In this document: positions 1-59,804 of the stretch, in pieces
How positions within the stretch are numbered: position 1 is the first letter of the stretch
How the letters are laid out: the number at the start of each line of letters is the position of its first letter
Assembly (NCBI GenBank): GCA_022841645.1
Contig: JALHRC010000006.1
Coordinates: 1 to 59,804, forward strand
DNA: 59,804 nucleotides
DNA from: Minisyncoccota bacterium
GTDB taxonomy: Bacteria; Patescibacteriota; Minisyncoccia; Phycocordibacterales; UBA918
Direction: 5' to 3'
Made by a program: the position numbers and the translations under genes
Notes under the pieces: model-generated
The model's database searches: none
Told to the model about the DNA's origin: nothing
What the model saw: only the letters and a program-made list of their open reading frames with translations

Positions 1-59
1 TGCCATAACTTCTCAATCATAAAGCGCTCCTCAAAACTTACATGCTTGTACGTGTTCAT
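1..59 (-). mobile_element. 5' end of an IS30-family transposase gene running off the left edge (partial)
   Basis: The reverse strand from 59 reads MNTYKHVSFEERFMIEKLW. This matches the typical IS30 N-terminal HTH start (YKHLxxEERxxIxxL). Only 19 codons are visible. Confidence 0.5.
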
Positions 60-124
60 AGACAACTATCTTAGCTGTCCTACTTCAAAGGTGACGGGAG
101 GGGGGCGGTCCTTGGCTTGTAGGG

Positions 125-484
125 GTGGGGGTACTGATGGACAACACTATCGCAGTCTATCCGGCGAGCAGTTATTCGACCCTGGTGGTAACCTTGCCAC
201 CAGAAGCCAAGGCGCTGGGGCGCGCACTCATGGAAGGGGGTGAAAGCCCTCTTGCCAGCGCCTTCAGGAACTTTTGCTCCAGGGTGAAGTTGGTGCCTGG
301 AATCGGTGGTGGCGATGAATGGGTAGTCATTTTGGGCCACTACATATCGCTTCAGGTGCCGCACGGAGTCTCCTCCTGGGAGACAGCGCAGCTGTTGAAC
401 TGGGTTCGTGGCGAAGTCGAGCTTTTTCAGGCATTGCTCAGTATAGCTGCGCGGTCTCAGGATGGTGCTGGAACATTGCACTGA
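125..484 (+). CDS. hypothetical protein (start may be ATG 137)
   Basis: 119-aa ORF with more protein-like composition than the overlapping antisense ORF 80..481. No recognisable motif. Confidence 0.35.
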   Translation: MGVLMDNTIAVYPASSYSTLVVTLPPEAKALGRALMEGGESPLASAFRNFCSRVKLVPGIGGGDEWVVILGHYISLQVPHGVSSWETAQLLNWVRGEVELFQALLSIAARSQDGAGTLH

Positions 485-501
485 CGTCGATGATCAAGAA
501 G

Positions 502-526
502 AGGGGCGCGCCGTAGGCGCGCCCCT
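502..526. terminator. GC-rich hairpin between convergent ORFs
   Basis: aggggcgcgc/gcgcgcccct 10-bp stem. It is T-rich after the hairpin on the minus strand (tcttcttg), downstream of the 582..1406 gene. Confidence 0.6.
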
Positions 527-581
527 GGGAAGGAGGGCTCTGCCACATGGGATGGGCAGGGCATTTTTCATTTCTATTTTT

Positions 582-1406
582 TTATGAGGCTGGGCCTTTG
601 GTGGCGTGGTGGAAGTAGTTGTGGTCGGAAAAGATATCGTCGCCAAGGTGTGCTCCGTGCGCTACCGCAAAGCTGCCACGCTGGGTGACTATTTCAAGAA
701 AGCGACGATCCCGCAGCCCCGAACTACCTTGCACCACAGCACTGCTACCATCAGGTACGTTGCGAAGCTGGGGAGTGTACGGCAGTGTGCCAAAGCGTGT
801 TACCACCGACGAGGCGCCGGCGAGGTCGCGCTCGGTAAGGGTGGTTTTGCAGTTGCCAAAGTTATCAATGTGCCAAATGGCTTGGGGAAGTGCTGGGCTA
901 TTCTCGAGGGAGTAGGTGTCGCTCGGTACACGATGGCCCTCTACAAGAAAGGCAGCCACTCGCGGGGTAAAGTCGAAGCTGCGGAATTGGGTGGTAGGAA
1001 GCTCTGCTGCGGCCACGGCGTCGATGAACTCAGCCTTCAACATTGCCTCCGCGCTACTATGAGTATCAAGAAGCTCAATCGTTTCGGCCAGACCAAGCGT
1101 TTTAATGGCACTGAGGGTATAGCCGTCGACCGAGGCGACGACGAGCGTGCGGTGGTAGTAAAAGAAGCCAAAGGGCGTGCCGTTCTCCCACTTGGTGGTG
1201 TGGCCACCGCGGGGTGCGACATTAACCAAGACCACGCCCTCACGGCCTTCGGTGGCGTCCAGAACGTCAATCAGTTGTACTCCTGCTTCGAGGTCGGAAT
1301 CAACACCGATAAAAACTGGTGAGACCGGCAGGAGGGAAGCCAGGCGACTTTCCTGGCGGCCACGGGCGTTTTCGTCACGGCAGTCATTGATGATGGTGGC
1401 AAACAT
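582..1406 (-). CDS. divergent SAM hydroxide adenosyltransferase-like protein (DUF62 / fluorinase-chlorinase superfamily)
   Basis: 274 aa. The IDNFGN, FRSFDFTPR and RFLEIV...G...LGD blocks parallel DUF62 motifs. The N-terminal TDFG and DPGVG motifs are replaced (INDCRD, APRGG). Confidence 0.55.
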   Translation of the reverse strand: MFATIINDCRDENARGRQESRLASLLPVSPVFIGVDSDLEAGVQLIDVLDATEGREGVVLVNVAPRGGHTTKWENGTPFGFFYYHRTLVVASVDGYTLSAIKTLGLAETIELLDTHSSAEAMLKAEFIDAVAAAELPTTQFRSFDFTPRVAAFLVEGHRVPSDTYSLENSPALPQAIWHIDNFGNCKTTLTERDLAGASSVVTRFGTLPYTPQLRNVPDGSSAVVQGSSGLRDRRFLEIVTQRGSFAVAHGAHLGDDIFSDHNYFHHATKGPAS

Positions 1407-1571
1407 GAGTGAGAGAAGTTAGAAAATCATCTGGCAGGTAAATGAGGCCGGAGGTAGATACGACAAGCCCCCTTGGCTGAAGGGGGTTCTCATCGTGTGA
1501 TGGGAAATAGCGAGGAATACCTGTATTTCCACATAGCGTATTACCTCCGCTACCCCCTCAGTATATACCGC

Positions 1572-1614
1572 AGAAAAAAGAAACGAAAAGCGCAGCGGTG
1601 GATAGCCGCTGCGC
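1572..1614 (-). terminator. intrinsic terminator of hup
   Basis: gcgcagcgg/ccgctgcgc stem at 1590-1614, followed on the minus strand by a long T-rich run. Confidence 0.8.
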
Positions 1615-1635
1615 CTTCGTACTCGTGGATAACAA

Positions 1636-1908
1636 TTACTTTACTGCATCCTTGAGTGCCTTGGCAGCGCGGAACTTTGGTACGCGCATAGCGGGTACGG
1701 TTACCGTCTCGCCAGTACGTGGGTTGCGCGCTTCGCGCTTGGCACGCTGCTTAGCTTCGAAAATACCGAAACCGGCAATCGAGACCGATGAGCCATCCTT
1801 CATAGCTGCCTCAATGCAACCAAACATGGTGTCAACAGCTCGCTCTGCTTCGGCCTTGGTTGAACCAAGTGCCTCGTGCACTTTGCTGATGATGTCTGCT
1901 TTATTCAT
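1636..1908 (-). CDS. hup: DNA-binding protein HU
   Basis: 90 aa. MNKADIISKV...GFGIFE...ARNPRTGE..V...RVPKF is the HU/IHF signature. Confidence 0.95.
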   Translation of the reverse strand: MNKADIISKVHEALGSTKAEAERAVDTMFGCIEAAMKDGSSVSIAGFGIFEAKQRAKREARNPRTGETVTVPAMRVPKFRAAKALKDAVK

Positions 1909-2253
1909 AGTGTGCGGAATTGTTTACGCTCGATTAAATGTGTGTGAGTGCATGACTCATGCACCGTGCCGAATTGAATTGGCTTACGAACATTATATAG
2001 CACCATGTTTTGCCCGCAATGACTTCCATGTCCCCAAATGTGTGTTAGAGTGCGCCGCCAAAAGCCGCGAGTAACTGCGTTACGGGTCCTGCTTCGTCGT
2101 TTTGTCGTAACAAAAGTACGCCGCCACTCCTCGTCTTCCCGTGCCTTGTTCCTCATCGACTTTTGGTGGCGCACTGCATAACTATCTTTTATGTGTATTT
2201 TTGAGGAGGTAGCGTGTGACCTTAACGTCAGTGAGTGATTATGCTACGCTACC

Positions 2254-2820
2254 ATGCATATGCAAAAAATCGGTGTGATGGGTGCGCGTGGTAGTTTTTC
2301 CGAAATGGCAGGAGAGCGGTACATCGCCAAGCACGGCGTGGAGGCAGAAATTGTGCCACTTATTAGCGCTGAAAACGTACTGACGGCTCTCGAAGCCGGC
2401 GACATCGACTGTGGTATCTTCCCGATTGAAAACAGCAACGGTGGCATTGTGATCGAAGCGGTGCACGCCATGGCCAAGCACCGTTTCGCCATCGAAGAAA
2501 TGTTTGAGCTCGATGTCCATCATATGCTGCTCGTAAAGCCTGGTGTGACCGCTTCGCACGTTGAAACGGTAGCCAGCCACGACCAAGCGCTGAAGCAGTG
2601 TCGTATGTACTTAAAGCGCACCTGGCCACAGGCCGAGCTCATGCCGTACGCCGACACCGCCAAAGCGGCGGCCGATGTCGCAAACGGCACCTTGCCCGAC
2701 ACCACGGCCGCGATCGCTCCACGGAGTGCCGCTGCCCTCTATGGTCTCGATATCCTCGAAGAATCTATCCAGGACCTTAAGTTTAACTACACGGTGTTTA
2801 TTGCTGCGAAGCGGGCATAA
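2254..2820 (+). CDS. pheA: prephenate dehydratase catalytic domain protein (no ACT domain)
   Basis: 188 aa. It has the GARGSFSE, FPIENSNGG and NYTVF motifs of the PDT domain, and the ORF ends right after the PDT domain. Confidence 0.8.
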   Translation: MHMQKIGVMGARGSFSEMAGERYIAKHGVEAEIVPLISAENVLTALEAGDIDCGIFPIENSNGGIVIEAVHAMAKHRFAIEEMFELDVHHMLLVKPGVTASHVETVASHDQALKQCRMYLKRTWPQAELMPYADTAKAAADVANGTLPDTTAAIAPRSAAALYGLDILEESIQDLKFNYTVFIAAKRA

Positions 2821-2867
2821 ATAATCGTAGCAGGTCGACGTCCAGTTATTTGTGCTACAATCGGCCT

Positions 2868-3461
2868 ATGTCTAGGCGAATGTTGGTGGTGTTGGGAATT
2901 CTGGCGGTCGTCTTATTGGTTGTTGGCTTAACGTCCACATGGCGTTATGTAGTTTATGTTGTACGGTATCCCTTCCTGCCACATCTACAGGTTATTGTTG
3001 AAGACACCACATGGGAAATGGGTGACTGGGGGAAGAGCCAAAAATGTACCGACGAAGCGTCTACTAGTCCCTGCATAAAAGTTAAAGTGTCAGAAGAAAA
3101 TGGAAAATTGCGCATTGAATGGGATACGGACAATCCGATGCCAGGGTCAACAATTGATCTAACTCTCATCCATGCCCCGGGTGGAAGTGTTGTAGCGATT
3201 GCTGATAAGTTAAATACTTCTGGAAACATCTTATGGGCGGTACCGAAGACTCGCTTGGTATGTTCTTCACCAGCCCTCGATGTTTGTGGCCCCCGAGTCC
3301 CTGCGCCAATTAAGTTTGGAGATTATAGGGTGGCTGTAAGTCTTTTGCCGCATAATTATTACCCCACCTCGTTTGCCGAACCGAATTGTCCAGAAGGAAC
3401 TTATTGTGGGTATATTCACCACACCCGCAGCCACAGTTTTCGTGTATTTACGATGCCGTAA
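2868..3461 (+). CDS. membrane-anchored Cys-rich hypothetical protein
   Basis: N-terminal TM helix (MLVVLGILAVVLLVVGL) followed by a Cys-containing ectodomain. ATG at 2868 was chosen within ORF 2850..3461. Confidence 0.55.
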   Translation: MSRRMLVVLGILAVVLLVVGLTSTWRYVVYVVRYPFLPHLQVIVEDTTWEMGDWGKSQKCTDEASTSPCIKVKVSEENGKLRIEWDTDNPMPGSTIDLTLIHAPGGSVVAIADKLNTSGNILWAVPKTRLVCSSPALDVCGPRVPAPIKFGDYRVAVSLLPHNYYPTSFAEPNCPEGTYCGYIHHTRSHSFRVFTMP

Positions 3462-4991
3462 TTACCGTGCGTAACTGATCACCCGGGTCTCACGAATAAC
3501 GTGGACTTTGATTTCTCCTGGGTAGCGGAGCTTGGCCTCGATGGTGTCGGCGATGGTTTTGGCCAGAGCGTGCGTCTCGATGTCGGTCATGGTTTCGGGA
3601 TTAACGAGCACACGTACTTCACGGCCAGCGGCGATGGCGAAGGCTTTGTCGACACCCTTCAGTGCCGTCGCGATGCCTTCGAGGTCGGAGAGGCGCTTTA
3701 CATAGTTTTCAAGCGAATCGCGCCGCGCCCCTGGGCGAGCCCCTGAAAGAGCGTCGGCCACCTGCACAATGATCGATTCAGGTGTTTCGTACGGATACTC
3801 TTCGTGGTGAGCGCGCATAGCGAGGATGACCGCGTCACTGACGTTGTACTTCTTTAAGATACGGATACCGATCTCGACGTGGGTACCAGCCACTTCGTGA
3901 CTCACCGTCTTGCCGATATCATGAAGGAGGGCACCAGCGCGGGCAATTGCCACGTCAGCACCCACCTCCTCAGCAATGATGGCGGCGATATGCGCCATTT
4001 CGACAGAGTGCCAGAGCACGTTTTGGCCGTAGCTGGTGCGGAAGTGGAGACGACCGAGGATCGCGAGGAGATCGGGATGGAGGTTGGGTACCCCAGCGTC
4101 GTAGGCGGCCTTTTCACCCATTTTGCGCACGGTAGCGGCCACTTCCTTGCGGGCGGTATCGACACACTCCTCGATTTTCGCTGGCTGGATGCGACCATCT
4201 TTAAGAAGGGCTTCGAGGGCGACGCGCGCTATCTCGCGACGAATCGGGTCAAATGAAGAAAGCACAATGTAGCCGGGTGTTTCGTCCACGAGCACATCGA
4301 CGCCGGTAGCGTGTTCAAAGGCGCGCACATTGCGTCCCTCGCGGCCAATCACTTTGCCCTTAAGGTCGTCAGAAGGAATTTCCACGTGCGAGGTCATCAC
4401 GTTGGTGGGCATGTTGTTGCCGACCCGGTGAATGGCAGCGAGGAGGAGGTTTTGTGCGCGGTCTTCGTATTGCTCAGCTCCAAAGCGCTCGAGTTTCCCA
4501 ATACGAGCTTGCAAATCTTCCGCATACTCCGCCTCCATTTTAGTGACCACGCGGGCGTAGGCTTCTTCGCGTGAGAGACCAGCCACCTCTTCAAGCTTTT
4601 CTTCAATCTCTCCCTTGCGTTCATCAAGGCGCTCTTTGATAGTTTTTATCTCTGTCACTTTTGCTTGGAGTGACTCACGCTGTGAATCGAGGTCGATTTG
4701 GCGTGCATCCAAAAGCTCCTCACGTTTTTGGAGGTGTCGTTCCTTTTCGGTAAGGCGGTCTTCGGTGGCGGTTTTCTGTGCGGTGGTGGTGCGCTCGAGC
4801 TCGTCGGCTTTGGCCTCGGCCTTCTCTAGGACGGCGCGGGCTTTGTCTTCGGCCTCCAGGAGCTTGGTTTTGATGTCGAGCTCCAGGGAGGTTTTTTTGG
4901 CGAGGGCAAGGAGGTAGCGGGCGTAGTAGCCAACGATAGCTCCTATAATGAGCGCCACCCCGAGCGAGAGCCAGGGAAAGGGTGGTGGCAT
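3462..4991 (-). CDS. rny: ribonuclease Y
   Basis: 509 aa. It has an N-terminal TM helix, a coiled coil, a KH motif (VIGREGRNVRAFE) and an HD domain (LLHDIGK). Confidence 0.95.
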   Translation of the reverse strand: MPPPFPWLSLGVALIIGAIVGYYARYLLALAKKTSLELDIKTKLLEAEDKARAVLEKAEAKADELERTTTAQKTATEDRLTEKERHLQKREELLDARQIDLDSQRESLQAKVTEIKTIKERLDERKGEIEEKLEEVAGLSREEAYARVVTKMEAEYAEDLQARIGKLERFGAEQYEDRAQNLLLAAIHRVGNNMPTNVMTSHVEIPSDDLKGKVIGREGRNVRAFEHATGVDVLVDETPGYIVLSSFDPIRREIARVALEALLKDGRIQPAKIEECVDTARKEVAATVRKMGEKAAYDAGVPNLHPDLLAILGRLHFRTSYGQNVLWHSVEMAHIAAIIAEEVGADVAIARAGALLHDIGKTVSHEVAGTHVEIGIRILKKYNVSDAVILAMRAHHEEYPYETPESIIVQVADALSGARPGARRDSLENYVKRLSDLEGIATALKGVDKAFAIAAGREVRVLVNPETMTDIETHALAKTIADTIEAKLRYPGEIKVHVIRETRVISYAR

Positions 4992-5115
4992 GGTCTTCAG
5001 TTAGATCACTAAAAATCGGTGGCTGTCGGTCGCGGACGGAAACGGTATCGGCAACAGTTGTTCGTACGATACCAGAACTATGTCACTGGGACAACTGTTC
5101 ACTTTCTAAAGTTAA

Positions 5116-5544
5116 TTAGTTGAGGCCACGATACTCAAGATAATAGCGGGTTTGTGCCGAACGGTAGAGACGACTACCTTCAGCATCTGCCAGGACATAG
5201 CTTATAAGTACTGCCAAACGGGCTTCAAATTGATCTTCGTTACGGTAGAGGTCACCCAAGAGATCGTCGTAAGCTGCTGGGTCAGAGTCAAATTCTGGTC
5301 GGAATTGGTGAAACATACCGTCTTGTCCGCGAAAGTAACCAACCACGTTTACCATAGAAGTTAGGCGTGGCAGCGCCTCGGCCACGTAGGTAGGCGTTTT
5401 ATTTGCATGAGTCTCAACCCAATTAAGTTCTCGATCAACCAAGTACAAGTAGTGAGCTACCATGGTGGCGTACTCGGTTACGTTTTTTGTTGGCATAAGA
5501 GAAATCTTCATATCCCAAAGGTGTCTCCGACAATTATATCGCAC
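5116..5544 (-). CDS. hypothetical protein
   Basis: 142-aa ORF between rny and clpP with no recognisable motif. The start is uncertain (internal Met codons). Confidence 0.45.
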   Translation of the reverse strand: MRYNCRRHLWDMKISLMPTKNVTEYATMVAHYLYLVDRELNWVETHANKTPTYVAEALPRLTSMVNVVGYFRGQDGMFHQFRPEFDSDPAAYDDLLGDLYRNEDQFEARLAVLISYVLADAEGSRLYRSAQTRYYLEYRGLN

Positions 5545-5638
5545 TTCACTTCAACCTGAAGACTGGTCCGTTCCTGTTCCAATAAAATCCATCAGCACAA
5601 AAAAGATGAAATATGCTGCGCACTGCTGGATTTTGTTT

Positions 5639-6241
5639 CTAGTATACTTTATCAACAATTCCGTACGCCTTAGCCTCCTCTGCATCCATGAAGAAGTCGC
5701 GGTCCACGTCTTGTTCAACCTTCTGAAGCCTTTGGCCGGTCGCTTTGGCGAGCATTTTATTGAGGCGATCGCGGGTTTTGAGGATGTGCTTGGCGGTAAT
5801 ATCAATGTCGCTGGCTTGGCCGTAGGCGCCGCCGGAAGGCTGGTGGATCATTACCTCGGCATTCGGAAGGGCAAAACGCTTGCCCTTGGCGCCCTGGGAA
5901 AGGATCAGTGAACCCATCGAGGCAGCCATACCTACCACCACCGTCGCAATGTCAGGCTTCACGTGGTGCATGGTGTCGATGATCGAAAGACCAGCCGTGA
6001 CGCTGCCGCCGGGAGAATTCAGGTAGAGGTAGATGTCTTTCTTGGGGTCTTCTGATTCGAGAAAAAGCAGCTGAGCGACCACCAGATTGGCCATATGGTC
6101 TTCAATGCCGCCGGTAATAAAGATAATGCGCTCTTTAAGGAGGCGTGAGTAAATGTCGTAGGCACGCTCACCCATTTGGGTCTTTTCGATGACCATGGGG
6201 ACAAGGGTGCCTTCAATTGGAGTCATTTCAGGGTGTTTCAT
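5639..6241 (-). CDS. clpP: ATP-dependent Clp protease proteolytic subunit
   Basis: 200 aa. It has the GMAASMGS (Ser) and MIHQPSGG (His) catalytic motifs. Confidence 0.97.
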
Positions 6242-6342
6242 AGGAAAATAAGTTAAGTGCCGGCAACCGTGGCAGGAGTGAGGCCATGCTAGCAGATTGC
6301 CACTAAAATAAAAAGGCGCCGCGGGAAAGAAAGGATGTTAAA

Positions 6343-6374
6343 GGGGCCGGCAGCGCGCAAGCGCTGCCGGCCCC
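6343..6374 (-). terminator. intrinsic terminator of ORF 6390..6785
   Basis: ggggccggcagcgc/gcgctgccggcccc 14-bp stem with a gcaa loop. A T-rich tract follows on the minus strand. Confidence 0.75.
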
Positions 6375-6389
6375 CCATCATTCCCTGTC

Positions 6390-6785
6390 TCACGGATGCC
6401 GAAATACCAGCACAACCAACTGCCGACCGTGCTGGAGAAGGTGCCGGTAGCCAATGAGCTGGTCGAGAGTTCGATCTGGCATTTCGACAACCGTGCCAAG
6501 CGGCCACGTCTGCGGGTCGACCAGCGTTAGCTGTGGGTGACCGTTTGGGATCTGAGGCAGGATGGTCGTCTTCCCCTGAAGTTCCGACCATGCCCTTTCT
6601 TCTGCTCCCTTGTCGTAGAAGATCAAGTGGCGGCCCGCCTCACCGGCTGAGGTAGTACCGCCGGGTACGCGCATTATGGGGAGACCCACCATAACGACCT
6701 GTTTCGGCAGCAAGATCGGTGTGTAGGGTTGCCACGGTTGGCCGAGGCGCTCTGTCCGGGTCATAACGCACTGGGCAACGATCAT
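6390..6785 (-). CDS. orphan hypothetical protein inserted between tig and clpP
   Basis: 131-aa ORF on the same strand as tig and clpP, with its own terminator. No recognisable motif. Confidence 0.45.
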   Translation of the reverse strand: MIVAQCVMTRTERLGQPWQPYTPILLPKQVVMVGLPIMRVPGGTTSAGEAGRHLIFYDKGAEERAWSELQGKTTILPQIPNGHPQLTLVDPQTWPLGTVVEMPDRTLDQLIGYRHLLQHGRQLVVLVFRHP

Positions 6786-6950
6786 AGGTGCGACTTTCCT
6801 GGCTGTGGGGTTTATGAACGTCCGCCATTACCCTACTACAGACACTAAAAAAGTGAAATGGTTCTCGCAGCGAACTCTAAAAATACAAAACCCCTTTCCC
6901 GAAGTTCTCACTTGTAGCAACAATTTGGAAAAGGAGCAAACGGTGAGGTG

Positions 6951-6988
6951 TTAAAAGTAAAAGGGCGGCACGTGCAAGCGAGCCGCCC
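6951..6988 (-). terminator. intrinsic terminator downstream of tig
   Basis: gggcggc..gccgccc stem at 6963-6988, followed on the minus strand by ttttacttttaa. Confidence 0.7.
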
Positions 6989-7029
6989 GCCCACCTTACA
7001 GGGCCTGGAACCCTTTTTGGGTGAGAAAA

Positions 7030-7047
7030 TAGTACGATTGATCGTAT
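7030..7047. repeat. degenerate copy of the 20-bp palindrome TAGTACGATCGATCGTACTA
   Basis: tagtacgattgatcgtat differs at two positions from the perfect copies at 23307 and 30053. Confidence 0.6.
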
Positions 7048-7055
7048 GGAATAAA

Positions 7056-7093
7056 GCCGCACAAAATCCCCCGCCAGAGGGATTTTGTGCGGC
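7056..7093. other. 15-bp-stem hairpin
   Basis: gccgcacaaaatccc (7056-7070) pairs with gggattttgtgcggc (7079-7093). Confidence 0.7.
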
Positions 7094-7120
7094 TATTGCC
7101 AGCGTTCGGTGAACGAGGAT

Positions 7121-7223
7121 AGAAGCTTTAGATGCGCGGCGGCAAGGAGGAGAAACAGGAGACGTACGCAGTTGTACGATGACTGTTTTGACGACGCAGC
7201 CAACAAAGCAGATAAGGCTTTTA
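7121..7223 (-). repeat. copy A of a ~100-nt dispersed structured repeat (overlaps the tig stop codon)
   Basis: It shares the 13-mer ATCTGCTTTGTTG (complement at 7201-7213) and flanking similarity with copies at 21118-21236 and 25549-25650. Confidence 0.7.
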
Positions 7224-8351
7224 TACTTGTTCGAGGTGCTTCATCACCGCCTCGTTCGTCAGTACCGACGCCACGTAGAGCCGTACCCGGCGCTCATCGG
7301 CGTCTTTGTACCGCTCCATCAGGCCCTCTACCTGCTCGGTGAGTTCATTGGTATCTGGCGAAATGTTCTCCTTCTTCGCAATTTCATTGAGAACAAGCTG
7401 GAGCTTGGCACGTTTTTCAGCCGCGGGTGTCCATTCTTTCTTCAAATCGTCCTTGGTTTTCTTGATATGGGCGAGGTAGTCGTCCATCTTAAGGTCGGCC
7501 CGCGTGAGGTCCTCTTCCATCTGGCCAAACATCTGCGAAATTTCTGCCTCAATGAGTACCTCCGGGAGGTCAATCACGGTGGCGTCAATGATAGCGTCGG
7601 TAATAGCGGCGCGGTGAGCAGCGGCCATTTCACGGGTCTTTTCTATGGTGAGGTGCTCGCGCAGTTTAGCTTTAAAGTCAGCTACATCAGCAAACTGGCC
7701 TGGCTGGCCAAGTGAACGAGCCAGTTCATCAGACAGCTCCGGGAGAAGCAGTTTTGTCTCGTCGCCCTCTGGAGCTTCGACAGTTTCCGGAGTGGGGAGG
7801 TCGCCTGCCTCAGCGCTTTCTTTCGCTGCGGCTTTGGCTTGAAGGCGGTCCCAGGCCGCTTTGCGGCGCAGAATGTCCTCTACTTGTTTAGCAAATTCTT
7901 CTTCCGTCACTGCAGCGTCTTTCTTCTCCCCATTCTTCACTTTCGCGATGCTGTGATAGTCGGGCAGGGTGAAGGTAGGGAGAATAGCCACCGTAATAGA
8001 AAGACCGACGGGGTTCCCGGGGGCGAGCTTTGTAAGCTCAATCTTGGGCTGTCCGACGGCATCGAGGGCAAAGTCATGGAGGAGGTGGTGGTAGATGTGC
8101 GTGACTGCGCGCTCAGCCATTTCACCAAGCAGGGCCATTTCGCCAATGTGCTTTACAAGCATGGCCTCAGGTACGTGGCCCTTGCGGAAGCCGTCGATGC
8201 TCACTTGTTCACCAAGGGTTTTAAGTGCCCCCTTACGCTCCATTTCTACCTCAGCAAAGGGGATTTCACCCGTAAGCTTCACCTGTGACCGGGGAAGTGT
8301 TTCGAGCGTGAAAGCGGCTTTGACATCGAACGTATGTGTATGGTCGTGCAT
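7221..8351 (-). CDS. tig: trigger factor, short form lacking the FKBP/PPIase domain
   Basis: 376 aa. The N-terminal ribosome-binding domain (GFRKGHVP) and C-terminal arm domain are recognisable, and a low-complexity linker replaces the PPIase segment. Confidence 0.9.
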   Translation of the reverse strand: MHDHTHTFDVKAAFTLETLPRSQVKLTGEIPFAEVEMERKGALKTLGEQVSIDGFRKGHVPEAMLVKHIGEMALLGEMAERAVTHIYHHLLHDFALDAVGQPKIELTKLAPGNPVGLSITVAILPTFTLPDYHSIAKVKNGEKKDAAVTEEEFAKQVEDILRRKAAWDRLQAKAAAKESAEAGDLPTPETVEAPEGDETKLLLPELSDELARSLGQPGQFADVADFKAKLREHLTIEKTREMAAAHRAAITDAIIDATVIDLPEVLIEAEISQMFGQMEEDLTRADLKMDDYLAHIKKTKDDLKKEWTPAAEKRAKLQLVLNEIAKKENISPDTNELTEQVEGLMERYKDADERRVRLYVASVLTNEAVMKHLEQV

Positions 8352-8414
8352 GCAACTATTGTTATGTTTGCGCTAGTGTACGCATGGACGGCTAAAAAGC
8401 AACCGGCGTTAAAG

Positions 8415-8454
8415 GAAAGCGCCCCGACTGCCATCTGGCAGTCGGGGCGCTTTC
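8415..8454 (-). terminator. intrinsic terminator of ORF 8472..8888
   Basis: gaaagcgccccgactgcca pairs with tggcagtcggggcgctttc, a long perfect stem. Confidence 0.75.
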
Positions 8455-8471
8455 TCAATCGGGGTACCTTT

Positions 8472-8888
8472 TTATGACTGCGGTGCACCGGCCTCAATCT
8501 CGGCATCAATGGCGTTAATTTCGGTGGAGAGGGAATCGAGGGACGTACTCTCGACATCCGCCTTAATGGCGGGGAGCTCGTTTGAGCTACTTACCGCTTC
8601 AAAGGCTTCCATTTGCGCCTCGGCAGTAGTGCTTTCTGGCTCGTTGTTTTCTTCAGCTGTGGGACGCACGGGGTCAGACACGACGATGGGTCTATCAAGT
8701 GTCGCTTTGTACCACAGATAGAGACCGCCCAAAAGGAGCGCTAATACGAGACAAAGCAGGGCGATAATAAGACCAAAGCCATGGCCACGTAGAGAAGTGC
8801 TATTACTCGAAAGGCTTGCTGGCGCGGTGGGTACCTTCATGGCTTCACCGTCAAACTGAGGGTCGTTCGGGGTTTTACTATCGTTCAT
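8472..8888 (-). CDS. single-pass membrane protein, hypothetical
   Basis: 138 aa with a central TM helix (FGLIIALLCLVLALLLGGLYLW) and an acidic Ser/Thr-rich tail. Confidence 0.6.
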   Translation of the reverse strand: MNDSKTPNDPQFDGEAMKVPTAPASLSSNSTSLRGHGFGLIIALLCLVLALLLGGLYLWYKATLDRPIVVSDPVRPTAEENNEPESTTAEAQMEAFEAVSSSNELPAIKADVESTSLDSLSTEINAIDAEIEAGAPQS

Positions 8889-8896
8889 AGTTGTAA

Positions 8897-9517
8897 TTAA
8901 TTAGCCGTCTCGCTCGATGAAGCCCTGATAATCGCGGGAGTTGGTGCTGGCATGAGAGTCATTTCGGCAGCGGCCACACTCTTGCGCAAGCTTTGATCTA
9001 CCTGTCGTAGGGTGTCATGGATACCACTATAAAGTCCACGCAGATTTCGCCACTCACGGAGCACGTCTGTGGCACTTACGGTGGCGGCCACCCGGGCGTC
9101 GATATCACTTTGCATCAAACGTACTGTCGCGAGGGTGCTAGTAGCGGTTTCTAGATGGATGCGGGCTGGAGTAACATTGCGCCCCTCGTTCCCTAGAATG
9201 GCGAGCCGTACTTCAAGGCGGCCAATAATCTGATCGTAGCGCGCCACGACCCGATCAAAACGCGTACTCATGTTGGCGGCCAAGTTAGTGACACGGGCCT
9301 GGCGGCGTTCGTCGAGACTGAACGGTTCGAGGTAGCTCGGCATCGCTGTGTCAGGGCCACTCGCGGGCGGGGGAATGAGCGTGAAGGCTGGTGGTGTGGA
9401 GGTGCTGATATTCTGTGGGTCGGCATCTTGGGCGTCAGCCAAAAATGGCAACAAGCAAAGAACGGCACCTATAGTAGCTATAGAGAGATCGACAGTAGGG
9501 TGTAATCGAATCAACAT
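8897..9517 (-). CDS. secreted hypothetical protein
   Basis: 206 aa with a signal-peptide-like N-terminus (IATIGAVLCLLPFLADA), followed by a helical region. Confidence 0.6.
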   Translation of the reverse strand: MLIRLHPTVDLSIATIGAVLCLLPFLADAQDADPQNISTSTPPAFTLIPPPASGPDTAMPSYLEPFSLDERRQARVTNLAANMSTRFDRVVARYDQIIGRLEVRLAILGNEGRNVTPARIHLETATSTLATVRLMQSDIDARVAATVSATDVLREWRNLRGLYSGIHDTLRQVDQSLRKSVAAAEMTLMPAPTPAIIRASSSETAN

Positions 9518-9571
9518 AGAAAAACACTTAGTCTAATAAGCACGGTGCGGCACACCGACGGTTAGACATAG

Positions 9572-9608
9572 TATAGCCCCGCCGCAGCGAAGCTGCGGCG
9601 GGGCTATA
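9572..9608 (-). terminator. intrinsic terminator of ppa
   Basis: tatagccccgccgcagc pairs with gctgcggcggggctata, a 17-bp stem with a gaa loop. Confidence 0.8.
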
Positions 9609-9631
9609 CACAACAAGCGCTTAGATTCTTT

Positions 9632-10159
9632 CTACGCCGTGGCGCGATCCTCGGTGTACATTGTACGGCTACGTTCAAAGGCGGCCATGGCTTCGGCTTT
9701 GTTCTTAAAGCCGTGCACGGTTACGACTTTATTTTGTAGTTTTTTGTAGGTGTCGTAGAAGTGTTCGATTTCTTTGAGGGTGTGCTTGTTGAGATCGGGG
9801 AGGTCAACCACCTCATTCCAGCGTGGGTCATCAATAGGTACAGCGATGATTTTAGCGTCACTATCACCTGAATCAGTCATTTCCATGACGGCGACCGGTC
9901 GCACGCGCACAAGAATACCGGGGAGGAGAGGGTAGGTGGTAAGGATCACCACGTCGAGTGCGTCACCGTCGTCCCACAGTGTCTGTGGCACAAAGCCATA
10001 GTCAAAAGGGAAATCTTGGGCCGTATGAGCCACGCGGTCGAGCGCAATGATACCCGTCTCTTTGTCGATCTCGTACTTATTCTTTGAGCCTTTGTTAATT
10101 TCAACAATAACGTTCATGGCCTCGGCACTGCCGGCTGGCACATCATGGAGTAGGTTCAT
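9632..10159 (-). CDS. ppa: inorganic pyrophosphatase
   Basis: 175 aa. It has the KNKYEID and DGDALDVV family I PPase motifs. Confidence 0.95.
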   Translation of the reverse strand: MNLLHDVPAGSAEAMNVIVEINKGSKNKYEIDKETGIIALDRVAHTAQDFPFDYGFVPQTLWDDGDALDVVILTTYPLLPGILVRVRPVAVMEMTDSGDSDAKIIAVPIDDPRWNEVVDLPDLNKHTLKEIEHFYDTYKKLQNKVVTVHGFKNKAEAMAAFERSRTMYTEDRATA

Positions 10160-10182
10160 GGTGAAAAGAGATTAACGACTAT

Positions 10183-11604
10183 TTAAGCTGCTTTCTCCTC
10201 AGCACTGTCGGCAGCGGCTTCCTCGGCCACGAGTGCTTCCGCTTCCTCCGGGGTGTCGACTTCGTCGAATTCCTCGTCGTTGGGGTTTACGCCACGATCA
10301 CCAGTTGCCTCGTCTTCTTCTGGAAGACCTGGGCTCGTAGTGGTAGCGTCATTACTTTCGAGGGTGTCGGTGTCGTCACCAAGGGAAACAGCGTCGGTAG
10401 GATTGGTGTCCACTTCGCCAGCGGCGGTAGCTTCAGCTACCGCTTCACCGGTCTGGGCGGAGACGATATCGATCTTCCATCCAGTCAGCTTGGCCGCCAA
10501 GCGTACATTTTGGCCACCGCGACCGATCGCCAGTGACTGCTGCTCGGGGAGCACTTCCGCCATCGCGTGACCGCGTTCGTGCAGTTCCGGATTTGGCTCG
10601 GAAACGACAGTAACTTTAAGTACCTGAGCTGGAGAGAGGGCATCTTCGATAAAGAGGGCAGGGGTAGGTGACCACTCGATAATGTCGATCTTTTCGCCGC
10701 CGAGTTCACTCATCACGGTTGAGACGCGTACCCCGCGTTGTCCCACGAGTGAGCCCACGGGGTCGATGTGGGTGTCATTGGCGGTCACGGCGATCTTAGA
10801 ACGGCCGCCAGCCTCACGCGCGATTGCCTTCACTGCAACTGCACCCGACTGTAGTTCAGGAGCTTCGATAGCAAAGAGGGCTGCGAGAAAGTCGGGGTGG
10901 GCACGCGAGAGCTTGAGGAAAATACCACGCGGGGTTTCTTCGACGGCCATGAGAAGAGCGCGAACGCGCTCACCGGGGCGGTAGCGTTCGCCTGGGATCT
11001 GCTCTTCGTAGGGCATGATGGCAGTGACGCGGCCGAGGTCGACGTAGAGGTTGCCGCGTTCAAAACGCTGCACGTGGCCGATGATGACATCGCCCGCCTT
11101 CTGGCCAAATTCAGCCAGGGCCGACTCCTTTTCCGCCTCGCGGATTTTCTGGACGATCACCTGCTTGGCCGTCTGCGCGGCGATGCGGCCGAACTCGTCT
11201 TTGGGTTCGAGCGGGAACACCAGCTCCTCACCCGGCTGTACGTCTTTCTTGATCATGCGGGCGGTGCCGATCATAATGTGCTTCTCGTCATCAAAGCGCA
11301 CCCGAGTGTCGACTTCGGCGACGTCGTCGGGGGTGGCGCTCGCCATCTCCTCACTGCCTTCATCGTCGCCCGTTTCGGGTTTCAACATACTTTCGTCGAC
11401 GACAATCTTTATCTGATTGAAAACCGCTGCGCCAGTTCCGAGGTCAAAGCTTGCGGTGATAATCTGCCCGCGCTTACCGAACTCTTTTTTGTACGCAGTG
11501 GCGAGTGCTTGCGCAATCGCGTCGATCATCTTTTCCTTAGCGATGCCGCGCTCCTCTTCCAGTTCCTGGAGAACAGCATTCATGGCTTTCAGGTCGAACA
11601 TCAT
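10183..11604 (-). CDS. nusA: transcription termination/antitermination factor NusA with acidic C-terminal tail
   Basis: 473 aa with the N-terminal domain, S1 and two KH domains (GxxG: GQRGVR, GRGGQN), followed by an Asp/Glu-rich tail. Confidence 0.95.
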   Translation of the reverse strand: MMFDLKAMNAVLQELEEERGIAKEKMIDAIAQALATAYKKEFGKRGQIITASFDLGTGAAVFNQIKIVVDESMLKPETGDDEGSEEMASATPDDVAEVDTRVRFDDEKHIMIGTARMIKKDVQPGEELVFPLEPKDEFGRIAAQTAKQVIVQKIREAEKESALAEFGQKAGDVIIGHVQRFERGNLYVDLGRVTAIMPYEEQIPGERYRPGERVRALLMAVEETPRGIFLKLSRAHPDFLAALFAIEAPELQSGAVAVKAIAREAGGRSKIAVTANDTHIDPVGSLVGQRGVRVSTVMSELGGEKIDIIEWSPTPALFIEDALSPAQVLKVTVVSEPNPELHERGHAMAEVLPEQQSLAIGRGGQNVRLAAKLTGWKIDIVSAQTGEAVAEATAAGEVDTNPTDAVSLGDDTDTLESNDATTTSPGLPEEDEATGDRGVNPNDEEFDEVDTPEEAEALVAEEAAADSAEEKAA

Positions 11605-11724
11605 AGAATATAAATATAGTGATTAATGTGGTCGTTATAGCTAACAGGGCACCCCTCCCTACGAAAGAAGGCCCGGCGCACGCCGAGCCATCTGTAGTCC
11701 CACTCATACTAGGTGATGGGACAC

Positions 11725-11766
11725 AAAAAGTCAAAACAAAAGGGCGGGGACCTGCGGTCCCCGCCC
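11725..11766 (-). terminator. intrinsic terminator of ORF 11771..12682
   Basis: gggcggggacc/ggtccccgccc stem at 11742-11766, followed on the minus strand by ttttgttttgac. Confidence 0.85.
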
Positions 11767-11770
11767 GAGC

Positions 11771-12682
11771 TCACCTCCTCTCGTTGATATGCATGGAGTC
11801 GGGCCAGTACTGCCAGGCTTCTGCCTCGAGCTCAAGTACGGCACGAGCTAGAGCTTGGTCACGCTTTGCAATTCTTTTTGCGACCTCAAAAAGTTTGCCA
11901 AGCTTGATGCGAGAAGTGCCAAATAAATGGTCACCACACTGGTAGCGCCAGTAAACTCCGTATTCGGTACGAACCCCCTCAAACTTCACTTTGGCTAATA
12001 GTTCCCTGAGCGTAGCCATTTCACGTTCCAGCATTGCTTTGTATGAAGGGAGGTTGTCTCGCACCGCCTGCGTTCGTCGTCGACGGGATACCCCGAGCAA
12101 AGTAGCGGCTGCATCGTATGCGTCGGCATCACTTTTGATGACACCCAAAGCAGACCCAACCGAAAGTTGCAAAAGGATGGCCCTAAGTTCCCGGTTCGAA
12201 ATGCCTAATTCAGTATAGCTGAAGCCTTCTTGAAGATTACCGATGACCGCTAAGAAGCCAGTATTTAGACGCCGTAGTTGCTCTACGTAATATGCGCCAT
12301 CTCTCAAAGGGATTTCATGCAACATCGCCACTTCCCGCTTGAATTCGTTCAGACGCTCTGCCCGCGCTCGACGGGACTGATACACACTTTTGTCCTCAGC
12401 GTGATCAAGGTTCAAGAGGCGGCATAACACCCTCAGGCGCGAGAGGGCAGCCCGCAGCCCGTAAATTGTTGTTGCTTCGTTTCGCAACACTTCTCTCCAG
12501 AAGAGTACCTCAATTTCGTGTGTACGTTGCAAAAGAGCGCCGACTTTGTTGGCCGCTCTACGGTACTGCTTCACGAGCTCTGGGTTATTGTTGAAGAACG
12601 CCTCATCGATGCTCATAGCACCAGAACGCCACCGCTCCCCGTGCCACACACTCGGGAATCGTTTCTCCTTGGTAAGCAGCAT
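11771..12682 (-). CDS. orphan all-helical hypothetical protein (303 aa)
   Basis: Long ORF with a canonical SD (AGGAG, 7-nt spacer) and its own terminator. No recognisable motif. Confidence 0.7.
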   Translation of the reverse strand: MLLTKEKRFPSVWHGERWRSGAMSIDEAFFNNNPELVKQYRRAANKVGALLQRTHEIEVLFWREVLRNEATTIYGLRAALSRLRVLCRLLNLDHAEDKSVYQSRRARAERLNEFKREVAMLHEIPLRDGAYYVEQLRRLNTGFLAVIGNLQEGFSYTELGISNRELRAILLQLSVGSALGVIKSDADAYDAAATLLGVSRRRRTQAVRDNLPSYKAMLEREMATLRELLAKVKFEGVRTEYGVYWRYQCGDHLFGTSRIKLGKLFEVAKRIAKRDQALARAVLELEAEAWQYWPDSMHINERR

Positions 12683-12819
12683 GTCTCGTCTCCTGTTGGT
12701 GTGATACGTCTAATTAAACTTTACCATAAAAGTACTATAAGTAAATAGTACGTATGACAAAAAAGTATACAAAGAAGCTTTACAAAATAATGTTTTGTGA
12801 TATTTTGTAATAAGTAAGT

Positions 12820-13581
12820 ATGACAAGTAAATCGGAACTAGCCCACTCCCTAACTCAACTCGGCCTTGCCGAACGTGATGCCAGTGTTTATTTGTTTCTC
12901 CTTGAACGCGGGACGCCCTGGGCGCCGTCGAAGATTGCGCAGGCCCTTAGTCTGCCGCGCCAATACGTCCATCTTTCTCTGCAGCGCCTACTAGATTTGG
13001 TGCTCCTTGAAGAAGTACCGTCTGGAGTACGGCGCAAATATCGTGCGCTGCCGCCTTCATATGTCACCCGCATGGCGCGTGAGCGGCTTATTATGGCGGA
13101 ACGGACGGCCGTGGAGCTCGAAAAAATCTCAGGAATTGGCGCCACCCAAGACGCAGAAATTTATCGTGGCACACGGCAAATACTCGACTTTGAGGATCGA
13201 CTGGTCGACGGGTTACCGACTGACTGTGAGCAGTGGGGCATTGGTGGTGGTTTAGAAGCATTTCTCAACTTCTTTGGTGATAATTACGTACCCATCTCAC
13301 GGCGGGCGAATGAGAAACGATTGGTGACCTACTACATTGCGGCGCCTTGCGAGGTGGAAGGATTATCGGGAATGGTAAAAGGGGTGTTTGGTGAGCGCTT
13401 TAAAATCCGTGTCTTGCCCACCTTGCCAAAAACGCTAGTACAGACCGCTATTCGTTTTGACACGGTCACCCTTTACACGTTCGGCACGCCCCCGCTTGTA
13501 TACTTCCTTAAGTCACCGACCGTCGCCGCCGACTACAAAAAGTTTTTTATGATGCTGTGGGACATGGCAACGCCGTTGTAG
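12820..13581 (+). CDS. TrmB-family (winged-helix) transcriptional regulator-like protein
   Basis: 253 aa. The N-terminal LTQLGLAERDASVYLFLLERG..APSKIAQALSLPRQYVHLSLQRL resembles the TrmB HTH. Confidence 0.6.
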   Translation: MTSKSELAHSLTQLGLAERDASVYLFLLERGTPWAPSKIAQALSLPRQYVHLSLQRLLDLVLLEEVPSGVRRKYRALPPSYVTRMARERLIMAERTAVELEKISGIGATQDAEIYRGTRQILDFEDRLVDGLPTDCEQWGIGGGLEAFLNFFGDNYVPISRRANEKRLVTYYIAAPCEVEGLSGMVKGVFGERFKIRVLPTLPKTLVQTAIRFDTVTLYTFGTPPLVYFLKSPTVAADYKKFFMMLWDMATPL

Positions 13582-13643
13582 GTGGGAGTACTTGCCTCGA
13601 TCTACCCCAAGTGATACACTTTTGATACACCCGTCGTGTACCT

Positions 13644-13868
13644 ATGGCTACTACTAAAAACAGACTCAATATAAGCCTCTCGCCCGAATTGGACGCAGCG
13701 CTAGCGCTCAGTGCCAAGCGGGCGACGGTACCACGCGCTACCAAGGCGGCAGAATTGCTGCGTCTGGCCCTCGATATTGAAGAAGACATTATGCTCGATG
13801 TACTCGCTACTTCACGTGAGACCGAGAAAAAAGCGAAGTACGTTGACCACGACGCTGCCTGGAGCTAA
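13644..13868 (+). CDS. ribbon-helix-helix antitoxin
   Basis: 74 aa. RLNISLSPELDAAL is an RHH strand-helix start, and the gene lies immediately upstream of a RelE-like toxin. Confidence 0.75.
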   Translation: MATTKNRLNISLSPELDAALALSAKRATVPRATKAAELLRLALDIEEDIMLDVLATSRETEKKAKYVDHDAAWS

Positions 13869-13874
13869 ATAGCT

Positions 13875-14153
13875 ATGTATCACTTGGTCTACCACCTGCG
13901 AGTAGTCAGTGATGATATTCCGAGGCTTCCCAAGCGCTGGAAGGAGATTATTAAGGAAGCAATTTCGACCAAACTCCAGAAGGAGCCACTCTTGTTTGGT
14001 GCACCACTACGCTCGTCCTTAAAAGGCTTTCGCAAATTACGTGTTGGTGATTACCGTGTTGTGTTTTCAATACATGAGAACGAAGTACGAGTTCTTGCCA
14101 TTGCCCACCGTCGTGACGTGTACGAAAAAGTGATGAAGAAGCGTTACCAATAA
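13875..14153 (+). CDS. RelE/ParE-family toxin
   Basis: 92 aa. LKGFRKLRVGDYRVVFSIHENEVRVLAIAHRRDVY is typical of RelE/StbE. Confidence 0.85.
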   Translation: MYHLVYHLRVVSDDIPRLPKRWKEIIKEAISTKLQKEPLLFGAPLRSSLKGFRKLRVGDYRVVFSIHENEVRVLAIAHRRDVYEKVMKKRYQ

Positions 14154-14321
14154 GATTTCGTACTTTTTGCTACTGTATGAATTAAAACTGAGTTGGAGAG
14201 GTCGATTTGCATTAAAGCTGTGGGCAGCGTTGCGCTCATTTGGGTACGCAGAGTGATACAATGCACATATAAGTGACGTGTGCGTTTCTGCACGCGTCGC
14301 GTGTGTGATCTTTCTTGTACC

Positions 14322-16073
14322 GTGCGTATTTTAGATGAACAGCTCAAGCGTTTTATCCTAGACGCCAACCTTCTTACCAAGGCCGATTTGGCTTCGGCCG
14401 AGAAAATTGCCAAGGAAGAAGGGCGCACGCTCGCAGAGGCGCTGATTGCTCAGGGACACATGACAGAGGACGACATGCGGCGAGTAGAGTCCTACGTGAT
14501 GGGGATTCCGTTTGTTTCGCTCAAAAACATCAAGGTTGATTTTGAGATCCTTTCACTCATCCCGGAGCCCGTGGCGCGCACGCACAACATCATTGCGTAC
14601 AAAAAGACGGCCGATACGCTCGAAGTGGCCATGCTCGACACCGCCGATCTACCGGCCATCGACTTTGTAAAGAAAAAGGTGGGACTCAAGATTCTGCCGC
14701 GGCTTACCGACACCGACTCGATGCGAGCAGCCCTGCGGCAGTACCAAAAGACGCTGAAAGACGAGTTTGGCGACCTCATCATGAAGGACGCCTCAGCACT
14801 GAAAGTAATTGGCGGCGATGAGAAAGAAGAGATGAGTGAAGGTGATTTGAAGAAAATGGCGGAAGATCTGCCGGTTGTACGTATTGTGGATACGCTCCTG
14901 CGTCACGCCATCATCCAAGGCGCGTCCGACATCCATATCGAGCCGGCTGAGGAAGAAGTGATCGTACGCTACCGCATTGACGGTATTTTAAACGACGCGA
15001 TGAAGCTGCCGAAGCATGTTTCGGGAACGATTGTGGCGCGGCTTAAGGTGCTTTCGAATCTCAAGCTGGACCAAAAGCGGCTGCCACAGGATGGTCGCTT
15101 TAAGATGGAAATGGACGGCCAGAAGGTATCCTTCCGTGTGTCGATGCTACCGGTCTTTTACGGCGAGAAGGTGGTGATGCGTCTTCTACGCGAGAGTCGC
15201 GCGGGCTTTTCCCTCGAAGGCATTGGCTTCCATGGTTCTACCCTCGAACGCATCCACCGCGCGACCCGTTCGACGACCGGCATCGTACTGGTGACTGGCC
15301 CGACTGGTTCGGGTAAATCTACCTCGCTCTACACCATCCTCGACCTCCTTAACACTCCAGAAGTGAACATTTCCACCATTGAAGATCCGATTGAATACCA
15401 AATGCAGCGAGTAAATCAAAGCCAAGTAAAACCAGAGATCGGCTTCACTTTCGCTGCCGGACTGCGGGCCCTTATGCGTCAAGATCCCGACATCATTATG
15501 GTAGGGGAAATCCGCGACGAAGAAACGGCGAGCCTCGCGATCAACGCGGCACTGACTGGTCACCTAGTACTCGCGACGCTCCACACCAACTCGGCCTCGG
15601 GTACCGTGGCGCGTCTTATCGACATGGGTGCAGAGGCCTTTCTCCTCGTTTCCACTCTGCGCGTGGCGGTGGGGCAGCGGCTCGTACGCAAACTTTCCGA
15701 TGATAAACAGCCGTACATTCTCACCAAGGCCGAACGTGACGATTTGGCTGTCCACGCTAATCTCGATTTCGTTTTGGAAACCCTCAAGGAAGAGAAAGTG
15801 ATTAAAGAGAACGCTACCTGGAACGACATCACCTTTTACCATCCAAAGGAAAACGGCGATAGCGAAGATGGTTACAAGGGCCGCATGGGTATTCACGAAG
15901 TGCTCGCCATTACTCCGACCATCAAAGAAATGGTGCTGCAGCGCAAAACGAGCGACGAGATCGAGGCACAAGCGCGTAAGGAGGGAATGCTCACGATGCT
16001 TGAAGACGGTATTTATAAAGCGGCGAAAGGACTCACGAGCGTCGAAGAGGTGCTACGCGTTATTAATGAATAG
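14322..16073 (+). CDS. pilB: type IV pilus assembly ATPase PilB/GspE
   Basis: It has Walker A GPTGSGKST, a GspE N-terminal domain and Asp/His boxes. The start is uncertain (GTG at 14322 or GTG at 14280). Confidence 0.93.
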   Translation: MRILDEQLKRFILDANLLTKADLASAEKIAKEEGRTLAEALIAQGHMTEDDMRRVESYVMGIPFVSLKNIKVDFEILSLIPEPVARTHNIIAYKKTADTLEVAMLDTADLPAIDFVKKKVGLKILPRLTDTDSMRAALRQYQKTLKDEFGDLIMKDASALKVIGGDEKEEMSEGDLKKMAEDLPVVRIVDTLLRHAIIQGASDIHIEPAEEEVIVRYRIDGILNDAMKLPKHVSGTIVARLKVLSNLKLDQKRLPQDGRFKMEMDGQKVSFRVSMLPVFYGEKVVMRLLRESRAGFSLEGIGFHGSTLERIHRATRSTTGIVLVTGPTGSGKSTSLYTILDLLNTPEVNISTIEDPIEYQMQRVNQSQVKPEIGFTFAAGLRALMRQDPDIIMVGEIRDEETASLAINAALTGHLVLATLHTNSASGTVARLIDMGAEAFLLVSTLRVAVGQRLVRKLSDDKQPYILTKAERDDLAVHANLDFVLETLKEEKVIKENATWNDITFYHPKENGDSEDGYKGRMGIHEVLAITPTIKEMVLQRKTSDEIEAQARKEGMLTMLEDGIYKAAKGLTSVEEVLRVINE

Positions 16074-16075
16074 TC

Positions 16076-17305
16076 ATGGCTACGTTTACTTACAGCGGCG
16101 AGGATCGGGAGGGGCAGCCGGTCACCGAGACCATTGAAGCGGCTGATCGTTTTGCGGTGTATACTGTCGCCCGCCAAAATGGTCACACCGTTGCTTCCAT
16201 TAAAGAAGCCGGTGGGCTCATGAGCGGACGCTTTTCAATGGAGCGTATCAACGCCTTTCTAAGCCGCGTCAAAGACGACGAGATCGTGATGATTACGCGA
16301 AACCTAGGTTCAATGATTACTGCTGGCCTTACGGTGAGTCGCGCGCTTTCGGTGATCGAACGCCAGAGCAAGAACCCGCGCCTCAAGCTCATTATTAAAG
16401 AGTTGATTGCCGGTATTAACAAAGGTGAGCAGTTCCACGAAGGGTTACGCAAGTTTCCGGGGGTATTTTCAAATCTCTATGTCGCGATGGTGAAGGCAGG
16501 TGAAGAGGGTGGTAATTTGGCGGAAGCGCTTTCTACCCTGGCGCTGCAGATCGAGCGGGCGAACAATCTTAAAAAAAAGATTAAGGGGGCAATGATCTAC
16601 CCGTCTATCGTTATCATCGTGATGGTGGTGATTGCTATTTTGATGATGATCTTTGTGATGCCACAGATCATTGCCGTATTCGAAGGCGGCAAGATGGAGC
16701 TCCCCGCCACCACCAAGTTTCTTATTTGGCTCACCAACTTTATGAACGATTATACGTTGCTGGTAATCGGGGGGCTCATCAGTATCGTGGTTGCAATCGG
16801 GTATTTCTTTAAACGCCCGCTCGGCAGACGCATTATGTCGTTTGTGGTGGTTCGTCTTCCGATTATTGGCACCATGGCCAAGGAGACTAACTCTGCGCGC
16901 ACGGCTCGCACGCTCTCCTCGCTCCTCCGCTCGGGGGTAGACGTCATTCAATCGCTCGAGATCACCGAAGAGGTGGTACAAAACTTCTACTACAAACGCA
17001 TCGTGCGCGCCGCTCGCGATACGGTCGAGAAGGGAGCGCCGCTGTCGGAGAGGTTTATTGCCGAAAGTAAACTCTATCCCATCTTGGTGGGCGAGATGAT
17101 TCTGGTGGGCGAAGAAACCGGGCAGATTTCGGGCATGCTGGGCGAGTTAGCTACCTTTTACGAAAATGAAGTGGAGCGCAAGACAAAAGACCTTTCCACT
17201 ATTATCGAACCACTCCTTATGGTGGTGATTGGCACGGGGGTGGGTTTCTTCGCTCTGGCGCTGATTGCTCCTATCTACTCTATCTCCGACGGCATGTCGG
17301 GATAA
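16076..17305 (+). CDS. pilC: type IV pilus platform protein PilC/GspF
   Basis: 409 aa with a duplicated GspF domain and three TM segments. Confidence 0.93.
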   Translation: MATFTYSGEDREGQPVTETIEAADRFAVYTVARQNGHTVASIKEAGGLMSGRFSMERINAFLSRVKDDEIVMITRNLGSMITAGLTVSRALSVIERQSKNPRLKLIIKELIAGINKGEQFHEGLRKFPGVFSNLYVAMVKAGEEGGNLAEALSTLALQIERANNLKKKIKGAMIYPSIVIIVMVVIAILMMIFVMPQIIAVFEGGKMELPATTKFLIWLTNFMNDYTLLVIGGLISIVVAIGYFFKRPLGRRIMSFVVVRLPIIGTMAKETNSARTARTLSSLLRSGVDVIQSLEITEEVVQNFYYKRIVRAARDTVEKGAPLSERFIAESKLYPILVGEMILVGEETGQISGMLGELATFYENEVERKTKDLSTIIEPLLMVVIGTGVGFFALALIAPIYSISDGMSG

Positions 17306-17309
17306 TTCT

Positions 17310-19052
17310 ATGCAGTTTTCCCCTCGCGCTGCCCGTGGCTTCTCACTGATAGAAGTGGTAATCGTCTCGGCGGTACTACTACTCTTTTTTGGAGGCTTGT
17401 TCGTGCTGGTGGAATATGTATTTAAACTGAGCACTAACGCGCGCGCGCGGCTTAGTGCCCTTTCGCTTGCCAATGAGCGGATGGAGTATATTCGCTCACT
17501 TACCTACGATGCGGTGGGAACGGTGGCTGGTATTCCAGCTGGAAACATTCCGCAAAATCGTACTCGGACGTTTAATGGCTATCTTTTCAACGAGCGTGTA
17601 CTTATCCAGTACGTGGACGACGACGCTGACGGACTCGGAGCTGCGGATAGTAACAGTATTCTGGCCGACTATAAGCAAGTAAAGGTTGAGTACTCGTGGA
17701 ATGTTACAGGAGCAACGACGTCAATTACACTCATTTCTAATATTGTACCGCGCTCGATCGAAACAACGGTCGGTGGCGGCACTATTCGGGTAAACGTGCT
17801 TGACGCGACAGTGTCGCCTGTCCCGAGCGCGTCCGTGCGGCTCCTCAATACCAGCGGCACCACCACGATTGATGTAACGCGGCAAACGGATGTCACAGGG
17901 ACGGCTCTTTTTGCTGGTGCGCCGGCGGGTTCTAACTACGAAATTTTTGTTTCAAAAGCTGGTTACTCGAGCGATCAGACACACATCGCAACAACTAGTA
18001 ATCCTAACCCGACCACACAGCCGATTTCTGTACTGGAAGCTGACGTTTCGACGATGAGTTTTCAAATTGATCAGCTAAGCAATATTAATCTCAGTCTCTA
18101 TTCGTCATTGGTAGAAAACTACATCAGTGAATCCTTCGTTAGTGCGGCCAGTATTGCTAGTTCCTCTAATCTCGCACCAGTGACTGGAGAGCTGGCACTG
18201 GCAGATGCTGGGGGTGGTCTCTACGTCACGTCCGGATTTGCGTTTACTCCCTCGCTGACGGCGTCAACTATGGAGCGTTGGGAGGTTGTATCATTAGGGC
18301 GTGTGCTACCGCCTGGGACGACACTGCGTACCCAACTATACACAGGCACCTCAACATTTGCCCTTATTCCCGATACTGATTTACCAGGAAACTCCACAGG
18401 ATTTACCGACCGCCTCATTCCGCTTACGACACTTGATCCGGTAGCGTACCCAGCGCTCGTGATCGGCTTTACCTTAGAGACGACGGACTCTAGTGTCACG
18501 CCACGGCTGACGGATGCGACAGTTCTCTTTCGAGAAAGTGCGACTCTGCGCTCGGGTGCAACTGTATCGTGGCGGGGAACGAAAAGCATCGGCACCGACC
18601 TTGGTGGGCTACCGATCTATAAACATCAATTTAGCGGCGTGACCAATGCGTCGGGCGAAGCCACATTTACTGACCGTGAGTGGGATAGTTACAGCGCTAC
18701 GATTACCGGTTCTACGATTACCCGCGCCTGTCCGGGGCACCCGGTCCCGTTACCACCTGGTACGACGCTGCCCGTCACGTTGGTCGCTACACCGGTCTTC
18801 ACCAATAGTCTGCGTATCAATGTAGTCGACCCTTCGGGCGTGCCGATCCCTGGCGCCGCCCTGCGCCTCTCGCGTACTGGCTACCTTAGTCAACGTACCG
18901 CTGACTCGTGTGGTTCCGTATTCTTTACGAGCATGGCTACTGAAAGTGATTACGTACTTGAGGTGACTGCTGGTGGTTTTACCACCTACAACCTCAGCGA
19001 TCTCACTATTTCTGGACCAATTGCCAGCACCGTAACACTCGTGCCGTTATGA
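17310..19052 (+). CDS. giant prepilin-type pseudopilin with two carboxypeptidase-regulatory-like (prealbumin-fold) segments
   Basis: It has a class III signal, RG/FSLIEVVIV, with Glu at +5. Segments IRVNVLDATVSPVPSASVRL...YEIFVSKAGY and LRINVVDPSGVPIPGAALRL...YVLEVTAGGF are present. Confidence 0.8.
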   Translation: MQFSPRAARGFSLIEVVIVSAVLLLFFGGLFVLVEYVFKLSTNARARLSALSLANERMEYIRSLTYDAVGTVAGIPAGNIPQNRTRTFNGYLFNERVLIQYVDDDADGLGAADSNSILADYKQVKVEYSWNVTGATTSITLISNIVPRSIETTVGGGTIRVNVLDATVSPVPSASVRLLNTSGTTTIDVTRQTDVTGTALFAGAPAGSNYEIFVSKAGYSSDQTHIATTSNPNPTTQPISVLEADVSTMSFQIDQLSNINLSLYSSLVENYISESFVSAASIASSSNLAPVTGELALADAGGGLYVTSGFAFTPSLTASTMERWEVVSLGRVLPPGTTLRTQLYTGTSTFALIPDTDLPGNSTGFTDRLIPLTTLDPVAYPALVIGFTLETTDSSVTPRLTDATVLFRESATLRSGATVSWRGTKSIGTDLGGLPIYKHQFSGVTNASGEATFTDREWDSYSATITGSTITRACPGHPVPLPPGTTLPVTLVATPVFTNSLRINVVDPSGVPIPGAALRLSRTGYLSQRTADSCGSVFFTSMATESDYVLEVTAGGFTTYNLSDLTISGPIASTVTLVPL

Positions 19053-19657
19053 GATACCCCTCCTCCCACCGTCACGGGATGACGCTTGTTGAAGTAATAG
19101 TGGTAATCGCGATCACCACCGTTTTGATGCTATCGATTACGAGTACGATTGCTATGTTGTATCAAACAAACGCCTACACGATTGCCCAGGCCGGGGAAGT
19201 GGACACTGCCCGACGCGGTTTGGCCACCTGGGTGCAAGACACGCGCGAAATGCTTCCCTCCGCTGAAGGCACCTGGCCCATGGTCATCATGGAACCCCAC
19301 CGCATGGCGTTTTACAGCGATGTTGATCGTGACCAGGTAATTGAACTGGTCATTTACCAGTTAGCAACGACAACTCTCTATAAATACACCTACGACCCAT
19401 CAGCCACCTCCTCGTACTCGACGTCTACTCCAAACGTCACTCTCATATTATCTGAATACGTACAAAATCTCATCCAAGCCTCAACAACCTTCCGCTACTT
19501 TGACACTGCGGGTAATGAGTTATCGACCGGTGATTTGCTCACCGATGTGCGATATGCAGAAATGTCGCTTATTGTGAATATTGATCCGATTCGCTCACCC
19601 GGAGAGTTTCTGCTGCGAGGCAGCGCCGCTCCGCGCAACTTAAAAGATAACCTCTAG
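19049..19657 (+). CDS. prepilin-type minor pilin
   Basis: It has an HG/MTLVEVIVV cleavage-methylation motif with Glu+5. Its start overlaps the preceding stop (ATGA). Confidence 0.8.
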   Translation: MRYPSSHRHGMTLVEVIVVIAITTVLMLSITSTIAMLYQTNAYTIAQAGEVDTARRGLATWVQDTREMLPSAEGTWPMVIMEPHRMAFYSDVDRDQVIELVIYQLATTTLYKYTYDPSATSSYSTSTPNVTLILSEYVQNLIQASTTFRYFDTAGNELSTGDLLTDVRYAEMSLIVNIDPIRSPGEFLLRGSAAPRNLKDNL

Positions 19658-19660
19658 TCT

Positions 19661-21121
19661 ATGTCTACTTCACCTATGAGTGTTACTGCTACGACCGGCT
19701 ATCTCCTCGTCCTCGTCTTGGTGTTTGGGTCGGTCTTGTTTGTCATTCTTTCGGCAACGCTAGGGTATGCCGTGGGGCAGAGCCAGGTGATTACGGCGCG
19801 TCTTGAGATCCAGCGCGCGACTGACATTGCTGAGGCAGGCCTCAATTACTACCGTTGGTATTTGGCTCACTTCCCTAACGACACCACCGAAGGCACGGGT
19901 CTTCCTGGACCGTACGTACATGAATACTTTGATCCTGAGGGGGGAGCGATTGGAGAGTTTTCACTTTCTGTATCGAGCAGCACCTATTGTGGTGACGTAG
20001 CCTCGATTGAAGTGGAATCAACTGGGCACACGTATGCGAAACCTGAGTTTAGGCGTACCGTAAGTGCCCGCTACGTGCGCCCAACCGTGGCCGAGTATGC
20101 CTACATCATCAATTCAAATGTGTGGGCCGGTCCGTCGCGGACAATTATTGGCCCCTACCACACCAACGGTGGTGTACGCATGGACGGTTTCAATCTTTCG
20201 ACAGTGAGTAGCGGCCAAACTACCTGGAATTGCAACTCATCTTTCGGGTGCACTGTCGCTAGTACCACCCCTGGTGTCTTTACCACGACGGCCAATGCCA
20301 ACCAGGCTCTCTTTACCTTCCCGTCAGCACCGATAAACTTCACTGACCTTGTAATTGACTTATCGCAGATGCAGCAGCGAGCACAAAATGCTGGTGGCCT
20401 CTATTTTGGTCCCTCGGGTTCCTATGGATATCGTGTGACATTCAACAATAACGGGACGATTACGGTGCGACGCGTCACTGGCGCAACTCAAGTGTGGGGG
20501 CTCACCACCGCAGGTGTATGGGCGCAAGAGCGCCCGGTGATTTCCAATACGGCAAATGTTGGTACGTATACCATCCCGGCCGCTTGCCCGCTCATTTTTG
20601 TGGAAGATCAAGTGTGGCTCGACGGTGTGGTCAGTCAAAAGGTGTCGATTGCGGCGGCCGATAACGATACGCCAGGAGTGAGCCGCAGCATTATCTTAAA
20701 TGGCAATATTACGTACTCGACGTCGAGTGCTGGCCTTTTGGCGATTGCACAGCAGGACATGCTCCTTGGACTCAGTGTACCCAATGACATGACACTGAAC
20801 GGAATCTTTATTGCTCAAACGGGCCGCTATGGACGCAATCACTACTGCACGAATTCTGCGCCACTTGGCTATTGTAATAATACTACCTACTATCTACCTT
20901 CTGGCCTATCCTCGTATCGCTTCCGCAACTCGCTCACCCTTACTGGCACCATTGTGAGTAATGGTCGGGTGGGTGACCAATGGGTTTCGGGTAGTGTACC
21001 GATATCAGGATTCCTAAATCGTTACAACTCGTATGACCGTAACTTGGTAGAAAGTCCACCGCCTTTAGTGCCGAAGACGTCCGATGTATACGTTTTTCGT
21101 GATTGGCGCGAAGCCAACTAG
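19661..21121 (+). CDS. PilX-like pilus-associated protein
   Basis: 486 aa with an N-terminal hydrophobic helix and then ...ARLEIQRATDIAEAGLNY, like the PilX N-terminal domain. It is the last gene of the pilin operon. Confidence 0.6.
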   Translation: MSTSPMSVTATTGYLLVLVLVFGSVLFVILSATLGYAVGQSQVITARLEIQRATDIAEAGLNYYRWYLAHFPNDTTEGTGLPGPYVHEYFDPEGGAIGEFSLSVSSSTYCGDVASIEVESTGHTYAKPEFRRTVSARYVRPTVAEYAYIINSNVWAGPSRTIIGPYHTNGGVRMDGFNLSTVSSGQTTWNCNSSFGCTVASTTPGVFTTTANANQALFTFPSAPINFTDLVIDLSQMQQRAQNAGGLYFGPSGSYGYRVTFNNNGTITVRRVTGATQVWGLTTAGVWAQERPVISNTANVGTYTIPAACPLIFVEDQVWLDGVVSQKVSIAAADNDTPGVSRSIILNGNITYSTSSAGLLAIAQQDMLLGLSVPNDMTLNGIFIAQTGRYGRNHYCTNSAPLGYCNNTTYYLPSGLSSYRFRNSLTLTGTIVSNGRVGDQWVSGSVPISGFLNRYNSYDRNLVESPPPLVPKTSDVYVFRDWREAN

Positions 21122-21236
21122 CCCAAAAGTGCCCCATCTGCTTTGTTGCTTTCCTCATAAAAACTCTCACCGTACAGAAAGTACGACTCGAATTTTTATT
21201 CAGTCGCGCCTCGCATCTGGGGCACTTTTGGGCTAG
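21118..21236 (+). repeat. copy C of the dispersed structured repeat; 19-bp perfect terminal inverted repeats
   Basis: ctagcccaaaagtgcccca (21118-21136) pairs with tggggcacttttgggctag (21218-21236). The core 13-mer ATCTGCTTTGTTG lies at 21136-21148. The element overlaps the TAG stop of the preceding gene. Confidence 0.8.
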
Positions 21237-21330
21237 TTGAAAACTGAGGGGCAGCTGCATCTGTGAGCAGCCTAGTACCCTTTGCTACGTTGCACTATTG
21301 CGCTTTTCGGCCATGGTACGATAGTCGCGT

Positions 21331-22092
21331 ATGTCATCCCATCACCCACTTGTCATTGGTAACTGGAAAATGAACCCAGCGACCAGTGCGGAAGCTAAAG
21401 CCCTGTTTCTCGCGGTACGAAAAAAGGTGAAGCGCGACGCACCGGTGTCGGTTGTAGTGGCGCCACCGTTTCCATTTATTCCCGACCTCTCGCGACTCTC
21501 ACCAGGAGGTCGACTACCGCTCGCAGCACAGGACGTTTTCTATGAGGATGCTGGTGCCTATACCGGTGAAGTATCGGGCTCCATGCTGGCCTCACTCGGG
21601 GTAAGCTACGTCATCATCGGTCACTCTGAGCGCCGCGCTCTGGGGGAGACCGATGCCCAGGTCAACAAAAAAATCCTCGCCTGTCTGCGCCGCAAACTCA
21701 CCGCGGTCGTGTGCATTGGCGAGCGAGAACGTGATCTGCGCGGGGACTTCTTTTCGGTAGTGGAGGGGCAGTTGCGAGCACTCTGTACCGGTCTCTCCGC
21801 TCGCCAACTTGCGGCTGTGGTGATCGCCTACGAGCCCATTTGGGCGATCGGTACTGGCAAGACAGCCACTCCCGAGGACGTCAAAGAAATGCAACTCTTT
21901 ATTACGAGTGTGCTCGTGAAGCTCTATGATCGGGCGCTCGGCAAGCGGATGCGCATTATTTACGGTGGCTCAGTGAAGCCAGATAATGCCGCCGCTCTCC
22001 ACGAAGCTGGTGGCATGCAGGGATTTCTTGTCGGAGGTGCGAGCCTCAAAGCCGACGATTTTGGCGCGATTATTACTTCAGTTATTTCATAA
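21331..22092 (+). CDS. tpiA: triosephosphate isomerase
   Basis: It has the NWKMN, IIGHSERR and YEPIWAIGTG motifs. Confidence 0.97.
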   Translation: MSSHHPLVIGNWKMNPATSAEAKALFLAVRKKVKRDAPVSVVVAPPFPFIPDLSRLSPGGRLPLAAQDVFYEDAGAYTGEVSGSMLASLGVSYVIIGHSERRALGETDAQVNKKILACLRRKLTAVVCIGERERDLRGDFFSVVEGQLRALCTGLSARQLAAVVIAYEPIWAIGTGKTATPEDVKEMQLFITSVLVKLYDRALGKRMRIIYGGSVKPDNAAALHEAGGMQGFLVGGASLKADDFGAIITSVIS

Positions 22093-22094
22093 GC

Positions 22095-23225
22095 ATGCAG
22101 CTCCGCTCTATCGCTGACGCCGGGGATCTTAGAGGAAAGTACGTCATTGTTCGCTCGTCGTTCAACATTCCACTCGGTGACGATGGAAAGCCACGCAACC
22201 TCTTTCGCCTCTTGCGCGCTCTTCCGACCCTTGAGTATTTAAAAAAAGCCGGTGCGCGCACCATCATCATTTCGCACATTGGTCGGAAGCCCGAGGAAAC
22301 CCTACGACCGATCTACGAGGCGCTTAAGGAGCGTCTTTCCCTTACCTGGGGTGGGCTAATTACCGCGCCCGAGTTTAGTGCACTGCGCGAGGGCATGCAG
22401 GACGGTGACATTTTGCTCGCAGAAAACTTGCGCCAAGACCCGCGCGAAGAAGAGAACGATGACACCCTCTCTGCACACATTGCTGCCCTCGGTGAACTGT
22501 TTGTGAACGATGGCTTTGCTGAAGCGCACCGGGCGCATGCTTCAACCGTGGGAGTGGCAAGGCTTCTCCCTGCCTATGCTGGCCTCACGTTAGCAGAAGA
22601 AGTGGCAGAACTTGAGAAGGCCATGACCCCGCAGCACCCGTCGCTGTTTCTTCTTGGTGGTGCCAAGTTTGAAACCAAAATGCCGCTTGTTGAAAAGTAT
22701 CTCGCTTCGTATGACCGACTATTTATCGGTGGTGCACTCCTTCATGACCTGATGAAGGGTCGCGGTCTTGAGGTAGGGGAGTCACTCGTCTCCGATGTGT
22801 CACTTGTTGGGGCATCGTTTCTTGAAAGCGCAAAAATCATCTGGCCAATTGATGTCGTGGTGGATGCGGGCGACGGTGCGCATACGGTGCGACCGCTTGA
22901 AGGTGTAGCGTCGACCGACCGTATTATGGACGCTGGCCCCGAGACGATCGCGCAATTAGCACAGGAGATTGCTGGCGCCAAGACCGTGCTCTGGAACGGG
23001 CCGTTTGGCAACTATGAAGCCGGCTTTGTCGAGGCGACGGAAAGCGCGGCACGAGCACTGGCCGCGTCGGAGGCGTTCTCGATCGTGGGCGGGGGCGACA
23101 CCGTCGCAGCGATCGAAAAACTTGGCCTCAATGACGACTTCGGTTTTATCTCGATCGGCGGCGGCGCCATGCTCGAGTTTCTGGAAAAGGGCAGTACTGA
23201 GGCTATCGATTTGTTGCGCGCCTAA
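22095..23225 (+). CDS. pgk: phosphoglycerate kinase
   Basis: 376 aa with a typical PGK N-terminal RxDFNVP-like block (RSSFNIPL) and C-terminal GGGDT. Confidence 0.95.
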   Translation: MQLRSIADAGDLRGKYVIVRSSFNIPLGDDGKPRNLFRLLRALPTLEYLKKAGARTIIISHIGRKPEETLRPIYEALKERLSLTWGGLITAPEFSALREGMQDGDILLAENLRQDPREEENDDTLSAHIAALGELFVNDGFAEAHRAHASTVGVARLLPAYAGLTLAEEVAELEKAMTPQHPSLFLLGGAKFETKMPLVEKYLASYDRLFIGGALLHDLMKGRGLEVGESLVSDVSLVGASFLESAKIIWPIDVVVDAGDGAHTVRPLEGVASTDRIMDAGPETIAQLAQEIAGAKTVLWNGPFGNYEAGFVEATESAARALAASEAFSIVGGGDTVAAIEKLGLNDDFGFISIGGGAMLEFLEKGSTEAIDLLRA

Positions 23226-23246
23226 CTTACGAGTTAGACAGTTAAG

Positions 23247-23286
23247 GAAAAACAGGCGGCGAGGCAAAGCCCCGCCGCCTGTTTTT
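23247..23286 (+). terminator. intrinsic terminator of pgk
   Basis: caggcggcg pairs with cgccgcctg, followed by ttttt. Confidence 0.85.
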
Positions 23287-23306
23287 CTATCTGCCTCGCA
23301 TTCAAG

Positions 23307-23326
23307 TAGTACGATCGATCGTACTA
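23307..23326. repeat. perfect 20-bp palindrome TAGTACGATCGATCGTACTA (copy 1)
   Basis: Self-complementary 20-mer between the convergent pgk and HIT genes. It is identical to 30053-30072. Confidence 0.9.
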
Positions 23327-23399
23327 TTTATTATTAACTTAAATCCTACACCAAACCCTTCGGTTAACCGAAGGGTTTGGTGAGCAACGGGCTAATTGT

Positions 23400-23801
23400 C
23401 TACGCACGAAGTTTTTCAGCGGTAGCAGCGAGGTCTTCGGCACTTACCTCGGTGCGGTGCGGAGAAGTAAACGCCTGGTCGTCCTGGTAGCGGGGTACCA
23501 CATGCAGGTGGGCGTGAAAGACTTCTTGTCCGGCAGCAGCGCCGTTATTCATAATAAGATTAACTCCTTCAGCTCCCAGCGTAGTTTCAAGGCGCTTTGC
23601 TATCAGGCTACCCACCTTCATCATCTGGGCGAGCGTATCGCCGGGGGCGTCAAAGGCGTTTACAAATGGTTGCTTGGGAACGATGAGGGCGTGCCCGAGA
23701 TGCACCGGCTTAATATCAAGAAACGCCACTACCATCTCGTCTTCGTAAATAATGTGTGCCGGGATTTCCCGGGCAATAATTTTCTCAAAAATCGTGCCCA
23801 T
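23400..23801 (-). CDS. HIT-family nucleotide hydrolase
   Basis: 133 aa with the histidine triad HAHLHVVPR. Confidence 0.93.
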   Translation of the reverse strand: MGTIFEKIIAREIPAHIIYEDEMVVAFLDIKPVHLGHALIVPKQPFVNAFDAPGDTLAQMMKVGSLIAKRLETTLGAEGVNLIMNNGAAAGQEVFHAHLHVVPRYQDDQAFTSPHRTEVSAEDLAATAEKLRA

Positions 23802-23845
23802 ATCGTTAGGTTATTTATTTGCATGGTACCATAGTGCCTACTCCT

Positions 23846-25525
23846 ATGTCTGCCCCGCTTTCACCCCTTCTCTCCACGCTCTTAGAACAACGTGGTCTCA
23901 CCGATGGGGAAGCGATCGAGCGATTTTTACACCCCAGTTTTGACGAGCATTTGCACGACCCACTCCTCCTTCACGACATGAAGAAGGCGGTCGCCCGTAT
24001 CGCGCAGGCACTAGAAAACAACGAGCGCATTGGCATCTTTAGTGATTACGACTGCGACGGTATCCCTGGCGCCGTCGTACTCCACGACTTTTTTACCGCT
24101 CTCTCCTACAGTAATTTTGAAAACTACATCCCCCATCGACACTTTGAGGGCTTTGGTCTTTCAACGATTGCAGTCGATGCGCTCCATAAAAACGGCGTGA
24201 CGCTTATTGTGACCATCGATTGCGGTACCACCGATGTGGAAGCAGTAGCTCACGCGCGCTCGCTCGGGATCGACGTCATTATCACCGACCACCACGAGCC
24301 AGGGGTAACCCTGCCGGAGGCAGTGGCGATCATAAACCCAAAACTTGGTGACTACCCCTTCCGCGAATTGTGCGGCAGCGCCGTCGTGTTTAAGCTCGTG
24401 CAAGCGATGATGGGAGAGGGGAAGGCGACGCTGCCTCCCGGACAAGAGCGTTGGCTGCTTGATATGGTGGGAGTCGCGACGATCGCTGACATGGTGCCGC
24501 TCGTGGGAGAGAACCGTGTGTTCGCGCACTATGGACTTCTCGTCCTGCGCAAGTCACGTCGGCCTGGACTCCAGAAACTCCTGCGCCAGCAAAAACTACA
24601 ACAGCACCTCCTCACCGAAGACGATATTGGTTTCTCCATCGGTCCCCGCATCAACGCCGCCTCGCGCATGGGCGAGCCCAAGGAGGCCTTTTACATGCTC
24701 TCAGAGAGTGATCCCGTGGAAGCTGCAAGACATGTCGATCACTTGGAGGAACTCAATGGCAAGCGTAAAACGGCGGTCGCGCTGATTACGCGCGAGATGC
24801 ACGAACGAATAAAACTCCATACCGAAGAACTCCCGCCGGTGTTGGTATTCGGCTCGCCCGACTGGCGGCCTGCCTTGGTGGGACTCGCGGCCAACAAACT
24901 AGCTGAAGAGTATGCACGACCGGTATTTCTGTGGGGACGGGATGGCAATGACGTGTACAAGGGCTCGGCGCGTTCCGGCGGGCACGTCAGTGTGGTGCGT
25001 CTTATGGAGGCAGCCGCCGCATTGTTTCTCGAGTACGGAGGGCATCACGCGTCGGGTGGTTTTTCCGTACGTGATGAACATATTTTTACCCTCAGCGACG
25101 AACTCAATCGTCACTTCAAGGCCCTCGGTGAAGCAGCGGTCGTGGTAGAAGAGCGCGTGCCCGACGCACTTTTGTCGCTGGATGAGGTCAATGACACCCT
25201 TATCGAAACACTTCGCCGACTCTCCCCCTTTGGTGCCGGTAACGAGAAACCCCTGTTTTCTTTTTCTAAGGTAGTACCGGAGAAGGTAGAAGTTTTCGGG
25301 AAGGCCAAAGAGCATCTTAAGGTGGTATTGCCGCGAACGCGCGGTACGCTCGAAGCGATTGCTTTTTTTGCAGGCGAGGGAAGTTTTACGGTACGCCCCC
25401 AAGTGGGCGTACCGCTTACCCTCCTCGCGCACGTCGAAGAATCGTTTTTTATGAATCGGCGGCAGGTGCGTTTGCGCATTGTTGATATTTTGCCGACAAA
25501 TAGTGTTGGTGGTGCATTAGGGTAG
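23846..25525 (+). CDS. recJ: single-stranded-DNA-specific exonuclease RecJ
   Basis: It has DHH motifs (DYDCDG, ITDHHEP) and the DHHA1 motif GGHHASGGF. ATG at 23846 was chosen within ORF 23819..25525. Confidence 0.93.
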   Translation: MSAPLSPLLSTLLEQRGLTDGEAIERFLHPSFDEHLHDPLLLHDMKKAVARIAQALENNERIGIFSDYDCDGIPGAVVLHDFFTALSYSNFENYIPHRHFEGFGLSTIAVDALHKNGVTLIVTIDCGTTDVEAVAHARSLGIDVIITDHHEPGVTLPEAVAIINPKLGDYPFRELCGSAVVFKLVQAMMGEGKATLPPGQERWLLDMVGVATIADMVPLVGENRVFAHYGLLVLRKSRRPGLQKLLRQQKLQQHLLTEDDIGFSIGPRINAASRMGEPKEAFYMLSESDPVEAARHVDHLEELNGKRKTAVALITREMHERIKLHTEELPPVLVFGSPDWRPALVGLAANKLAEEYARPVFLWGRDGNDVYKGSARSGGHVSVVRLMEAAAALFLEYGGHHASGGFSVRDEHIFTLSDELNRHFKALGEAAVVVEERVPDALLSLDEVNDTLIETLRRLSPFGAGNEKPLFSFSKVVPEKVEVFGKAKEHLKVVLPRTRGTLEAIAFFAGEGSFTVRPQVGVPLTLLAHVEESFFMNRRQVRLRIVDILPTNSVGGALG

Positions 25526-25548
25526 CTCGTGGTACCTTACAGCATGAA

Positions 25549-25650
25549 GAAAGCCCGAGCTGCGCGGCGGCGAGGAGTAAAAGCATGAGGTGTGCTGCTT
25601 GCACAGTGAATGTTTTTACGACGAAGACAACAAAGCAGATGGGGCTTAAA
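25549..25650 (-). repeat. copy B of the dispersed structured repeat
   Basis: The complement of the 13-mer lies at 25628-25640. The terminal arms aagccc and gggctt pair. It aligns with copies A and C. Confidence 0.7.
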
Positions 25651-25664
25651 ACGTGTTTTAAATT

Positions 25665-26084
25665 ATGGAAAAAGTAATTATTTATACGGACGGTGGAGCC
25701 CGTGGCAATCCTGGGCCGGCGGCGATCGGCGTCTACATCACCGACGCAGCCGGGGGTGTTATTAAAGAGCACAAGCAGGCCATCGGTAACGCAACTAATA
25801 ATTACGCCGAGTATCAGGCGGTGATTGTTGCGCTCGACATCCTGCGCCAGCTCTACGGTGAAGAAACGCCCCGCATGGAATTTGAGCTACGCCTTGATAG
25901 TGAGCTGGTAAAAAAGCAGATTACCGGCGAATACCGGGTGAAAGAGCCGAGCCTCATGCCACTTTATATGGCGATTCACAACCAGCGCATTGATGATTTT
26001 CCCCATCTCACCCTTACCCACGTGCGTCGCGAATTTAATAAGGAAGCCGACCGCCTGGTGAATGAAGCCCTTGACGGGAAGTAA
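25665..26084 (+). CDS. rnhA: ribonuclease HI
   Basis: 139 aa with TDGGARGNPGPAAIG and NNYAEYQA motifs. Confidence 0.93.
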   Translation: MEKVIIYTDGGARGNPGPAAIGVYITDAAGGVIKEHKQAIGNATNNYAEYQAVIVALDILRQLYGEETPRMEFELRLDSELVKKQITGEYRVKEPSLMPLYMAIHNQRIDDFPHLTLTHVRREFNKEADRLVNEALDGK

Positions 26085-26116
26085 GGTTGGTTGGTAACCT
26101 TTGACTCGTCCTTGCA

Positions 26117-26392
26117 TTGTGCGGGACTAAAGGGGGATGGGTCTTGCTCACAAAAGCTTCAACGGGTGCGCTGATCAATGCGCATCGTCAGCTCGATGCC
26201 AGCGGCCGCGGCGACACGGCACGGCTTCTCGGCCAGTACTGGACGAAAGCTGAAATCAAGGATGAGCTTTTTGCTCGCGCGAGCGCGGGCCAGGTGGAAG
26301 CCCTTACCTACGCAAAGGAGCGAGAATGGGAGCTCCCGCGCATGCCGTTCATTCTTCATGCGGAGATGGCAGCAGTATCGGCCTCTGCGTAG
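26117..26392 (+). CDS. possible small hypothetical protein
   Basis: 91-aa ORF, partly protein-like (LLGQYWTKAEIKDELFARASAGQVEALTYAKEREWE). It has no SD and its start is uncertain. Confidence 0.3.
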   Translation: MCGTKGGWVLLTKASTGALINAHRQLDASGRGDTARLLGQYWTKAEIKDELFARASAGQVEALTYAKEREWELPRMPFILHAEMAAVSASA

Positions 26393-26754
26393 TTCACAAG
26401 ACGGGGGCGAGCAATTCGGCTCGCCCCGCGACGGGTCGCCTTCACCGGCGATCTTTTCATTTGCGCAGGGTAGGTAGTTGACGGGGGGGTGGCAAGCCGG
26501 TACTGTAAAAGTGTCCGGCACGACCTTACTGCACGCCGTGCGCCAGGAGGTGTGACTGGACACCTGCAACTTTTTTGGAGAGCACGACATGCGTCGTCTC
26601 CCCCGCCGTGGGTTCCACCATCAGATCAGGGAGATCCGACCGCCACCTGACCGAAAACGATTACTCGGGCAATGACGCCCCGGTCTTGCTCGTGATGGGA
26701 AGCAAGTAACCAACGGGGTGCACCCCATCAGGCGACCACGAATGGTCGCACCTA

Positions 26755-26799
26755 GCCGAGGACGCGCTCTCTGCGCGGCCTCGGCCTTCTTCTTTTTGT
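26755..26799 (+). terminator. intrinsic terminator just upstream of comEC
   Basis: gccgagg.cgcgc pairs with gcgcg.cctcggc (12 bp), followed by cttcttctttttgt. Confidence 0.75.
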
Positions 26800-26810
26800 A
26801 TACTTACTCT

Positions 26811-28463
26811 ATGCCTATGCTTCTCTATGCTGGCATAGTGGCCTTTGGTGCGGGGGTGGCACTGCGCACCCTCGTTTCTGTGCCACTCTCACTGCTTGGT
26901 CTTCTCCTTGTTATTGCGACCGCAGTGGCTCTCATCGCGTGGCGCTATGGTGGTAGTACCCCGCTACTTTTGGTGTGCGTGGTGGTATGTTCACTGGTAG
27001 CTGGCATTGCCCGCACCGAACTTTCCTGGCGGGCGGTGGGTGACTCTTCACTTGCCAGTATGGTGGGAAGCGAAGTGGTACTTGAAGGTGTAGTGGCGCG
27101 CGAACCCCAGCTACGAGAGCGGTCACTCCATCTCTACCTGCGTACCGCTGATGGGGATCTCTTGCTTGTGACCACCGATCGCTACGAGGCGGTCGCCTAT
27201 GGCGACCGCCTGCGCACCACTGGCGCACTCACTGTCCCCGAATCATTTGAAACCGAACTCGGACGCACTTTCAACTATCCTGGCTACTTGCTCGCGCGCG
27301 GCGTCGAGTATCGTCTGAGTTACCCCGAACTCCAGGTACTGGAGCAGGGTCAAGGAAATATATTTCTCGCCCGTCTCTACGGGGCCAAGCAGCGTTTTGT
27401 GATGGCGCTTGGTGCGGTACTTCCCGAGCCAGCTTTTGGTCTTGGGGTCGGGCTACTCCTTGGGGTAAAGCAAGCGCTGGGTGAAGAACTGGAACGAGTG
27501 TTTCGCGTCACTGGTCTCACCCACATCGTCGTGCTCTCAGGCTACAACCTGTCGCTCGTGGTCGCGTTTGTGAGTTTTGTGCTGTCGTTTTTTCTGCGGC
27601 CACGGGCGCGTCTGATCGTTGGGCTCTTTGCTATTCTCGGATTTGCACTCATGGTCGGCCTTTCGGCGACAGTGCTGCGCGCCAGTCTCATGGCCGCCCT
27701 GGCTCTCATAGCGAGCACGTTTGGTCGGCAGTATTTGGTGATGCGCGCACTTCTCCTCTCAGCTGCGGCGATGCTCATGTGGAACCCGTTTCTCCTCCTC
27801 TACGACATCGGCTTTCAATTTTCGTTTATGGCAACGCTCGGTCTCATACTGGTGGCGCCACAACTAGAGACTGCCTTCACTCAAGGCAAGTTCATTTACA
27901 AATTACGCGAACTGCTAATTGCCACCGTGGCGGCGCAGGTGGCAGTGTTGCCGCTCCTTCTCTATCACATCGGTGAGATCTCGCTCGTGTCGGTGGTAGT
28001 TAATGTGCTGGTTTTGCCCATGGTACCAGTAGCGATGGGACTCACGTTTGCTACCGGTGTGCTGGCGCTCCTCTCACCTCCGCTCGCCACCTTGCTCGCC
28101 TACCCGACGACGCTCGTGCTTTCGTACGTCACGGGTATGGCCAGCGCTTGGGCCAGCCTCTCGTTTGCGGCGCTTCCGGTGCCCACGTTTTCTTTTGCCT
28201 GGGTGACAGTGGCGTACGCGCTGCTCTGGTACGGCTGTTACCGCGCTGGGTACTTTGCACCGGTCACCGCTCATGTGGTATCGCCTATGGGGCGTGAGAG
28301 AGATGCTTCCGAGGTGACTGCGACCGCCGACTGGACGATTGAGGAGGAATTGTTCGTAAAAGAGCAGCTAGCTAAAAAGGTCGCAGCCGGGCCCTCTTTA
28401 GAGGACCCGGCTGCGACCTTGAGCCAGCAGAACAAAAATGATCTACCCAGCTTCTTTCGTTAG
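26811..28463 (+). CDS. comEC: ComEC/Rec2 DNA-uptake channel (DUF4131 + Competence domains, no MBL domain)
   Basis: It has multiple TM helices and the competence-domain motif GLTHIVVLSGYNLSLV. ATG at 26811 (MPMLLYAG) was chosen. Confidence 0.88.
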   Translation: MPMLLYAGIVAFGAGVALRTLVSVPLSLLGLLLVIATAVALIAWRYGGSTPLLLVCVVVCSLVAGIARTELSWRAVGDSSLASMVGSEVVLEGVVAREPQLRERSLHLYLRTADGDLLLVTTDRYEAVAYGDRLRTTGALTVPESFETELGRTFNYPGYLLARGVEYRLSYPELQVLEQGQGNIFLARLYGAKQRFVMALGAVLPEPAFGLGVGLLLGVKQALGEELERVFRVTGLTHIVVLSGYNLSLVVAFVSFVLSFFLRPRARLIVGLFAILGFALMVGLSATVLRASLMAALALIASTFGRQYLVMRALLLSAAAMLMWNPFLLLYDIGFQFSFMATLGLILVAPQLETAFTQGKFIYKLRELLIATVAAQVAVLPLLLYHIGEISLVSVVVNVLVLPMVPVAMGLTFATGVLALLSPPLATLLAYPTTLVLSYVTGMASAWASLSFAALPVPTFSFAWVTVAYALLWYGCYRAGYFAPVTAHVVSPMGRERDASEVTATADWTIEEELFVKEQLAKKVAAGPSLEDPAATLSQQNKNDLPSFFR

Positions 28464-28464
28464 T

Positions 28465-29040
28465 TTATAAGCGAGCCGCGACGACCTCCCAGTTGAGGTT
28501 ATTGAAAAATGCCGTGACATACTCCTTCTTCTTGCTTGGTGGGTAGTCGCGCATGTACGAGTGCTCCCACATATCGAGGGCGAGGACAATATCGAGGTCG
28601 GCCAGTTGCCCCAGGTGCTGCTCGTCCACCCACGCGGTGACCAGCTGGTCGGTATGGGGATCATGATAGAGCATAGCCCAGCCGACACCACGGGTCATCG
28701 CAATGCGGGTAAAGTGCTCGAGGAAGCCTTCAAGGCTTCGCCAGGTAGCGACGATTTTTTCTTGCAGTGGTCCCGGAGGGAGGGGTCGGCCGCCACCCTC
28801 AAGCTGTGCAAAGTAGTACTCGTGGTTGCGCATACCCCCAAACTCAAACCCGAGGCGCCGCTGCATCTCCGAGATGGCGTAGCTATTGCTCGCGAGATCA
28901 TGTTCGTAGGCTTCGATTTTTTCGTGAATGAGATTGACGTGCTTTACGTATCCTTCATAGAGGCCTAGGTGTTCCTTAATGGTCTCTTCCGAAATACCGT
29001 CCAGAGTCGGAATCTCAAACGATAGTGGTTCGTATTTCAT
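28465..29040 (-). CDS. Fe/Mn superoxide dismutase
   Basis: It has the C-terminal DMWEHSYMRDY metal-ligand motif. ATG at 29040 (MKYEPLSFEIP) was chosen. Confidence 0.9.
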   Translation of the reverse strand: MKYEPLSFEIPTLDGISEETIKEHLGLYEGYVKHVNLIHEKIEAYEHDLASNSYAISEMQRRLGFEFGGMRNHEYYFAQLEGGGRPLPPGPLQEKIVATWRSLEGFLEHFTRIAMTRGVGWAMLYHDPHTDQLVTAWVDEQHLGQLADLDIVLALDMWEHSYMRDYPPSKKKEYVTAFFNNLNWEVVAARL

Positions 29041-29120
29041 AATCAGGATGGCTAGTGAGTAACTTCTCTTCATTTTAACACGTATGCTAAACATCGTCCC
29101 GGCTGCGCTATACTTTTTTT

Positions 29121-30035
29121 ATGAATGAGAGTGTACTGCGATTGAGGCTACTGGCGCTCGGGGTGATGGCGGTGGTGACACTCCTCCTGTGGCTACCTCT
29201 CGTGGGCGCTGCGGTAGTAGGGAGTAGCGCAACCGCGCTCCTTGGTATTGGTGGAGTAAGTAAAAACAGTAACGAACTCCACGTCGCTTTTCTTGATGTG
29301 GGACAAGGGGATGCCATTTTTATTGAAACACCCGACGGGGTGCAGGTGCTGATTGACGGCGGGCCCGATGGCAGTGTGGTGCGCGAAATTACTGAGGTCA
29401 TAGCAGTCGGCGATCGTACGATCGATCTCCTCATCGGCACTCATCCCGACAAGGACCATGTGGCGGGCCTCACTGACATCCTGGCACGCTACGAGGTGGC
29501 AGAAGTGCTACGTACGGAAAATGTAAACGATACAGCAGCGTCGGAAGCTTTTGACACTGCTGTGGAGAGCGAGGGTGCAAAAGTGACCTACGCTCGTTCG
29601 GGCCAGGTGTGGCGACTCGGGGCCTCTACCACCCTGACCATTCTCTCGCCCATAAGTGACCCGGCACCTTGGGAGAGTAATGCTTCGTCCATCGTGGCGC
29701 TCTTGCGTTATGGCACAACCGAGTTTCTTCTTACCGGTGACGCGCCGGAGGGAACAGAGCAGTATCTCGTGGATCAGTACGGAAGTAGTCTAAAGAGCGA
29801 GGTGCTGAAGCTTGGGCACCACGGCTCCCGCACCTCCTCGAGTGAAGATTTTTTGCGGGTGGTAGAACCTCAGTATGCGGTCGTTTCGGCAGGCAAGGAC
29901 AACGATTACGGGCATCCGCATCCCGAAGTGGTGGAGCGCGTAGAGAACGTCGGTGCGCAGCTCCTTAGTACGGCCGAAGCCGGAACGATTATATTTATAA
30001 GTGACGGGAAAGTGGTTCGAGCGATAACTAACTGA
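29121..30035 (+). CDS. membrane-anchored metallo-beta-lactamase protein (ComEC C-terminal nuclease-domain homolog)
   Basis: It has FLDVGQGDAIFIE, THPDKDHVAGL, LKLGHHGS and YGHPH motifs, and an N-terminal TM helix. Confidence 0.88.
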   Translation: MNESVLRLRLLALGVMAVVTLLLWLPLVGAAVVGSSATALLGIGGVSKNSNELHVAFLDVGQGDAIFIETPDGVQVLIDGGPDGSVVREITEVIAVGDRTIDLLIGTHPDKDHVAGLTDILARYEVAEVLRTENVNDTAASEAFDTAVESEGAKVTYARSGQVWRLGASTTLTILSPISDPAPWESNASSIVALLRYGTTEFLLTGDAPEGTEQYLVDQYGSSLKSEVLKLGHHGSRTSSSEDFLRVVEPQYAVVSAGKDNDYGHPHPEVVERVENVGAQLLSTAEAGTIIFISDGKVVRAITN

Positions 30036-30052
30036 AGCTCTGGGCTCACGTG

Positions 30053-30072
30053 TAGTACGATCGATCGTACTA
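30053..30072. repeat. perfect 20-bp palindrome TAGTACGATCGATCGTACTA (copy 2)
   Basis: Identical to 23307-23326. It lies between the convergent MBL gene and rpmB. Confidence 0.9.
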
Positions 30073-30087
30073 GGTAATTCAGGCCAC

Positions 30088-30129
30088 AAAAACAGCACCG
30101 CGGGGCAGGGGCCCCGCGGTGCTGTTTTT
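30088..30129. terminator. bidirectional intrinsic terminator
   Basis: aaaaacagcaccgcgggg pairs with ccccgcggtgctgttttt, with A and T runs on both sides. Confidence 0.85.
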
Positions 30130-30133
30130 GTGC

Positions 30134-30376
30134 TTAGATCAGTCCAGCCGTCTTGAGGGTCTGGTAGGCGCCGTTTTTGGCGATGGTGCGGAGGCCCTTA
30201 GTCGAAACGGTGAGGGTAATGCTCTTACCAAGCTCGGGTACAAAAATACGCTTCTTCTGGAGGTTGGGGCTGCGTCGTACCTTGCCACACGGATTAAACT
30301 GCGTCGCACGAGTGCGGTTGCTGTAGCGGCCACCCACTTGGGTGCTCTTGCCGGTGATGTCGCATTGCTTAGCCAT
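30134..30376 (-). CDS. rpmB: 50S ribosomal protein L28
   Basis: MAKQCDITGK...NRTR...NLQKKR is the L28 signature. ATG at 30376 was chosen. Confidence 0.9.
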   Translation of the reverse strand: MAKQCDITGKSTQVGGRYSNRTRATQFNPCGKVRRSPNLQKKRIFVPELGKSITLTVSTKGLRTIAKNGAYQTLKTAGLI

Positions 30377-30412
30377 AGGTAAATTAGGTCGCGCCATACT
30401 ACCAGTCATCGC

Positions 30413-31099
30413 TTGCTATTGCAAGCGATTCTCCGTACCATGGCAGTACCTATGGAACTGCTCTTCATCGCGCAAATTGTCGCCCTTATCATGTCAATCG
30501 TCATTCACGAGATGGCACACGGTCATGCTGCCAATCTCTTGGGCGATCCAACTGCTCGCCTACAAGGTCGTTTGTCCGCCAATCCTTTGGTCCACCTCGA
30601 CCCTCTGATGTCGGTAATTGTCCCGGGACTCCTGATTGCAAGCGGTTCCCCGATTCTCTTTGGTGCCGCGAAGCCCGTCCCCTACAACCCATACAATTTT
30701 CGCAACCAGAAGTGGGGAGAGGCGATTGTAGCGGTAGCGGGGCCAGTCGCGAACCTTGTCATTGCGGTGGTGTTTGCGGCACTGATTGGTGCTTCCCAAG
30801 TGCTGGGCCTCTCGCCTACCTTTGTCACCTTAGCGGCTCAGATCGTCGTTATGAATATTTTCTTGGCGCTCTTTAACCTGGTGCCTATTCCGCCGCTTGA
30901 TGGCTCAAAGATCCTGCCCCGCCTTTTGCCGCTTTCGCTGGCCCTACGCTATGACTCTCTGCGGCGCGTGATGGAACGCAATGTCATGCTGGCCTTTGGT
31001 GTTGTGATTATTGTCTTTGTGTTTGTGCTGGGAGGCCCGCTCAGTGCCGTCACCAACTTCTTGGCGGAGGCGCTCATTAGCTTGTTTTGGTTTTCTTAG
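30413..31099 (+). CDS. M50-family (site-2 protease-like) membrane metalloprotease
   Basis: It has HEMAHG zinc motif in a TM helix and an NLVPIPPLDG second motif. Confidence 0.85.
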   Translation: MLLQAILRTMAVPMELLFIAQIVALIMSIVIHEMAHGHAANLLGDPTARLQGRLSANPLVHLDPLMSVIVPGLLIASGSPILFGAAKPVPYNPYNFRNQKWGEAIVAVAGPVANLVIAVVFAALIGASQVLGLSPTFVTLAAQIVVMNIFLALFNLVPIPPLDGSKILPRLLPLSLALRYDSLRRVMERNVMLAFGVVIIVFVFVLGGPLSAVTNFLAEALISLFWFS

Positions 31100-31187
31100 A
31101 AAAGAGGGCTGCGAGCGTCCGTGACCACTAGCTCTATAACAAGCTTGCAAAAAAACAAGCCTGTAGTATGCTACGCGGGCTACAAAT

Positions 31188-31601
31188 ATGGCCACCATTC
31201 AACAGTTGACCCGCAAAAAGCGCCGCGATCCGGTGCGCAAGAGCAAGACCGAAGTCTTGCACTGGGGTTTTAATAAAATCGAAAACCACCCCAACAAGTA
31301 CCACTCACCCTTCAAGCGTGGTGTGTGTACCCGTGTGACCACCAAGACTCCTCGTAAGCCAAACTCAGCTATCCGCAAGATTGCTCGTGTCCGTCTTAGT
31401 AACGGCAAGGAAATTACTGCCTACATCCCGGGTATTGGCCACAACCTCCAGGAGCACTCGGTAGTACTGGTACGCGGTGGACGCGTGAAGGACATCGGTG
31501 TCCAGTACACCATCGTCCGTGGTAAGTACGACGCAACGGGCGTTTCTGCTCGTCGCATGGGTCGTTCACGGTACGGCGCCAAAAAGCCTAAGTCGAAATA
31601 G
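31188..31601 (+). CDS. rpsL: 30S ribosomal protein S12
   Basis: It has the [31 protein letters not shown] signature. Confidence 0.97.
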
Positions 31602-31830
31602 GAAGACCACACGCCTCACGTGGCGTGTGCCCTGAAGTGTTCACGGGTCATTCGACCGGTGAGCGCTTGCGGACACGCGATACACAATAGTCTATATTCG
31701 CTACAGATACCGAGTGCCAGAACAATTGTTCGGGGCATTATGCGAAGAATGAGCGCCCAAGCGCCTTTCTCTTAATCGATGTACGACCGAGCGCGGCTGC
31801 GTAATTAACTACGTAATTAATTCAATAACT

Positions 31831-32304
31831 ATGCGTCGACCAATTAAGAAGCGACCGGTGGTAAGTCCAGATGTGCAGTACGGATCAGTCGATGTAGAAC
31901 GTCTCATTAACTATGTGATGCTCCGTGGCCAGAAGGAAACCGCCCGCAAGATTGTCTACAGTGCCTTTGAGGAAATGAAGAATGCTGGGAAGGAAGCGGC
32001 CGATCCACTGGAGGTCTTTATGACTGCGATGCGAAACGCTGGCCCCCTCATGGAAGTACGTAGTCGCCGCGTCGGTGGCGCAAACTACCAGGTGCCGCGC
32101 GAAGTACGCCCCGAGCGCCGCGTGGCGCTTGCACTCCGTTGGATCATCGGGGCTGCCCGTGGTCAGAAGGGTGTGCCGATGCACAAAGCCCTCGCGCAGG
32201 AGCTGATGCTCGCTGCTAAGGAAGAAGGCAACGCCGTGAAGAAGCGTGAGGATGTGCACAAGATGGCGGAGGCTAATCGTGCCTTTGCCCACTTTGCTTG
32301 GTAG
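31831..32304 (+). CDS. rpsG: 30S ribosomal protein S7
   Basis: 157 aa. It has [11 protein letters not shown] and a C-terminal [10 protein letters not shown]. Confidence 0.97.
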
Positions 32305-32340
32305 TCGTGATTTTGAACGAATTGCTTCGTTGAACTACGA

Positions 32341-32386
32341 AAAAAGACCCTCCCTGGACCCATCAAGTCCCGGTCGGGTCTTTTTT
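32341..32386 (+). terminator. intrinsic terminator directly after rpsG
   Basis: aaaaagaccc pairs with gggtcttttt, with a T-run. Confidence 0.8.
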
Positions 32387-32486
32387 CTTGTTCGCCTCGC
32401 ACTTCATTTCAAAATCGCAACTACCACTGGTGTGTAGCTACGTTTTTCCGCTAGCGCCACGCCTAGCATTCAATTTGTGAAAGTTT

Positions 32487-32520
32487 CAGAAAAACAGACC
32501 CAATTGGGTCTGTTTTTCTG
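32487..32520. terminator. bidirectional terminator
   Basis: cagaaaaacagaccc-aatt-gggtctgtttttctg. Confidence 0.85.
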
Positions 32521-32524
32521 TTAG

Positions 32525-32779
32525 TTAATAGAGCTGGCTGTGTGAGCCAATCCTAATGAACGACAGAAGATCTCTGGTGCGTAGAAATTGTGCCCGATAA
32601 TCTCCTGTCACGTTGATAGTTTCAATCGGGTAGTCAGCACCTGTAAGAGTATGGAGTTGTAGAAGCGGGTGGGTAGGCGTAGTAAGCAATAACTGCAACC
32701 GCTCATTAAATTTAGCCTGAATTTTCTTCGGAAGCTTTTTATACTGCTTTAAAAATTCTTTCCTAAATTCAACTTCCAT
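32525..32779 (-). CDS. RelE/YafQ-type mRNA interferase toxin
   Basis: 84 aa. It has HPLLQLHTLTGADYP...GDYRAQF.....IRIGSHSQLY. Confidence 0.85.
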   Translation of the reverse strand: MEVEFRKEFLKQYKKLPKKIQAKFNERLQLLLTTPTHPLLQLHTLTGADYPIETINVTGDYRAQFLRTRDLLSFIRIGSHSQLY

Positions 32780-32793
32780 GAGATAGTGCCTAA

Positions 32794-33066
32794 CTATTTA
32801 TTAAGCCAAGCAATCGCGTCGGTGGCATTTGAAAATCGCGGAGACATATTTCGGCCAGTTCGAACTTCCCTGATGCAGCGATTTATTTCCTTAATTATTT
32901 CAGGTCGAAGCTCTGGCTCGCGACTAACGCTGAATTCACCAGTTGCAATAAAAGCTTTTAGGTGGGCATTCACGATAGTCGATAGGGGAATGCCCAGGTG
33001 CTTCGCTAGGGCCTGCGCCTTCTCTTTCACTTCCTTGTCAGTTTTGACGTTGAGTACAGTTTTCAT
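32794..33066 (-). CDS. DinJ/RelB-family antitoxin
   Basis: MKTVLNVKTDKEVKEKAQALAKHLGIPLSTIVNAHL is typical of DinJ. ATG at 33066 was chosen. Confidence 0.8.
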   Translation of the reverse strand: MKTVLNVKTDKEVKEKAQALAKHLGIPLSTIVNAHLKAFIATGEFSVSREPELRPEIIKEINRCIREVRTGRNMSPRFSNATDAIAWLNK

Positions 33067-33151
33067 ACTTATAACCATTGTATACACAACAGTTACTATC
33101 GTCAACACGAGCTAGGTTGGATGGGACGGAGGGTATGGTGAGCCTACAGTT

Positions 33152-33502
33152 CTACAAACTCGCGCCGTCGAATTCGGTGACCTTGACCGAGGAGAAATCG
33201 AAGTCCTCGAGGCAATTGAGGTTGATCATCGTCATGTAGTTGCCCTTGCCATCCTGGCCATGGCCGTACGACTGAACACCGCAAGTTTTGCAGAAGGTAT
33301 GGTCGATGTGGTGTTTATTAAAGTGGTAGGTCGTCTGGGCGTCGGCTCCCCGGAGAAGAGTAAAAGCTGAGTCTGGAGCAAAGGCGAGCAAGAACCCTTT
33401 CCGTCTACAGTGCGAACAATTACACCGCATGCCCTCGGTAAACTCCCCCTCCACCGTGTACGCTACTGCTCCGCAGTGACAACTGCCTGTATATGTTTTC
33501 AT
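33152..33502 (-). CDS. GFA/CENP-V family protein (glutathione-dependent formaldehyde-activating-like)
   Basis: 116 aa with CHCG, CNCSHC and CKTCG zinc motifs. Confidence 0.88.
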   Translation of the reverse strand: MKTYTGSCHCGAVAYTVEGEFTEGMRCNCSHCRRKGFLLAFAPDSAFTLLRGADAQTTYHFNKHHIDHTFCKTCGVQSYGHGQDGKGNYMTMINLNCLEDFDFSSVKVTEFDGASL

Positions 33503-33597
33503 ATGCGCTATGGTACCAGATACTCTCGACTTTGTGAGGAGAGTCTTTTCCCGGGCCTGTATGCACCGTGCTAAAATGACACTATTATTCTAGTTAT

Positions 33598-33945
33598 GTG
33601 TCGCGCATGAATGAGTCATTTGGGGGTACAAGATTAACTGCTTCGGAAGAGGGGCAGCGTTCAGAAAAAATTACTGCTGGTGAAAAACTAGCTTTAGCCT
33701 TGGATGAAGTTCGAGAGACGCTACTCGACCGCCTTGGTTTTACCGACATGGAAGAAGCCCGTCAGCATCCAATTAAAGTGTTAGCTGAACTTGAACGTAT
33801 GACCCAAGAATTCAATAGCGTAGAAGATGGTTCTATGTATTATCAAGCGGAAGCAGCATCACAAGTCCGCTCTATTTTTGAAAGAGCTTTGGCATATGAA
33901 GGTGAGCTGCAGAAATATCCTCAAGCGGCCGCTATCCTTCATTAA
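33598..33945 (+). CDS. hypothetical protein (start possibly ATG 33607)
   Basis: 115-aa helical, acidic ORF with no motif. Confidence 0.5.
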   Translation: MSRMNESFGGTRLTASEEGQRSEKITAGEKLALALDEVRETLLDRLGFTDMEEARQHPIKVLAELERMTQEFNSVEDGSMYYQAEAASQVRSIFERALAYEGELQKYPQAAAILH

Positions 33946-33974
33946 AAACTACTCTCGGTTTTTTGTTCTTTCCC

Positions 33975-35024
33975 ATGTCATCTATCGATTTTGATACAGA
34001 AATAAAACACCACCTCGCCGTCCTCCTCACCCTACGTCGTCCGAACGGTGTCTTTACCGCTGCGCCAATGGAGACCTGGTACGGCAAAGCCTGGTTGCGT
34101 GACATCTACTTCACCACACTGGCCTTTCTCGAGACCGGCGACATGGAAGTGACCAAGTCTGCCGCGAAGGCCCTCCTCTCGGTATTTGTAAAACACAAAG
34201 ACAAAATCAATTGGGCGGTCGAGCACAAGCCCCACGCTGCCTGGCAGTACATCCACGCGCGTTTTCACCCCGAGACGTTTGAAGAATATTGGGAAGAGTG
34301 GGGTAACAGTCAAAATGACGCCGTGGGTGAAGTGCTCAACCTGCTCTCTGAGCTAGAACTCATGGGACAGAGCGTGGTAGAAACCGACGACGAGCGAGCG
34401 ATGGTCCAAACTATCGTCGATTATCTCGTGCGCCTCGAGTACTGGCACGACGCCGATAACGGCATTTGGGAAGAAGCCATGGAAGTGCACGCCTCATCGA
34501 TTGGTTCAGTGGTGGCCGCACTCAAGAAAGCCGCGCAACTCCCGTGGATTACGGTGCCATCGCAGGCAATCGAGGAGGGTGAGAAGGCATTGCGGCGCCT
34601 CCTCCCTCGAGAGTCGGAGAGCAAATTTTGTGACTTGGCACTTCTCTCACTCATTTACCCCTTCAACATTACGACCGAGGAGGAAACGCTCGCGATTTTG
34701 CGTAACGTGGAGTATCACCTCGTAAAAGACAAAGGGCTGCTGCGTTACAAAAACGACCGCTATTTTAATGCTAACCAAGACGGCTGGAGCGAAGAAGCTG
34801 AATGGTGCTTTGGCCTTTCCTGGCTCGCCATCATCTACGCACAGCGCGGTGAAAAGGAAAAAGCTCACTACTATATGCGTCGCGCCAAGGGTACCGTTAC
34901 TCCGGACGGCCTCGTGCCAGAGCTCTACTATTCCCACACCGATACTTGGAACGCTCACACCCCCTTAGGCTGGGCGGTAAGTATGTATGTGGTGGCCCTC
35001 GAGAAGGTACGTCAGCTTACTTAG
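33975..35024 (+). CDS. glycoside hydrolase family 15-like (glucoamylase-type alpha/alpha barrel only)
   Basis: It has AWLRDIYF, SQNDAVGEVL and NGIWEE motifs. About 350 aa, with no starch-binding or N-terminal domain. Confidence 0.7.
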   Translation: MSSIDFDTEIKHHLAVLLTLRRPNGVFTAAPMETWYGKAWLRDIYFTTLAFLETGDMEVTKSAAKALLSVFVKHKDKINWAVEHKPHAAWQYIHARFHPETFEEYWEEWGNSQNDAVGEVLNLLSELELMGQSVVETDDERAMVQTIVDYLVRLEYWHDADNGIWEEAMEVHASSIGSVVAALKKAAQLPWITVPSQAIEEGEKALRRLLPRESESKFCDLALLSLIYPFNITTEEETLAILRNVEYHLVKDKGLLRYKNDRYFNANQDGWSEEAEWCFGLSWLAIIYAQRGEKEKAHYYMRRAKGTVTPDGLVPELYYSHTDTWNAHTPLGWAVSMYVVALEKVRQLT

Positions 35025-35047
35025 GACAGATTTGTTATACTAGAGGG

Positions 35048-35629
35048 ATGAAATACGCAATTTTTATTCTACTCGTTGTTGCGATTGGCGCTGGTTTTGC
35101 AAGTACCCTCCTTGTTAACCCAGCACCCGCTACACCGCCAGTTGAAGAAGGGGTCATGTGCACCCTGGACGCCATGATGTGTCCTGATGGATCATATGTA
35201 GGAAGGAGCGGTCCGAATTGCGAGTTTGTCTGCCCACCAGCACCAGTGGTGCCAGAGGATGTGCAAGCGCACATTGATGCCAAGACAGACCTGATCACCC
35301 TCGCAAGTCCTGTCCCCGGCGCGTTTGTTACGTCTCCCCTTACCCTCACAGGGCAGGCTCGGGGGAATTGGTTTTTTGAAGCATCGTTTCCGATTACTCT
35401 GGTTAACTGGGACGGGTTAATTATTGCCGAGAGCTATGCCACTGCCGAGGGTGACTGGATGACCGAAGATTTTGTGCCGTTCTCCGCCACGATCGAGTTC
35501 GAGAACCCTTACCCGCCAGGTGGCCCCGATTTTATGAAGCGCGGAGCCGTCATTTTGCAGAAGGATAATCCATCAGGGCTTCCCGAGTATGATGATGCAG
35601 TCGAGATCCCCGTTTTGTTTGCACAATGA
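35048..35629 (+). CDS. secreted protein with Gmad2-like immunoglobulin-like domain
   Basis: It has a signal or TM segment and a Cys-rich linker. SPLTLTGQARGNWFFEASFPITLVNWDG...FVPFSATIEF resembles Gmad2. Confidence 0.55.
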   Translation: MKYAIFILLVVAIGAGFASTLLVNPAPATPPVEEGVMCTLDAMMCPDGSYVGRSGPNCEFVCPPAPVVPEDVQAHIDAKTDLITLASPVPGAFVTSPLTLTGQARGNWFFEASFPITLVNWDGLIIAESYATAEGDWMTEDFVPFSATIEFENPYPPGGPDFMKRGAVILQKDNPSGLPEYDDAVEIPVLFAQ

Positions 35630-35649
35630 TGTAATTGTACGTGAACTCT

Positions 35650-35922
35650 ATGCACGAGACTGATCCAGTAGAAAGAATTGAAACCATGGTGCGGGGCCTC
35701 AGCAACCAAGCGGAACGCTATACCAAGCCGGCCCGTAAGCGCTACCCACTGCTCTTTGCGTTTCTTTTCACCTTTAGCGCCGCCGCCATTTTTCAGGGGT
35801 TTGAAATTTTTGCTAACCAGGTGCCGTTTTTCCAGGAGCATCCACTCGGCCTCATGGCAGGTGGCATTCTTCTATTGCTTTTCACCGGCAGTCTCTATAA
35901 GGCGTTACATAAGCCTGACTAA
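35650..35922 (+). CDS. small two-TM membrane protein, hypothetical
   Basis: It has two hydrophobic helices (LLFAFLFTFSAAAIF, LMAGGILLLLFTG). Confidence 0.45.
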   Translation: MHETDPVERIETMVRGLSNQAERYTKPARKRYPLLFAFLFTFSAAAIFQGFEIFANQVPFFQEHPLGLMAGGILLLLFTGSLYKALHKPD

Positions 35923-36226
35923 GTGTGCATACCCTGCTGTTTGTGTGGGATGGTGAGTTATATACTAGAAGTACCCGAAGGTAATTATGATATCCATGAG
36001 CACTACCGCTTAAAAAACTGCTGACGATTATTTAGTTAAGAAATTTGTCTATGGCCAAAGGACGCGATATGCGTAAAGAGAAGAAGAAGCCAAAGAAAGA
36101 TAAGGGTAAATAAGGAGGCCGCAGGCCGACTATATTTCCCTTATGCAGGCGCCTCGCTACTTTTGAGCATCAAAGCGACAAAAGTAGCGGCGGCGAGCTG
36201 CTAAGTTGGGAAAGTAAGCGAAGACA

Positions 36227-36259
36227 AAAAGCGGGCGGGCCTTGGGTCCGCCCGCTTTT
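36227..36259 (+). terminator. intrinsic terminator
   Basis: gcgggcgg pairs with ccgcccgc, followed by tttt. Confidence 0.8.
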
Positions 36260-36299
36260 GCTATGGAATGAGTGCGGTAAGTAGTGTACAGTAGCGCGC

Positions 36300-37790
36300 A
36301 TGTCACGCGCTGAAGGAATTATTGTGTTCAAGGACGTATCGTACGAATACGATGCCACTCGTCCGGTGCTGCGGGGGGCAAATTTTGTAGTGCGTCGTGG
36401 CGCCAAGCTTACCTTGATGGGCCAAAACGGGGCCGGCAAAAGTACTATTTTTGCGCTTATCACGGGGACGCTGCGACCCGAGGCGGGTGCCATCAATCTT
36501 GAGCCCCGTACCTCGATTGCTATCTCGCGCCAAATCATCCCCCGTGACGAACTACCACTGACGGTTCGTGATTTTTTCCTACGCTCGTTTTCAGAAAAAA
36601 AGTACGACATTGACCCACGTATCGACGAGGTGCTCGAGATTGTGAATCTCGCTCCGGCTGAAAAAATGCGCGACGCGTTTAAGGAGCGCATCATTGGCAG
36701 TTTCTCTGGTGGTCAGCAGGCGCGTCTTCTCTTAGCGCAGGCACTCATCCAAAATCCCGACGTCCTGTTGCTTGACGAGCCCACTAATAATCTCGACCAC
36801 GCTGGTATCGCCCACCTCACGGACTTTATCAAGGAGTACCGCAAGACGGTGTTGGTAATTTCCCACGACGCCGAGTTCCTCAACGCGTTTACTGACGGCG
36901 TCCTCTACCTTAATGTGCAAAATCGCCAGGTCGAGCAGTACACCGGGACGTACCACGACGTAGTTGCGGACATTGCGGCTCGTGTCGAGAAAGAGCGTCG
37001 GCAAAATGCGCAGCTGGAGAAGGAGATTCAGGCGAATAAGGACAAGGTAAACTACTTTTCAAATAAAGGCGGCAAGATGCGCCTTGTCGCGAAGCGTATG
37101 CGTGACGAAATTGAAGAGGCTGAAGAAAACAAAGTGGACGTGCGCCGGGAAGACAAAACCATTCGGCCATTTACCATCGAGCCACACGCCGATATTCCGC
37201 TGGAGGTCGTGCGCCTTACGTCGGTACAGGTCATTAGAGACCATACACCGAAAGAGGCGGAGGTGAATCTGGTCCTCAAACGTGGGATGCACCTCCAGAT
37301 AGTGGGACCGAACGGTATTGGCAAAACTACCCTTCTTGAAAAGCTGGCTTCTGGTCACGCTAAGGGTGAGCATATTGCTCCCGGGGTAACGATCGGCTAC
37401 TACCGTCAGGATTTTTCTAATCTTGATTTTGACCTCACGGTGTCCGAGGCGCTCATGCAGTCGATGTCACGCAAGATCGAAGAGGAGATGCGCTCTATCG
37501 CAGCGGGCTTCCTGCTGTTTGGGGATGTGATGAAAAATAAAGTGGGTAATCTCTCGGAAGGGCAGAAGGCGCTCCTCGCCTTTTGTAAACTTTCTATGGA
37601 ACGACCAGGCCTCCTCATTCTCGACGAGCCCACCAACCACGTAAACTTTCGTCACATTCCCGTGATTGCGAAAGCACTTTATGACTATAAGGGTGCCATG
37701 ATCTTGGTTTCGCACGTGCCCGAATTTGTGGCCCAGATTCGCATCGACGATACGCTCGACCTCGCCAAACTCACACCGAAAAAGAAATAA
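36300..37790 (+). CDS. ABC-F family ATPase (two ABC cassettes, no TM domain)
   Basis: It has Walker A GQNGAGKST and GPNGIGKTT, and signatures FSGGQQARL and LSEGQKALL. Confidence 0.93.
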   Translation: MSRAEGIIVFKDVSYEYDATRPVLRGANFVVRRGAKLTLMGQNGAGKSTIFALITGTLRPEAGAINLEPRTSIAISRQIIPRDELPLTVRDFFLRSFSEKKYDIDPRIDEVLEIVNLAPAEKMRDAFKERIIGSFSGGQQARLLLAQALIQNPDVLLLDEPTNNLDHAGIAHLTDFIKEYRKTVLVISHDAEFLNAFTDGVLYLNVQNRQVEQYTGTYHDVVADIAARVEKERRQNAQLEKEIQANKDKVNYFSNKGGKMRLVAKRMRDEIEEAEENKVDVRREDKTIRPFTIEPHADIPLEVVRLTSVQVIRDHTPKEAEVNLVLKRGMHLQIVGPNGIGKTTLLEKLASGHAKGEHIAPGVTIGYYRQDFSNLDFDLTVSEALMQSMSRKIEEEMRSIAAGFLLFGDVMKNKVGNLSEGQKALLAFCKLSMERPGLLILDEPTNHVNFRHIPVIAKALYDYKGAMILVSHVPEFVAQIRIDDTLDLAKLTPKKK

Positions 37791-37832
37791 AGAACACACC
37801 GCTCGCTGGTTTTGCCAGCGAGCGGTGTGTTC
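37791..37832. terminator. bidirectional terminator, 19-bp perfect stem
   Basis: agaacacaccgctcgctgg-tttg-ccagcgagcggtgtgttct. Confidence 0.85.
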
Positions 37833-37843
37833 TTCCGTGTCTT

Positions 37844-38566
37844 CTATAAACTGTCCAGAATAATGCTAAGGTCAGCGATTGAAACCCGACCGTCACTGTT
37901 TACGTCCCCGCTCAGGTCGCCGGTGATCATGTGTTGCATCAAAATACTGACATCGGCGATCGACTGTTTGCCGTCATCGTTTAAATCGATCGGTGTCTCT
38001 TTTGGTGAAATAACCACATCTGCAGTAGGACTCGTAATGGGCGTGGCCGGTGCTACGTCAGCGGTGATAGTAAAAATTGCTTCGATGGGGGTGGCAAGGG
38101 GAGCATCGGTACCCAGGCCGTCGTGCTGGAGAATCTGCGCACTTATAATCTCGACGCTACTCTCGCCTGGTCCCTTACTGCGGAAGGTGATAGTGATGAG
38201 ACTACCTTCGCCCGTAAAGCCACCAGGCCGCGTGCTCCCACCAGCAAAGGTGACGGTCCCGTCACCATTTTCATACCACGGCGTTTCAGCCCACAGGTCG
38301 GCAATTGAGTTGTTGTAGTCGATGCTCGCGACCTCGAGTCGTTCGGGGTTGAAGGTCACCGTTCCGGCGAAGGCATTAACAGGAATCGGCGAGATTACTA
38401 TCACGTCCACAATTATTTCACCGCCCTCAGTACTGACTGCGCGGTCAGGAGAGATAGCCATGCTGGCTCGCTCACCGTCGTCGACCTGCAACATGTAACT
38501 GCCAAGCCCAATAAAGGCGGCAATGACACCTGCAATAAGTAACCGACTGCCCGGAATGGCGAACAT
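37844..38566 (-). CDS. membrane-anchored cohesin-domain protein with C-terminal dockerin-like repeats
   Basis: An N-terminal TM helix is followed by a cohesin-like beta domain (FAGTVTFNPERLEV...GEGSLITITFRSKGPG). The tandem Ca-binding repeats are DLNDDGKQSIADV and DVNSDGRVSIADL. Confidence 0.65.
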   Translation of the reverse strand: MFAIPGSRLLIAGVIAAFIGLGSYMLQVDDGERASMAISPDRAVSTEGGEIIVDVIVISPIPVNAFAGTVTFNPERLEVASIDYNNSIADLWAETPWYENGDGTVTFAGGSTRPGGFTGEGSLITITFRSKGPGESSVEIISAQILQHDGLGTDAPLATPIEAIFTITADVAPATPITSPTADVVISPKETPIDLNDDGKQSIADVSILMQHMITGDLSGDVNSDGRVSIADLSIILDSL

Positions 38567-38643
38567 ACATCTATTATACTACACCGTTGTTTAGTGGAGG
38601 TGTAAATAAACGTACAAAGAAGTACTGCCGTAAACGTCAATTT

Positions 38644-39357
38644 TTAATTCGTGTGAATGGGGGTGATTTTGCGGCGTACAACGAGAGTGACTACGAGCGT
38701 GATGAGGAATAGTACGACTGAGGCCACGAGGCTGTAGGGATTAATAGCACTCATGGTGAAGCCGTCGCGCAGGAGGGTGGGTACGTCAATTGCTGCACCG
38801 AGCGCGGTGAGCGTGGCGACACCGGGAAGAATCCCCAGCGCTGTAGCGGCCATAAACGGACGAACGCGCATCTTAAGGAGTCCCGCACTTAGATTCACCA
38901 CATCAAACGGAAAGTAGGCAAGGCGCATAAAGAGCATGGTGAGAAATGGCTCGCGATGGAGTGGTAGAGCAAAGCGCGTAATAAAGCCGGGTAATTCGTT
39001 CACGGTAAGGTAGCGGCCGGTCCAGTACACGAGCGCGGCTGAGAGCATGGCGCCGATAAGCGTGTAGAAGTACCCCAGCCAAAAACCAAACAAGGCACCA
39101 GCGAGAATGGTAAAGATGGTGCTCGGCAAAAATAAGTAGGGCTGGATGAGGTACAGCGCGATGTAGAGTAAGGGGGCGAGCGTGTGTGTAGAAAGAAAAT
39201 CTGAAATGGACTCAAATAATTCCACCAATGTGAGGCCGCTTCGATAAGCAATAAAGTAGAGGGCGCCAATGACGGCGAGCCACGTGAGGGCGGCACCATA
39301 CTTAATAGTAGAGAGAAGCGGCAGGCGTAGTCGAGTAGGAGAGGAGAAATTTCGCAT
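38644..39357 (-). CDS. DedA / TVP38-TMEM64 family membrane protein
   Basis: 237 aa, polytopic, with SNARE-associated-like topology and GxxxG-rich helices. Confidence 0.6.
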   Translation of the reverse strand: MRNFSSPTRLRLPLLSTIKYGAALTWLAVIGALYFIAYRSGLTLVELFESISDFLSTHTLAPLLYIALYLIQPYLFLPSTIFTILAGALFGFWLGYFYTLIGAMLSAALVYWTGRYLTVNELPGFITRFALPLHREPFLTMLFMRLAYFPFDVVNLSAGLLKMRVRPFMAATALGILPGVATLTALGAAIDVPTLLRDGFTMSAINPYSLVASVVLFLITLVVTLVVRRKITPIHTN

Positions 39358-39443
39358 AGCTCCACTCTACCGCAACGACTGTTGGCGTGGTAGAGCGGGC
39401 TATGGCATAGACGCTCCCCACTCGAGTGCGTACACTAGTAGCT

Positions 39444-40844
39444 ATGTCAGTTACTCCTACAATATCTATCCCGCCCACAGCCATTGTGATACTTGGCGGC
39501 ACGGGCAATTTGGCCGAGACCAAGCTACTGCCAGCGCTGTTTGATCTCTATATGCGGGGTGCTCTCCCGTCGTTTTTTATGATCGTGGGCGTCTCACGCA
39601 AGGCGTGGGGTGACGTTGATTATCAACGTTACGTGACAGAAGCAGTGTCGCTCGCCCGACCGCATGCTTCTACCCGCAGCGTTACGGCGTTTGCCTCTCT
39701 TGCTCGTTTCAGACGCGGGGATTTTGATGACGCGCTCACCTACGCCGCGCTCGGGGAGGCTCTTTCTGAGATCGATCACCTCCTTGGTATGTGCACCAAC
39801 ACGCTTTTTTACTTGGCCGTGCCACCACTGTTTTACAGCACCATTTTTGCAGAGCTCTCTGCCTCCGGTCTCATGGACCGTTGTAAGGGAACTACCTGGT
39901 CGCGCCTTCTTGTAGAAAAACCGTTTGGTCGGGATCTCGAAACGGCCATCGCACTCGAGGCGCAACTGCGCGAACAGTTTTCGGATGAACAGGTATACCG
40001 CATCGACCACTACCTCGCTAAAGACGCGATTGAAAATATTCTGGCGCTGCGTTTTGGTAATCAGGTGCTCGCCGACTCATGGCGTAAAGGGGGAGTGGCT
40101 ACACTTTCCATCCGACTTCTCGAACACAAGGACGTCTCAACCCGCGGCTCTTTTTACGACGGCATTGGCGCCTTGCGTGATGTGGGGCAAAACCACCTTC
40201 TCCAAATGCTCGCGCTCCTGACTATGCCACCTACCGACGTGCGTGATGTGGAGGCTATGCGCGCGGCGCGAGCAGAGATTATCGAGGCGCTTGCGCCCCC
40301 GACACATTTTGTACGGGGGCAATATGATGGCTACCGTGATACTGAAGGAGTATCACCCGATTCAGCAACTGAAACGTACTTCAAGCTGACGACCAGCCTG
40401 TCTACGCCCGAGTGGAGTGGTGTACCGATCACTTTAGAGGCAGGCAAGGCACTCGGTGAAGCACGGGCGGATGCGGTCGTGCGGTTTGCTGGAGGGCAGC
40501 AGTGTCATTGTGGTGTTGAAGGTACCGCTCACACGCACGACAACGAGCTCACTATCACTATTGCACCCGAGCAGCGCATCACCCTTCGGTTGTGGGTAAA
40601 GCGACCTGGGTTTGACTATGTACTAGAGCCGCGTGATCTGGAGCTGGTTCACCAGAGTGCCACCGATCGTTCGTCCCCTGAAGCCTATGAGCGAGTACTC
40701 TATGATTGTATTTTGGGCGATCAAACACGTTTTGTGAGTGCGCGCGAGGTAACAGCCGCTTGGCGTTTTATCACGCCACTGCTTGCAACAGCCACACCAC
40801 CCCTCGTCTACACCCCTGGTAGTAGTGGTCCAAAGGCCGCATAA
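39444..40844 (+). CDS. zwf: glucose-6-phosphate 1-dehydrogenase
   Basis: It has ILGGTGNLA and RIDHYLAKD motifs. ATG at 39444 was chosen (GTG at 39426 is possible). Confidence 0.93.
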   Translation: MSVTPTISIPPTAIVILGGTGNLAETKLLPALFDLYMRGALPSFFMIVGVSRKAWGDVDYQRYVTEAVSLARPHASTRSVTAFASLARFRRGDFDDALTYAALGEALSEIDHLLGMCTNTLFYLAVPPLFYSTIFAELSASGLMDRCKGTTWSRLLVEKPFGRDLETAIALEAQLREQFSDEQVYRIDHYLAKDAIENILALRFGNQVLADSWRKGGVATLSIRLLEHKDVSTRGSFYDGIGALRDVGQNHLLQMLALLTMPPTDVRDVEAMRAARAEIIEALAPPTHFVRGQYDGYRDTEGVSPDSATETYFKLTTSLSTPEWSGVPITLEAGKALGEARADAVVRFAGGQQCHCGVEGTAHTHDNELTITIAPEQRITLRLWVKRPGFDYVLEPRDLELVHQSATDRSSPEAYERVLYDCILGDQTRFVSAREVTAAWRFITPLLATATPPLVYTPGSSGPKAA

Positions 40845-40851
40845 TAGAGAC

Positions 40852-41781
40852 ATGAAGCACACAACAATTGGGTTTGTGGGGCTCGGACGGATGGGTCTCA
40901 ACATGGCAGCGCGTCTTATCGACACCGGAGTGACGGTGGTTGGGGTGGATGAGAGTCTCACGGCGCAAGCCGCCGCGCAGGACGGTGGTGTGCACGTGGT
41001 GTCCGATCTTTCAGTGCTCATCGCTCGTTTACCGGCACCGAAAGTGGTATGGCTCATGGTGCCGAGTCGCTATGTCGACGACGTGCTCGAGGGCCTCACG
41101 GCGCAACTTTCTGCGGGTGACATTGTGATTGATGGGGGTAACAGTTTTTATGAGGATACCCTGCGCCGCTATAAAGAATTAGGGAAGCATGGCATTCGTT
41201 TTCTCGACGTGGGCACCTCAGGTGGCGTCGCCGGTGCGCGCGAAGGAGCAGCGCTCATGGTAGGCGGTGAGAAGGAAACGGTGGCCGAGGTAGAGTCGCT
41301 GTTTCTCGCCTTGGCAGCGAAAGACGGCTACGCGCACGTCGGTGGTCCTGGCGCCGGACACTTTGTAAAAATGGTTCACAATGGTATTGAGTACGGCATG
41401 ATGGGGGCTTTGGCGGAGGGGATGACCGTTTTGCATACCCATACGTCGCAGTTTGATCTCAGCCTTGAAGCAGTGTTGCGCCCCTACGAACACGAAAGCA
41501 TTATTGCTGGAAAGTTGGTCTCGTGGTTGCGGCAAGCGTACGACGAAAAACAGCTCGATCAGATTGCTGGTGAGGTACCTCGTGGCGAAACGGAAAGTGA
41601 GATGGAGCATCTCTCAAGTCTTGGTGACATGCCGGTCCTTGAGGCAGCACTTGCGCAGCGGCAACAAAGTCGCGAGGATCCCTCGTATACGGGCAAGGTA
41701 ATTGCCGCCCTGCGTAATCAATTTGGCGGACACAAAGTTATCTATTCGGAAACCAATGAAGATAGTAACGGACAAGAATAA
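40852..41781 (+). CDS. gnd: 6-phosphogluconate dehydrogenase, short decarboxylating form
   Basis: It has a GLGRMGLNMA Rossmann motif. About 310 aa, YqeC-like length. Confidence 0.88.
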   Translation: MKHTTIGFVGLGRMGLNMAARLIDTGVTVVGVDESLTAQAAAQDGGVHVVSDLSVLIARLPAPKVVWLMVPSRYVDDVLEGLTAQLSAGDIVIDGGNSFYEDTLRRYKELGKHGIRFLDVGTSGGVAGAREGAALMVGGEKETVAEVESLFLALAAKDGYAHVGGPGAGHFVKMVHNGIEYGMMGALAEGMTVLHTHTSQFDLSLEAVLRPYEHESIIAGKLVSWLRQAYDEKQLDQIAGEVPRGETESEMEHLSSLGDMPVLEAALAQRQQSREDPSYTGKVIAALRNQFGGHKVIYSETNEDSNGQE

Positions 41782-42454
41782 TCCGGCCGCACGGGCGGGT
41801 GAGCTCCTCTCGGACGCTCTCAATGCGGGCGGGGCAGAACCCACGTTACTCCTTCTCGCGGGTGGTTCGGCATTGGCCCTGTTGTCGTATGTGAAGGGCT
41901 CCGCACTACCCTCGCGTTTTACGGTCGGTATGCTCGATGAGCGTTATAGCACTGACACGAAAGTAAATAACTATGCGCAGCTTATGGAGAGCGCGTTTTA
42001 TGCTACCGCGGCGGCGGCCAGTGCAACGTTTATAGATTCCCGCTCACGTCTTAGTGAGCCGGCCGCCGCCGTGGCCTCGCGCCTTCACGACGCTCTTACT
42101 GCCTGGCGCCGTGGCAATCCCACTGGCCGGGTCATCGCCACCTTGGGCATGGGTCCCGACGGCCACACCGCTGGTATCTTCCCTGGCTTTGTAACAGTAC
42201 TTAGCAAGCGTGGTCAGTGGGTGGAGGCGTACGAAGTCCCTAAAGATATACACGAATACACGACCCGCATTACCGTCACCCCGCATTTCCTTACGACCGA
42301 GGTGAACCACGCCGTCGCCTATGTAGTAGGAAAAGACAAACATTCCGTACTCGCCACGCTTACTGCACATCCTCCCGACCCCGAGCTCCTTCCGGCTGCG
42401 CTGTGGTATCAAATACCAAACGTCACTATCGTCACCGATCTATTGCTATCGTAA
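41756..42454 (+). CDS. pgl: 6-phosphogluconolactonase
   Basis: It has a GMGPDGHTAGIFPG motif. It overlaps the gnd 3' end by 26 nt. Confidence 0.85.
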   Translation: MKIVTDKNNPAARAGELLSDALNAGGAEPTLLLLAGGSALALLSYVKGSALPSRFTVGMLDERYSTDTKVNNYAQLMESAFYATAAAASATFIDSRSRLSEPAAAVASRLHDALTAWRRGNPTGRVIATLGMGPDGHTAGIFPGFVTVLSKRGQWVEAYEVPKDIHEYTTRITVTPHFLTTEVNHAVAYVVGKDKHSVLATLTAHPPDPELLPAALWYQIPNVTIVTDLLLS

Positions 42455-42612
42455 TGGCCGTTCTGCGTATTGCCGTTTTGGGGTAATTACCGTATAGTAC
42501 TCGCGTTTTGCCGCGATTTATTTTTGCGGTTTTCTTTTCTACGAGCGCGTGAGCGACGGTGTAAAAGAAGGTGTACAAACAATTACTTCATTAAATACGT
42601 AGTTATATAGTT

Positions 42613-44781
42613 ATGGCCCGAGAGTTTCCCCTAGAGCGTTTGCGCAACTTTGGTATCGTCGCCCACGTCGATGCCGGCAAGACCACGACCTCAGAGCGTG
42701 TGCTTTTCTATACTGGTATGAGCCACAAGATCGGTGAGGTGCATGATGGCGCCACCGTGACCGACTGGATGGAGCAGGAGCGCGAGCGCGGCATCACCAT
42801 CACTGCCGCAGCGATTTCGTGTAACTGGTCAAAGACCGAAGTGGTGGACCGCAAGGACAAGTCGCAGATGTACACCTTCAACATCATCGACACGCCAGGT
42901 CACATCGACTTTACCGCCGAAGTGAAGCGTTCGATGCGTGTGCTCGACGGCGCGGTTGTCGTATTCGACTCAGTGGCGGGCGTTGAACCACAATCCGAAA
43001 CCAACTGGGGCTACGCTGACGAAGCGAAAGTGCCACGTATTTGTTTCATTAATAAGATGGACCGTCTGGGGGCGGACTTTGAAAAGTCGTATAAGAGCAT
43101 CTTGGAGCGTCTCTCCAAGAAAGCCGTGCGGGTGCAGCTCCCGTGGGGTGGGGAAGAGAACTTTAAGGGTGTGATCGACCTCGTGAAAATGAAGGCCTAC
43201 ACCTTCACTGGAGAAATGGGTACGCTTATTACCGAAGTGGAGATTCCTGACGAACTCCGAGCGGACGCCGAGAAGTACCACGCCGAACTCGTTGAAAAAG
43301 TGGTGGAGCACGACGACACGCTCATGGAAGCTTTCCTTGGCGGTGAAATGCCAACGCTCGAAGATCTCAAGAAGACGCTCCGCAAGGCGGTGCTCGCCAA
43401 CCAACTCTTCCCTGTCTTTACCGGCTCAGCGCTCAAGAACATTGGCGTGCAGCTCGTCCTTGACGGTGTGGTGGACTATTTGCCCGCGCCGACCGACCTC
43501 GCTGACGTAAAAGGTACCAACCCTGATTCTGGTGAGGAGGAAACTCGCAAGCACTCAGATGATGAGCCACTTTCGGCGCTGGCTTTCAAGGTGCAAGACG
43601 ACAAGTTTGGCCAATTAGCTTTCTTCCGCGTGTACTCCGGTACGGTAAAGGCTGGCAGCTACATCCTTAATGCTACTACCGGCAACAAAGAACGAGTGGG
43701 TCGAATTGTACGCCTTTTGGCTGATAAACGAACAGAGGTTGAAGAGGTGTATGCTGGTGAAATTGCCGCCGGCGTTGGTTTTAAGGAGGTAAAAACTTCG
43801 CACACCCTGTGTGATGAGGCAAAGCCTATCGTGCTAGAGCAGATCGTGTTCCCTAATCCCGTGGTCGCGATGCGTGTTGAGCCAAAAACGAGGAATGACC
43901 AGGAGAAAATGGGTATGGCGCTTAAGCGACTCGCGGACGAAGACCCGACCTTTAAAGTCTCGACGGACGATGAAACCATGGAGACCATCATTGCTGGTAT
44001 GGGTGAGCTTCACCTCGAAATCCTCGTGGACCGTATGAAGCGCGAGTTCGGTGTGGAGGCCAACGTTGGTGCGCCACAGGTAGCCTACCGCGAAACGATT
44101 CAGCGTGAAGCGGAAGCGGACTACAAGTACGCCAAGCAGTCGGGTGGTCGTGGTCAATATGGTCACGTCAAGATCAAGATTCGTCCGATGCAACCTTTGC
44201 CAGAAGGTGAGACCGTGCCTAAGAATACTACTCGTGACGATCACTACGAGTTTGTGAACTCAATCAAGGGTGGTGCTATTCCAAACGAATATATTCCAGC
44301 TGTGATGAAGGGGTGTAAGGAGGCGATGGCGCGCGGTTTTGTGGCCGGCTACAAGATGGAGGATGTTACCGTCGAACTCTACGATGGTTCCTTCCACGAT
44401 GTGGACTCTTCAGAAATTGCCTTCAAGCTCGCAGCAATTTATGCCTTTAAGGAGGCGGCAGCCAAGGCGGGAGCAGTACTCCTTGAGCCAATTATGAAGA
44501 TCGAAGTGCGTACTCCGGAACAGTTTATGGGTGACATCAACGGTAACATTTCGAGTAAGCGTGGCCAGGTGATTGGTATGGGTGAGATCGGCGAGAAAAA
44601 GGTCATTACTGCTACGGTGCCGCTGAAAGAAATGTTTGGATATACCACGTCACTACGAGGTATGACTCAGGGTCGCGCCAGCATGACCATGACCTTCGAT
44701 CACTACGAGGTCGTACCGCCAAACGTGGCTGCTGATATCCGTAAGGCGAGAGGCGTAAAAGACGTTGAAGAGGAGGCCTAA
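42613..44781 (+). CDS. fusA: elongation factor G
   Basis: 722 aa with [17 protein letters not shown] and all five EF-G domains. Confidence 0.98.
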
Positions 44782-44859
44782 GCCGACGTATGTCTTTTGC
44801 GGATCTTGTGAGCTATCTTTGTGAGCGAAGCGAAACAAAGTAGCCACAAGGTGTACTGG

Positions 44860-45068
44860 CCGCTGTAAGCGGTGAAGGATGTGGAAGAAGAAGCCTAAGT
44901 AGGCTTCGCCCATATCCGGCAAGACCTTTTGAGCTCGTTTGCCCGAAGGGGAAAACGAGCCAGAAGGCTAAAATAATCTGGGAGATTATTTTAGAAGGTT
45001 GACAGCTACTTTGAAAAAGTAGCGACAACCTGAACAGCGTCTGTAAGACGGACAGCTTCTGTAAGAAG
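44860..45068 (+). other. array of seven short hairpins (candidate structured RNA / 3' UTR)
   Basis: Stems lie at 44860-72, 44890-907, 44933-60, 44968-94, 45005-23, 45038-50 and 45056-68. Three have the identical loop TGTAA and two have a GAA loop. Confidence 0.6.
44872..44898 (+). repeat. pseudo-copy 2 of the fusA 3' end (VKDVEEEA-stop)
   Basis: gtg aag gat gtg gaa gaa gaa gcc taa compares with fusA 44755-44781, gta aaa gac gtt gaa gag gag gcc taa. All six differences are synonymous third positions. Confidence 0.85.
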
Positions 45069-45092
45069 AAAGACGTTGAGGAAGAAGCCTAA
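45069..45092 (+). repeat. pseudo-copy 3 of the fusA 3' end (KDVEEEA-stop)
   Basis: aaa gac gtt gag gaa gaa gcc taa has three differences from fusA, all synonymous third positions. Confidence 0.85.
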
Positions 45093-45116
45093 ATCAGCTT
45101 TCAGCAGTGGACTAGT

Positions 45117-45152
45117 AAACAGCGGGCGGCCCCTTGGGGCCGCCCGCTGTTT
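45117..45152 (+). terminator. intrinsic terminator closing the fusA unit
   Basis: aaacagcgggcggcccc pairs with ggggccgcccgctgttt. Confidence 0.8.
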
Positions 45153-46039
45153 ACGAGCCCCACCACCACACCCGCGTGGTCTCTACCGCGCGGGTGTGGT
45201 GATCATAAAACAAGTGCCGGCGGTGGCCAGATCTTCTACTGGCAAACTACCCCCGATCCTGTGCTCTTGGTACAGGGTAGTTTACAATTAGCCCACCATC
45301 TCTTAGACTTTAGGCTAGTGACGAAAACGTTCAGGAGGGAAAATGTTTAAGCCGTTTCCGTGTCACATTACCCCCCCCAAGAGTTCATGGAGGAGCGTAA
45401 TAAAGCGCGAAACATCGCGCTTGGCTGGACGCTCCGTGAAAGGCGCGGCCTTTTGGCGGTGTGGCCGGAGCTCAGTTACGCCCTGATTCTTCTACAGAGG
45501 GCTATCGTGAGGTGGTGTAGATGAATAAAAACGACCCCTCGAAGCAGCGAGCATTTCTGGCGGGACTCAGAAGAGCTGCCAGCAAGCTCGTGGCTAGGTG
45601 CCAACAAAATCCGAGATTCGCAAGGCTGCTGCTCAAGAGCCTTGCGCCGAAAGAGCCAAGAAAGCTACGATGGCGAAAGAAATGAATAGCGGTCGGCAGG
45701 TTCCCCTAGAAGCAGGGAGCCTGCCGGCCGCTCTAATGTTTGACTCCCATCTTCCATCCACAAACGTATCCTTGCATGGTCTGTGTGGCCCTGAATTATC
45801 TGTGTCCTCTAGAGCAAGCGACAGCTTGCATTTGCTGGCTGCTTTCTGTACTATTCCCACACCGTCACGTCTCCCCCAGTGGGTGGTCTCGTGAAGGAGC
45901 GACCATAATTGCTCTTTTACACGCTGGAGTGTGAAGTCTTCGCGCGCCTGTTCTCGCGCCGCGGCGACTCTACACTCACCACGTTATTCGTGGGAGGCTG
46001 TGAACGGTACTTATTTACCCTTAGTAGCAGTCTTTTAGT

Positions 46040-47239
46040 ATGACTACATTTGATCGCAGCAAGCCGCACGTCAACGTCGGTACTATTGGCCACGTCGACC
46101 ACGGCAAGACCACCCTCACCGCCGCCATCCTTAACACGCTCAACAAGCGTGGTAATGGGTACAACGCGAGCGTGAAGGGCGTCGAGGATATCGACAAAGC
46201 TCCAGAAGAGAAGGCCCGCGGTATTACTATCTCGCTCTCACACTCTGAGTACGAGACGCCAAACCGTCACTACGCGCACATCGATGCGCCCGGTCACGCC
46301 GACTACATTAAGAACATGATCACGGGTGCGGCGCAGATGGACGGCGCGGTACTTGTGGTGGCTGCGACCGACGGTGCAATGCCACAGACGCGTGAGCACG
46401 TACTTTTAGCGAAGCAAGTTGGTGTACCAAAGATCATCGTCTTCCTCAATAAGGTAGATATGGTGCCTGAACACGAACGGGAAGACATGATTGGCCTTGT
46501 GGAGGAAGAACTCCGTGAACTCCTTACCAAGAATGGTTTTGATGGTGCTAGCGCTCCAGTTATTAAGGGCTCGGGCCTTAAGGCACTCGAGGATCCCTCT
46601 TCTGAGTGGGGCAACAAGATCATCGAGCTCGTTGATGCGATGGACACGTACTTCCCGATGCCAGTACGTGATCTCGATAAGCCATTCCTGATGCCGATTG
46701 AAGACATCTTCTCAATTGAAGGTCGCGGTACGGTGGTAACTGGACGCGTAGAGCGCGGCGCGGTAAAGGTTGGTGAAGAAGTAGAAATCGTTGGTATCAA
46801 GCCAACTGCTGCTACTACTGTTACTGGTGTGGAAATGTTCAACAAGCAGCTCGATGCTGCCCAGGCTGGTGACAACGCTGGTATTCTCCTCCGTGGTGCC
46901 AAGAAGGAAGACGTGCATCGTGGCCAGGTACTCGCTAAGAAGGGTAGTGTTACCCCGCACACCGATTTTGAAGCTGAGGTCTACGTTCTCTCGAAAGAGG
47001 AAGGTGGTCGCCACACCCCATTCTTTACGGGCTACAAACCACAGTTCTACATCCGTACGACCGACGTAACGGGTGAGGTAACCCTCGCTGACGGTGTCGA
47101 GATGGTAATGCCAGGCGACACCGCGAAGTTTAAGGTGAAGCTCGTAGCGCCAGTTGCGCTCGAAGACCAGCAGAACTTTGCTATCCGCGAGGGTGGCAAG
47201 ACGGTGGGGGCGGGTGTGGTTACCAAGGTTGTGGCGTAA
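46040..47239 (+). CDS. tuf: elongation factor Tu
   Basis: 399 aa with GHVDHGKTT and DAPGHADY. Confidence 0.98.
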
Positions 47240-47267
47240 GCGGCTAGCCGCCGATTAATTACCAATC

Positions 47268-47618
47268 ATGGCCACTGATTCCGCAAAGAAGGAAGCCAAG
47301 GCGCCAGGCGAGATTGGCAAACTGCGCATTCGAGTGCGTGCCTATGAGCACAAAATCCTCGATGCGTCAGTAAAGCAAATCATCGATACGGCCGCCCGCT
47401 TCGATGTGAAGGCAGTGGGACCCATTCCACTTCCCACCGAGATCAAGAAATACACGGTCAATCGCTCGACCTTCGTGCACAAAGATGCGCGAGAACAGTT
47501 CGAGATGCGTATGCACAAGCGAGTGATAGACATTCTGAATCCCGGACCAAAGATCATTGAAGCGCTCACGAATCTCTCACTGCCATCCGGCGTGAACGTG
47601 GACGTGAAGATGATGTAA
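47268..47618 (+). CDS. rpsJ: 30S ribosomal protein S10
   Basis: 116 aa. LRIRVRAYEHKILD...PLPT....YTVNRS.FVHKD is the S10 signature, with a short N-terminal extension. Confidence 0.96.
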   Translation: MATDSAKKEAKAPGEIGKLRIRVRAYEHKILDASVKQIIDTAARFDVKAVGPIPLPTEIKKYTVNRSTFVHKDAREQFEMRMHKRVIDILNPGPKIIEALTNLSLPSGVNVDVKMM

Positions 47619-47625
47619 ACCAACA

Positions 47626-47677
47626 GCCCGACATACCAAAACACCCCTACCAAGGGGTGTTTTGGTATGTCGGGCTT
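47626..47677 (+). terminator. 23-bp perfect-stem hairpin directly after rpsJ
   Basis: agcccgacataccaaaacacccc (47626-48) pairs with ggggtgttttggtatgtcgggct (47655-77). Only a short T tract follows. Confidence 0.65.
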
Positions 47678-47741
47678 TACATAAATTCCTTGATAGTTTA
47701 CGTTACATCCGAAAGCACCTTCACAGAGCAGGAGAACTACC

Positions 47742-48155
47742 ATGCCAACGCTCACATTGAACCTGGAAGTAGATGAGGAGCTTCCCCGCCTTCAAGCGTT
47801 ACAATTTGTCAGGGATCCGGTGCGAAAACGACGCGTCGGTACTCGTGTACCACTCGTCGGGGCTGGATTACTCGGGCCACTTAAACTAACTGATCACGTT
47901 AGGGCACATTTGGAAACGGTGCTCGAGGCCATGAATAGATGGTCGCCGGAAGCTGCGCCAACAAAAATACTCGACTCTATTCTAGCGAATGGAAATAGAC
48001 CAATAGATGGGGTTATCCAAGGGTATGCCGTAGATCATTTGCGGGAAGAGCTCAATAGGGCCCTGCCTGAAGTGGGGCTTCGTTTCTCACTTCCACACCA
48101 CGGGCATAAAACCCAGTTGTGGGTTCGAGAGGTTAAAAGGTCGAAAAGAGGCTAG
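47742..48155 (+). CDS. orphan hypothetical protein inserted between rpsJ and rplC
   Basis: 137-aa ORF with a canonical SD (AGGAG, 7-nt spacer). It uses AGA, AGG, ATA and CTA codons. No motif. Confidence 0.6.
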   Translation: MPTLTLNLEVDEELPRLQALQFVRDPVRKRRVGTRVPLVGAGLLGPLKLTDHVRAHLETVLEAMNRWSPEAAPTKILDSILANGNRPIDGVIQGYAVDHLREELNRALPEVGLRFSLPHHGHKTQLWVREVKRSKRG

Positions 48156-48377
48156 TTGCTACCGCTATTTTGTACAGGGGCTATGTGCGATCAAGGGTGT
48201 CTTCGGATACACTTCGTGACAATACGCTGGTGGGGGATAACCCATGTGATACGCTTTTTGCAGAGCATCCCGTTTCCTCTGCGTCTAGCGTTGCGAGATT
48301 GATCGCATGTACGGGCTAATACCGCTCATATGGTCTTCGGATCAAAGCCAATTGGCGCCAGCCTCTGCCCACCCCTT

Positions 48378-48412
48378 TGGGTCCAGCTATACTACGCTGG
48401 ACCCCTTTTCTT
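48378..48412 (+). terminator. intrinsic terminator
   Basis: gggtccagc-tatactac-gctggaccc followed by cttttctttat. Confidence 0.8.
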
Positions 48413-48540
48413 TATCTAACCGAGGGCCACTTGCCCTTTTTTAAATATCGTGTAGAGTTGCGGGCAACGTATATAAGACCTACGTCCCCCCAAAAAATAT
48501 GAGGCTAATTACCTCGGGGAACCAATGGGCAGATGCACTT

Positions 48541-48582
48541 CCGCGGCTTCGTGGGGCACTGTCCCTGGGCCGCGGTTTTGTG
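48541..48582 (+). promoter_or_regulatory. attenuator-like hairpin + T-run in the rplC leader
   Basis: ccgcggc (48541-47) pairs with gccgcgg (48569-75), followed by ttttgtgt. It lies 113 nt upstream of the rplC ATG. Confidence 0.5.
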
Positions 48583-48612
48583 TACACACATTTATTTCCT
48601 ATAAGCAGCTAT

Positions 48613-48698
48613 TCATCCCGTTAGAAGTATTTCTATCTGGATGAGGTAACCAGCACCACGATTAGTATGATTATCAATAATAACTTCTAACGGGATGA
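48613..48698 (+). promoter_or_regulatory. 16-bp perfect long-range stem sequestering the rplC start codon
   Basis: tcatcccgttagaagt (48613-28) is the exact reverse complement of acttctaacgggatga (48683-98), which contains the ATG at 48695. Confidence 0.55.
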
Positions 48699-49297
48699 AA
48701 TTCGTTCTCGGAACTAAAGAGCGCATGACCCAAGTGTTTTTGGGCGACGGCCGGGCCTTTGCTGGTACGGTGTTGCGGGTTGCCCCCCACACGGTCGCGC
48801 AGGTGAAGACAGACGAGAAGGACGGCTACGTGGCGGCCCAGGTCGTGACCAGTCCTCAGAAAGAGGCGCGCGTAGCTAAAGCACAGCGGGTAGCTCATGG
48901 TGGCGCTTTTAAGGTGGCGCGTGAAATCGCGGGATCAGATCTCGAGAAGGGCGCTACCTTCGACGTATCGGTCTTTGCGCCCGGAGACACCATTAGTGTC
49001 ACGGCGATCAGCAAGGGTAAGGGCTTTCAGGGTGTGGTAAAGCGACACGGCTTTAAGGGCGGTCGTCGCAGTCACGGTCAGAAGCACTCGGAGCGTGAAC
49101 CAGGTTCGATCGGTGGCGGTGGCCGCGCTGGTGGTCGCGTCATTAAAGGCATGCGCATGGCTGGCCGCATGGGCGGTGACACCATTACCGTTAAGAACCT
49201 CAAGGTACTGCAGGTGAATGTGGCGGAAAACCTCCTCCTCGTTTCCGGTGCCGTACCAGGGCGACGCGGTACCTTAGTCGAGGTGCGTAGCATCTAA
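48695..49297 (+). CDS. rplC: 50S ribosomal protein L3
   Basis: 200 aa. It has GKGFQGVVKRHGF.G and other L3 motifs. Confidence 0.97.
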   Translation: MKFVLGTKERMTQVFLGDGRAFAGTVLRVAPHTVAQVKTDEKDGYVAAQVVTSPQKEARVAKAQRVAHGGAFKVAREIAGSDLEKGATFDVSVFAPGDTISVTAISKGKGFQGVVKRHGFKGGRRSHGQKHSEREPGSIGGGGRAGGRVIKGMRMAGRMGGDTITVKNLKVLQVNVAENLLLVSGAVPGRRGTLVEVRSI

Positions 49298-49313
49298 TTT
49301 TATTTAGCAACAT

Positions 49314-50009
49314 ATGGATGCAAAAATTTACACACACGAAGGCGCACAGAAGGGGAGTATCACACTTCCGGAAGCGCTCTTTGGTGTCGCTTGGAATAAT
49401 GATGTGGTACATGAAGTGGTGGTCGGTATGCAAGGCAATGCCCGCGCTGGTACTGCGCACACCCAGACGCGCGGTGAAGTACGCGGTGGTGGTAAAAAGC
49501 CGTGGAAGCAAAAGGGTACTGGCCGTGCTCGGCACGGTTCAAGCCGCAGCCCGATTTGGGTTGGTGGTGGTATTGCCCACGGTCCACGGAGCGACAAGGA
49601 CTACAGCGTAAAGATCAACCGCAAGGTGAAGGCTAAGGCACTCGCCATTGTCCTCTCAAAGAAGCTTAGCGACAACGAAGTACTCTTTGTCGAGTCGCTC
49701 CCTATGGGTGCTCCGAAGACCAAGGAAGGCAAGGTGGTCATGGCTGCGCTCGCGAAGGGCAGTGAGAACGCCGCTCTGGTCGGGAAGCGCAAGAATGCCG
49801 CACTCATCCTCCTGCCATCACGCAGCGAAGCGGTGGAGCTTTCGTTCCGCAACTTCGGCAACTACGAGGTGATGCAGGCCAAGGATGTGAGTCCGGTTGA
49901 TCTCCTCACTTATAAGTACGTGGTAGTGGCCGAGCCAGCCGCCGCACTTTCCATCTTGGAAAAGCGTGTGGCCGTACTCGCTCCAAAGGCCGCAGCTAAG
50001 AACAACTAG
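49314..50009 (+). CDS. rplD: 50S ribosomal protein L4
   Basis: 231 aa. It has KPWKQKGTGRARHGS.RSP.W.GGG.AHGP. Confidence 0.97.
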   Translation: MDAKIYTHEGAQKGSITLPEALFGVAWNNDVVHEVVVGMQGNARAGTAHTQTRGEVRGGGKKPWKQKGTGRARHGSSRSPIWVGGGIAHGPRSDKDYSVKINRKVKAKALAIVLSKKLSDNEVLFVESLPMGAPKTKEGKVVMAALAKGSENAALVGKRKNAALILLPSRSEAVELSFRNFGNYEVMQAKDVSPVDLLTYKYVVVAEPAAALSILEKRVAVLAPKAAAKNN

Positions 50010-50010
50010 T

Positions 50011-50370
50011 ATGGGACTCTTTACACGAAAAAAGAACGACGCAACCACCGGAGGGAGCACACGTGCTACAACGGCGCGCGTTACCGACCGCGATCTCTCG
50101 GGTGTCCTCATGCGTCCACTCATCACTGAAAAGGCGGTGGGTCAGAGTACGCAGGGAGTGTACGTCTTTGTGGTGCGTCCGTCGGCTACCAAGTTCGATG
50201 TGCGTGACGCGATCGTGAAGCACTACGGCGTAACGCCAGCGAAGGTGCGGGTAGTAAATCGCGCCCCGGCCGAGCGTCTAGCCGGTGCTCGTGGCCGCAT
50301 GAAAAAAGTGCCAGGACAGAAGAAGGCGTACGTACAGCTGAAAAAGGGCGATAGTATTAACCTCGTCTAA
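50011..50370 (+). CDS. rplW: 50S ribosomal protein L23
   Basis: ATG at 50011. It has PLITEKA....VYVF.V....K.D.....Y.V.P..V. Confidence 0.93.
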   Translation: MGLFTRKKNDATTGGSTRATTARVTDRDLSGVLMRPLITEKAVGQSTQGVYVFVVRPSATKFDVRDAIVKHYGVTPAKVRVVNRAPAERLAGARGRMKKVPGQKKAYVQLKKGDSINLV

Positions 50371-50386
50371 AGCGTAACAGCCTCGT

Positions 50387-51250
50387 ATGAAATTCTATAA
50401 ACCAACCTCAGCCGGCCGTCGTGATGGCTCGGTGATTGAGTACAAAAAGAAACTAACGTCGACCAAGAGTGAGCCCCACAAGCGTCTTGCCCATGGCAAG
50501 CGTTCGACGGGTGGACGCAACAACCAGGGACGTACCACGAACTTCTACCGCGGCGGTGGCGAAAAGCGCCTCTATCGTGAGGTGGACTTCCGCTACGACA
50601 AGAAGGGTGTGCCAGCGCGTGTCGAGACCATCGAGTACGATCCTAACCGTTCTGGTTTTATCGCGCTTGTGCTCTACCGTGATGGTGAGCGTCGCTACGT
50701 GCTCGCTCCCCAGGGCCTTAATAAGGGTGACGAGATGTTGACCGCCGAAGATGCCAAGCCAAAAATTGGTAATCGTCTCCCGCTCTCAGCGATCCCCGTT
50801 GGTGCCTTTGTGTACAACGTGGAGGTGAAGCCAGGGAAGGGCGCCCAGCTCGCCCGCAGCGCCGGCAACTACGCAGAAGTAGTAGCACACGACGGTGCCT
50901 ACACTCTCGTGAAGCTCCCTTCGACCGAAATCCGCAAGGTTCTCGGCACCGCCTGGGCTTCGATCGGAGCAGTCAGTAACGAAGAGTACCGCCTCGTTGA
51001 TCTTGGTAAGGCCGGTCGTGCCCGTGGCCGTGGACAGCGCCCAAAGAACCGTGGTTCTGCTCGTAACGCGGTTGACCACCCACACGGTGGTGGTGAAGGC
51101 CGCAGCCCGCGTGGTCACCGTCGTCAGCGCACTCGCCAGGGTCGCCCGACTGGTAAGGGCCAGAAGACACGTTCGCCAAAGAAGTACTCAAATCCATTTA
51201 TCGTCGAACGCCGCAAGCCGGGTCGCCTCATGCGAAACGGCGGGAAGTAG
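50387..51250 (+). CDS. rplB: 50S ribosomal protein L2
   Basis: 287 aa. It has RNAVDHPHGGGEGR. Confidence 0.98.
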   Translation: MKFYKPTSAGRRDGSVIEYKKKLTSTKSEPHKRLAHGKRSTGGRNNQGRTTNFYRGGGEKRLYREVDFRYDKKGVPARVETIEYDPNRSGFIALVLYRDGERRYVLAPQGLNKGDEMLTAEDAKPKIGNRLPLSAIPVGAFVYNVEVKPGKGAQLARSAGNYAEVVAHDGAYTLVKLPSTEIRKVLGTAWASIGAVSNEEYRLVDLGKAGRARGRGQRPKNRGSARNAVDHPHGGGEGRSPRGHRRQRTRQGRPTGKGQKTRSPKKYSNPFIVERRKPGRLMRNGGK

Positions 51251-51270
51251 GAAGGGGAGAACGAAGGACA

Positions 51271-51315
51271 AAAAGCAAGCAGCGCGGCCCCTTGGGGGCC
51301 GCGCTGCTTGCTTTT
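51271..51315 (+). terminator. strong intrinsic terminator directly after rplB (inside the canonical S10 operon)
   Basis: aaaagcaagcagcgcggcccc pairs with ggggccgcgctgcttgctttt, a 17-bp GC-rich stem plus a T-run. Confidence 0.85.
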
Positions 51316-51497
51316 AGTATTATATTATGTTATAATAAGAACGTACGTCAACCCTAACCAGGGAGGTGACCATGTGTAAACGAATAGGATAATCCTTATT
51401 TGAATTACACGCACCCAGATCTTTCTAAGCTCGACTTCGTCGAGGAGGATGGGGTGCGAACGCAACCCATACTTCCAATGACACGAAGGAGAGTCCA

Positions 51498-52466
51498 ATG
51501 ACCTACAACCAGCCGACGGCTCGCCCGCTTCCCGCCACGCTCCCGGAGTACATCCTCGTCGAGGTGTATCTCTCCGAGTACCGTGGACGGGAACAGTGGG
51601 TCGCCGAGTATCGCCTCGCCTACAACGGCAAGGCGAGCGACTACCTCAAGGTGGTCGTGAACTTCCGGCGTCACCAGCGGCCGAGCGAGGGTTTGTGGTG
51701 GGTGAAGCCCACCACCATGGCCCCGCATCTGTGGTTGGTCTTTGCCGAAGCCTACGCCGAGGCGTCTGACTATCGTGCACCGCCCCCGGTGCGGACTGGC
51801 GATGAGCTCGTGTTGCTGTGGGGCGGTAACGAAAATCAGCGTGTCGCGCACCGCGATGGCTGGACCTTCCGCTTCGGTTCGGTGTGCCCGCTTCTTTTCG
51901 ATGATGAGTTGTGGCGGGTGCAGGTCGAGCGAATCGACCCGAGCCGCGGTTACATCACCGTGTCGTCTCTCGGGCCTGATCCTCGGGCAGTGGAGCAGCT
52001 GACGCGGCCGATCGGCTACGTCGGCATCTACTCGCTTGACGGTGAGCTCCTCGTTGAGGGGAATGTCTGCTACTCCCACTTCGAAGGAGGGGCGGGAAGG
52101 GTGGATGGCGAGTCAGAACTTGGGCGTCCGTTCCAGGTCAAGGTCGAGTATATGCGGCGGCATAACAACCGCCTCATTGGATCGGTCCTTATCTTGAAGG
52201 ACTTCCAGTCCGAGGCTCGTCTCGCCGCCGAACTGGTGCTCATCGAAGGGCCGCCCGTGCCCTTCGCCTCGAATGATTCGGTGGTGAGTTCTGCATCTAT
52301 GCGGACCATCTCGAAGCCACCGTTCGAGGTGGAAGACAGTGACGACCGTGACCACTACGACGACGACATCGTCCGCCGTGAAGAGATCGAGAACTCCGAA
52401 CGGCCGGAGGTCGACTACGACCCCGAGGACGTCGAGCGCTACATCTACGGCGCCGACGAAGACTAA
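51498..52466 (+). CDS. orphan protein with acidic C-terminal tail, inserted between rplB and rpsS
   Basis: 322-aa ORF with an SD (AAGGAGAG) and very GC3-rich codons (25 of the first 30). The tail is EDSDDRDHYDDD...YDPEDVERYIYGADED. No motif recognised. Confidence 0.7.
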   Translation: MTYNQPTARPLPATLPEYILVEVYLSEYRGREQWVAEYRLAYNGKASDYLKVVVNFRRHQRPSEGLWWVKPTTMAPHLWLVFAEAYAEASDYRAPPPVRTGDELVLLWGGNENQRVAHRDGWTFRFGSVCPLLFDDELWRVQVERIDPSRGYITVSSLGPDPRAVEQLTRPIGYVGIYSLDGELLVEGNVCYSHFEGGAGRVDGESELGRPFQVKVEYMRRHNNRLIGSVLILKDFQSEARLAAELVLIEGPPVPFASNDSVVSSASMRTISKPPFEVEDSDDRDHYDDDIVRREEIENSERPEVDYDPEDVERYIYGADED

Positions 52467-52502
52467 GACTAGGGCCTGAGCATGCCCGACTACTACTGCT
52501 CA

Positions 52503-52538
52503 CGCCGGACACCCACGTGGTGCTCCGGCGGTTTTTTT
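52503..52538 (+). terminator. intrinsic terminator
   Basis: cgccgga pairs with tccggcg, followed by seven T. Confidence 0.8.
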
Positions 52539-52539
52539 A

Positions 52540-52584
52540 AGGTACTGCATTAAATACGTATTTAATGCAGTACCTGCTTTTTTT
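52540..52584. terminator. 36-bp perfect palindrome followed by T-run (second tandem terminator)
   Basis: aggtactgcattaaatacgtatttaatgcagtacct (52540-75) is followed by gcttttttt. Confidence 0.75.
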
Positions 52585-52727
52585 GTGTAATTTTGCATAC
52601 TTATTATCTTGTGCTACATTTTCCTTATGCACGTTCGTGCTTCATTCATTAAGACCATTACCAAGAAAATCCGCCTCGGCGGTGCACTTGCGTGATGGTA
52701 CAGTGACGAGACGGACGACGACACGCA

Positions 52728-52757
52728 TGAAAGCCCCGCCACGATAGTGGCGGGGCT
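52728..52757 (+). terminator. hairpin immediately upstream of the SD of ORF 52788
   Basis: aaagccccgccac-gata-gtggcggggcttt followed by ccgttcttc. Confidence 0.55.
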
Positions 52758-52787
52758 TTCCGTTCTTCAAATCAGGGAGGAAGTGAG

Positions 52788-53240
52788 ATGGATGGTTCCG
52801 ATTATCCGCAATCACCACACGACTGGAGCCTGGCTCGCACTGCGACCGAGCGGCCAGTGTTGCTAAGGCTTGCGCGCCACCCCGACCGAGGAGTGCGGCT
52901 CGGCTTACTACACAACATCCTTGTCGACCCGCCGTGGGCCGACGCCATAGCGCGGCTTGAACTGAAGTCGGCGGGGAACGAACTGCCGCTTGTGCGTCGC
53001 GAGGTGGCGCGCAGCCGCCGCGTGTCGCCCGAGCTCCTCTGCGAGGTGGCGCTGTGCGGCGAGTGGGAGGTGTGGGCGATCGTACTCCATAACCCCGAAT
53101 GTCCGCACACCGTGCTCGAGATTATCGTCTCGTTTACGAGCGCCGACGCTGCGGTAGTGCGTGAATATGCGTACCTTGTCTCGCGTGCTAAGGAGATCAT
53201 CAAGGAACGCGCGAAGGCTGCACCAAGCCGCGCCCCCTAG
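52788..53240 (+). CDS. HEAT/leucine-rich-variant-like repeat protein (tentative)
   Basis: 150 aa with an SD (GGGAGG). It has repeated helical units (LLRLARHPDRGVRLGLLHN; VRREVARSRRVSPELLCEVA; VWAIVLHNPECPHTVLEII). It is GC3-rich. Confidence 0.6.
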   Translation: MDGSDYPQSPHDWSLARTATERPVLLRLARHPDRGVRLGLLHNILVDPPWADAIARLELKSAGNELPLVRREVARSRRVSPELLCEVALCGEWEVWAIVLHNPECPHTVLEIIVSFTSADAAVVREYAYLVSRAKEIIKERAKAAPSRAP

Positions 53241-53251
53241 GGGGCGCGGCT
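53226..53251 (+). terminator. hairpin with the ORF stop codon in its loop
   Basis: agccgcgcccc-ctag-ggggcgcggct. Confidence 0.55.
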
Positions 53252-53283
53252 AAACTGTTTTGAGTTCGCTGCATCACCATCTC

Positions 53284-53303
53284 TTACTATCATGCATGAT
53301 AGT
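53284..53303. repeat. 20-bp perfect palindrome
   Basis: tactatcatgcatgatagta. Confidence 0.85.
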
Positions 53304-53363
53304 AGTAGTTCGTCATCGGGTAAAAAATCTTTTCTCTGCATGCTTGCATCGGGTTTGTTCGCT

Positions 53364-53403
53364 CATAGTCGACCGTTATCATATATGATAACGGTCGACT
53401 ATG
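53364..53403. repeat. 40-bp perfect palindrome
   Basis: catagtcgaccgttatcatatatgataacggtcgactatg was checked base by base. It lies just downstream of the minus-strand ORF 53435..53746. Confidence 0.9.
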
Positions 53404-53434
53404 GTTGGGTGAAGTTTTAATAGATCACTGCGCG

Positions 53435-53746
53435 TTATTGACCGGGTTTTCGCTCACGGGCGGCGAAGGTGAAGTGACTCAGTCGCTTGGCTTGTTTAAG
53501 AGCGGTAAAAGTTGCCCTTGCGTCATCTGTGGTATGTACCGCCACCTTCTGTACCTCTTGGCCGGAGATAATCAGTTCCATCCCAGCGGTGGTATAGACG
53601 GCCGTGACGTGACGTTTACTGGCGTTCCGCTTACCGTCGATAATCCCCGGCGCGATCATTTTGATACCAGAAAGTTTATACAACTCTGCCACCACCTCTT
53701 TGGCAGTGTCGGTGAGGGTGCTGTGCGATCGGCCACGGTATTTCAT
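53435..53746 (-). CDS. hypothetical protein encoded antisense to the ribosomal cluster
   Basis: 103-aa ORF with more protein-like composition than the overlapping + ORF 53405..53755. No confident motif. Confidence 0.5.
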   Translation of the reverse strand: MKYRGRSHSTLTDTAKEVVAELYKLSGIKMIAPGIIDGKRNASKRHVTAVYTTAGMELIISGQEVQKVAVHTTDDARATFTALKQAKRLSHFTFAARERKPGQ

Positions 53747-53783
53747 GGCTTTTAATTGTAACGCCTGCTGGCCATCCCAGCGG

Positions 53784-53812
53784 TTGACACCCTCTTTAAT
53801 TTCTATTAGTAT
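53784..53812 (+). promoter_or_regulatory. sigma-70-like promoter for the rpsS...rplE unit
   Basis: TTGACA (53784-89), a 17-nt spacer, then TAGTAT (53807-12). It lies 169 nt upstream of rpsS. Confidence 0.5.
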
Positions 53813-53980
53813 TGCCGCGTTCCAATCCCCGTGTCGGGTCCATAGCTATGGGCCCGCTCCAGAGAGAAGTAGTAAGTAGAAGCGTGTGGGAACCTCTTAT
53901 AAGAAAGGCCGTTACCTTTTTTTGCGAGAGGTCCTCACCTCACCACCTCACTAAGGTGGATTTATACGTAAGTTAAAGGC

Positions 53981-54331
53981 ATGTCACGATCACTCTATAA
54001 AGGACCGTACGTGGATGAGCGTTTGCTCAAAAAGATCGCCGGTAAGAAACCCGGAGAGAGTGGTGTCATCAAGACCTGGTCGCGCGACGCAATGATCGCA
54101 CCGGAAATGGTTGGCTTCACCTTCGGCGTACACAACGGCAAGACGCACCTCGAAGTAATGATTATGGAAGAAATGGTAGGACACCGCCTCGGCGAGTTTT
54201 CTCCCACCAAGAAATTCCATCGTCACGGCGGTAAGATGCAGAAGGAACTTGAACAGAAGAAGCAGGAAGCTGAAATCGCCGCCGCCAAGGCTTCGAAAGC
54301 TGCTCCCGCCGCTCCCGCCAAGAAGAAGTAA
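53981..54331 (+). CDS. rpsS: 30S ribosomal protein S19 with Lys/Ala-rich C-terminal extension
   Basis: [12 protein letters not shown]...GHRLGEF.PT is the S19 signature. Confidence 0.97.
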
Positions 54332-54340
54332 TCCTCACCT

Positions 54341-54661
54341 ATGAAAGCACTACTTAAAAACTACCGTCAGTCACCGCGCAAAGTGCGCCTCTTGGCTGAC
54401 TTGGTACGTGGAAAAAAGGTGAAGGATGCACTGGCGACACTTCAGTTTGTTGAAAAGCGCGCCGCGTCGCCGTTTGCAAAAGTTATTGCAGCTGCGGTAG
54501 CGAGTGCCAAACAAGCCGGCAAGGACGAGACGAAGCTTAAAATTGCCAAGGTAACGGTTGATAAGGGTGTAGTGCAAAAGCGCTACATGCCGCGTGCCCG
54601 TGGCTCGGCTTCGAGGATTAATAAGCGCAGCAGCCACATCGTGGTTCTGCTCGGCGAATAA
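54341..54661 (+). CDS. rplV: 50S ribosomal protein L22
   Basis: 106 aa. It has RQSPRKVRLLADLVRGK. Confidence 0.95.
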   Translation: MKALLKNYRQSPRKVRLLADLVRGKKVKDALATLQFVEKRAASPFAKVIAAAVASAKQAGKDETKLKIAKVTVDKGVVQKRYMPRARGSASRINKRSSHIVVLLGE

Positions 54662-54668
54662 TCTCCCT

Positions 54669-55436
54669 ATGACACACGTTGCTCATCCATACGTCCAACG
54701 CCTCGGCATCAATCGTGATTGGCGCAGCCGTTGGTTTACCGCTGACCCAAAGAAGTTCCGCGAGTATCTGCGTACCGACGCCGCTGTGCGCAAGCATCTA
54801 GAAAAGAAGCTGCGCGCTATGTCGGTCGACGCACTCGAAATCGAACGCAACCAAAAAGAGATGCGGATCATTATCAAAACTGCTCGCCCAGGTCTCGTGA
54901 TCGGTCGCAGTGGTGAAGGCGCTACTGCGCTCAAGAAGGAGCTCGACCTCATGCTACGCAAGATGAAGCTCTCCTCGAAGCCAGAAATCAAACTCGATAT
55001 CGAAGAAGTGCGTTCGCCAGAATCGAGTGCCCGCATCGTCGGTCTCATGATCGCTGATGGCCTTGAAAAGCGTCTCACCTTCCGTCGCGTGATGAAGCAG
55101 ACGATCGAGAAGGTGATGGCCAACCGCGACGTGGCGGGAGTGCGCATCATTCTCTCGGGTCGCCTTGGTGGCGCTGACATGTCACGCAGTGAGGAGCTTA
55201 AGAAGGGACGGATTCCGCTCCAGACCCTGCGTGCTGATATCGACTTCGCGCGCGTGACGGCCCACCTCCCCTATGGTGCCATTGGTATCAAGGTGTGGAT
55301 CTACCGCGGTGAAGTCTTTGCCGACCGCAAGGCTGGTGCTGCTCGCCCAGAGGCTCCCTCTAATCGTGGCGACCGCAGTGAGGCCCCTCGCGACCGCGCA
55401 CCACGTGCTCCTCGTAGCAACCGGCCGCTTAAGTAA
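54669..55436 (+). CDS. rpsC: 30S ribosomal protein S3
   Basis: ATG at 54669. It has HPYVQRLGI...W.SRWF and a KH domain. Confidence 0.96.
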   Translation: MTHVAHPYVQRLGINRDWRSRWFTADPKKFREYLRTDAAVRKHLEKKLRAMSVDALEIERNQKEMRIIIKTARPGLVIGRSGEGATALKKELDLMLRKMKLSSKPEIKLDIEEVRSPESSARIVGLMIADGLEKRLTFRRVMKQTIEKVMANRDVAGVRIILSGRLGGADMSRSEELKKGRIPLQTLRADIDFARVTAHLPYGAIGIKVWIYRGEVFADRKAGAARPEAPSNRGDRSEAPRDRAPRAPRSNRPLK

Positions 55437-55442
55437 CTGCTT

Positions 55443-55877
55443 ATGTTATTCCCGAAAAAAGTAAAACACCGTAAGTGGCAGGTTGGCCGCAAGAGTGACG
55501 CGAAGCGTGTCGCTCCAGAAACGCGCGGCATCACCGTAGCGTTCGGTTCGTACGGCCTTAAGGCGACGTCTGAATCGCGCGTCCGCTCCAATCAAATCGA
55601 AGCGGCTCGTCGTGTTATTTCACGTACCCTCGGCAAGAGTGGTAAGGTGTGGATTCGTATCTTCCCCGACAAACCAATTACCAAGAAAGCAGCGGAAACA
55701 CCGATGGGTAAGGGTAAGGGTGATCCCGACCACTTCGTCTTTGAAGTGCGCCCGGGCCGGATCCTCTTTGAGATCGAAGGTGTGACCGAGGCGGTAGCTC
55801 GCGAAGCCTTTCGCAAAGCTACCAAGAAGCTCCCTTTACAAGCTAAGTTCGTGACGCGCGAGGAGACTCGTGTCTAA
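55443..55877 (+). CDS. rplP: 50S ribosomal protein L16
   Basis: 144 aa. It has [11 protein letters not shown] and RMGKGKG-like (PMGKGKG). Confidence 0.97.
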
Positions 55878-56082
55878 TCAATCCGTTATGGCAAAGAAAG
55901 TTTCTCTCTCTGATAAGAGCGACCAGGACTTGCAGACTGCGGTCAGTGAGGCTCGTGAGGTCATTCGTGCCGAGCGCTTCAAGGACAAACAGTCCCGCAA
56001 GGCTGGTACCATCCGTGGTGCCAAGCTTGAGGTGGCCCGCGCGCTTACCGAACTGTCTCGCCGTAAGGTAACCGCCAAGTAA
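55870..56082 (+). CDS. rpmC: 50S ribosomal protein L29
   Basis: 70 aa in a conserved position between rplP and rpsQ. The start is GTG 55870 or ATG 55888. Confidence 0.9.
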
Positions 56083-56083
56083 T

Positions 56084-56338
56084 ATGACTACGACAACAAC
56101 AACTGTGAAGCGTCGTGTGCTCCGTGGCCGAGTGGTGTCTACCAAAATGAAAGACACCATCACTGTGGCGGTGGAGCGTTACGTCGAGCACCCAAAGTAC
56201 AAGAAGTTTATTCGTCGCACGAAGAAGTTTCTCGTGCACGACGCTGGCAACACTGCCAAGGAAGGGGAGATCGTCGACATTCGCGAGACCCGGCCAATGA
56301 GTCGTCGCAAGCATTTCGAGCTCGTTAAAACTGCCTAG
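56084..56338 (+). CDS. rpsQ: 30S ribosomal protein S17
   Basis: 84 aa. It has GRVVS.KM.DTI.V.VER...HP.Y.K. Confidence 0.96.
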   Translation: MTTTTTTVKRRVLRGRVVSTKMKDTITVAVERYVEHPKYKKFIRRTKKFLVHDAGNTAKEGEIVDIRETRPMSRRKHFELVKTA

Positions 56339-56340
56339 GT

Positions 56341-56712
56341 ATGATCCAGACACAAACAATTGTGAAGATCACCGACAACACCGGCGCCAAAGTTGGCCGG
56401 GTGTTCAAGATTCTCGGCGGCTCAAAGAAGCGCTATGCGGAAATTGGCGAGATGGTGGTGCTTTCGGTGCAGACTGCCGAGCCTCGCAAGGCAGTGAAGA
56501 AGAAGGACGTTGTGTACGGTGTGATTGTGCGTCAGCGCAAGCCCTTCCGTCGCAAGGATGGTTCGTACGTGAGCTTCGACGACAACGCTGTGGTCTTGGT
56601 GGACAAGGTGAAGAAGGAGCCTCGCGCTAACCGCGTGTTCGGCCCGATCCCGCGTGAGCTCGCTGAAGCTGGTTATCAGAAAATCGTCAACCTCGCTCCC
56701 GAGGTCGTCTAA
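56341..56712 (+). CDS. rplN: 50S ribosomal protein L14
   Basis: 123 aa. It has MIQ.QT...DN.GAK. Confidence 0.97.
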   Translation: MIQTQTIVKITDNTGAKVGRVFKILGGSKKRYAEIGEMVVLSVQTAEPRKAVKKKDVVYGVIVRQRKPFRRKDGSYVSFDDNAVVLVDKVKKEPRANRVFGPIPRELAEAGYQKIVNLAPEVV

Positions 56713-56724
56713 TACTCATCGCCT

Positions 56725-57036
56725 ATGAAAATCAAAAAAGGAGATACGGTCGTGGTGCGTACGGGTAAGGATAAGGGCAAGACCGGCACGGTGAGCCTGA
56801 CGCTTTCGGCCACTCACCAAGTTGTGGTCGAGGGAGTGAATATGGTAAAGCGCCACCGCGGCAGCCGCCGCAGCCGCAGTCAGGGACAGATCATCGATAA
56901 ACCGATGCCGATCAGTGTCTCCAATGTGGCACTCACCGAAGGTGGCAAGGCGGTACGCGTAGGCTACCAGTTTGAAGGGGAGGGTGAAAAGCGAAAGAAG
57001 GTACGCGTTGCTCGCCCGAGTGGTAAAAAGATCTAA
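56725..57036 (+). CDS. rplX: 50S ribosomal protein L24
   Basis: 103 aa. It has a KIKKGDTV.V..GKDKGKTG KOW motif. Confidence 0.96.
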   Translation: MKIKKGDTVVVRTGKDKGKTGTVSLTLSATHQVVVEGVNMVKRHRGSRRSRSQGQIIDKPMPISVSNVALTEGGKAVRVGYQFEGEGEKRKKVRVARPSGKKI

Positions 57037-57047
57037 GCGATTTATTT

Positions 57048-57590
57048 ATGGAAACTATCAACACAAAGATCACATCTGCCTACACTGCTCTCAAGGGTAC
57101 CTTCGGCTACAAAAACCGCATGCAGGCCCCTCGTGTACAGAAGGTGGTGATCTCAGTCGGCACTGGGCGCGAAAAGGACAAGCAAAAGATTGCGCTCATC
57201 CAAAACCGCCTCGCGCGCATCACTGGCCAAAAGCCAGCACGTCGTCCGGCCAAGCAGTCGATCGCTTCATTCAAGCTCCGTCAGGGTGAAATCATCGGCT
57301 ACCAGGTGACCCTTCGCGGCAAGCGCATGGAGCACTTCCTCGAGAAGCTCATCAACCTAGCACTCCCACAAACCCGCGACTTCCAAGGTCTCAAGACCTC
57401 ATCGATCGACGGTATGGGCAACTACACCATTGGTGTGAAAGAGCACAGTATCTTTCCTGAGTGTGGTGAAGAAGAGCTCAAGGATGTGTTTGGTCTCGCC
57501 ATCACGATTGTGACTAGCGCTAAGAGCAAGAAAGAGGCTGAGGCATTTCTACGCCATATTGGCTTACCGCTGCAGAAAGAGAGCAAATAA
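57048..57590 (+). CDS. rplE: 50S ribosomal protein L5
   Basis: 180 aa. It has FGYKN.MQAPRV.KVV...G and RDF.G. Confidence 0.97.
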   Translation: METINTKITSAYTALKGTFGYKNRMQAPRVQKVVISVGTGREKDKQKIALIQNRLARITGQKPARRPAKQSIASFKLRQGEIIGYQVTLRGKRMEHFLEKLINLALPQTRDFQGLKTSSIDGMGNYTIGVKEHSIFPECGEEELKDVFGLAITIVTSAKSKKEAEAFLRHIGLPLQKESK

Positions 57591-57626
57591 TTTTGCTCAT
57601 CGGCTGATGAAAGAGTGATGTAGAGG

Positions 57627-57660
57627 AAGAAAACCCGCTAGTGATGGCGGGTTTTCTTTC
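57627..57660 (+). terminator. intrinsic terminator directly after rplE
   Basis: gaagaaaacccgc pairs with gcgggttttcttc (13 bp). Confidence 0.8.
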
Positions 57661-57770
57661 ATATGCACCGCTACTTTACATAATCGGTGAGAGGTGTAGG
57701 CTTTTCTCGGGCTCGTTTTTTGTAACCGCAACCGCAAAGGCCGACGTCTGTCGGCAAGGGGATACACCTC

Positions 57771-58490
57771 ATGATGCTGGAAGAGCGAGTGGAAGAGCGA
57801 CTCGTGACGGCGCTCGACTTTCCAACGCCTGCGAGCTGCATCGCTTTTTTCGAACTGGAAGGAAAACTGATTTCACCAGGTGCTTTCGACCCTTTCCGGC
57901 GCGGGAAACCACTGGTCGACTTTGGTTCACGCAGCCTCGTCTCGAGTGGTCTCCTGGCAGGGGAGATGTACGTGCGCTACTGCGCCCTAGAGAAGGTCAG
58001 TGCGCAGAGTGCCCTGCGCTCGCTCGCCCTCAACCTCGATCATAGCCCCGGCTTGGTGGCGCTCGTCCTCGAACTCTGCTATCTCACTCATCGGCGCTCA
58101 CCCCACCTGCTCACCGGCGGAGAGTTGCGGCGTCTCTATGCCGACATCTACCTCAGCAACTTCGCGAACCTGCGCATGGCCATGTACGATACGTGGGGTA
58201 TGCCACCACCGCAGTTTCGTTGGCGGTCGTCCGGGAAATGGATGGCTATGGGTAGCCGTACGGCGTGGCGGAAGCGGCTGGGGCACGATGTGCTCATCAG
58301 TCCATTCACACAACGGCGGCGTAGTAGTCGGCAGTTTGCGCCGTTTCGAGATCGGCAGGGATGGCTCGAGTTGGGTGGAGTGCGTGGCCAGGGACCCGGA
58401 GCGGATCTCTACTTTCGCCTCACCTCAGGCGACACCGCTTTCTATCGCGGATTCCCCAGCCGCGCGGCGTATCTTCCGGAAACGGAGTGA
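57771..58490 (+). CDS. orphan hypothetical protein where rpsN/rpsH would be expected
   Basis: 239-aa ORF, Arg/Trp-rich in its C-terminal half, with no motif. The alternative-frame ORF 58000..58506 looks less coding-like. Confidence 0.5.
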   Translation: MMLEERVEERLVTALDFPTPASCIAFFELEGKLISPGAFDPFRRGKPLVDFGSRSLVSSGLLAGEMYVRYCALEKVSAQSALRSLALNLDHSPGLVALVLELCYLTHRRSPHLLTGGELRRLYADIYLSNFANLRMAMYDTWGMPPPQFRWRSSGKWMAMGSRTAWRKRLGHDVLISPFTQRRRSSRQFAPFRDRQGWLELGGVRGQGPGADLYFRLTSGDTAFYRGFPSRAAYLPETE

Positions 58491-58511
58491 GCAGAAGGAG
58501 GGATGAACATC

Positions 58512-58545
58512 AACGCCGGTCAGACCTTCAGGTCTGACCGGCGTT
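58512..58545 (+). terminator. intrinsic terminator-like hairpin
   Basis: aacgccggtcagacc-ttca-ggtctgaccggcgtt. Confidence 0.7.
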
Positions 58546-58555
58546 CCTACTTGCT

Positions 58556-59011
58556 ATGTTCGATATTTTGGTACAGCATTCATCGTGTATGACAATCTTG
58601 TATTCAAATAATAAGGCTGACCTAGAAGGCAAAATTATAAGTGATTTCTTTCACGGGTGGCCGAAGCCCCCGAGTACAGAGGTGCTTATAAAGAGTATTG
58701 AAAGCGCGGATTTTATAGTGCTAGCTATCGATACTGATACTCAGCAATTAGTGGGATATATCACCGCCATCTCAGATAACGTTCTGTCAGCGTACATCCC
58801 CTTTCTTGAAGTTATTCCGGCGTATCAAAAGCAGGGGATTGGTCATGAGCTGGTACGGCGTATGCTGGAGCAACTCGAGCACCTCTACATGATTGATCTT
58901 GTGTGTGACAAAGAGTTGGCCGGCTTCTACGCAGATGCGGGCCTCGTGTCAGGGCACGCAATGATCAAGAGAAATTACGCTAATCAGGCTGGGGTGGACT
59001 TAGGGACTTGA
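58556..59011 (+). CDS. GNAT-family N-acetyltransferase
   Basis: It has motif A, YQKQGIGHELVRRML. Codons are AT-rich (GC3 in 11 of the first 30). The start may be ATG 58589. Confidence 0.8.
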   Translation: MFDILVQHSSCMTILYSNNKADLEGKIISDFFHGWPKPPSTEVLIKSIESADFIVLAIDTDTQQLVGYITAISDNVLSAYIPFLEVIPAYQKQGIGHELVRRMLEQLEHLYMIDLVCDKELAGFYADAGLVSGHAMIKRNYANQAGVDLGT

Positions 59012-59086
59012 AACAAGGCCACGTTTATTTGCACAATAGAGTAATATATGTTATGATATACACGTAGCTCTTTCAAAAATCACGCA

Positions 59087-59140
59087 GTTTGCCATAGCGG
59101 AAAGTGTCTTATTTTTAGGTCATTCTCCGCTATGGCAAAC
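59087..59140. other. 15-bp perfect inverted repeat upstream of ORF 59149
   Basis: gtttgccatagcgga (59087-101) pairs with tccgctatggcaaac (59126-140). Confidence 0.7.
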
Positions 59141-59148
59141 CCACAGAG

Positions 59149-59757
59149 GTGGTCAGGCCCGCTGGCAAGACAAAGGAACACCCCGTGAAGAACGGAAACA
59201 CCCTTCCTGTCGGCCTATTCGCTAACTTTGCGGCGATGGTCATGAAGGCATTGCCTCGCGACCTCCCGCCCGCAACTGCCCAATACTGGGCACTGAATGG
59301 TGAAGTGTTGACTGTGGTGCTGACGAAGGCACTGAGGACCACGCCGCTTGACCGTGTCATCGACTGCGATGCCGACCCCTTCGTTCCCGACGGCTGCAGG
59401 GTCGAAGAGCACAAGCAGGGCGGACAGTTCACCTTCGACCGGTCGCAAATCGAGTTCTATCTCGATGACGGCCAGAAGAATGGGAAGTACATCATGGGCG
59501 ACAAGCTCCGTGAGCGGCTGGCCGACAAGCCGTGCCTCAACGCCAACGTCCTCGACTACCTGCTTGCCAATCCACACCTCATTCCCGATGAGTGGAAAGG
59601 CAAGTACATCTACTTCTGGGGGACGACTTACCGCGACTACGATGGCGACCTGTGCGTCCGCTACCTCCACTGGTGCCGCGACAGGTGGGGCTGCGACAGC
59701 AACTTGTTTGCGGACGAATGGGGGCGCGACGGTCCCGCCGCGGTGCGTGCAAGTTGA
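59149..59757 (+). CDS. conserved hypothetical protein with C-terminal IPDEWKGK...FWGTxYRDxDGxLCVRYL motif
   Basis: 202-aa GC3-rich ORF. From memory, the C-terminal block resembles an uncharacterised family recurrent in CPR and other metagenomic genomes. The start is uncertain (GTG 59149 or GTG 59185). Confidence 0.6.
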   Translation: MVRPAGKTKEHPVKNGNTLPVGLFANFAAMVMKALPRDLPPATAQYWALNGEVLTVVLTKALRTTPLDRVIDCDADPFVPDGCRVEEHKQGGQFTFDRSQIEFYLDDGQKNGKYIMGDKLRERLADKPCLNANVLDYLLANPHLIPDEWKGKYIYFWGTTYRDYDGDLCVRYLHWCRDRWGCDSNLFADEWGRDGPAAVRAS

Positions 59758-59782
59758 ATTAGCGTGAGACGTGAGGAGTGGT

Positions 59783-59804
59783 GGCGGGGGCGTACGCCCC
59801 CGCC
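59783..59804 (+). terminator. GC hairpin at the window edge
   Basis: ggcgggggcg pairs with cgcccccgcc. Downstream sequence is not visible. Confidence 0.4.

Follow-up and report, generated by a model that had tools for sequence, protein, structure and literature searches.

The window analysed here, a stretch of 59,804 nt of DNA from a tiny, groundwater-type Minisyncoccota bacterium, raises the question of why several orphan ORFs are preceded by canonical Shine-Dalgarno (SD) motifs when the named genes around them are not, and of what such a motif means in this host. The original prediction held that native genes lack SD motifs and orphan inserts carry them, that the latter were acquired from SD-using organisms, and that the motif is independent evidence that these ORFs are real.

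SD motifs and orphan ORFs in the window

Rescanning the window reproduced the dichotomy: the named native genes have no GGAG-like element, and the six listed orphans and micro-ORFs have AGGAG, GGAGG or GGGAG 4-7 nt before an ATG. With gene calls and starts that are our own (longest-ORF start and dicodon score) rather than curated annotation, GGAG, GAGG and AGGA are absent within 20 nt of the longest-ORF start of hup, clpP, ppa, nusA, pilC, tpiA, pgk, zwf, gnd, fusA, tuf, rpsJ, rplC, rplD, rplW, rplB, rplV, rpsC, rplP and the pilin genes. The alternative starts of ten rechecked genes likewise lack an SD, the exception being a doubtful GTG start of rpmC. Weak or odd matches were found at three genes not named in the original prediction, VTT (GGAG, spacer 2), parE (GGAG, spacer 10) and rpmC (AGGAG, spacer 4, lying within the rplP coding sequence). 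Among the 70 window genes, by our own tally from the ORF and Pfam listings, an SD 5-mer at spacer 4-10 precedes 4/16 genes without a Pfam match versus 1/54 genes with one (Fisher p=0.008; binomial p=1.6e-5 relative to the control-window rate of the genome). As 12/16 of the Pfam-less genes have no SD, the dichotomy is not one between native genes and all orphans.

The six cases differ in how well they hold up as genes. The 303-aa ORFan o303 (11771..12682, minus strand) lies between nusA and a TrmB-like gene, and the motif scan places AGGAG at 12690..12694 on the same strand, 7 nt before its ATG (start 12682). It has no Pfam match, is found in 0/60 congeners, and retrieved no homologue in a word-seeded search and only marginal matches (E about 1e-5) in a full HMMER scan; its GC3 is 0.55, and its coding score is +0.19 in its own frame and no higher than -0.20 in any of the five others. 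The coding status of o137 (47742..48155, plus strand), an ORFan of 137 aa that lies between rpsJ and rplC, with AGGAG at 47730..47734 (+), 7 nt before its ATG, is uncertain: neither a Pfam match nor a homologue was found in the homology search, its GC3 is 0.46, and its coding score is -0.02, yet still the highest of the six frames. Between rplB and rpsS lies o322 (51498..52466, plus strand), a 322-aa orphan with AGGAG at 51487..51491 (+), 6 nt before its ATG, a GC3 of 0.78 and a coding score of +0.40. Three homologues at 57-60% identity were retrieved among 5.8 billion proteins; 40 congeners gave a single match, weak and partial, and neither 400 other Patescibacteria nor the phage collection gave any. 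The 150-aa orphan o150 (52788..53240, plus strand; GC3 0.73), inserted in the S10 region, has GGAGG at 52776..52780 (+), 7 nt before its ATG. Its one syntenic homologue among 60 congeners, in genome G009, is 49% identical and has a merely purine-rich upstream region (AGGAAAGGGA, 7 nt, ATG) rather than GGAGG.

The remaining two cases are micro-ORFs. An SD-like element reported as GGAGAG at 26589 is indeed present, with its motif and coordinate corrected to GGGAG at 26598..26602 (minus strand), 7 nt before an ATG at 26590; the ORF itself (26159-26590, minus strand) is doubtful, scoring -0.12 versus +0.22 for the opposite-strand ORF at 26117-26392 (+). In the fusA-tuf gap, a micro-ORF of 47 codons starts at 45343 with AGGAGG at 45333..45338 (+), spaced 4 nt from its ATG; the motif and coding-score checks gave no coding evidence for it. 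Judging from homology, outside support for a real ORF is limited to o322 and o150, with none for o303 and o137; the motif does not serve, as had been proposed, as independent evidence that the ORFs are real. No donor for o303, o137, o322 or o150 was found across the protein, Patescibacteria and phage searches.

Three variable insertion sites lie within the str/S10 ribosomal-protein cluster of the window, and the inserts are bounded by long hairpins. A perfect, terminator-like 24-bp hairpin after rpsJ (47625..47676) bounds the first insertion site, and a 24-bp hairpin after rplB (51268..51318), terminator-like on both strands, bounds the second. An 18-bp perfect palindrome follows o322 (52540..52575), and a GC-rich hairpin lies at the end of o150 (53226..53251, plus strand). 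The 3' end of fusA is repeated twice, its last 8 codons recurring downstream in the fusA-tuf gap (44757..45100, plus strand) as two remnants, at 44872-44899 and 45069-45092, which each translate to KDVEEEA-stop. No integrase or transposase domain was detected by Pfam among the window ORFs.

Native start signals and loss of the anti-SD

Genome-wide, the signal at native starts is a -10 promoter box, located 6-9 nt ahead of the ATG. The top enriched upstream words are TATACT (51 versus 7.5 expected) and TGCTAT (34 versus 5.8 expected), and TANNNT ends at positions -9 to -6 of 64, 52, 54 and 95 genes, respectively, with a background of about 15 per position, giving 265 genes versus about 61 expected. 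The box is present in 249/968 non-SD genes (about a quarter) and in 0/35 genes with an SD 5-mer, and the frequency of G at -15 to -5 of native genes is 0.17-0.24. Within the window, TATACT ends 7 nt before an internal comEC ATG at 26811 (26797..26813, plus strand), and the same pattern is seen at gnd (40852, CATAAT) and zwf (39444, TACACT). In a congener, genome G019, the TANNNT box was counted 85 times versus 24 expected. A -10 box so near the ATG points to leaderless mRNAs, and we infer from it that native genes are probably transcribed in this manner.

The genome's own partial 16S rRNA gene (contig C11) reads GGATTAATTCC, versus GGATCACCTCC in the canonical 16S, and has GGATTAATTCCAATTGGATAC following helix 45; CCTCC was not found within its last 1560 nt. 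The C11-type tail recurs in 11/11 congeners and a variant tail likewise lacking CCTCC in 9/9 genomes of the order's other families, so that 20/20 relatives examined across the order have no CCTCC. Elsewhere in Patescibacteria, CACCTCCTT, which includes CCTCC, is kept in 28/28 16S genes. The canonical 16S on contig C38 is foreign, being only 72.9% identical to that of C11. A search for the ribosomal protein uL1 (PF00687) detected it in 14/14 control genomes and not in the present one (G000), whose assembly, at 97.9% completeness, makes the absence likely rather than certain.

Since the own 16S lacks CCUCC, the SD motifs are not readable by canonical pairing in this host. The original prediction had allowed that an absent or altered anti-SD would leave the motifs meaningless; an altered tail, with no working canonical SD in the host, is what was found. 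It had overlooked the cause of the missing native SDs, namely anti-SD loss together with probably leaderless starts. Over 1046 genes, upstream regions bind neither the canonical tail (-3.42 versus -3.81 kcal/mol in control windows) nor the native tail (-2.11 versus -2.26 kcal/mol) better than control, and upstream regions show no excess of GGAAT, which is complementary to the altered tail. Genes with an SD 5-mer reach -10.1 kcal/mol with the canonical tail versus -4.3 with the native one; GGAG can form three Watson-Crick pairs and one G-U with the native UUCC, worth about -3.6 to -4.0 kcal/mol.

A genome-wide minority of SD-led genes

An SD 5-mer at spacer 4-10 precedes 35/1046 genes versus 10.4 expected (p=1e-9), with a positional spike of 31 5-mers ending at -10 to -6 versus about 10 per 5-nt bin and a spacing peak at 6-8 nt. 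SD 4-mers are barely enriched (132/1056 versus 110-122 in control windows), and several of the genes concerned belong to the conserved core. In the top GC3 decile, the 5-mer count is 16/105 versus 1.0 expected from control windows of the same genes, and in the lowest quartile of codon typicality it is 22/262 versus 1.6 expected; the top two quartiles show no excess (7/523 versus 6.8 expected). The excess is confined to genes of atypical codon usage or high GC3, a phage contig and insertion gaps. SD-led genes have a median GC3 of 0.64 versus 0.57 (p=2e-9) and an atypical per-codon score of 0.20 versus 0.39 (p=3e-8), are short and cluster in islands, and 19/29 of the scattered ones have no Pfam match. 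The scan and codon-usage check called for by the original prediction separate two classes statistically, in G019 as well. An extended native-style -10 box 14-60 nt upstream was found for 6/27 SD-led genes on native contigs versus 70/905 non-SD genes (p=0.018), which suggests that SD-led genes are set up for expression in the host as leadered mRNAs.

Part of the class sits on contigs of another character. Contig C12 is a 41-kb phage genome, and C12, C16 and C23 have the native -10 box at 0/51, 0/16 and 0/18 genes and hold 13, 4 and 5 SD-led genes, together 22/78. With these contigs and all contigs below 10 kb removed, the 5-mer count is 23/904 versus 9.0 expected (p=6e-5), and 14/226 versus 1.4 expected in the lowest typicality quartile.

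The pattern recurs in the first 400 kb of G019, where an SD 5-mer, often extended to AGGAGGT, precedes 32/359 genes versus 3.6 expected, with 30/179 in the lower half of codon typicality versus 2/180 in the upper half; 29 of these 32 genes have no Pfam match, and the single 16S match in that genome lacks CCUCC. In three 20-kb stretches of G019, 11/12 SD-led genes lie wholly in segments without a DNA match in four congeners, where by hand tally about 54% of the DNA does match (binomial p=0.0014). SD-led genes sit in gaps of conserved synteny and are absent from congeners. In one conserved gene pair, the sole difference is a GGGAGG that follows the common -10 box and precedes the ATG in G019 but not in G000, which shows that native genes can gain or lose an SD. 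Being inserted does not in general go with being SD-led, since an SD is missing from 69/78 inserted ORFs in the S10 regions of 20 congeners.

A DUF1194 gene on contig C9, SD-led, has no counterpart above the family cut-off in 300 other Patescibacteria, and its best plasmid matches are from Alphaproteobacteria (up to 54% identity). For this gene, a foreign origin is shown directly. The proposal that SD-led ORFs were acquired from SD-using organisms is supported by their foreign-looking GC3 and codon usage, their position in synteny gaps and their absence from congeners; for the window orphans no donor was found.

Origin and function of the SD-led genes

We consider it probable that this real dichotomy reflects recently inserted DNA from SD-using donors, the SD motifs being donor fossils that the host ribosome does not read; the original interpretation is partly supported. 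In the proposed mechanism, a host of the Patescibacteria (Parcubacteria/Paceibacteria type) would have lost the CCUCC anti-SD from its 16S, as in the whole order sampled, and because of that loss its native genes would be without SDs. Operon-first genes would place a -10 box 6-9 nt before the ATG and be read as leaderless mRNAs, and internal operon genes would start without any G-rich signal. The SD minority (some 3% of genes in this genome and some 9% in the 400 kb sampled from G019), with canonical SD and canonical spacing, would be recent acquisitions from SD-using donors or from the donors' mobile elements that have retained the donor ribosome-binding sites. Lacking canonical SD:anti-SD pairing in the host, the motif would be a fossil bound to decay, and any translation of these genes would start from leadered transcripts along the SD-independent route of the host. 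We infer a foreign origin for most SD-led genes and non-function of their motif. Their Pfam-less majority is unlike ordinary genes of well-studied SD-using bacteria, which points to an unknown pool such as phages or other Patescibacteria. Intact SDs on 9% of G019 genes are a lot for pure fossils. The SD would mark recently inserted DNA here, the signal itself being a marker of foreignness.

An alternative is that the SD-like motif functions despite the lost anti-SD, setting accessory genes apart as a second expression class with leadered transcripts. GGAG might pair weakly with the altered UUCC tail, a purine-rich leader might act through a protein or by opening structure, or another RNA might serve as partner. 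The sharp spacing peak, the strong extended motifs of G019 despite its CCUCC-less 16S, the native-type -10 boxes further upstream, the GGGAGG that lies between a conserved -10 box and the ATG of a conserved G019 gene and the leftover pairing of about -4 kcal/mol with the native tail are all consistent with function. We nevertheless judge it unlikely, given that enrichment is zero in native-codon genes of both genomes and for GGAAT, which would pair perfectly with the native tail, that pairing energy falls by more than half from the canonical to the native tail, that GGAGG is not kept in the sole available homologue pair (o150 and its G009 counterpart) and that SD-led genes are not conserved across congeners. 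A signal of transcription rather than translation, in which GGAGG at -14 to -6 is a promoter element of an alternative sigma factor yielding leaderless accessory transcripts, would account for the SD 5-mer and the native -10 box being equally far from the ATG, and for the two signals excluding each other. The same coincidence of distance is, however, reported for ordinary SD sites in M. tuberculosis in the available part of PMC6028130, the motif agrees with the consensus of a canonical SD down to the extension AGGAGGT, no common upstream partner motif was seen by eye in 59 aligned upstream regions, and some SD-led genes have separate -10 boxes further upstream, all of which makes a sigma-factor element extremely improbable.

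That the SD-led class is a binning or assembly artefact, with DNA of SD-using organisms or phages mixed into the MAG, appears very unlikely to us, even though the assembly does hold foreign DNA such as the C38 16S and the phage contig, and C12, C16 and C23 contribute over a quarter of SD-led genes. The enrichment remains without those contigs, native ribosomal genes flank the window orphans on both sides, and G019, a genome of two contigs, has the same class interspersed in conserved synteny. Logan contigs of four DNA runs, which stem from one study that may be the assembly's source and are not independent of it, span 47498-48724 or further and so join rpsJ, o137 and rplC; they also bridge fusA, the gap and tuf, and the o322 and o150 contigs equal the rplB contig in depth in each run. 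Chance occurrence of SD-like words from base composition alone might explain the barely enriched 4-mers, including those at conserved core genes, and the rpmC motif within rplP. For the 5-mer class it is rejected by the positional spike, the GC3 and codon strata and the G019 replicate, quite apart from the threefold overall excess, and its probability is negligible.

Comparison with known systems

Loss of the anti-SD in a subgroup of Parcubacteria has already been published: Tsurumaki et al. (2022, RNA 28:1041; PMC9297842) describe, in the portion of the paper available, members that lack CCTCCT and uL1 and in which SD helices probably do not form. The genome studied here resembles that subgroup in its 16S 3' end without CCTCCT and in uL1 not being found, but the same portion of that paper describes neither a replacement of the SD nor an SD-led gene minority. 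The promoter box at a fixed short distance from starts recalls group C of GeneMarkS-2 (Lomsadze et al. 2018, PMC6028130), characterized in the sections available as having leaderless transcription of operon-first genes with a Pribnow box 6-8 nt from the start codon, as in Actinobacteria and Deinococcus-Thermus. Group C's remaining genes use an SD according to those sections, whereas the remaining native genes here show no SD excess. Group B, described there as having a non-SD RBS close to the starts of leadered genes and as frequent in the FCB group/Bacteroidetes, is likewise a partial match.

Like group B, native genes here are without SDs genome-wide, and unlike it, the dominant upstream motif here is a promoter box. 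The 16S tail also differs from both groups: group C genomes keep the anti-SD, which is gone here, and in Bacteroidetes the sequence is intact but sequestered, in contrast to the mutated one here.

The SD-led genes themselves are best compared to the atypical, horizontally transferred gene class, which on average makes up 8-9% of genes in prokaryotic genomes according to the available part of PMC6028130. They resemble that class in being deviant in GC3 and codon usage, short, located in islands and absent from relatives, and differ from its usual members in additionally bearing a translation signal not canonically readable by the recipient ribosome.

Start sites in the window

The window makes up contig C6 in a 1.12 Mb assembly (G000) of 57 contigs with a GC content of ~52%. 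Pfam scans of its 77 ORFs confirmed the gene names given in the original prediction, among them hup, clpP, tig, ppa, nusA, pilB/pilC, the pilins, tpiA, pgk, recJ, comEC, sod, rpsL/rpsG, zwf/gnd/pgl, fusA, tuf and the S10/spc ribosomal cluster, and left 16 genes without a Pfam match (among the 69 called plus the ORF o137). An Rfam scan of the window gave no match. It had been claimed that native genes lack a Shine-Dalgarno (SD) sequence while orphan inserts carry a canonical one, and both halves of this description were borne out at the level of the start sites. Within the 30 nt upstream of 60 starts, and of alternative starts of 10 genes, GGAG, GAGG and AGGA are absent up to 20 nt from every native gene named there. 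All six proposed SD-like sites are present, each in front of an ATG: AGGAG at 7 nt for o303 (start 12682, minus strand) and o137 (start 47742), AGGAG at 6 nt for o322 (start 51498), GGAGG at 7 nt for o150 (start 52788), AGGAGG at 4 nt for a micro-ORF at 45343, and GGGAG at 7 nt for an ORF at 26590 on the minus strand. Counting only SD 5-mers (AGGAG/GGAGG-like) with a spacer of 4-10 nt, 4/16 Pfam-less genes are SD-led versus 1/54 genes with a Pfam match (Fisher p=0.008), the single exception being rpmC, whose start there is a doubtful GTG within rplP. The window also holds two ParE-type toxin-antitoxin-like pairs amid housekeeping genes (13644-14153 and 32525-33108); the parE at 13875 is preceded by GGAG with a spacer of 10.

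The native 16S rRNA

Two 16S pieces are present in the assembly, on contigs C38 and C11. The 16S on C38 (a 2.4-kb contig, 2364 nt) ends in GGATCACCTCCTTTCT; given an identity of just 72.9% between it and the C11 16S, C38 is foreign, contaminating DNA in the bin. It is a 16S-ITS-tRNA fragment with a GC content of 57% and a canonical CACCTCC tail. The 16S on C11, a 41-kb contig, is broken by an insertion of ~0.8 kb after model position ~1387, resumes at helix 45 and then reads GGATTAATTCCAATTGGATAC; the mature native 3' end should lie in or just past ...GGAUUAAUUCC, without CCUCC. This insertion (minus strand, ~690-1445 of the stretch L002, near 39.4-40.2 kb of C11) contains an ORF, and a group II intron D1-D4 model matches it weakly, its 32.1 bits falling short of the gathering score of 35 bits.

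We searched 41 genomes for 16S tails and obtained a 16S match in 22 only. The C11-type tail is common to all 11 congeners having a 16S 3' end, and all 9 genomes from the order's other families have tails lacking CCTCC (TATTTCC, TTCTTCC, TCATTCA, TAATTCA and others). As a positive control, the best 30 matches from a phylum-wide sample of 120 genomes were taken, a choice of best-scoring matches that biases the set towards canonical genes; CACCTCCTT is kept in 28/28 of those bearing the anchor word, the other two lacking that word. Judged from its gene, the organism's own ribosome is thus without an anti-SD. An absent or altered 16S anti-SD had been named in the original prediction as grounds for rejecting it, and a native tail without CCTCC is what was found.

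In an alignment (A2) of 40 16S 3' ends, the word standing in place of the anti-SD has its complement 3-4 nt downstream, and both change in step (TTCC..GGA(A), TTCA..TGAA); in canonical relatives the pair is CTCC..GGAG. Pairing of the altered tail and its trailer in a hairpin is predicted to yield negligible energy in 12/14 order sequences (0 to -1.9 kcal/mol), the remaining two giving -1.7 and -3.7 kcal/mol, the latter from a different stem, and we therefore make no structural claim.

The native start signal

In G000, 1077 genes were called with a self-trained dicodon model and longest-ORF starts, a procedure that uses no RBS information. By base frequencies G is not enriched upstream of these starts, and a free-energy scan gave no stronger binding of upstream regions than of control windows to either the canonical or the native 16S tail. 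GGAAT, which could serve as an SD pairing with the altered tail, was also considered and rejected, as it is not enriched. The most enriched upstream words include TATACT (51 versus 7.5 expected), GCTATA, TGCTAT, TACAAT and TATAAT, which jointly are an extended -10 promoter box. TANNNT ends 6-9 nt before ATG (positions -9 to -6) in 64, 52, 54 and 95 genes, against a background of ~15 per position; this spacing is that between a -10 box and a transcription start. Position -1 of starts genome-wide is T in 47-49%, A in 14-16% and G in 10-11%.

An SD-led minority across the genome

AGGAG/GGAGG shows a sharp positional spike in G000, with 31 occurrences ending at -10..-6 against ~10 per 5-nt bin and a peak spacer of 7. 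With a spacer of 4-10, an SD 5-mer precedes 35/1046 genes versus 10.4 expected (p=1e-9; the expectation is set by five control windows for this gene set). The number rises to 16/105 in the top GC3 decile (1.0 expected) and 22/262 in the lowest quartile of codon typicality (1.6 expected); the two most typical quartiles together give 7/523, against 6.8 expected. The genome-wide scan that the original prediction proposed as its check thus places the SD excess only in compositionally odd genes, with none in typical ones. The native box and the SD are mutually exclusive, the box being found in 249/968 non-SD genes and 0/35 SD-5-mer genes. No paralogues were found among 79 SD-led proteins.

Two further sites may be recorded here. 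A second, divergent ClpP-family gene of 179 aa at 77270-77809 of contig C2 (471-1010 of stretch L101, minus strand) starts behind an SD (AGGAG, spacer 7), unlike the native clpP of the window (5639-6241). On contig C3 near 55480, the minus-strand reading contains 13 nt that match the canonical 16S tail word exactly; their opposite strand is an extended SD (AAAGGAGGTGATC) 7 nt before a TTG, which looks like a further SD-led start, uncounted under the longest-ORF rule.

The pattern recurs in G019, a two-contig congener whose single 16S match has the same altered tail, sampled stretch by stretch over its first 400 kb with a model trained on G019 itself. Here 32/359 genes have an SD 5-mer (3.6 expected), often as extended AGGAGGT; 30/179 are in the lower half of codon typicality and 2/180 in the upper half, and 29/32 lack a Pfam match. 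TANNNT ends at -9..-6 in 85 genes versus 24 expected. Across three 20-kb stretches, of which ~54% of the DNA matches congeners by a hand tally of rows, 11/12 SD-led genes lie wholly within segments unmatched in the DNA of four congeners (p=0.0014), and the twelfth has a partial match in one congener.

Part of the SD-led class is probably on DNA that is not from the organism's chromosome. Contig C12, 41 kb long, is a phage genome that looks complete, encoding helicase, primase, terminase, portal, protease, capsid, tape measure, endolysin and polymerase, and its TerL has a best match of 47% identity, the matches spanning hosts of many phyla. Native -10 boxes precede 0/51 genes on C12, 0/16 on C16 and 0/18 on C23, which carry 13, 4 and 5 SD-led genes, respectively, an enrichment of SD-like sites in each; these three contigs may be misbinned or phage of a different host. 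Contig C23 has phage-type DAM-like and DUF5681 genes, and C16 has Wzy and AsnB-like genes. When the three contigs and all contigs <10 kb are removed, the enrichment is 23/904 versus 9.0 expected (p=6e-5), with 14/226 versus 1.4 expected in the lowest typicality quartile.

Insertion sites in the str/S10 cluster

In 20 congeners the str/S10 cluster is interrupted at the same three places as in the window, with content that varies between species: between fusA and tuf (44782-46039 in the window; congener gaps of 283-2465 nt), between rpsJ and rplC (47619-48694; 512-6205 nt), and between rplB and rpsS (51251-53980; 836 nt to >6.5 kb, in most cases enclosing a DUF2103 gene on the reverse strand). 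SD-led starts occur in 9/78 inserted ORFs of these congener regions (4 with 5-mers) versus 1/231 core ORFs (Fisher p=2e-5). The other 69/78 inserts have no SD, many having a -10 box instead, and therefore "inserted" does not equal "SD-led".

The window's inserts are flanked by long perfect hairpins after rpsJ, rplB, o322 and o150. The last eight codons of fusA (44757-44789; KDVEEEA-stop) are repeated downstream with synonymous differences at 44872-44899 and 45069-45092, as if integration or recombination had repeatedly left scars at the 3' end of fusA; a strain variant in Logan contigs joins 44940 to 45054 there, the two positions being separated by 33 other letters. A minority variant (C>A and a 1-nt deletion at 51461 and 51470) lies in the rplB-o322 spacer just upstream of the o322 SD, at a depth of ~8-16 of 61-83 and in all four DNA runs.

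Contigs of these four runs (X1-X4), which belong to one study that is possibly the source of the assembly, so that the check is not independent of it, span fusA-gap-tuf (44745-46288) and rpsJ-o137-rplC (47498-48724 or further). The contigs carrying o322 (51431-52569) and o150 (52546-53393) equal the rplB contig in depth in every run. Bridging and equal depth argue against a chimera. Among the sequencing runs listed as containing the window DNA, none is of RNA. Logan joints that skip o322/o150 (51192 to 53706) were discounted as too short, having a side of 20 letters.

Probable foreign origin of the SD-led genes

The GC3 of o322 and o150 is 0.78 and 0.73. In congeners, rplB is present in 38/40 genomes, o322 in 1/40 (a weak partial match), o150 in 1/60 and o303 in 0/60, and orthologues of SD-led genes are nearly absent from the relatives sampled. 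Three unnamed homologues of o322 (57-60% identity) were retrieved among 5.8 billion proteins, and no relatives in 400 Patescibacteria (0/400), a phage collection, or genome and metagenome contig collections. Neither o303 nor o137 has homologues, a full HMMER scan of o303 returning only marginal matches (E ~1e-5 or worse), and no donor was found for the window's orphans. Elsewhere in G000, 19/29 scattered SD-led genes lack a Pfam match. For an SD-led gene on contig C9 that encodes a DUF1194 protein, 300 other Patescibacteria yielded nothing above the family cut-off; among plasmids, it is matched best by sequences from Azospirillum, Rhizobium and Microvirga (up to 54% identity).

Interpretation

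The dichotomy is real, both in the window and genome-wide; its meaning differs from that originally proposed. Native genes lack an SD, most likely because the lineage lost its anti-SD and initiates on SD-free or putatively leaderless mRNAs, and the SD-led genes are most likely recent imports that retain the signal of their donors. Binding of SD-5-mer upstream regions would reach -10.1 kcal/mol with a canonical tail and only -4.3 kcal/mol with the native one, so that, to the extent that sequence can tell, this host is ruled out as a user of canonical SDs.

Several observations count against the SD being a pure fossil, that is, a donor signal kept in a host unable to read it canonically. The share of SD-led genes in G019 is high, and an extended -10 box lies 14-60 nt upstream of 6/27 SD-led genes on native contigs versus 70/905 non-SD genes (p=0.018). 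In one conserved gene a GGGAGG separates the -10 box from the ATG in G019 but not in G000; the pair are secreted-protein orthologues of 67% identity with a GATAAT box in both (930-953 of stretch L232 in G019; C2 ~27500-27530 in G000). Between o150 and its homologue in the congener G009, the sole homologue pair available, only a purine-rich stretch is kept. On the alternative reading, canonical SDs in anti-SD-less Parcubacteria mark distinct, fast-turnover, leadered ORFan cassettes inserted at fixed hot spots, some of them within the ribosomal-protein cluster itself; the SDs would then be selected, GGAGG being recognised without a 16S anti-SD or intended for other ribosomes than those of the carrier, for example after transfer to SD-using cells. 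We regard this alternative as improbable.

If SDs are instead retained from donors, they would serve as a composition-independent marker of recent imports in any anti-SD-less lineage, their decay could date those imports, and reduced genomes would acquire and retain foreign ORFans at few fixed sites, including the highly conserved S10 cluster. SD-trained gene finders would misplace native starts and favour foreign genes, which matters for the annotation of Patescibacteria. If the motif works without an anti-SD, this bears on the old question of how far SD function depends on 16S pairing.

Within the open-access literature searched, no paper was found that treats leaderless starts as how this anti-SD-less group natively initiates translation, and nothing on the anti-SD in Patescibacteria or on leaderless initiation in Parcubacteria; for the CPR more broadly, a single listed paper uses the word "leaderless", and it concerns YchF. 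Among the papers listed on the anti-SD in the candidate phyla radiation, only PMC9297842 treats its loss, already describing it for a Parcubacteria subgroup lacking uL1; uL1 was not found in the G000 genome. The -10 box at its distance from the ATG has its counterpart in the leaderless "group C" genomes, for which PMC6028130 describes such a box as the signature.

Follow-up and report, generated by a model that had tools for sequence, protein, structure and literature searches.

A str-S10-spc ribosomal gene cluster divided at recurrent, cargo-bearing junctions in a Parcubacteria-group bacterium

The str-S10-spc cluster of the window, by which we mean the whole stretch of 59,804 nucleotides analysed here, likely shows an arrangement that is normal for a large CPR clade of the Parcubacteria group (Kaiserbacteria-like), in which the gene order is kept while the cluster appears to be split into separately transcribed modules with hypervariable slots. 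The window comes from such a genome. Its 18 str-S10-spc genes are all on the forward strand in textbook order, as Pfam and gene-by-gene matching to relatives confirm, and the gap sizes given in an earlier note (229, 10308, 1258, 1076, 2730 and at least 2214 bp) are exact. Judging from the sequence, the modules would be rpsL-rpsG, fusA, tuf-rpsJ, rplC-rplD-rplW-rplB, rpsS to rplE and, in relatives, one starting with rpsN. The window ends before rpsN and rpsH, so that the sixth junction (rplE/rpsN) is only half visible; in a closer relative (locus L182), rpsN-rpsH-rplF-rplR-rpsE-rplO-secY are found beyond its own post-rplE cargo. The genes and putative modules are:

31188..32304, +, module 1: rpsL, a 229-nt structured spacer and rpsG
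31188-31601, +, rpsL (Pfam)
31831-32304, +, rpsG (Pfam)
42613-44781, +, module 2: fusA (Pfam)
46040..47676, +, module 3: tuf, rpsJ and a 24-bp-stem terminator
46040-47239, +, tuf (Pfam)
47268-47618, +, rpsJ (Pfam)
48695..51315, +, module 4: rplC, rplD, rplW, rplB and a 21-bp-stem terminator
48695-49297, +, rplC (Pfam)
49314-50009, +, rplD (Pfam)
49966-50370, +, ORF of rplW (Pfam), called as 50011-50370 in independent assemblies
50387-51250, +, rplB (Pfam)
53981..57658, +, module 5: rpsS-rplV-rpsC-rplP-rpmC-rpsQ-rplN-rplX-rplE and a terminator
53981-54331, +, rpsS (Pfam)
54341-57590, +, rplV through rplE (gene-by-gene match in ~100 related loci; Pfam labels on L182 agree)

The break points recur among relatives. 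We compared 133 related loci, from MAGs, with a mean L3/L4/L2 identity to the window of at least 48%, a threshold of identity rather than a phylogenetic division into ingroup and outgroup, and counted a junction as open when its gap exceeded 300 bp. By this measure rplB/rpsS is open in 81% of the loci (median gap 975 bp), fusA/tuf in 80%, rplE/rpsN in 63%, rpsG/fusA in 50% and rpsJ/rplC in 39%, while the remaining ~15 junctions are hardly ever open (share 0-0.07). Among 27 more distant, Uhrbacteria-like CPR loci, rplB/rpsS (0 of 19), rplE/rpsN (0 of 17) and rpsG/fusA (0 of 10) are closed throughout. Thus, five of the six break points, which the earlier note had read as possible independent insertions in one genome, are shared at frequencies of 39-81%. 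The 229-bp rpsL/rpsG gap (folding at -44 kcal/mol, z = -4.4) is peculiar to the window, since the spacers of relatives are short (median ~7-9 nt, maximum 196 nt). The relaxed operon constraint also proposed earlier is upheld, but confined to specific, inherited junctions; and of the opposite case, an ancient architecture with homologous spacers in all relatives, the ancient positions hold whereas the contents are mostly non-homologous and turning over.

Strong hairpins follow the genes at these junctions. The five named in the earlier note fold at -36 to -48 kcal/mol (in 76-101-nt segments containing them), their z-scores lie between -4.6 and -11.2, and their perfect stems reach 12-24 bp:

32339..32387, +, post-rpsG terminator hairpin with A and U runs on its flanks
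45115-45154, +, fusA-tail terminator, 18-bp stem
47625-47676, +, post-rpsJ terminator, 24-bp stem
51271-51315, +, post-rplB terminator, 21-bp stem
57627-57658, +, post-rplE terminator

The rpsG hairpin lies inside a longer inverted repeat (32299-32426, 128 nt), which also overlaps the stop codon of this gene, and several other hairpins, such as 45115-45154 and 47625-47676, have no clean downstream U-tract. The window holds 22 long perfect hairpins against none in shuffled sequences, each of unique sequence, and they are the ordinary gene-end signal of this genome rather than peculiar to the ribosomal cluster. At open junctions of relatives, a perfect stem of at least 8 bp occurs within 120 nt past the stop of rpsJ in 19 of 22 loci, rplB in 28 of 43, fusA in 20 of 28, rplE in 15 of 23 and rpsG in 7 of 13, compared to 24 of 315 random windows. 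The hairpins after rpsG, fusA, rpsJ, rplB and rplE, in the window and in most relatives alike, agree with a division of the cluster into at least six units, which would be transcribed separately.

Two of the modules also carry candidate signals for initiation at their 5' ends:

53784..53965, +, predicted rpsS promoter and ~150-nt structured leader/attenuator
53784-53812, +, rpsS promoter, TTGACA-17-TAGTAT (scan score 10/12)
48500..48694, +, rplC leader

Counting the window, the rpsS promoter hexamers are conserved in seven and the leader in nine of the closest loci; the leader has an invariant loop (GGCCGUUACC) and, by RNAalifold, 19 predicted pairs of which nine show compensatory changes. Upstream of rplC, relatives have a conserved -10-like element and a leader block, AACCAATGGGCA (48520-48531), which is retained in the window and kept in all nine closest relatives compared. 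Neither leader matches any Rfam 15 family.

The 3' end of fusA bears a signature of insertion. Its structured tail contains a new, multi-copy RNA motif, which recurs in spacers, and behind each motif copy the end of fusA, which is thus present three times in the window:

44782..45154, +, structured fusA 3' tail with two RNA motif copies, two gene-end copies and the terminator
44800-44875 and 44992-45053, +, the RNA motif
44875-44898 and 45069-45092, +, copies of the last seven fusA codons and stop

Similar copies of the last codons of the upstream gene, 78-651 nt downstream, are found in L038, L137, L149, L042, L018 and L102, and those in L038 and L137 flank RelBE-type cassettes. In the seven scored cases the copies enclose inserts of ~55-620 nt; the repeats are 17-97 nt long, and what lies between them is a structured RNA, a small ORF or a toxin-antitoxin pair. 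The copies differ mainly at third codon positions (21 of 27 differences, p = 3e-6), with 19 synonymous and six non-synonymous codon changes, and this bias in downstream copies of a gene end suggests insertions that regenerate the gene end. The targeted insertion process raised in the earlier note is therefore supported as one aimed at 3' ends, but in the window at fusA only, with no direct-repeat signature at the rpsG, rpsJ, rplB and rplE gaps. One further locus, L026, shows a perfect duplication of at least 221 nt around an insert of ~2 kb, possibly an assembly artefact, as may also be true of some other features of these MAGs.

The cargo is of mixed origin, with gap ORFs deviating in GC3 in both directions:

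32487..33105, -, RelBE-type cassette in the rpsG/fusA gap, convergent with rpsG
32525-32779, -, RelE/ParE-family toxin (Pfam ParE_toxin, 25.8 bits; NCBIfam RelE_StbE, 27.4 bits)
32794-33066, -, putative antitoxin (sub-threshold match to DUF6364)
33105-33077, -, promoter-like site of the cassette (promoter scan)
32487-32520, bidirectional hairpin at the cassette end
33152..42454, mixed strands, other rpsG/fusA cargo (Pfam, NCBIfam; native-like tetranucleotide composition): GFA (-), GH15-like, Gmad2, ABC-F (36300-37790), cohesin-like (-), DedA/VTT (-), zwf (39426-40844), gnd, pgl
45155..46039, pre-tuf segment of 885 nt with no coding signal (ORF scores ~0)
47742..48155, +, orf137, orphan gene in the rpsJ/rplC gap, called in independent Logan contigs spanning rpsJ-rplC
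51498-52466, +, orf322, rplB/rpsS gap, GC3 0.78
52788-53240, +, orf150, rplB/rpsS gap, GC3 0.72
53435-53746, -, DUF2103, rplB/rpsS gap
52540, 52729, 53226 and 53364, hairpins in the rplB/rpsS gap
57771..59757, +, post-rplE cargo: orf239, GNAT acetyltransferase (58556-59011, Pfam) and orf202 (Logan contigs)

The earlier description of this DNA as foreign-looking thus fits some ORFs, such as the toxin cassette (GC3 0.42-0.45; genome mean 0.59) and orf137 (0.46; no Pfam or NCBIfam match), while ABC-F, DUF2103 and the genes of metabolism have a native appearance. Homologues of the toxin occur at other junctions in L038, L051, L032 and L137, of ABC-F upstream of fusA in L015 and of Gmad2 in L021. 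The pre-tuf segment is of atypical tetranucleotide composition, with no Rfam match and no conservation among relatives; ORFs of the fusA-tuf gap were rejected as genes, not being coding-like, and the forward ORF 53405-53755 was replaced by the minus-strand DUF2103 gene. Clustering of the 336 gap ORFs across relatives yields 278 clusters, indicating fast turnover, and integrases are absent from their common Pfam families. Just three homologues of orf322 exist among 5.8 billion proteins, two of them beside DUF2103 in the same gap of L182 and L183, whose rplB is 83-92% identical to that of the window; these gaps differ from that of the window by single cassettes (orf150, a PIN/MazE toxin-antitoxin pair, a 228-aa ORF and a 131-aa ORF). 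DUF2103 is also kept in L008, L013, L015 and probably L110, while the post-rplE cargo of L182 and L183 is unrelated.

One alternative is that mobile elements (genomic islands, transposons or integrative elements) recently entered the otherwise canonical cluster of this one strain; this would account for the GC3 outliers, the RelBE cassette behind rpsG, the triplicated fusA end and post-rplE cargo that differs even from L182. For the break points it is already largely refuted by their recurrence among the 133 relatives, and the sharing of orf322, orf150 and DUF2103 in part with L182/L183 speaks against strain-specific cargo at rplB/rpsS. In tetranucleotide composition the large gaps look native, the window has no repeated element families, and Pfam and NCBIfam find no integrase, transposase or conjugation gene in any of its gaps, all of which make this account improbable. 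Still less credible, to the point of being nearly negligible, is an assembly chimera joining ribosomal pieces to DNA of other organisms or loci, even given the metagenomic origin of the window, the Logan contig breaks near hairpins and the missing exact record for some junction genes. Logan per-run assemblies of SRA runs of the series SRR28154518-31 match 47498-49051, 49022-51460, 51431-52571 and 56684-59790 at 99.9-100% identity, and their contigs (most at 100%) tile rpsJ-orf137-rplC, rplB with 210 nt beyond, orf322, and rplX-rplE-orf239-GNAT-orf202. Because these independent assemblies reproduce the segments, the misassembly considered in the earlier note is excluded at rpsJ/rplC, after rplB and after rplE; moreover, ~100 independent MAGs and contigs show the same architecture, and the order rplB-orf322-DUF2103-rpsS is repeated in L182 and L183.

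It could also be argued that the cluster is one or a few long operons, in which the hairpins stabilise or process mRNA, the forward-strand gap genes are co-transcribed passengers and the RNA motifs might aid read-through. About 70% of the gap ORFs of relatives are co-oriented with the cluster, some hairpins lack U-tracts, the structured motif is repeated in spacers, and operon concatenation through read-through is documented in Gammaproteobacteria (PMC6735719). However, the window gaps hold antisense genes (RelBE, GFA, cohesin-like, DedA and DUF2103), a conserved sigma-70-type promoter and attenuator-like leader lie immediately 5' of rpsS, and hairpins of the same types terminate ordinary genes throughout the window; we regard this explanation as unlikely, though less so than the other two.

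We hypothesize instead that the cluster is modular throughout the clade, each module probably ending at a strong intrinsic-terminator hairpin and at least two of them, those of rpsS and rplC, starting at a conserved structured leader of their own. If the junctions are already transcriptional boundaries, gene gain and loss there would be harmless, and they could act as hypervariable slots, occupied by toxin-antitoxin modules, by orphan genes, and by genes of metabolism and of the envelope. At least some insertions perhaps occurred precisely where the upstream gene stops, through recombination that duplicated and regenerated its 3' end, either by site-specific integration or by integration of the Campbell type, in which circular DNA from relatives would recombine with the conserved gene end as the region of homology.

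Invasion of such clusters is known from Gammaproteobacteria and Bacilli, where, as here, a ribosomal/translation array keeps its order while multigene insertions part it, the order of the inserted genes is later not preserved, and insertions relax selection for contiguity. There, however, the insertions lie at classical operon borders (rpoBC/str, str/S10, rplL/rsmC) of a cluster otherwise stable for billions of years, whereas here the breaks fall inside str (rpsG/fusA, fusA/tuf), S10 (rpsJ/rplC, rplB/rpsS) and spc (rplE/rpsN), and are fixed over a large clade, with hypervariable cargo and predicted promoters and leaders of their own. In Archaea, the S10 gene follows that of EF-1alpha and the L3-L4-L23-L2 genes open a separate unit, resembling the tuf-rpsJ pair parted from rplC; but archaeal L2-S19-L22-S3 are contiguous, while this clade breaks at L2/S19 and L5/S14 instead. 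The S10 leader of E. coli, attenuated by L4, is a ribosomal-protein autoregulatory leader of the kind represented by families in Rfam. The arrangement of promoter, conserved structured 5' leader and terminator-like hairpin immediately before a ribosomal-protein operon is similar here, but precedes rpsS and rplC, which are internal to the S10 operon in its classical form, and these leaders presumably replace the autoregulation given by the single E. coli leader. Streptococcal ICEs and IMEs integrate site-specifically at the 3' end of rplL, rpsI, rpmG and other housekeeping genes (Ambroset et al. 2016, PMC4701971), likewise exactly at a ribosomal/translation gene end, with direct repeats that include it and a regenerated frame. 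Unlike these elements, the window gaps and the common gap families of relatives lack integrase, relaxase and conjugation genes, and the inserts are tiny, between repeats diverged mainly at synonymous sites. Thus, while ribosomal-cluster invasion as such is known, breaks inside classical operons that are shared clade-wide are new, and in these ultra-small CPR/Parcubacteria the relaxed junctions serve as slots whose content of unrelated genes changes fast.

The gene order and spacer sizes claimed in the earlier note, together with the five hairpins it named, are all borne out by ORF listing, Pfam and folding. The genes rpsL, rpsG, fusA, tuf, rpsJ, rplC, rplD, rplW, rplB and rpsS occupy the places reported for them, rplV to rplE follow rpsS as a gapless continuation, and the canonical str-S10-spc gene order is kept on one strand from rpsL through rplE. 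Canonical contiguity, with spacers of tens of nucleotides and no foreign genes inside S10 (rpsJ to rpsQ), spc or str, is not kept. The cluster has six spacers of the exact sizes listed below, of which all except the first are counted as gene-bearing, and the relatives have gene-bearing gaps likewise.

Spacers of the window cluster (junction, size, contents)
rpsL/rpsG, 229 bp
rpsG/fusA, 10308 bp: RelE/ParE toxin with an upstream putative antitoxin (both minus strand), GFA (minus), GH15-like, Gmad2, ABC-F, cohesin-like (minus), DedA/VTT (minus), zwf-gnd-pgl
fusA/tuf, 1258 bp: coding signal absent
rpsJ/rplC, 1076 bp: a single orphan ORF (orf137), then 540 nt of non-coding DNA
rplB/rpsS, 2730 bp: orf322, orf150 and a DUF2103 gene (minus)
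after rplE, at least 2214 bp: orf239, a GNAT acetyltransferase, orf202

A plus-strand ORF read earlier at 53405-53755 turned out to be a shadow of the minus-strand DUF2103 gene. Upstream of rpsL (1-31187) there is no rpoB or rpoC; this flank encodes an M50 peptidase, a metallo-beta-lactamase-fold protein, SOD, ComEC, RNase H, RecJ, PGK and TIM.

The L4 protein (rplD) of the window finds its matches in Parcubacteria-group MAGs with a best identity of 69%, and scans of GTDB genomes and of metagenomes with rplD gave nothing above 69% L4 identity; closer relatives were reached solely via homologues of orf322. The titles of the records matched by L4 include Kaiserbacteria, Paceibacterota, Nomurabacteria, Taylorbacteria, Adlerbacteria and Vogelbacteria. 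Many MAG records, TPA_asm entries among them (L007, L008, L011, L076, L084-L086 and others), bear titles such as 'uncultured Candidatus Saccharibacteria', 'Gammaproteobacteria' or 'Bacteriovorax', at odds with their ribosomal proteins, which place them among Parcubacteria-type CPR; these records seem to be mislabelled. We mapped 160 loci with the window proteins plus rpsN, rpsH, rplF and rplR from a relative, and compared an ingroup (n = 133, mean L3/L4/L2 identity of at least 48%) with an outgroup of CPR loci at a greater distance (n = 27), Uhrbacteria among them.

Junction gaps in relatives (fraction above 300 bp and median in the ingroup; outgroup)
rplB/rpsS: 0.81 (at least 80 bp in 92%), median 975 bp; outgroup 0/19, median 4 bp
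fusA/tuf: 0.80, median 1357 bp; outgroup mostly open (0.86)
rplE/rpsN: 0.63 (at least 80 bp in 93%), median 575 bp; outgroup 0/17
rpsG/fusA: 0.50, median 296 bp; outgroup 0/10
rpsJ/rplC: 0.39, median 148 bp; outgroup partly open (0.27)
all remaining junctions: 0-0.07

Thus, five of the six gaps of the window lie at break points inherited by a large clade, and the 229-bp rpsL/rpsG spacer is the sole gap particular to this genome. The earlier note had proposed either targeted insertion or relaxed operon constraint, with several independent interruptions in a single cluster. A relaxation at the level of the lineage and at fixed junctions finds support, with evidence for insertion directed at gene ends; the notion of independent, strain-specific events does not.

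Chimeric assembly does not account for three of the junctions, since independent Logan per-run assemblies (SRR28154518-31 series) match four stretches of the window at 99.9-100% identity, viz., 47498-49051 (rpsJ, orf137, rplC), 49022-51460, 51431-52571 and 56684-59790. Exact-protein look-ups for rpsJ, rpsG, fusA, rpsS and DUF2103 returned no record, so their junctions stand without independent assembly support. Three Logan contigs (L087, L092, L093) track the window to 59790, just past the orf202 stop and inside a hairpin-like region, and then diverge (59791-59804); either the source contig ends here or the assembly may branch at this point.

While the junctions are fixed, their contents are not. 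The 336 gap ORFs of at least 100 aa from the relatives fall into 278 similarity clusters, and the few recurrent families comprise DgkA (10 rplB/rpsS gaps), DUF3298, SAICAR synthetase, histidine kinases, DUF2103, pyrF/pyrE, pilins and sigma factors. The protein encoded by orf322 has three homologues only among 5.8 billion proteins, two of them within the rplB/rpsS gap on contigs of much closer relatives (L182 and L183; rplB 83-92% and rplN 97% identical). In L183 the order is rplB, a 228-aa ORF, the orf322 homologue, an orf150 homologue, DUF2103 (minus), a 131-aa ORF, PIN/MazE (minus) and rpsS, and in L182 it is rplB, the orf322 homologue, DUF2103, a PIN/MazE pair and rpsS. The presence of these homologues in the same gap indicates that the rplB/rpsS genes of the window are inherited rather than strain-specific. 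Single cassettes distinguish close relatives at this junction, the window gap being without the PIN/MazE pair, and the cargo after rplE is not common to them; beyond rplE, L182 has unrelated cargo followed by rpsN-rpsH-rplF-rplR-rpsE-rplO-secY. Gap proteins are 52-74% identical and the flanking ribosomal proteins 74-97%, and, judged by these values, the former are evolving much faster. The DUF2103 gene (53435-53746, minus) keeps a conserved antisense position just upstream of the rpsS promoter. In L182 (1600-2555) it overlaps the upstream PIN gene of the PIN/MazE toxin-antitoxin pair, with which it looks to be co-transcribed, and in L183 (3899-5839) the 131-aa ORF lies between it and a PIN-like/MazE pair.

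The toxin of the rpsG/fusA gap matches Pfam ParE_toxin with 25.8 bits (cut-off 23) and NCBIfam RelE_StbE, just below its cut-off of 27.9, with 27.4 bits. The putative antitoxin is a 90-aa ORF 14 nt upstream, which matches DUF6364 below threshold only, and a promoter-like site accompanies the cassette. With a small toxin and a small upstream gene, the cassette has the predicted make-up of a type II toxin-antitoxin module of the RelE/ParE type. By tetranucleotide composition the large gaps are native-like. Relative to a GC3 of 0.59 +/- 0.06 in flanking genes, orf322 (0.78), orf202 (0.77) and orf150 (0.72) are high and orf115 (0.33), RelE (0.42) and orf137 (0.46) low, and ABC-F, GH15, DedA, zwf/gnd/pgl and DUF2103 are native-like. 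The zwf, gnd and pgl genes (39426-42454) form a complete oxidative pentose-phosphate trio of native-like composition between rpsG and fusA of a CPR genome. The ABC-F gene, of a ribosome-associated ATPase family, lies upstream of fusA in both the window (36300-37790) and the related locus L015 (28-1500), with 70% identity, and may be a functionally linked neighbour. The 885 nt upstream of tuf (45155-46039), without coding signal, Rfam match or conservation in relatives, are an unusually long stretch for a compact CPR genome.

The control signals point to a cluster transcribed in pieces. The five named hairpins, folded as segments of 76-101 nt, have energies of -36 to -48 kcal/mol and z-scores of -4.6 to -11.2. 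All stems are strong. The hairpins at 32339-32387, 51271-51315 and 57627-57658 are followed by a clear U-run; those at 45115-45154 and 47625-47676 have one that is weak or lies within the stem. Perfect hairpins with stems of at least 11 bp number 22 in the window and 0 in shuffles, and they lie at gene ends throughout, every one unique in sequence, which makes them an ordinary gene-end signal of this genome rather than a peculiarity of the cluster. At open junctions of relatives, a perfect stem of at least 8 bp within 120 nt of the stop codon follows rpsJ in 19/22, rplB in 28/43, fusA in 20/28, rplE in 15/23 and rpsG in 7/13 cases, against 24/315 random windows. A 128-nt inverted repeat (32299-32426) with 19-nt arms, TGGTAGTCGTGATTTTGAA and TTCAAAATCGCAACTACCA, begins within the stop codon of rpsG, and the terminator hairpin of this gene lies between the arms.

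A promoter, TTGACA-17-TAsTAT, precedes rpsS in seven of the closest loci including the window (53784-53812), and a leader of about 150 nt after it (to 53965 in the window) is common to nine of the closest loci, again including the window. The central hairpin of the leader has the invariant loop GGCCGUUACC, and behind it comes a second, terminator-like hairpin that ends in a U-run. With compensatory changes in 9/19 pairs over nine sequences, the leader has the conserved, covarying 5' UTR structure expected of ribosomal protein leaders, and is a candidate new member of that class. Most relatives carry a -10-like element ahead of rplC, together with a leader in which the block rACCAAUGGGCA and an additional hairpin occur; the window keeps the block (48520-48531, leader 48500-48694), which is conserved, and structural support for this leader is weak. 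The downstream hairpin reads GCGAGC-UUGUG-CUCGC in relatives. The rplC leader may correspond to the S10 leader under L4 control; neither the rpsS nor the rplC leader is in Rfam. Because terminator stems, the rpsS promoter and leader, the rplC leader and antisense genes separate them, the modules would appear to be separate, separately regulated transcription units. Likewise, the terminators after rpsJ and rplB and the control regions before rplC and rpsS argue, as far as sequence features can, against co-transcription from a single promoter with one leader upstream of rpsJ.

Downstream of fusA, two copies of a structured RNA motif are interleaved with copies of the last seven codons and stop of the gene (KDVEEEA).

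Features at the 3' end of fusA
44758-44781: fusA last seven codons and stop
44800-44875, plus strand: RNA motif
44875-44898: copy of the fusA end, 117 nt downstream
44992-45053, plus strand: RNA motif
45069-45092: copy of the fusA end, 311 nt downstream

The motif consists of CAAGA, a covarying stem of 7-8 bp around a variable hairpin, a UGNACNG linker and a hairpin of 5 bp whose triloop is GUA; many copies have GUGAGAA and another hairpin ahead of it. A covariance model confines it to the nearest relatives of the window and one more distant locus, and a full scan with filters off found none in the window beyond the two post-fusA copies. The related loci carry it as follows.

Motif copies in related loci
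L102, 2113-2191 and 2257-2328: after fusA
L015, 4947-5020 and 2557-2629: one after fusA, one 90 nt upstream of fusA
L013, 9272-9334: 36 nt upstream of rplC
L014, 1247-1312: 59 nt upstream of rplB
L014, 8542-8604, minus strand: rplE/rpsN gap
L141, 4575-4639, minus strand: rplP-rpsQ spacer

Over nine copies, 94% of cells are paired and 9/13 pairs show changes on both sides, in an alignment that was fitted to the model and so favours pairing; shuffles never reach such pairing, and slid controls give 33-50%. The motif is not in Rfam, of which 4227 models gave 0 matches at gathering score in the whole window; by E-value, matches in 31000-59804 are at chance level (E of at least 0.075) and explain no spacer. 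The motif with the GUA loop and the two leaders are candidate new cis-regulatory RNAs.

All eight differences between the fusA end and its copies are synonymous and in third position. When 239 junction gaps were scanned for the 3' end of their upstream gene, further clear copies turned up in relatives, and none for rpsG, rpsJ, rplB or rplE in the gaps of the window.

Gene-end copies in related loci
L038, rpsG: 97-nt repeats including the terminator, flanking an antitoxin-RelE cassette
L137, rplE: 33-nt repeat flanking a YafQ/RelE cassette
L149, fusA: 37-nt repeat flanking a terminator and a small acidic ORF
L042 and L018, rpsG: copies 88 and 78 nt downstream, respectively
L102, fusA: copy 340 nt downstream
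L026, rplB: duplication of at least 221 nt, 100% identical (2659-2879 and 4699-4919)

The L026 duplication spans the end of rplB and sequence beyond it. A 2-kb insert with a SAICAR-synthetase-like gene lies between the two copies, and either an assembly artefact or an insertion of very recent date could account for this arrangement. In eight comparisons of a gene end with its copy, two in the window and L026 left out, 21/27 differences are in third position (binomial p = 3e-6); of the codon changes, 19 are synonymous and 6 non-synonymous. This bias indicates that the copies evolved as coding gene ends. A translated function of the fusA-end copies (read-through, bypassing or independent small ORFs) finds no support, as spacings of 117 and 194 nt put them in different frames and usable starts are lacking.

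The copies fit insertions that would bring in or regenerate the 3' end of a gene, either by site-specific integration at the gene end or by Campbell-type homologous integration of DNA from relatives. The former has a precedent in the ICE/IME of streptococci, which integrate site-specifically at rplL, rpsI and rpmG (PMC4701971). Direct repeats that include the gene end, as expected of such elements, are present at the window fusA (three copies) and in L038, L137, L149, L042, L018 and L102, and absent from the rpsG, rpsJ, rplB and rplE gaps of the window. However, where ICE/IME have an integrase or recombinase at the end of the insert, no window gap holds an integrase, recombinase or transposase, the 59.8 kb have no tRNA or tmRNA as integration target, and self-BLAST of the window gave no repeated short elements of the REP/MITE type. 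Among 272 gap ORFs of relatives, taken in two batches, recombinases and integrases are absent from the 25 most common Pfam families per batch, and the families listed include an IS200-like Y1 transposase twice. As to a composition unlike that of the host, tetranucleotides are native-like in the large gaps, and orf322, orf202, orf150, orf115 and RelBE are outliers by GC3. The gene-end copies have no associated recombinase and the window encodes ComEC, and we tentatively consider a recombinase-independent cassette insertion, an unlikely though possible route by our own estimate. On this view the competence machinery would import short circles or fragments of DNA released by related CPR cells. 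One crossover within the final codons of rpsG, fusA, rplB or rplE, which are highly conserved, would then regenerate the gene end and leave a displaced copy. If so, ribosomal gene 3' ends would serve as 'att sites' for gene exchange across the lineage, and toxin-antitoxin modules, orphan genes and the new structured RNA element would spread in this way.

In textbooks, the str-S10-spc array stands for gene clusters that have stayed frozen over billions of years. An entire CPR clade in which it is broken at fixed positions within operons (L2/S19, L5/S14, S7/EF-G, S10/L3), and in which the pieces have predicted promoters and leaders of their own, offers a natural experiment in how an essential operon splits and how ribosomal-protein stoichiometry is then controlled. 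CPR phylogenomics and binning depend on 16 syntenic ribosomal proteins on one contig, and kilobase-scale variable cargo and hairpins at the junctions would explain why such contigs fragment. Gene-end repeats with synonymous-type divergence also suggest how genes could move, by a simple route open to testing, in organisms with few classical mobile elements. One study of Patescibacteria reports an excess of translation genes among predicted islands and transferred genes (PMC12455944), which fits the picture of a split cluster; the same cargo and hairpins would lead island predictors to flag these genes. We found no description of interrupted S10/spc clusters in CPR in the literature. The insertions documented in Gammaproteobacteria and Bacilli lie between operons of a cluster otherwise stable for billions of years (PMC8046335, PMC6735719), whereas the CPR breaks lie inside classical operons, are fixed across a large clade, and enclose gaps that are hypervariable in content and have predicted control regions of their own.

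Follow-up and report, generated by a model that had tools for sequence, protein, structure and literature searches.

Synonymously diverged copies of the fusA 3' end in a hairpin array between fusA and tuf of a Patescibacteria lineage

The fusA-tuf locus and the tail of EF-G

The window, by which we mean the whole stretch of Minisyncoccota bacterium DNA that was analyzed (59,804 nt), carries the gene for elongation factor EF-G (fusA, 722 aa, from the ORF call) at 42613..44781 and the gene for EF-Tu (tuf) at 46040..47239, both on the forward strand, with tuf forming the conserved right border of a variable spacer. The source genome belongs to the Patescibacteria and is Paceibacteria/Kaiserbacteria-like. 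The best homologues of the window EF-G are Patescibacteria EF-G proteins, with 92% identity, and a single contig is its only known source. In our genome and metagenome scans few close relatives were found among the matches listed, the rest being distant EF-G genes. The protein ends in a C-terminal extension, GVKDVEEEA in the window and GVKD..E. followed by the stop as a general form, which is specific to this clade, outgroup EF-G ending in ...RK or ...RG. The coding sequence of this tail (the last 8-9 codons) is also the 5' arm of a long hairpin, here called T, and the pairing between the tail and its downstream arm is present in 19 of 22 loci. In this clade the tip of hairpin T is often the terminator, so the terminator stem extends into the last EF-G codons. 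The spacer that follows is hypervariable between two very conserved genes: the distance from the fusA stop to tuf ranges from 364 to 2517 nt in every clade locus that reaches far enough, and the ORFs and modules within it differ among relatives, which makes it a candidate strain marker in the clade.

Three tail copies with synonymous differences only

The original prediction had described three copies of the fusA 3' end that differ only by synonymous third-position changes, and both its coordinates and its counts hold. The pattern AAR GAY GTN GAR GAR GAR GCC TAA occurs at 44758-81, 44875-98 and 45069-92, on the forward strand. Copy 1 (44755..44781), gta aaa gac gtt gaa gag gag gcc taa, is the translated end of fusA and the 5' arm of hairpin T1, where it pairs with 44792-44806. 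Copy 2 (44872..44898), gtg aag gat gtg gaa gaa gaa gcc taa, is silent and forms the 5' arm of hairpin T2. Copy 3 (45069..45092), aaa gac gtt gag gaa gaa gcc taa, is silent as well, adjoins the terminator and is probably the oldest end at this site. Copies 1 and 2 differ at 6 positions, copies 1 and 3 at 3 and copies 2 and 3 at 4, all of them third-position and all synonymous, and this third-position-only pattern of the three tails is far beyond chance. The chance that six random positions out of 27 all fall on third positions is 2.8e-4 (0.028 for three out of 24), and the peptide together with its stop survives six random substitutions in 5e-6 of simulations. Furthermore, the degenerate pattern AARGAYGTNGARGARGARGCCTAA has exactly three matches in the 59.8-kb window and none in 100 dinucleotide-preserving shuffles; a GAR run alone is insufficient for a match because the AAR GAY GTN and GCC TAA codons are kept too. 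The one match of the tail pattern on viral contigs is the end of an unrelated phage gene (...PGKDVAEEA and stop) and was set aside as chance.

That the downstream copies are not independent genes, as had been proposed from their context, was also borne out. An in-frame TAA (44866-44868) stands before copy 2, and the open frame of copy 3 begins after a TGA (45012-45014) and contains no ATG, GTG or TTG. A 17-codon ORF that follows an AGGAGG in tail 1 (ATG at 44791) was rejected, as it is not conserved in L001, one of the related loci to which we refer by number.

Each copy is one arm of a hairpin module

The original prediction overlooked the high degree of structure in the array, in which every copy of the EF-G tail supplies one arm of a hairpin module. 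Unless noted otherwise, the following elements lie on the forward strand. After the fusA stop comes the 3' arm of hairpin T1 (gccgacgtatgtcttttgcggatct, 44782..44806), defined by the fold and conserved in L001-L003. Hairpin X1 (CTTGTGAGCTA..CTTTG / CAAAGTAGCCACAAG, 44805..44850), also seen in the fold, is 100% identical to L003 over 52 nt, and its homologous hairpins in relatives differ in sequence with the pairing kept. The conserved motif GTGTACTG and hairpin U1 (CCGC-TGTAA-GCGG), together at 44851..44872, directly abut copy 2, and stems of the U1 type covary over about 9 distinct stem sequences. Behind copy 2, the 3' arm of T2 with a GCAAGAC motif (gtaggcttcgcccatatccggcaagac, 44899..44925, from the fold) is homologous to the post-stop sequence at the genuine fusA ends of L008, L088 and L006, and also to that of L176. 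It is followed by hairpin X2 (44926..44967), which is 96% identical to the first unit of L176, and by a module B (44968..45052) composed of hairpins B1 (44968-44994), X3 (44997-45030) and U2a (45038-45050); X2 and module B are both supported by inverted repeats and the fold. The stretch 44958-45053 is 99% identical to positions 6233-6328 of L003, while the fusA genes share only about 78% identity. Hairpin U2b (CTTC-TGTAA-GAAG, 45056..45068) directly abuts copy 3, and this junction of U2b and tail recurs in L006 and L180. Lastly, a strong hairpin with 25-bp arms (45109..45160, inverted repeat and fold) is likely the fusA transcript terminator, which a simple terminator scan does not call because of its short T-run, and a second G+C-rich inverted repeat with 17-bp arms lies at 45164..45201, with no strand assigned.

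As a whole, the array folds at -200.9 kcal/mol (z = -14.5), and in 12 of 13 arrays the sense strand gives the better fold of the two strands and forms more G-U pairs. Unit 1, which is non-coding, is conserved at 88-96%, above the about 78-81% of fusA, and the hairpins show compensatory changes, so the modules are not plain junk. In the MAFFT/RNAalifold alignment of the X-U part the outer X stem is out of register in some sequences, and covariation is cited only for the U hairpin and the inner X stem. Rfam 15 gave no family match at gathering score in the whole 59.8-kb window; at an E-value threshold, every match in the spacers of the window and of L002 was below its gathering score, and the tRNA/tmRNA scan returned none. 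The T-X-U modules have no further copy elsewhere in the window. Outside an array, a single X-U module was found in about 1.17 Mb of loci, inverted and upstream of fusA in L088. We rejected by eye the idea that X-U is degenerate fusA coding sequence, GTAAG-CG alone being common to some lineages. This family of covarying hairpin modules matches no known RNA family and may be of a kind not described before; its role probably lies in the structure of the 3' end of the fusA mRNA.

Variation of the array among relatives

In relatives the number of tails in the fusA-tuf spacer ranges from 1 to 4, and between the tails stand conserved modules composed of hairpin X, the GTGTACWG motif and a hairpin of the form NNN-CTGTAAG-NNN. 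If the silent copies are genuine fusA ends of other lineages, such ends should be found in relatives, and this is the case for copy 2, which with its 3' flank has homologues in the genuine fusA ends of L008, L088 and L006 and shares 25 of its 27 nt with the end of L008. For copy 3 with the terminator region the match is much weaker, with only a loose likeness to the genuine end and terminator of the single-tail L167. The order of units is also reversed between the window and L176: L176 has the fusA-adjoining unit of the window as its third unit, which is silent, and the second unit of the window adjoins fusA in L176 and L180. Furthermore, the tail of unit 3 in L111 is a hybrid, with a left half of the L170 type and a right half that is, together with about 100 nt, of the L088 type, and unit 3 of L170 is cut after GATGAGG. 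In L001 a 104-nt element, A, is inserted at GAAGAAGA|AGCCTAA, copy 2 of the window representing the empty site; in both L001 and L002 element A follows GAAGARGA, and there is no target duplication. The joints cluster in the GAR-rich part of the tail and not at one position, one junction of L180 lies after the tail, and the identity shared at joints inside tails is only 9-12 nt.

When silent copies were compared with the real end of their own genome, 54 third-, 8 first- and 7 second-position differences were counted, after three scan rows with a frame shift and four others from near-duplicate loci had been removed by hand. Third positions differ about 8 times as often per site as first and second positions do (54 at one position, 15 across two); most of the divergence therefore arose while the sequences coded, which agrees with the earlier suggestion that these ends diverged under coding constraint. 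In relatives, several silent copies have decayed or are truncated or interrupted, and a rare tail variant (...EAE with a TAG stop) is present in both copies of L182.

A recombination tract ending in a tail was caught between L176 and L177. Over 5.8 kb the two loci, which encode identical EF-G, differ at 1 nt; the final 355 nt of fusA then contain 19 synonymous differences, beyond which L176 has one 139-nt unit more than L177, and no differences follow for about 2.9 kb. Both strains are about 94% identical to L178 in the 355-nt tract, so that L178 does not tell the recombinant from the other. Such a long tract in fusA is typical of homologous exchange and not of site-specific insertion. Within the window itself, whose closest relative is about 81% identical in fusA, no recombination tract is demonstrable. 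The pattern of tails and the recombination events are plain in the aligned loci.

Origin of the silent copies

We favor the reading that copies 2 and 3 are silent, displaced fusA ends from diverged lineages that were stacked by repeated recombination, and give it a probability of roughly 0.6. Donor DNA of diverged relatives would recombine in, with the left crossover in conserved fusA coding sequence and the right joint at a short run of identical bases within a tail, mostly in its GAR-rich part. A misaligned joint would place the incoming end and its T-X-U modules ahead of the resident end, or delete units, and arrays could then grow, shrink and be reshuffled. Each tail would have been translated in some lineage during most of its history, which would be why the copies differ only at wobble positions, and donors would usually encode the same peptide because fairly close relatives are needed; silent copies would later decay or be lost. 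Uptake of foreign DNA and the exact way of joining are suggested by the model. Since ordinary RecA exchange takes more than the 9-12 nt of identity in the tails, the joint would have to be illegitimate or guided by an enzyme. Also counting against displaced ends are the lack of a demonstrable tract in the window itself, the junction of U hairpin and tail that is alike in many lineages, a unit 1 more conserved than fusA together with the compensatory changes in the hairpins, and the twin ...EAE variant of L182, which needs either a very close donor or constraint on silent copies.

The original prediction had seen in these copies relics of fusA ends from diverged lineages, left by repeated recombination or integration in the manner of att-site scars. 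The first part is supported by the homology of copy 2 to the L008 end, the reversed unit order, the L111 hybrid and the L176/L177 tract. The integrase-type scar is not: Pfam searches of 30 window ORFs and of 10 small or unknown ORFs from the spacers of the window and of relatives found no recombinase, and none is among the genes called in the fusA-tuf interval of 20 related loci, so that the proposed integrase-bearing elements at fusA did not turn up there. As a separate observation on the window ORFs, a type IV pilin-like N-terminal methylation motif is present at 19049-19657.

A different origin, which we consider unlikely, is that the T-X-U units are non-autonomous mobile elements moved by a hairpin-recognising recombinase (an IS200/IS605-type Y1 HUH enzyme, an integron-like one or a tyrosine recombinase), each inserting just upstream of the resident tail with a surrogate fusA end, so that tails stack. 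The constant borders (GTGTACWG, NNN-CTGTAAG-NNN and tail) with strong stem covariation, the strand-asymmetric folding and a unit 1 more conserved than fusA would all suit such elements, as would the presence of element A at one position in two different tails with no target duplication, the inverted X-U module of L088 and a 72-aa PF01797 (Y1_Tnp) fragment near rpsJ on the contig of P0006. Thaumarchaeal casposons (PMC4779613) also offer a precedent for an EF-G/EF-2 gene end as target. Against movement of this kind stand the lack of a recombinase in the 30 window and 10 spacer ORFs, the absence of other module copies in the 59.8-kb window, the 355-nt fusA tract of L176/L177 and break points inside tails that vary.

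Less likely still, the tail hairpins could be working parts of the fusA mRNA 3' UTR, either binding sites for a protein or RNA or stabilising or terminating structures, with a partner that ignores wobble positions and silent copies constrained at the non-wobble ones. The stability of the fold, the better folding of the sense strand with its G-U pairs, the compensatory changes with the high conservation of unit 1, and the fact that tails of one genome usually encode the same peptide, including the rare variant, are what such a role would predict. On the other hand, copy number varies between 1 and 4, relatives with a single tail manage well with no array, silent tails may be decayed, truncated or interrupted, no known RNA family matches, and the hybrid tails, the reversed order and the recombination tract are left unaccounted for. 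A locus-specific hairpin cassette of a new kind, built from a tail hairpin that overlaps the stop codon, a variable hairpin X and the conserved GTGTACWG plus NNN-CTGTAAG-NNN hairpin, is in our view a doubtful description of T-X-U, whether as a mobile element with a replacement end for the essential gene it enters, moved by an enzyme that would recognise folded single strands, or as a modular regulatory array of the EF-G mRNA with a partner that would read non-wobble bases only.

It is very improbable that the array is an assembly artefact in which a metagenome assembler concatenated co-occurring strain alleles. The window EF-G does come from a single contig and the copies resemble strain alleles, but the same architecture occurs in independent assemblies, with L003 (JGI) and L004 (Logan) in agreement and L170-L174 coming from five samples; the protein of L175-L177 is found on 17 contigs, and these three loci represent 15 contigs, 14 with the longer L175/L176 form and one with that of L177. 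In addition, the silent tails are preceded by a conserved hairpin module and not by fusA coding sequence. The suggestion that the silent copies give rise to alternative EF-G ends or mini-peptides through non-canonical translation, be it readthrough, bypassing or short independent ORFs, can practically be dismissed: many silent copies keep frame, peptide and stop, and copy 2 begins with GTG in the fusA frame, but TAA codons at 44779 and 44866 precede it in frame, copy 3 is in another frame and lacks any ATG, GTG or TTG, no continuous frame or recoding signal joins fusA to the downstream copies, the codon before the tail in relatives is GTG, TTG, TTA, CTA, GGG or absent, decayed copies exist, and all window copies encode one peptide, which would leave the product unchanged. 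A diversity-generating retroelement was rejected as the source of the differences, which are not adenine-specific.

If the copies are displaced ends, the array is a readable record of past exchanges between unculturable lineages, and in the tiny Patescibacteria genomes the end of an essential, highly conserved gene can be used repeatedly as a recombination joint. In annotation, such repeats call for caution, as they may pass for alternative exons, short ORFs or misassemblies.

Comparison with known systems

Gene 3' ends are known to be duplicated by elements that bring a surrogate end, as in the case of phage 21 and e14 in E. coli icd, of islands in tRNA genes and of ICE/CIME accretion. The fusA array is similar to gene-end integrating elements of the phage 21/e14 type in its direct repeats of the end, the use of the gene-adjoining copy, the mostly synonymous differences and the tandem stacking, and its tail copies flank each unit as direct repeats in the way att repeats do. 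It differs from them in having no integrase or element-sized cargo, its units being 90-170 nt of hairpins, in one event that involves a long fusA tract, and in break points at several positions of the repeat, where crossovers cluster without a single fixed site. Hairpin repeats of the REP/BIME and MITE types also occur in 3' untranslated regions. The fusA modules share with them the chains of imperfect hairpins after a highly expressed gene, the overlap with the stop region and the modular build; unlike them, they are almost confined to one locus and not dispersed over the genome, with no matching transposase at hand.

Among systems that act on hairpins, integron attC sites were rejected: there is no IntI, and the tail GTTGAAG or GTGGAAG does not fit GTTRRRY and varies between lineages. 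With regard to IS200/IS605-type elements, hairpins (T and U) lie at the two unit ends and element A is inserted with no target duplication, but no short target is shared to the left of the junctions; no dispersed copies were found beyond the array in the 59.8-kb window and no Y1 transposase in its scanned ORFs. Casposons (PMC4779613) resemble the fusA array in reusing the end of an EF-G/EF-2 gene as insertion site, with tandem arrays with a repeated target described at tRNA genes. The fusA array, in a bacterial host, has no Cas1, polymerase or terminal inverted repeats, and its repeats are diverged coding ends and not identical target duplications. Of the casposon traits (Cas1, family B polymerase, terminal inverted repeats and a 14-15-bp target duplication), the domains were absent in our Pfam scans, and the units of 90-170 nt contain no ORFs.

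Another point of comparison is the minimal mobile elements of Saunders and Snyder (2002, as cited in PMC3787668), variable cassettes between conserved genes that are exchanged by transformation and homologous recombination. The fusA-tuf region shares with them the variable content between conserved genes and the recombination in the flank, seen in L176/L177. Its right joint, however, may fall in a 24-27-nt repeat inside the variable region and stack gene ends, which is not known to be described for minimal mobile elements. Lastly, homology-facilitated illegitimate recombination in naturally transformable bacteria (de Vries and Wackernagel 2002 and others, as summarised in PMC6382021) differs in that its microhomologies are scattered, whereas the joints of the fusA array recur at one motif. 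The array would otherwise resemble it, from what the sequence alone suggests, in a long anchor, here in fusA, with a joint of a few bases, here in the GAR-rich tail. Homologous anchoring with short-homology joining fits the fusA array better than att-site integration.

Recurrence of the fusA end in the window and its relatives

In the window, fusA (42613-44781, plus strand) ends with gta aaa gac gtt gaa gag gag gcc taa, and its eight or nine terminal codons are repeated at 44872-44898 (copy 2) and 45069-45092 (copy 3). The original prediction held that these copies differ only at synonymous third codon positions, and this is right: the coordinates match, and the pairwise differences (6, 3 and 4) are all synonymous and at third positions. 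A scan of the 59.8 kb with a degenerate peptide plus stop pattern recovered three sites, precisely the three copies, and no match in 100 shuffles. The chance of 6 out of 27 random positions falling solely on third positions is 2.8e-4, and peptide and stop survive six random substitutions in 5e-6 of simulations. A run of GAR codons as the cause of the likeness was ruled out, because AAR, GAY, GTN, GCC and TAA codons are conserved too. Also as described, copy 2 is preceded by an in-frame TAA, and the open frame of copy 3 contains no ATG, GTG or TTG. The three-copy feature is real, recurrent and non-random.

The closest EF-G matches (at most 92% identity) come from metagenome genomes of Patescibacteria (Paceibacteria/Kaiserbacteria-like). 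A C-terminal extension, GVKD[VI]..E[AE], is common to 120/120 of the nearest EF-G clusters; EF-G of more distant Paceibacteria is without it and ends in ...RK* or ...RG*. Members of the clade with the extension carry one to four tails (the last 8-9 fusA codons): four in the related fusA loci L170 and L176, three in the window, L006, L111, L177 and L179, two in L001-L003, L007, L087-L091, L113, L180 and L182, among others, and one in L008, L086, L166, L167 and L178. The second copy is decayed in a few two-tail loci, and silent (downstream) copies are decayed, truncated or interrupted in several relatives. When silent tails are compared, over all genomes, with the genuine (translated) tail of the same locus, 54 differences fall at third, 8 at first and 7 at second positions; the count was made by hand and leaves out three scan rows that were frame-shifted and four that were near-duplicates.

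Hairpin anatomy of the array

A stretch of 421 nt, reaching from the final codons of fusA to a strong hairpin at 45109-45160, is predicted to form a series of hairpins (-200.9 kcal/mol, z = -14.5). Each tail forms the 5' arm of a hairpin T and the sequence after the stop codon its 3' arm; 19 of 22 loci show this pairing for the genuine tail, and the tip of T in relatives is usually an intrinsic-terminator-like hairpin. Three conserved pieces lie between tails: hairpin X, with conserved pairing and variable sequence, the motif GTGTACWG, and the small hairpin U (NNN-CTGTAAG-NNN; 44860-44872, 45038-45050 and 45056-45068 in the window, and in relatives), which immediately adjoins the next tail and whose stem occurs as about nine different complementary sequences. 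In other lineages a second connector type, GAGCCGGAGCG...CTTGACCCT, replaces the usual one. In 12 of 13 arrays the sense strand folds better than its complement, which points to selection on RNA or on one DNA strand. The conserved 7-nt U loop, CUGUAAG, is shaped like a tRNA anticodon loop (C32, U33, GUA, A37), which may be a coincidence. Searches of the window found no tRNA gene and no Rfam family at gathering score. At 44771-44843, a perfect AGGAGG within tail 1 precedes an ORF of 17 codons that starts with ATG (44791-44844); this ORF is probably not a gene, as L001 is without the ATG.

Gene neighbourhood

tuf starts at 46040, after a spacer of 1.26 kb, and lies 3' of fusA in all loci of sufficient length, at 364-2517 nt; the small ORFs or genes in between differ from locus to locus among relatives. 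ORFs of 47-61 aa occur at 45343-45486 and 45521-45685 in the window, at L001 6540-6704, at L002 6721-6906 and 7047-7208, and at L003 6787-6942; some combine a good ribosome-binding site with conserved sequence upstream (GTATGCTGGAAGTAGGGAAGGAG in L001 and L002), and a Pfam search of those in the window and L001-L003 gave no matches. The sequence 5' of tuf (45845-46039; ctgtactattcccacaccgtcac ... tgctcttttacac ... gttctcgcgcc) is kept in L001-L003 and L167 and is likely the tuf promoter with a structured leader.

The usual rpsL-rpsG-fusA-tuf operon is interrupted, with rpsL and rpsG (31188-32304) located 10 kb upstream of fusA; the intervening genes include those for a glycosyl hydrolase, an ABC protein, a cohesin-like protein, a VTT-domain protein and pentose-phosphate enzymes. 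rpsJ and rplC are about 1.1 kb apart (47619-48694), with a 137-aa ORF of no assigned family at 47742-48155, and since L001 has other small ORFs there, this gap may be a second variable spacer within a conserved operon. A 139-aa ORF with RNase H/RVT_3 domains lies at 25665-26084.

Silent units and joints inside tails

Silent copies were found to resemble real ends elsewhere. Copy 2, its 3' arm and a GCAAGAC motif can be aligned to the real fusA end, flank included, in L008, L088 and L006 (25/27 nt to the L008 tail), and copy 3 with the terminator region beyond it shows only a loose likeness to the genuine end of the single-tail locus L167. The unit that adjoins fusA in the window (tail 1, X1, U1) stands in third place in L176, where it is silent, and the second unit of the window is fusA-adjacent in L176 and L180, so that the unit order is reversed between the window and L176. 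Module B, a hairpin piece at 44958-45053, is 99% identical over 96 nt to L003 6233-6328, against only ~78% for fusA, and lies in different units in the two loci, which implies a recent lateral exchange of this 96-nt piece. Across the window and L001-L003, identity in the non-coding unit 1 is 88-96%, versus ~78-81% for fusA.

Joints were also located inside tails. In unit 3 of L111, the left half of the tail is of the L170 type and from GGATTAA on over 100 nt agree with the genuine unit of L088; in unit 3 of L170 the cut-off point follows GATGAGG. Element A, a 104-nt hairpin element with the core GGCTAGATTCGACCTTCAAGGGGAGAATCTAGCC (L002 6168-6271; L001 6285-6388; a second, rearranged copy with compensatory changes at about L002 6391-6567), is inserted after GAAGARGA in a tail with no target duplication. 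In L002 it lies within the real fusA end, turning the EF-G terminus from EEEA* into EEDV*; in L001 it occupies the same position within copy 2, and copy 2 of the window is its empty site. The clearest case is provided by L176 and L177, which have identical EF-G and one difference in 5.8 kb, then 19 synonymous differences confined to the final 355 nt of fusA, one additional 139-nt T-X-U unit in L176, and no differences for the following ~2.9 kb. These differences mark a recombination tract that has its anchor in fusA and its right end in a tail.

Origin of the silent copies

The homologous real ends, the reversed order, the in-tail joints and the L176/L177 tract support the proposal that the copies are relics, namely gene ends that diverged during translation in different lineages and were stacked by recombination with DNA of relatives. 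Such DNA would be anchored by homology within fusA and joined through short homology inside a tail. Donors alike enough for this anchoring would usually share the slowly evolving peptide, while wobble sites are saturated, which would yield third-position-only differences and mostly equal peptides within each genome; fusA identity within the clade is 72-81%.

Some room is left for two other readings of the units, a working RNA array or the action of an enzyme dedicated to recognising hairpins: the U|tail junction is constant, the hairpins covary, unit 1 is highly conserved, L088 has one X-U module away from the array, and a rare tail variant occurs in both copies of L182. A Pfam scan of 30 window ORFs and 10 spacer ORFs (window and relatives) gave no recombinase, and the integrase version of the relic proposal is thus unsupported. 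Upstream of fusA in L088 (3600-3800, minus strand), another short-repeat family (CTCGCGAAAATTCG...AAACAGAGTGGTCGTGCGCGG, 3-4 copies) lies beside an inverted X-U module, and a 72-aa PF01797 (Y1 transposase) fragment adjoins rpsJ, ~2.3 kb past the fusA stop, on the contig of the related EF-G protein P0006 (87% identity to the window). Translation of the silent copies by a non-canonical route, also raised originally, is unlikely: stop codons lie in frame, reading frames differ, start codons are inconsistent and there are copies that have decayed. Nor is misassembly likely, because independent assemblies repeat the same architecture.

The proposed stacking of fusA ends by recombination has parallels in known systems. 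Thaumarchaeal casposons are known to target the EF-G/EF-2 gene end (PMC4779613), but no casposon hallmarks were found in our case. The process resembles homology-facilitated illegitimate recombination (PMC6382021) and the swapping of variable cassettes flanked by conserved genes (PMC3787668).
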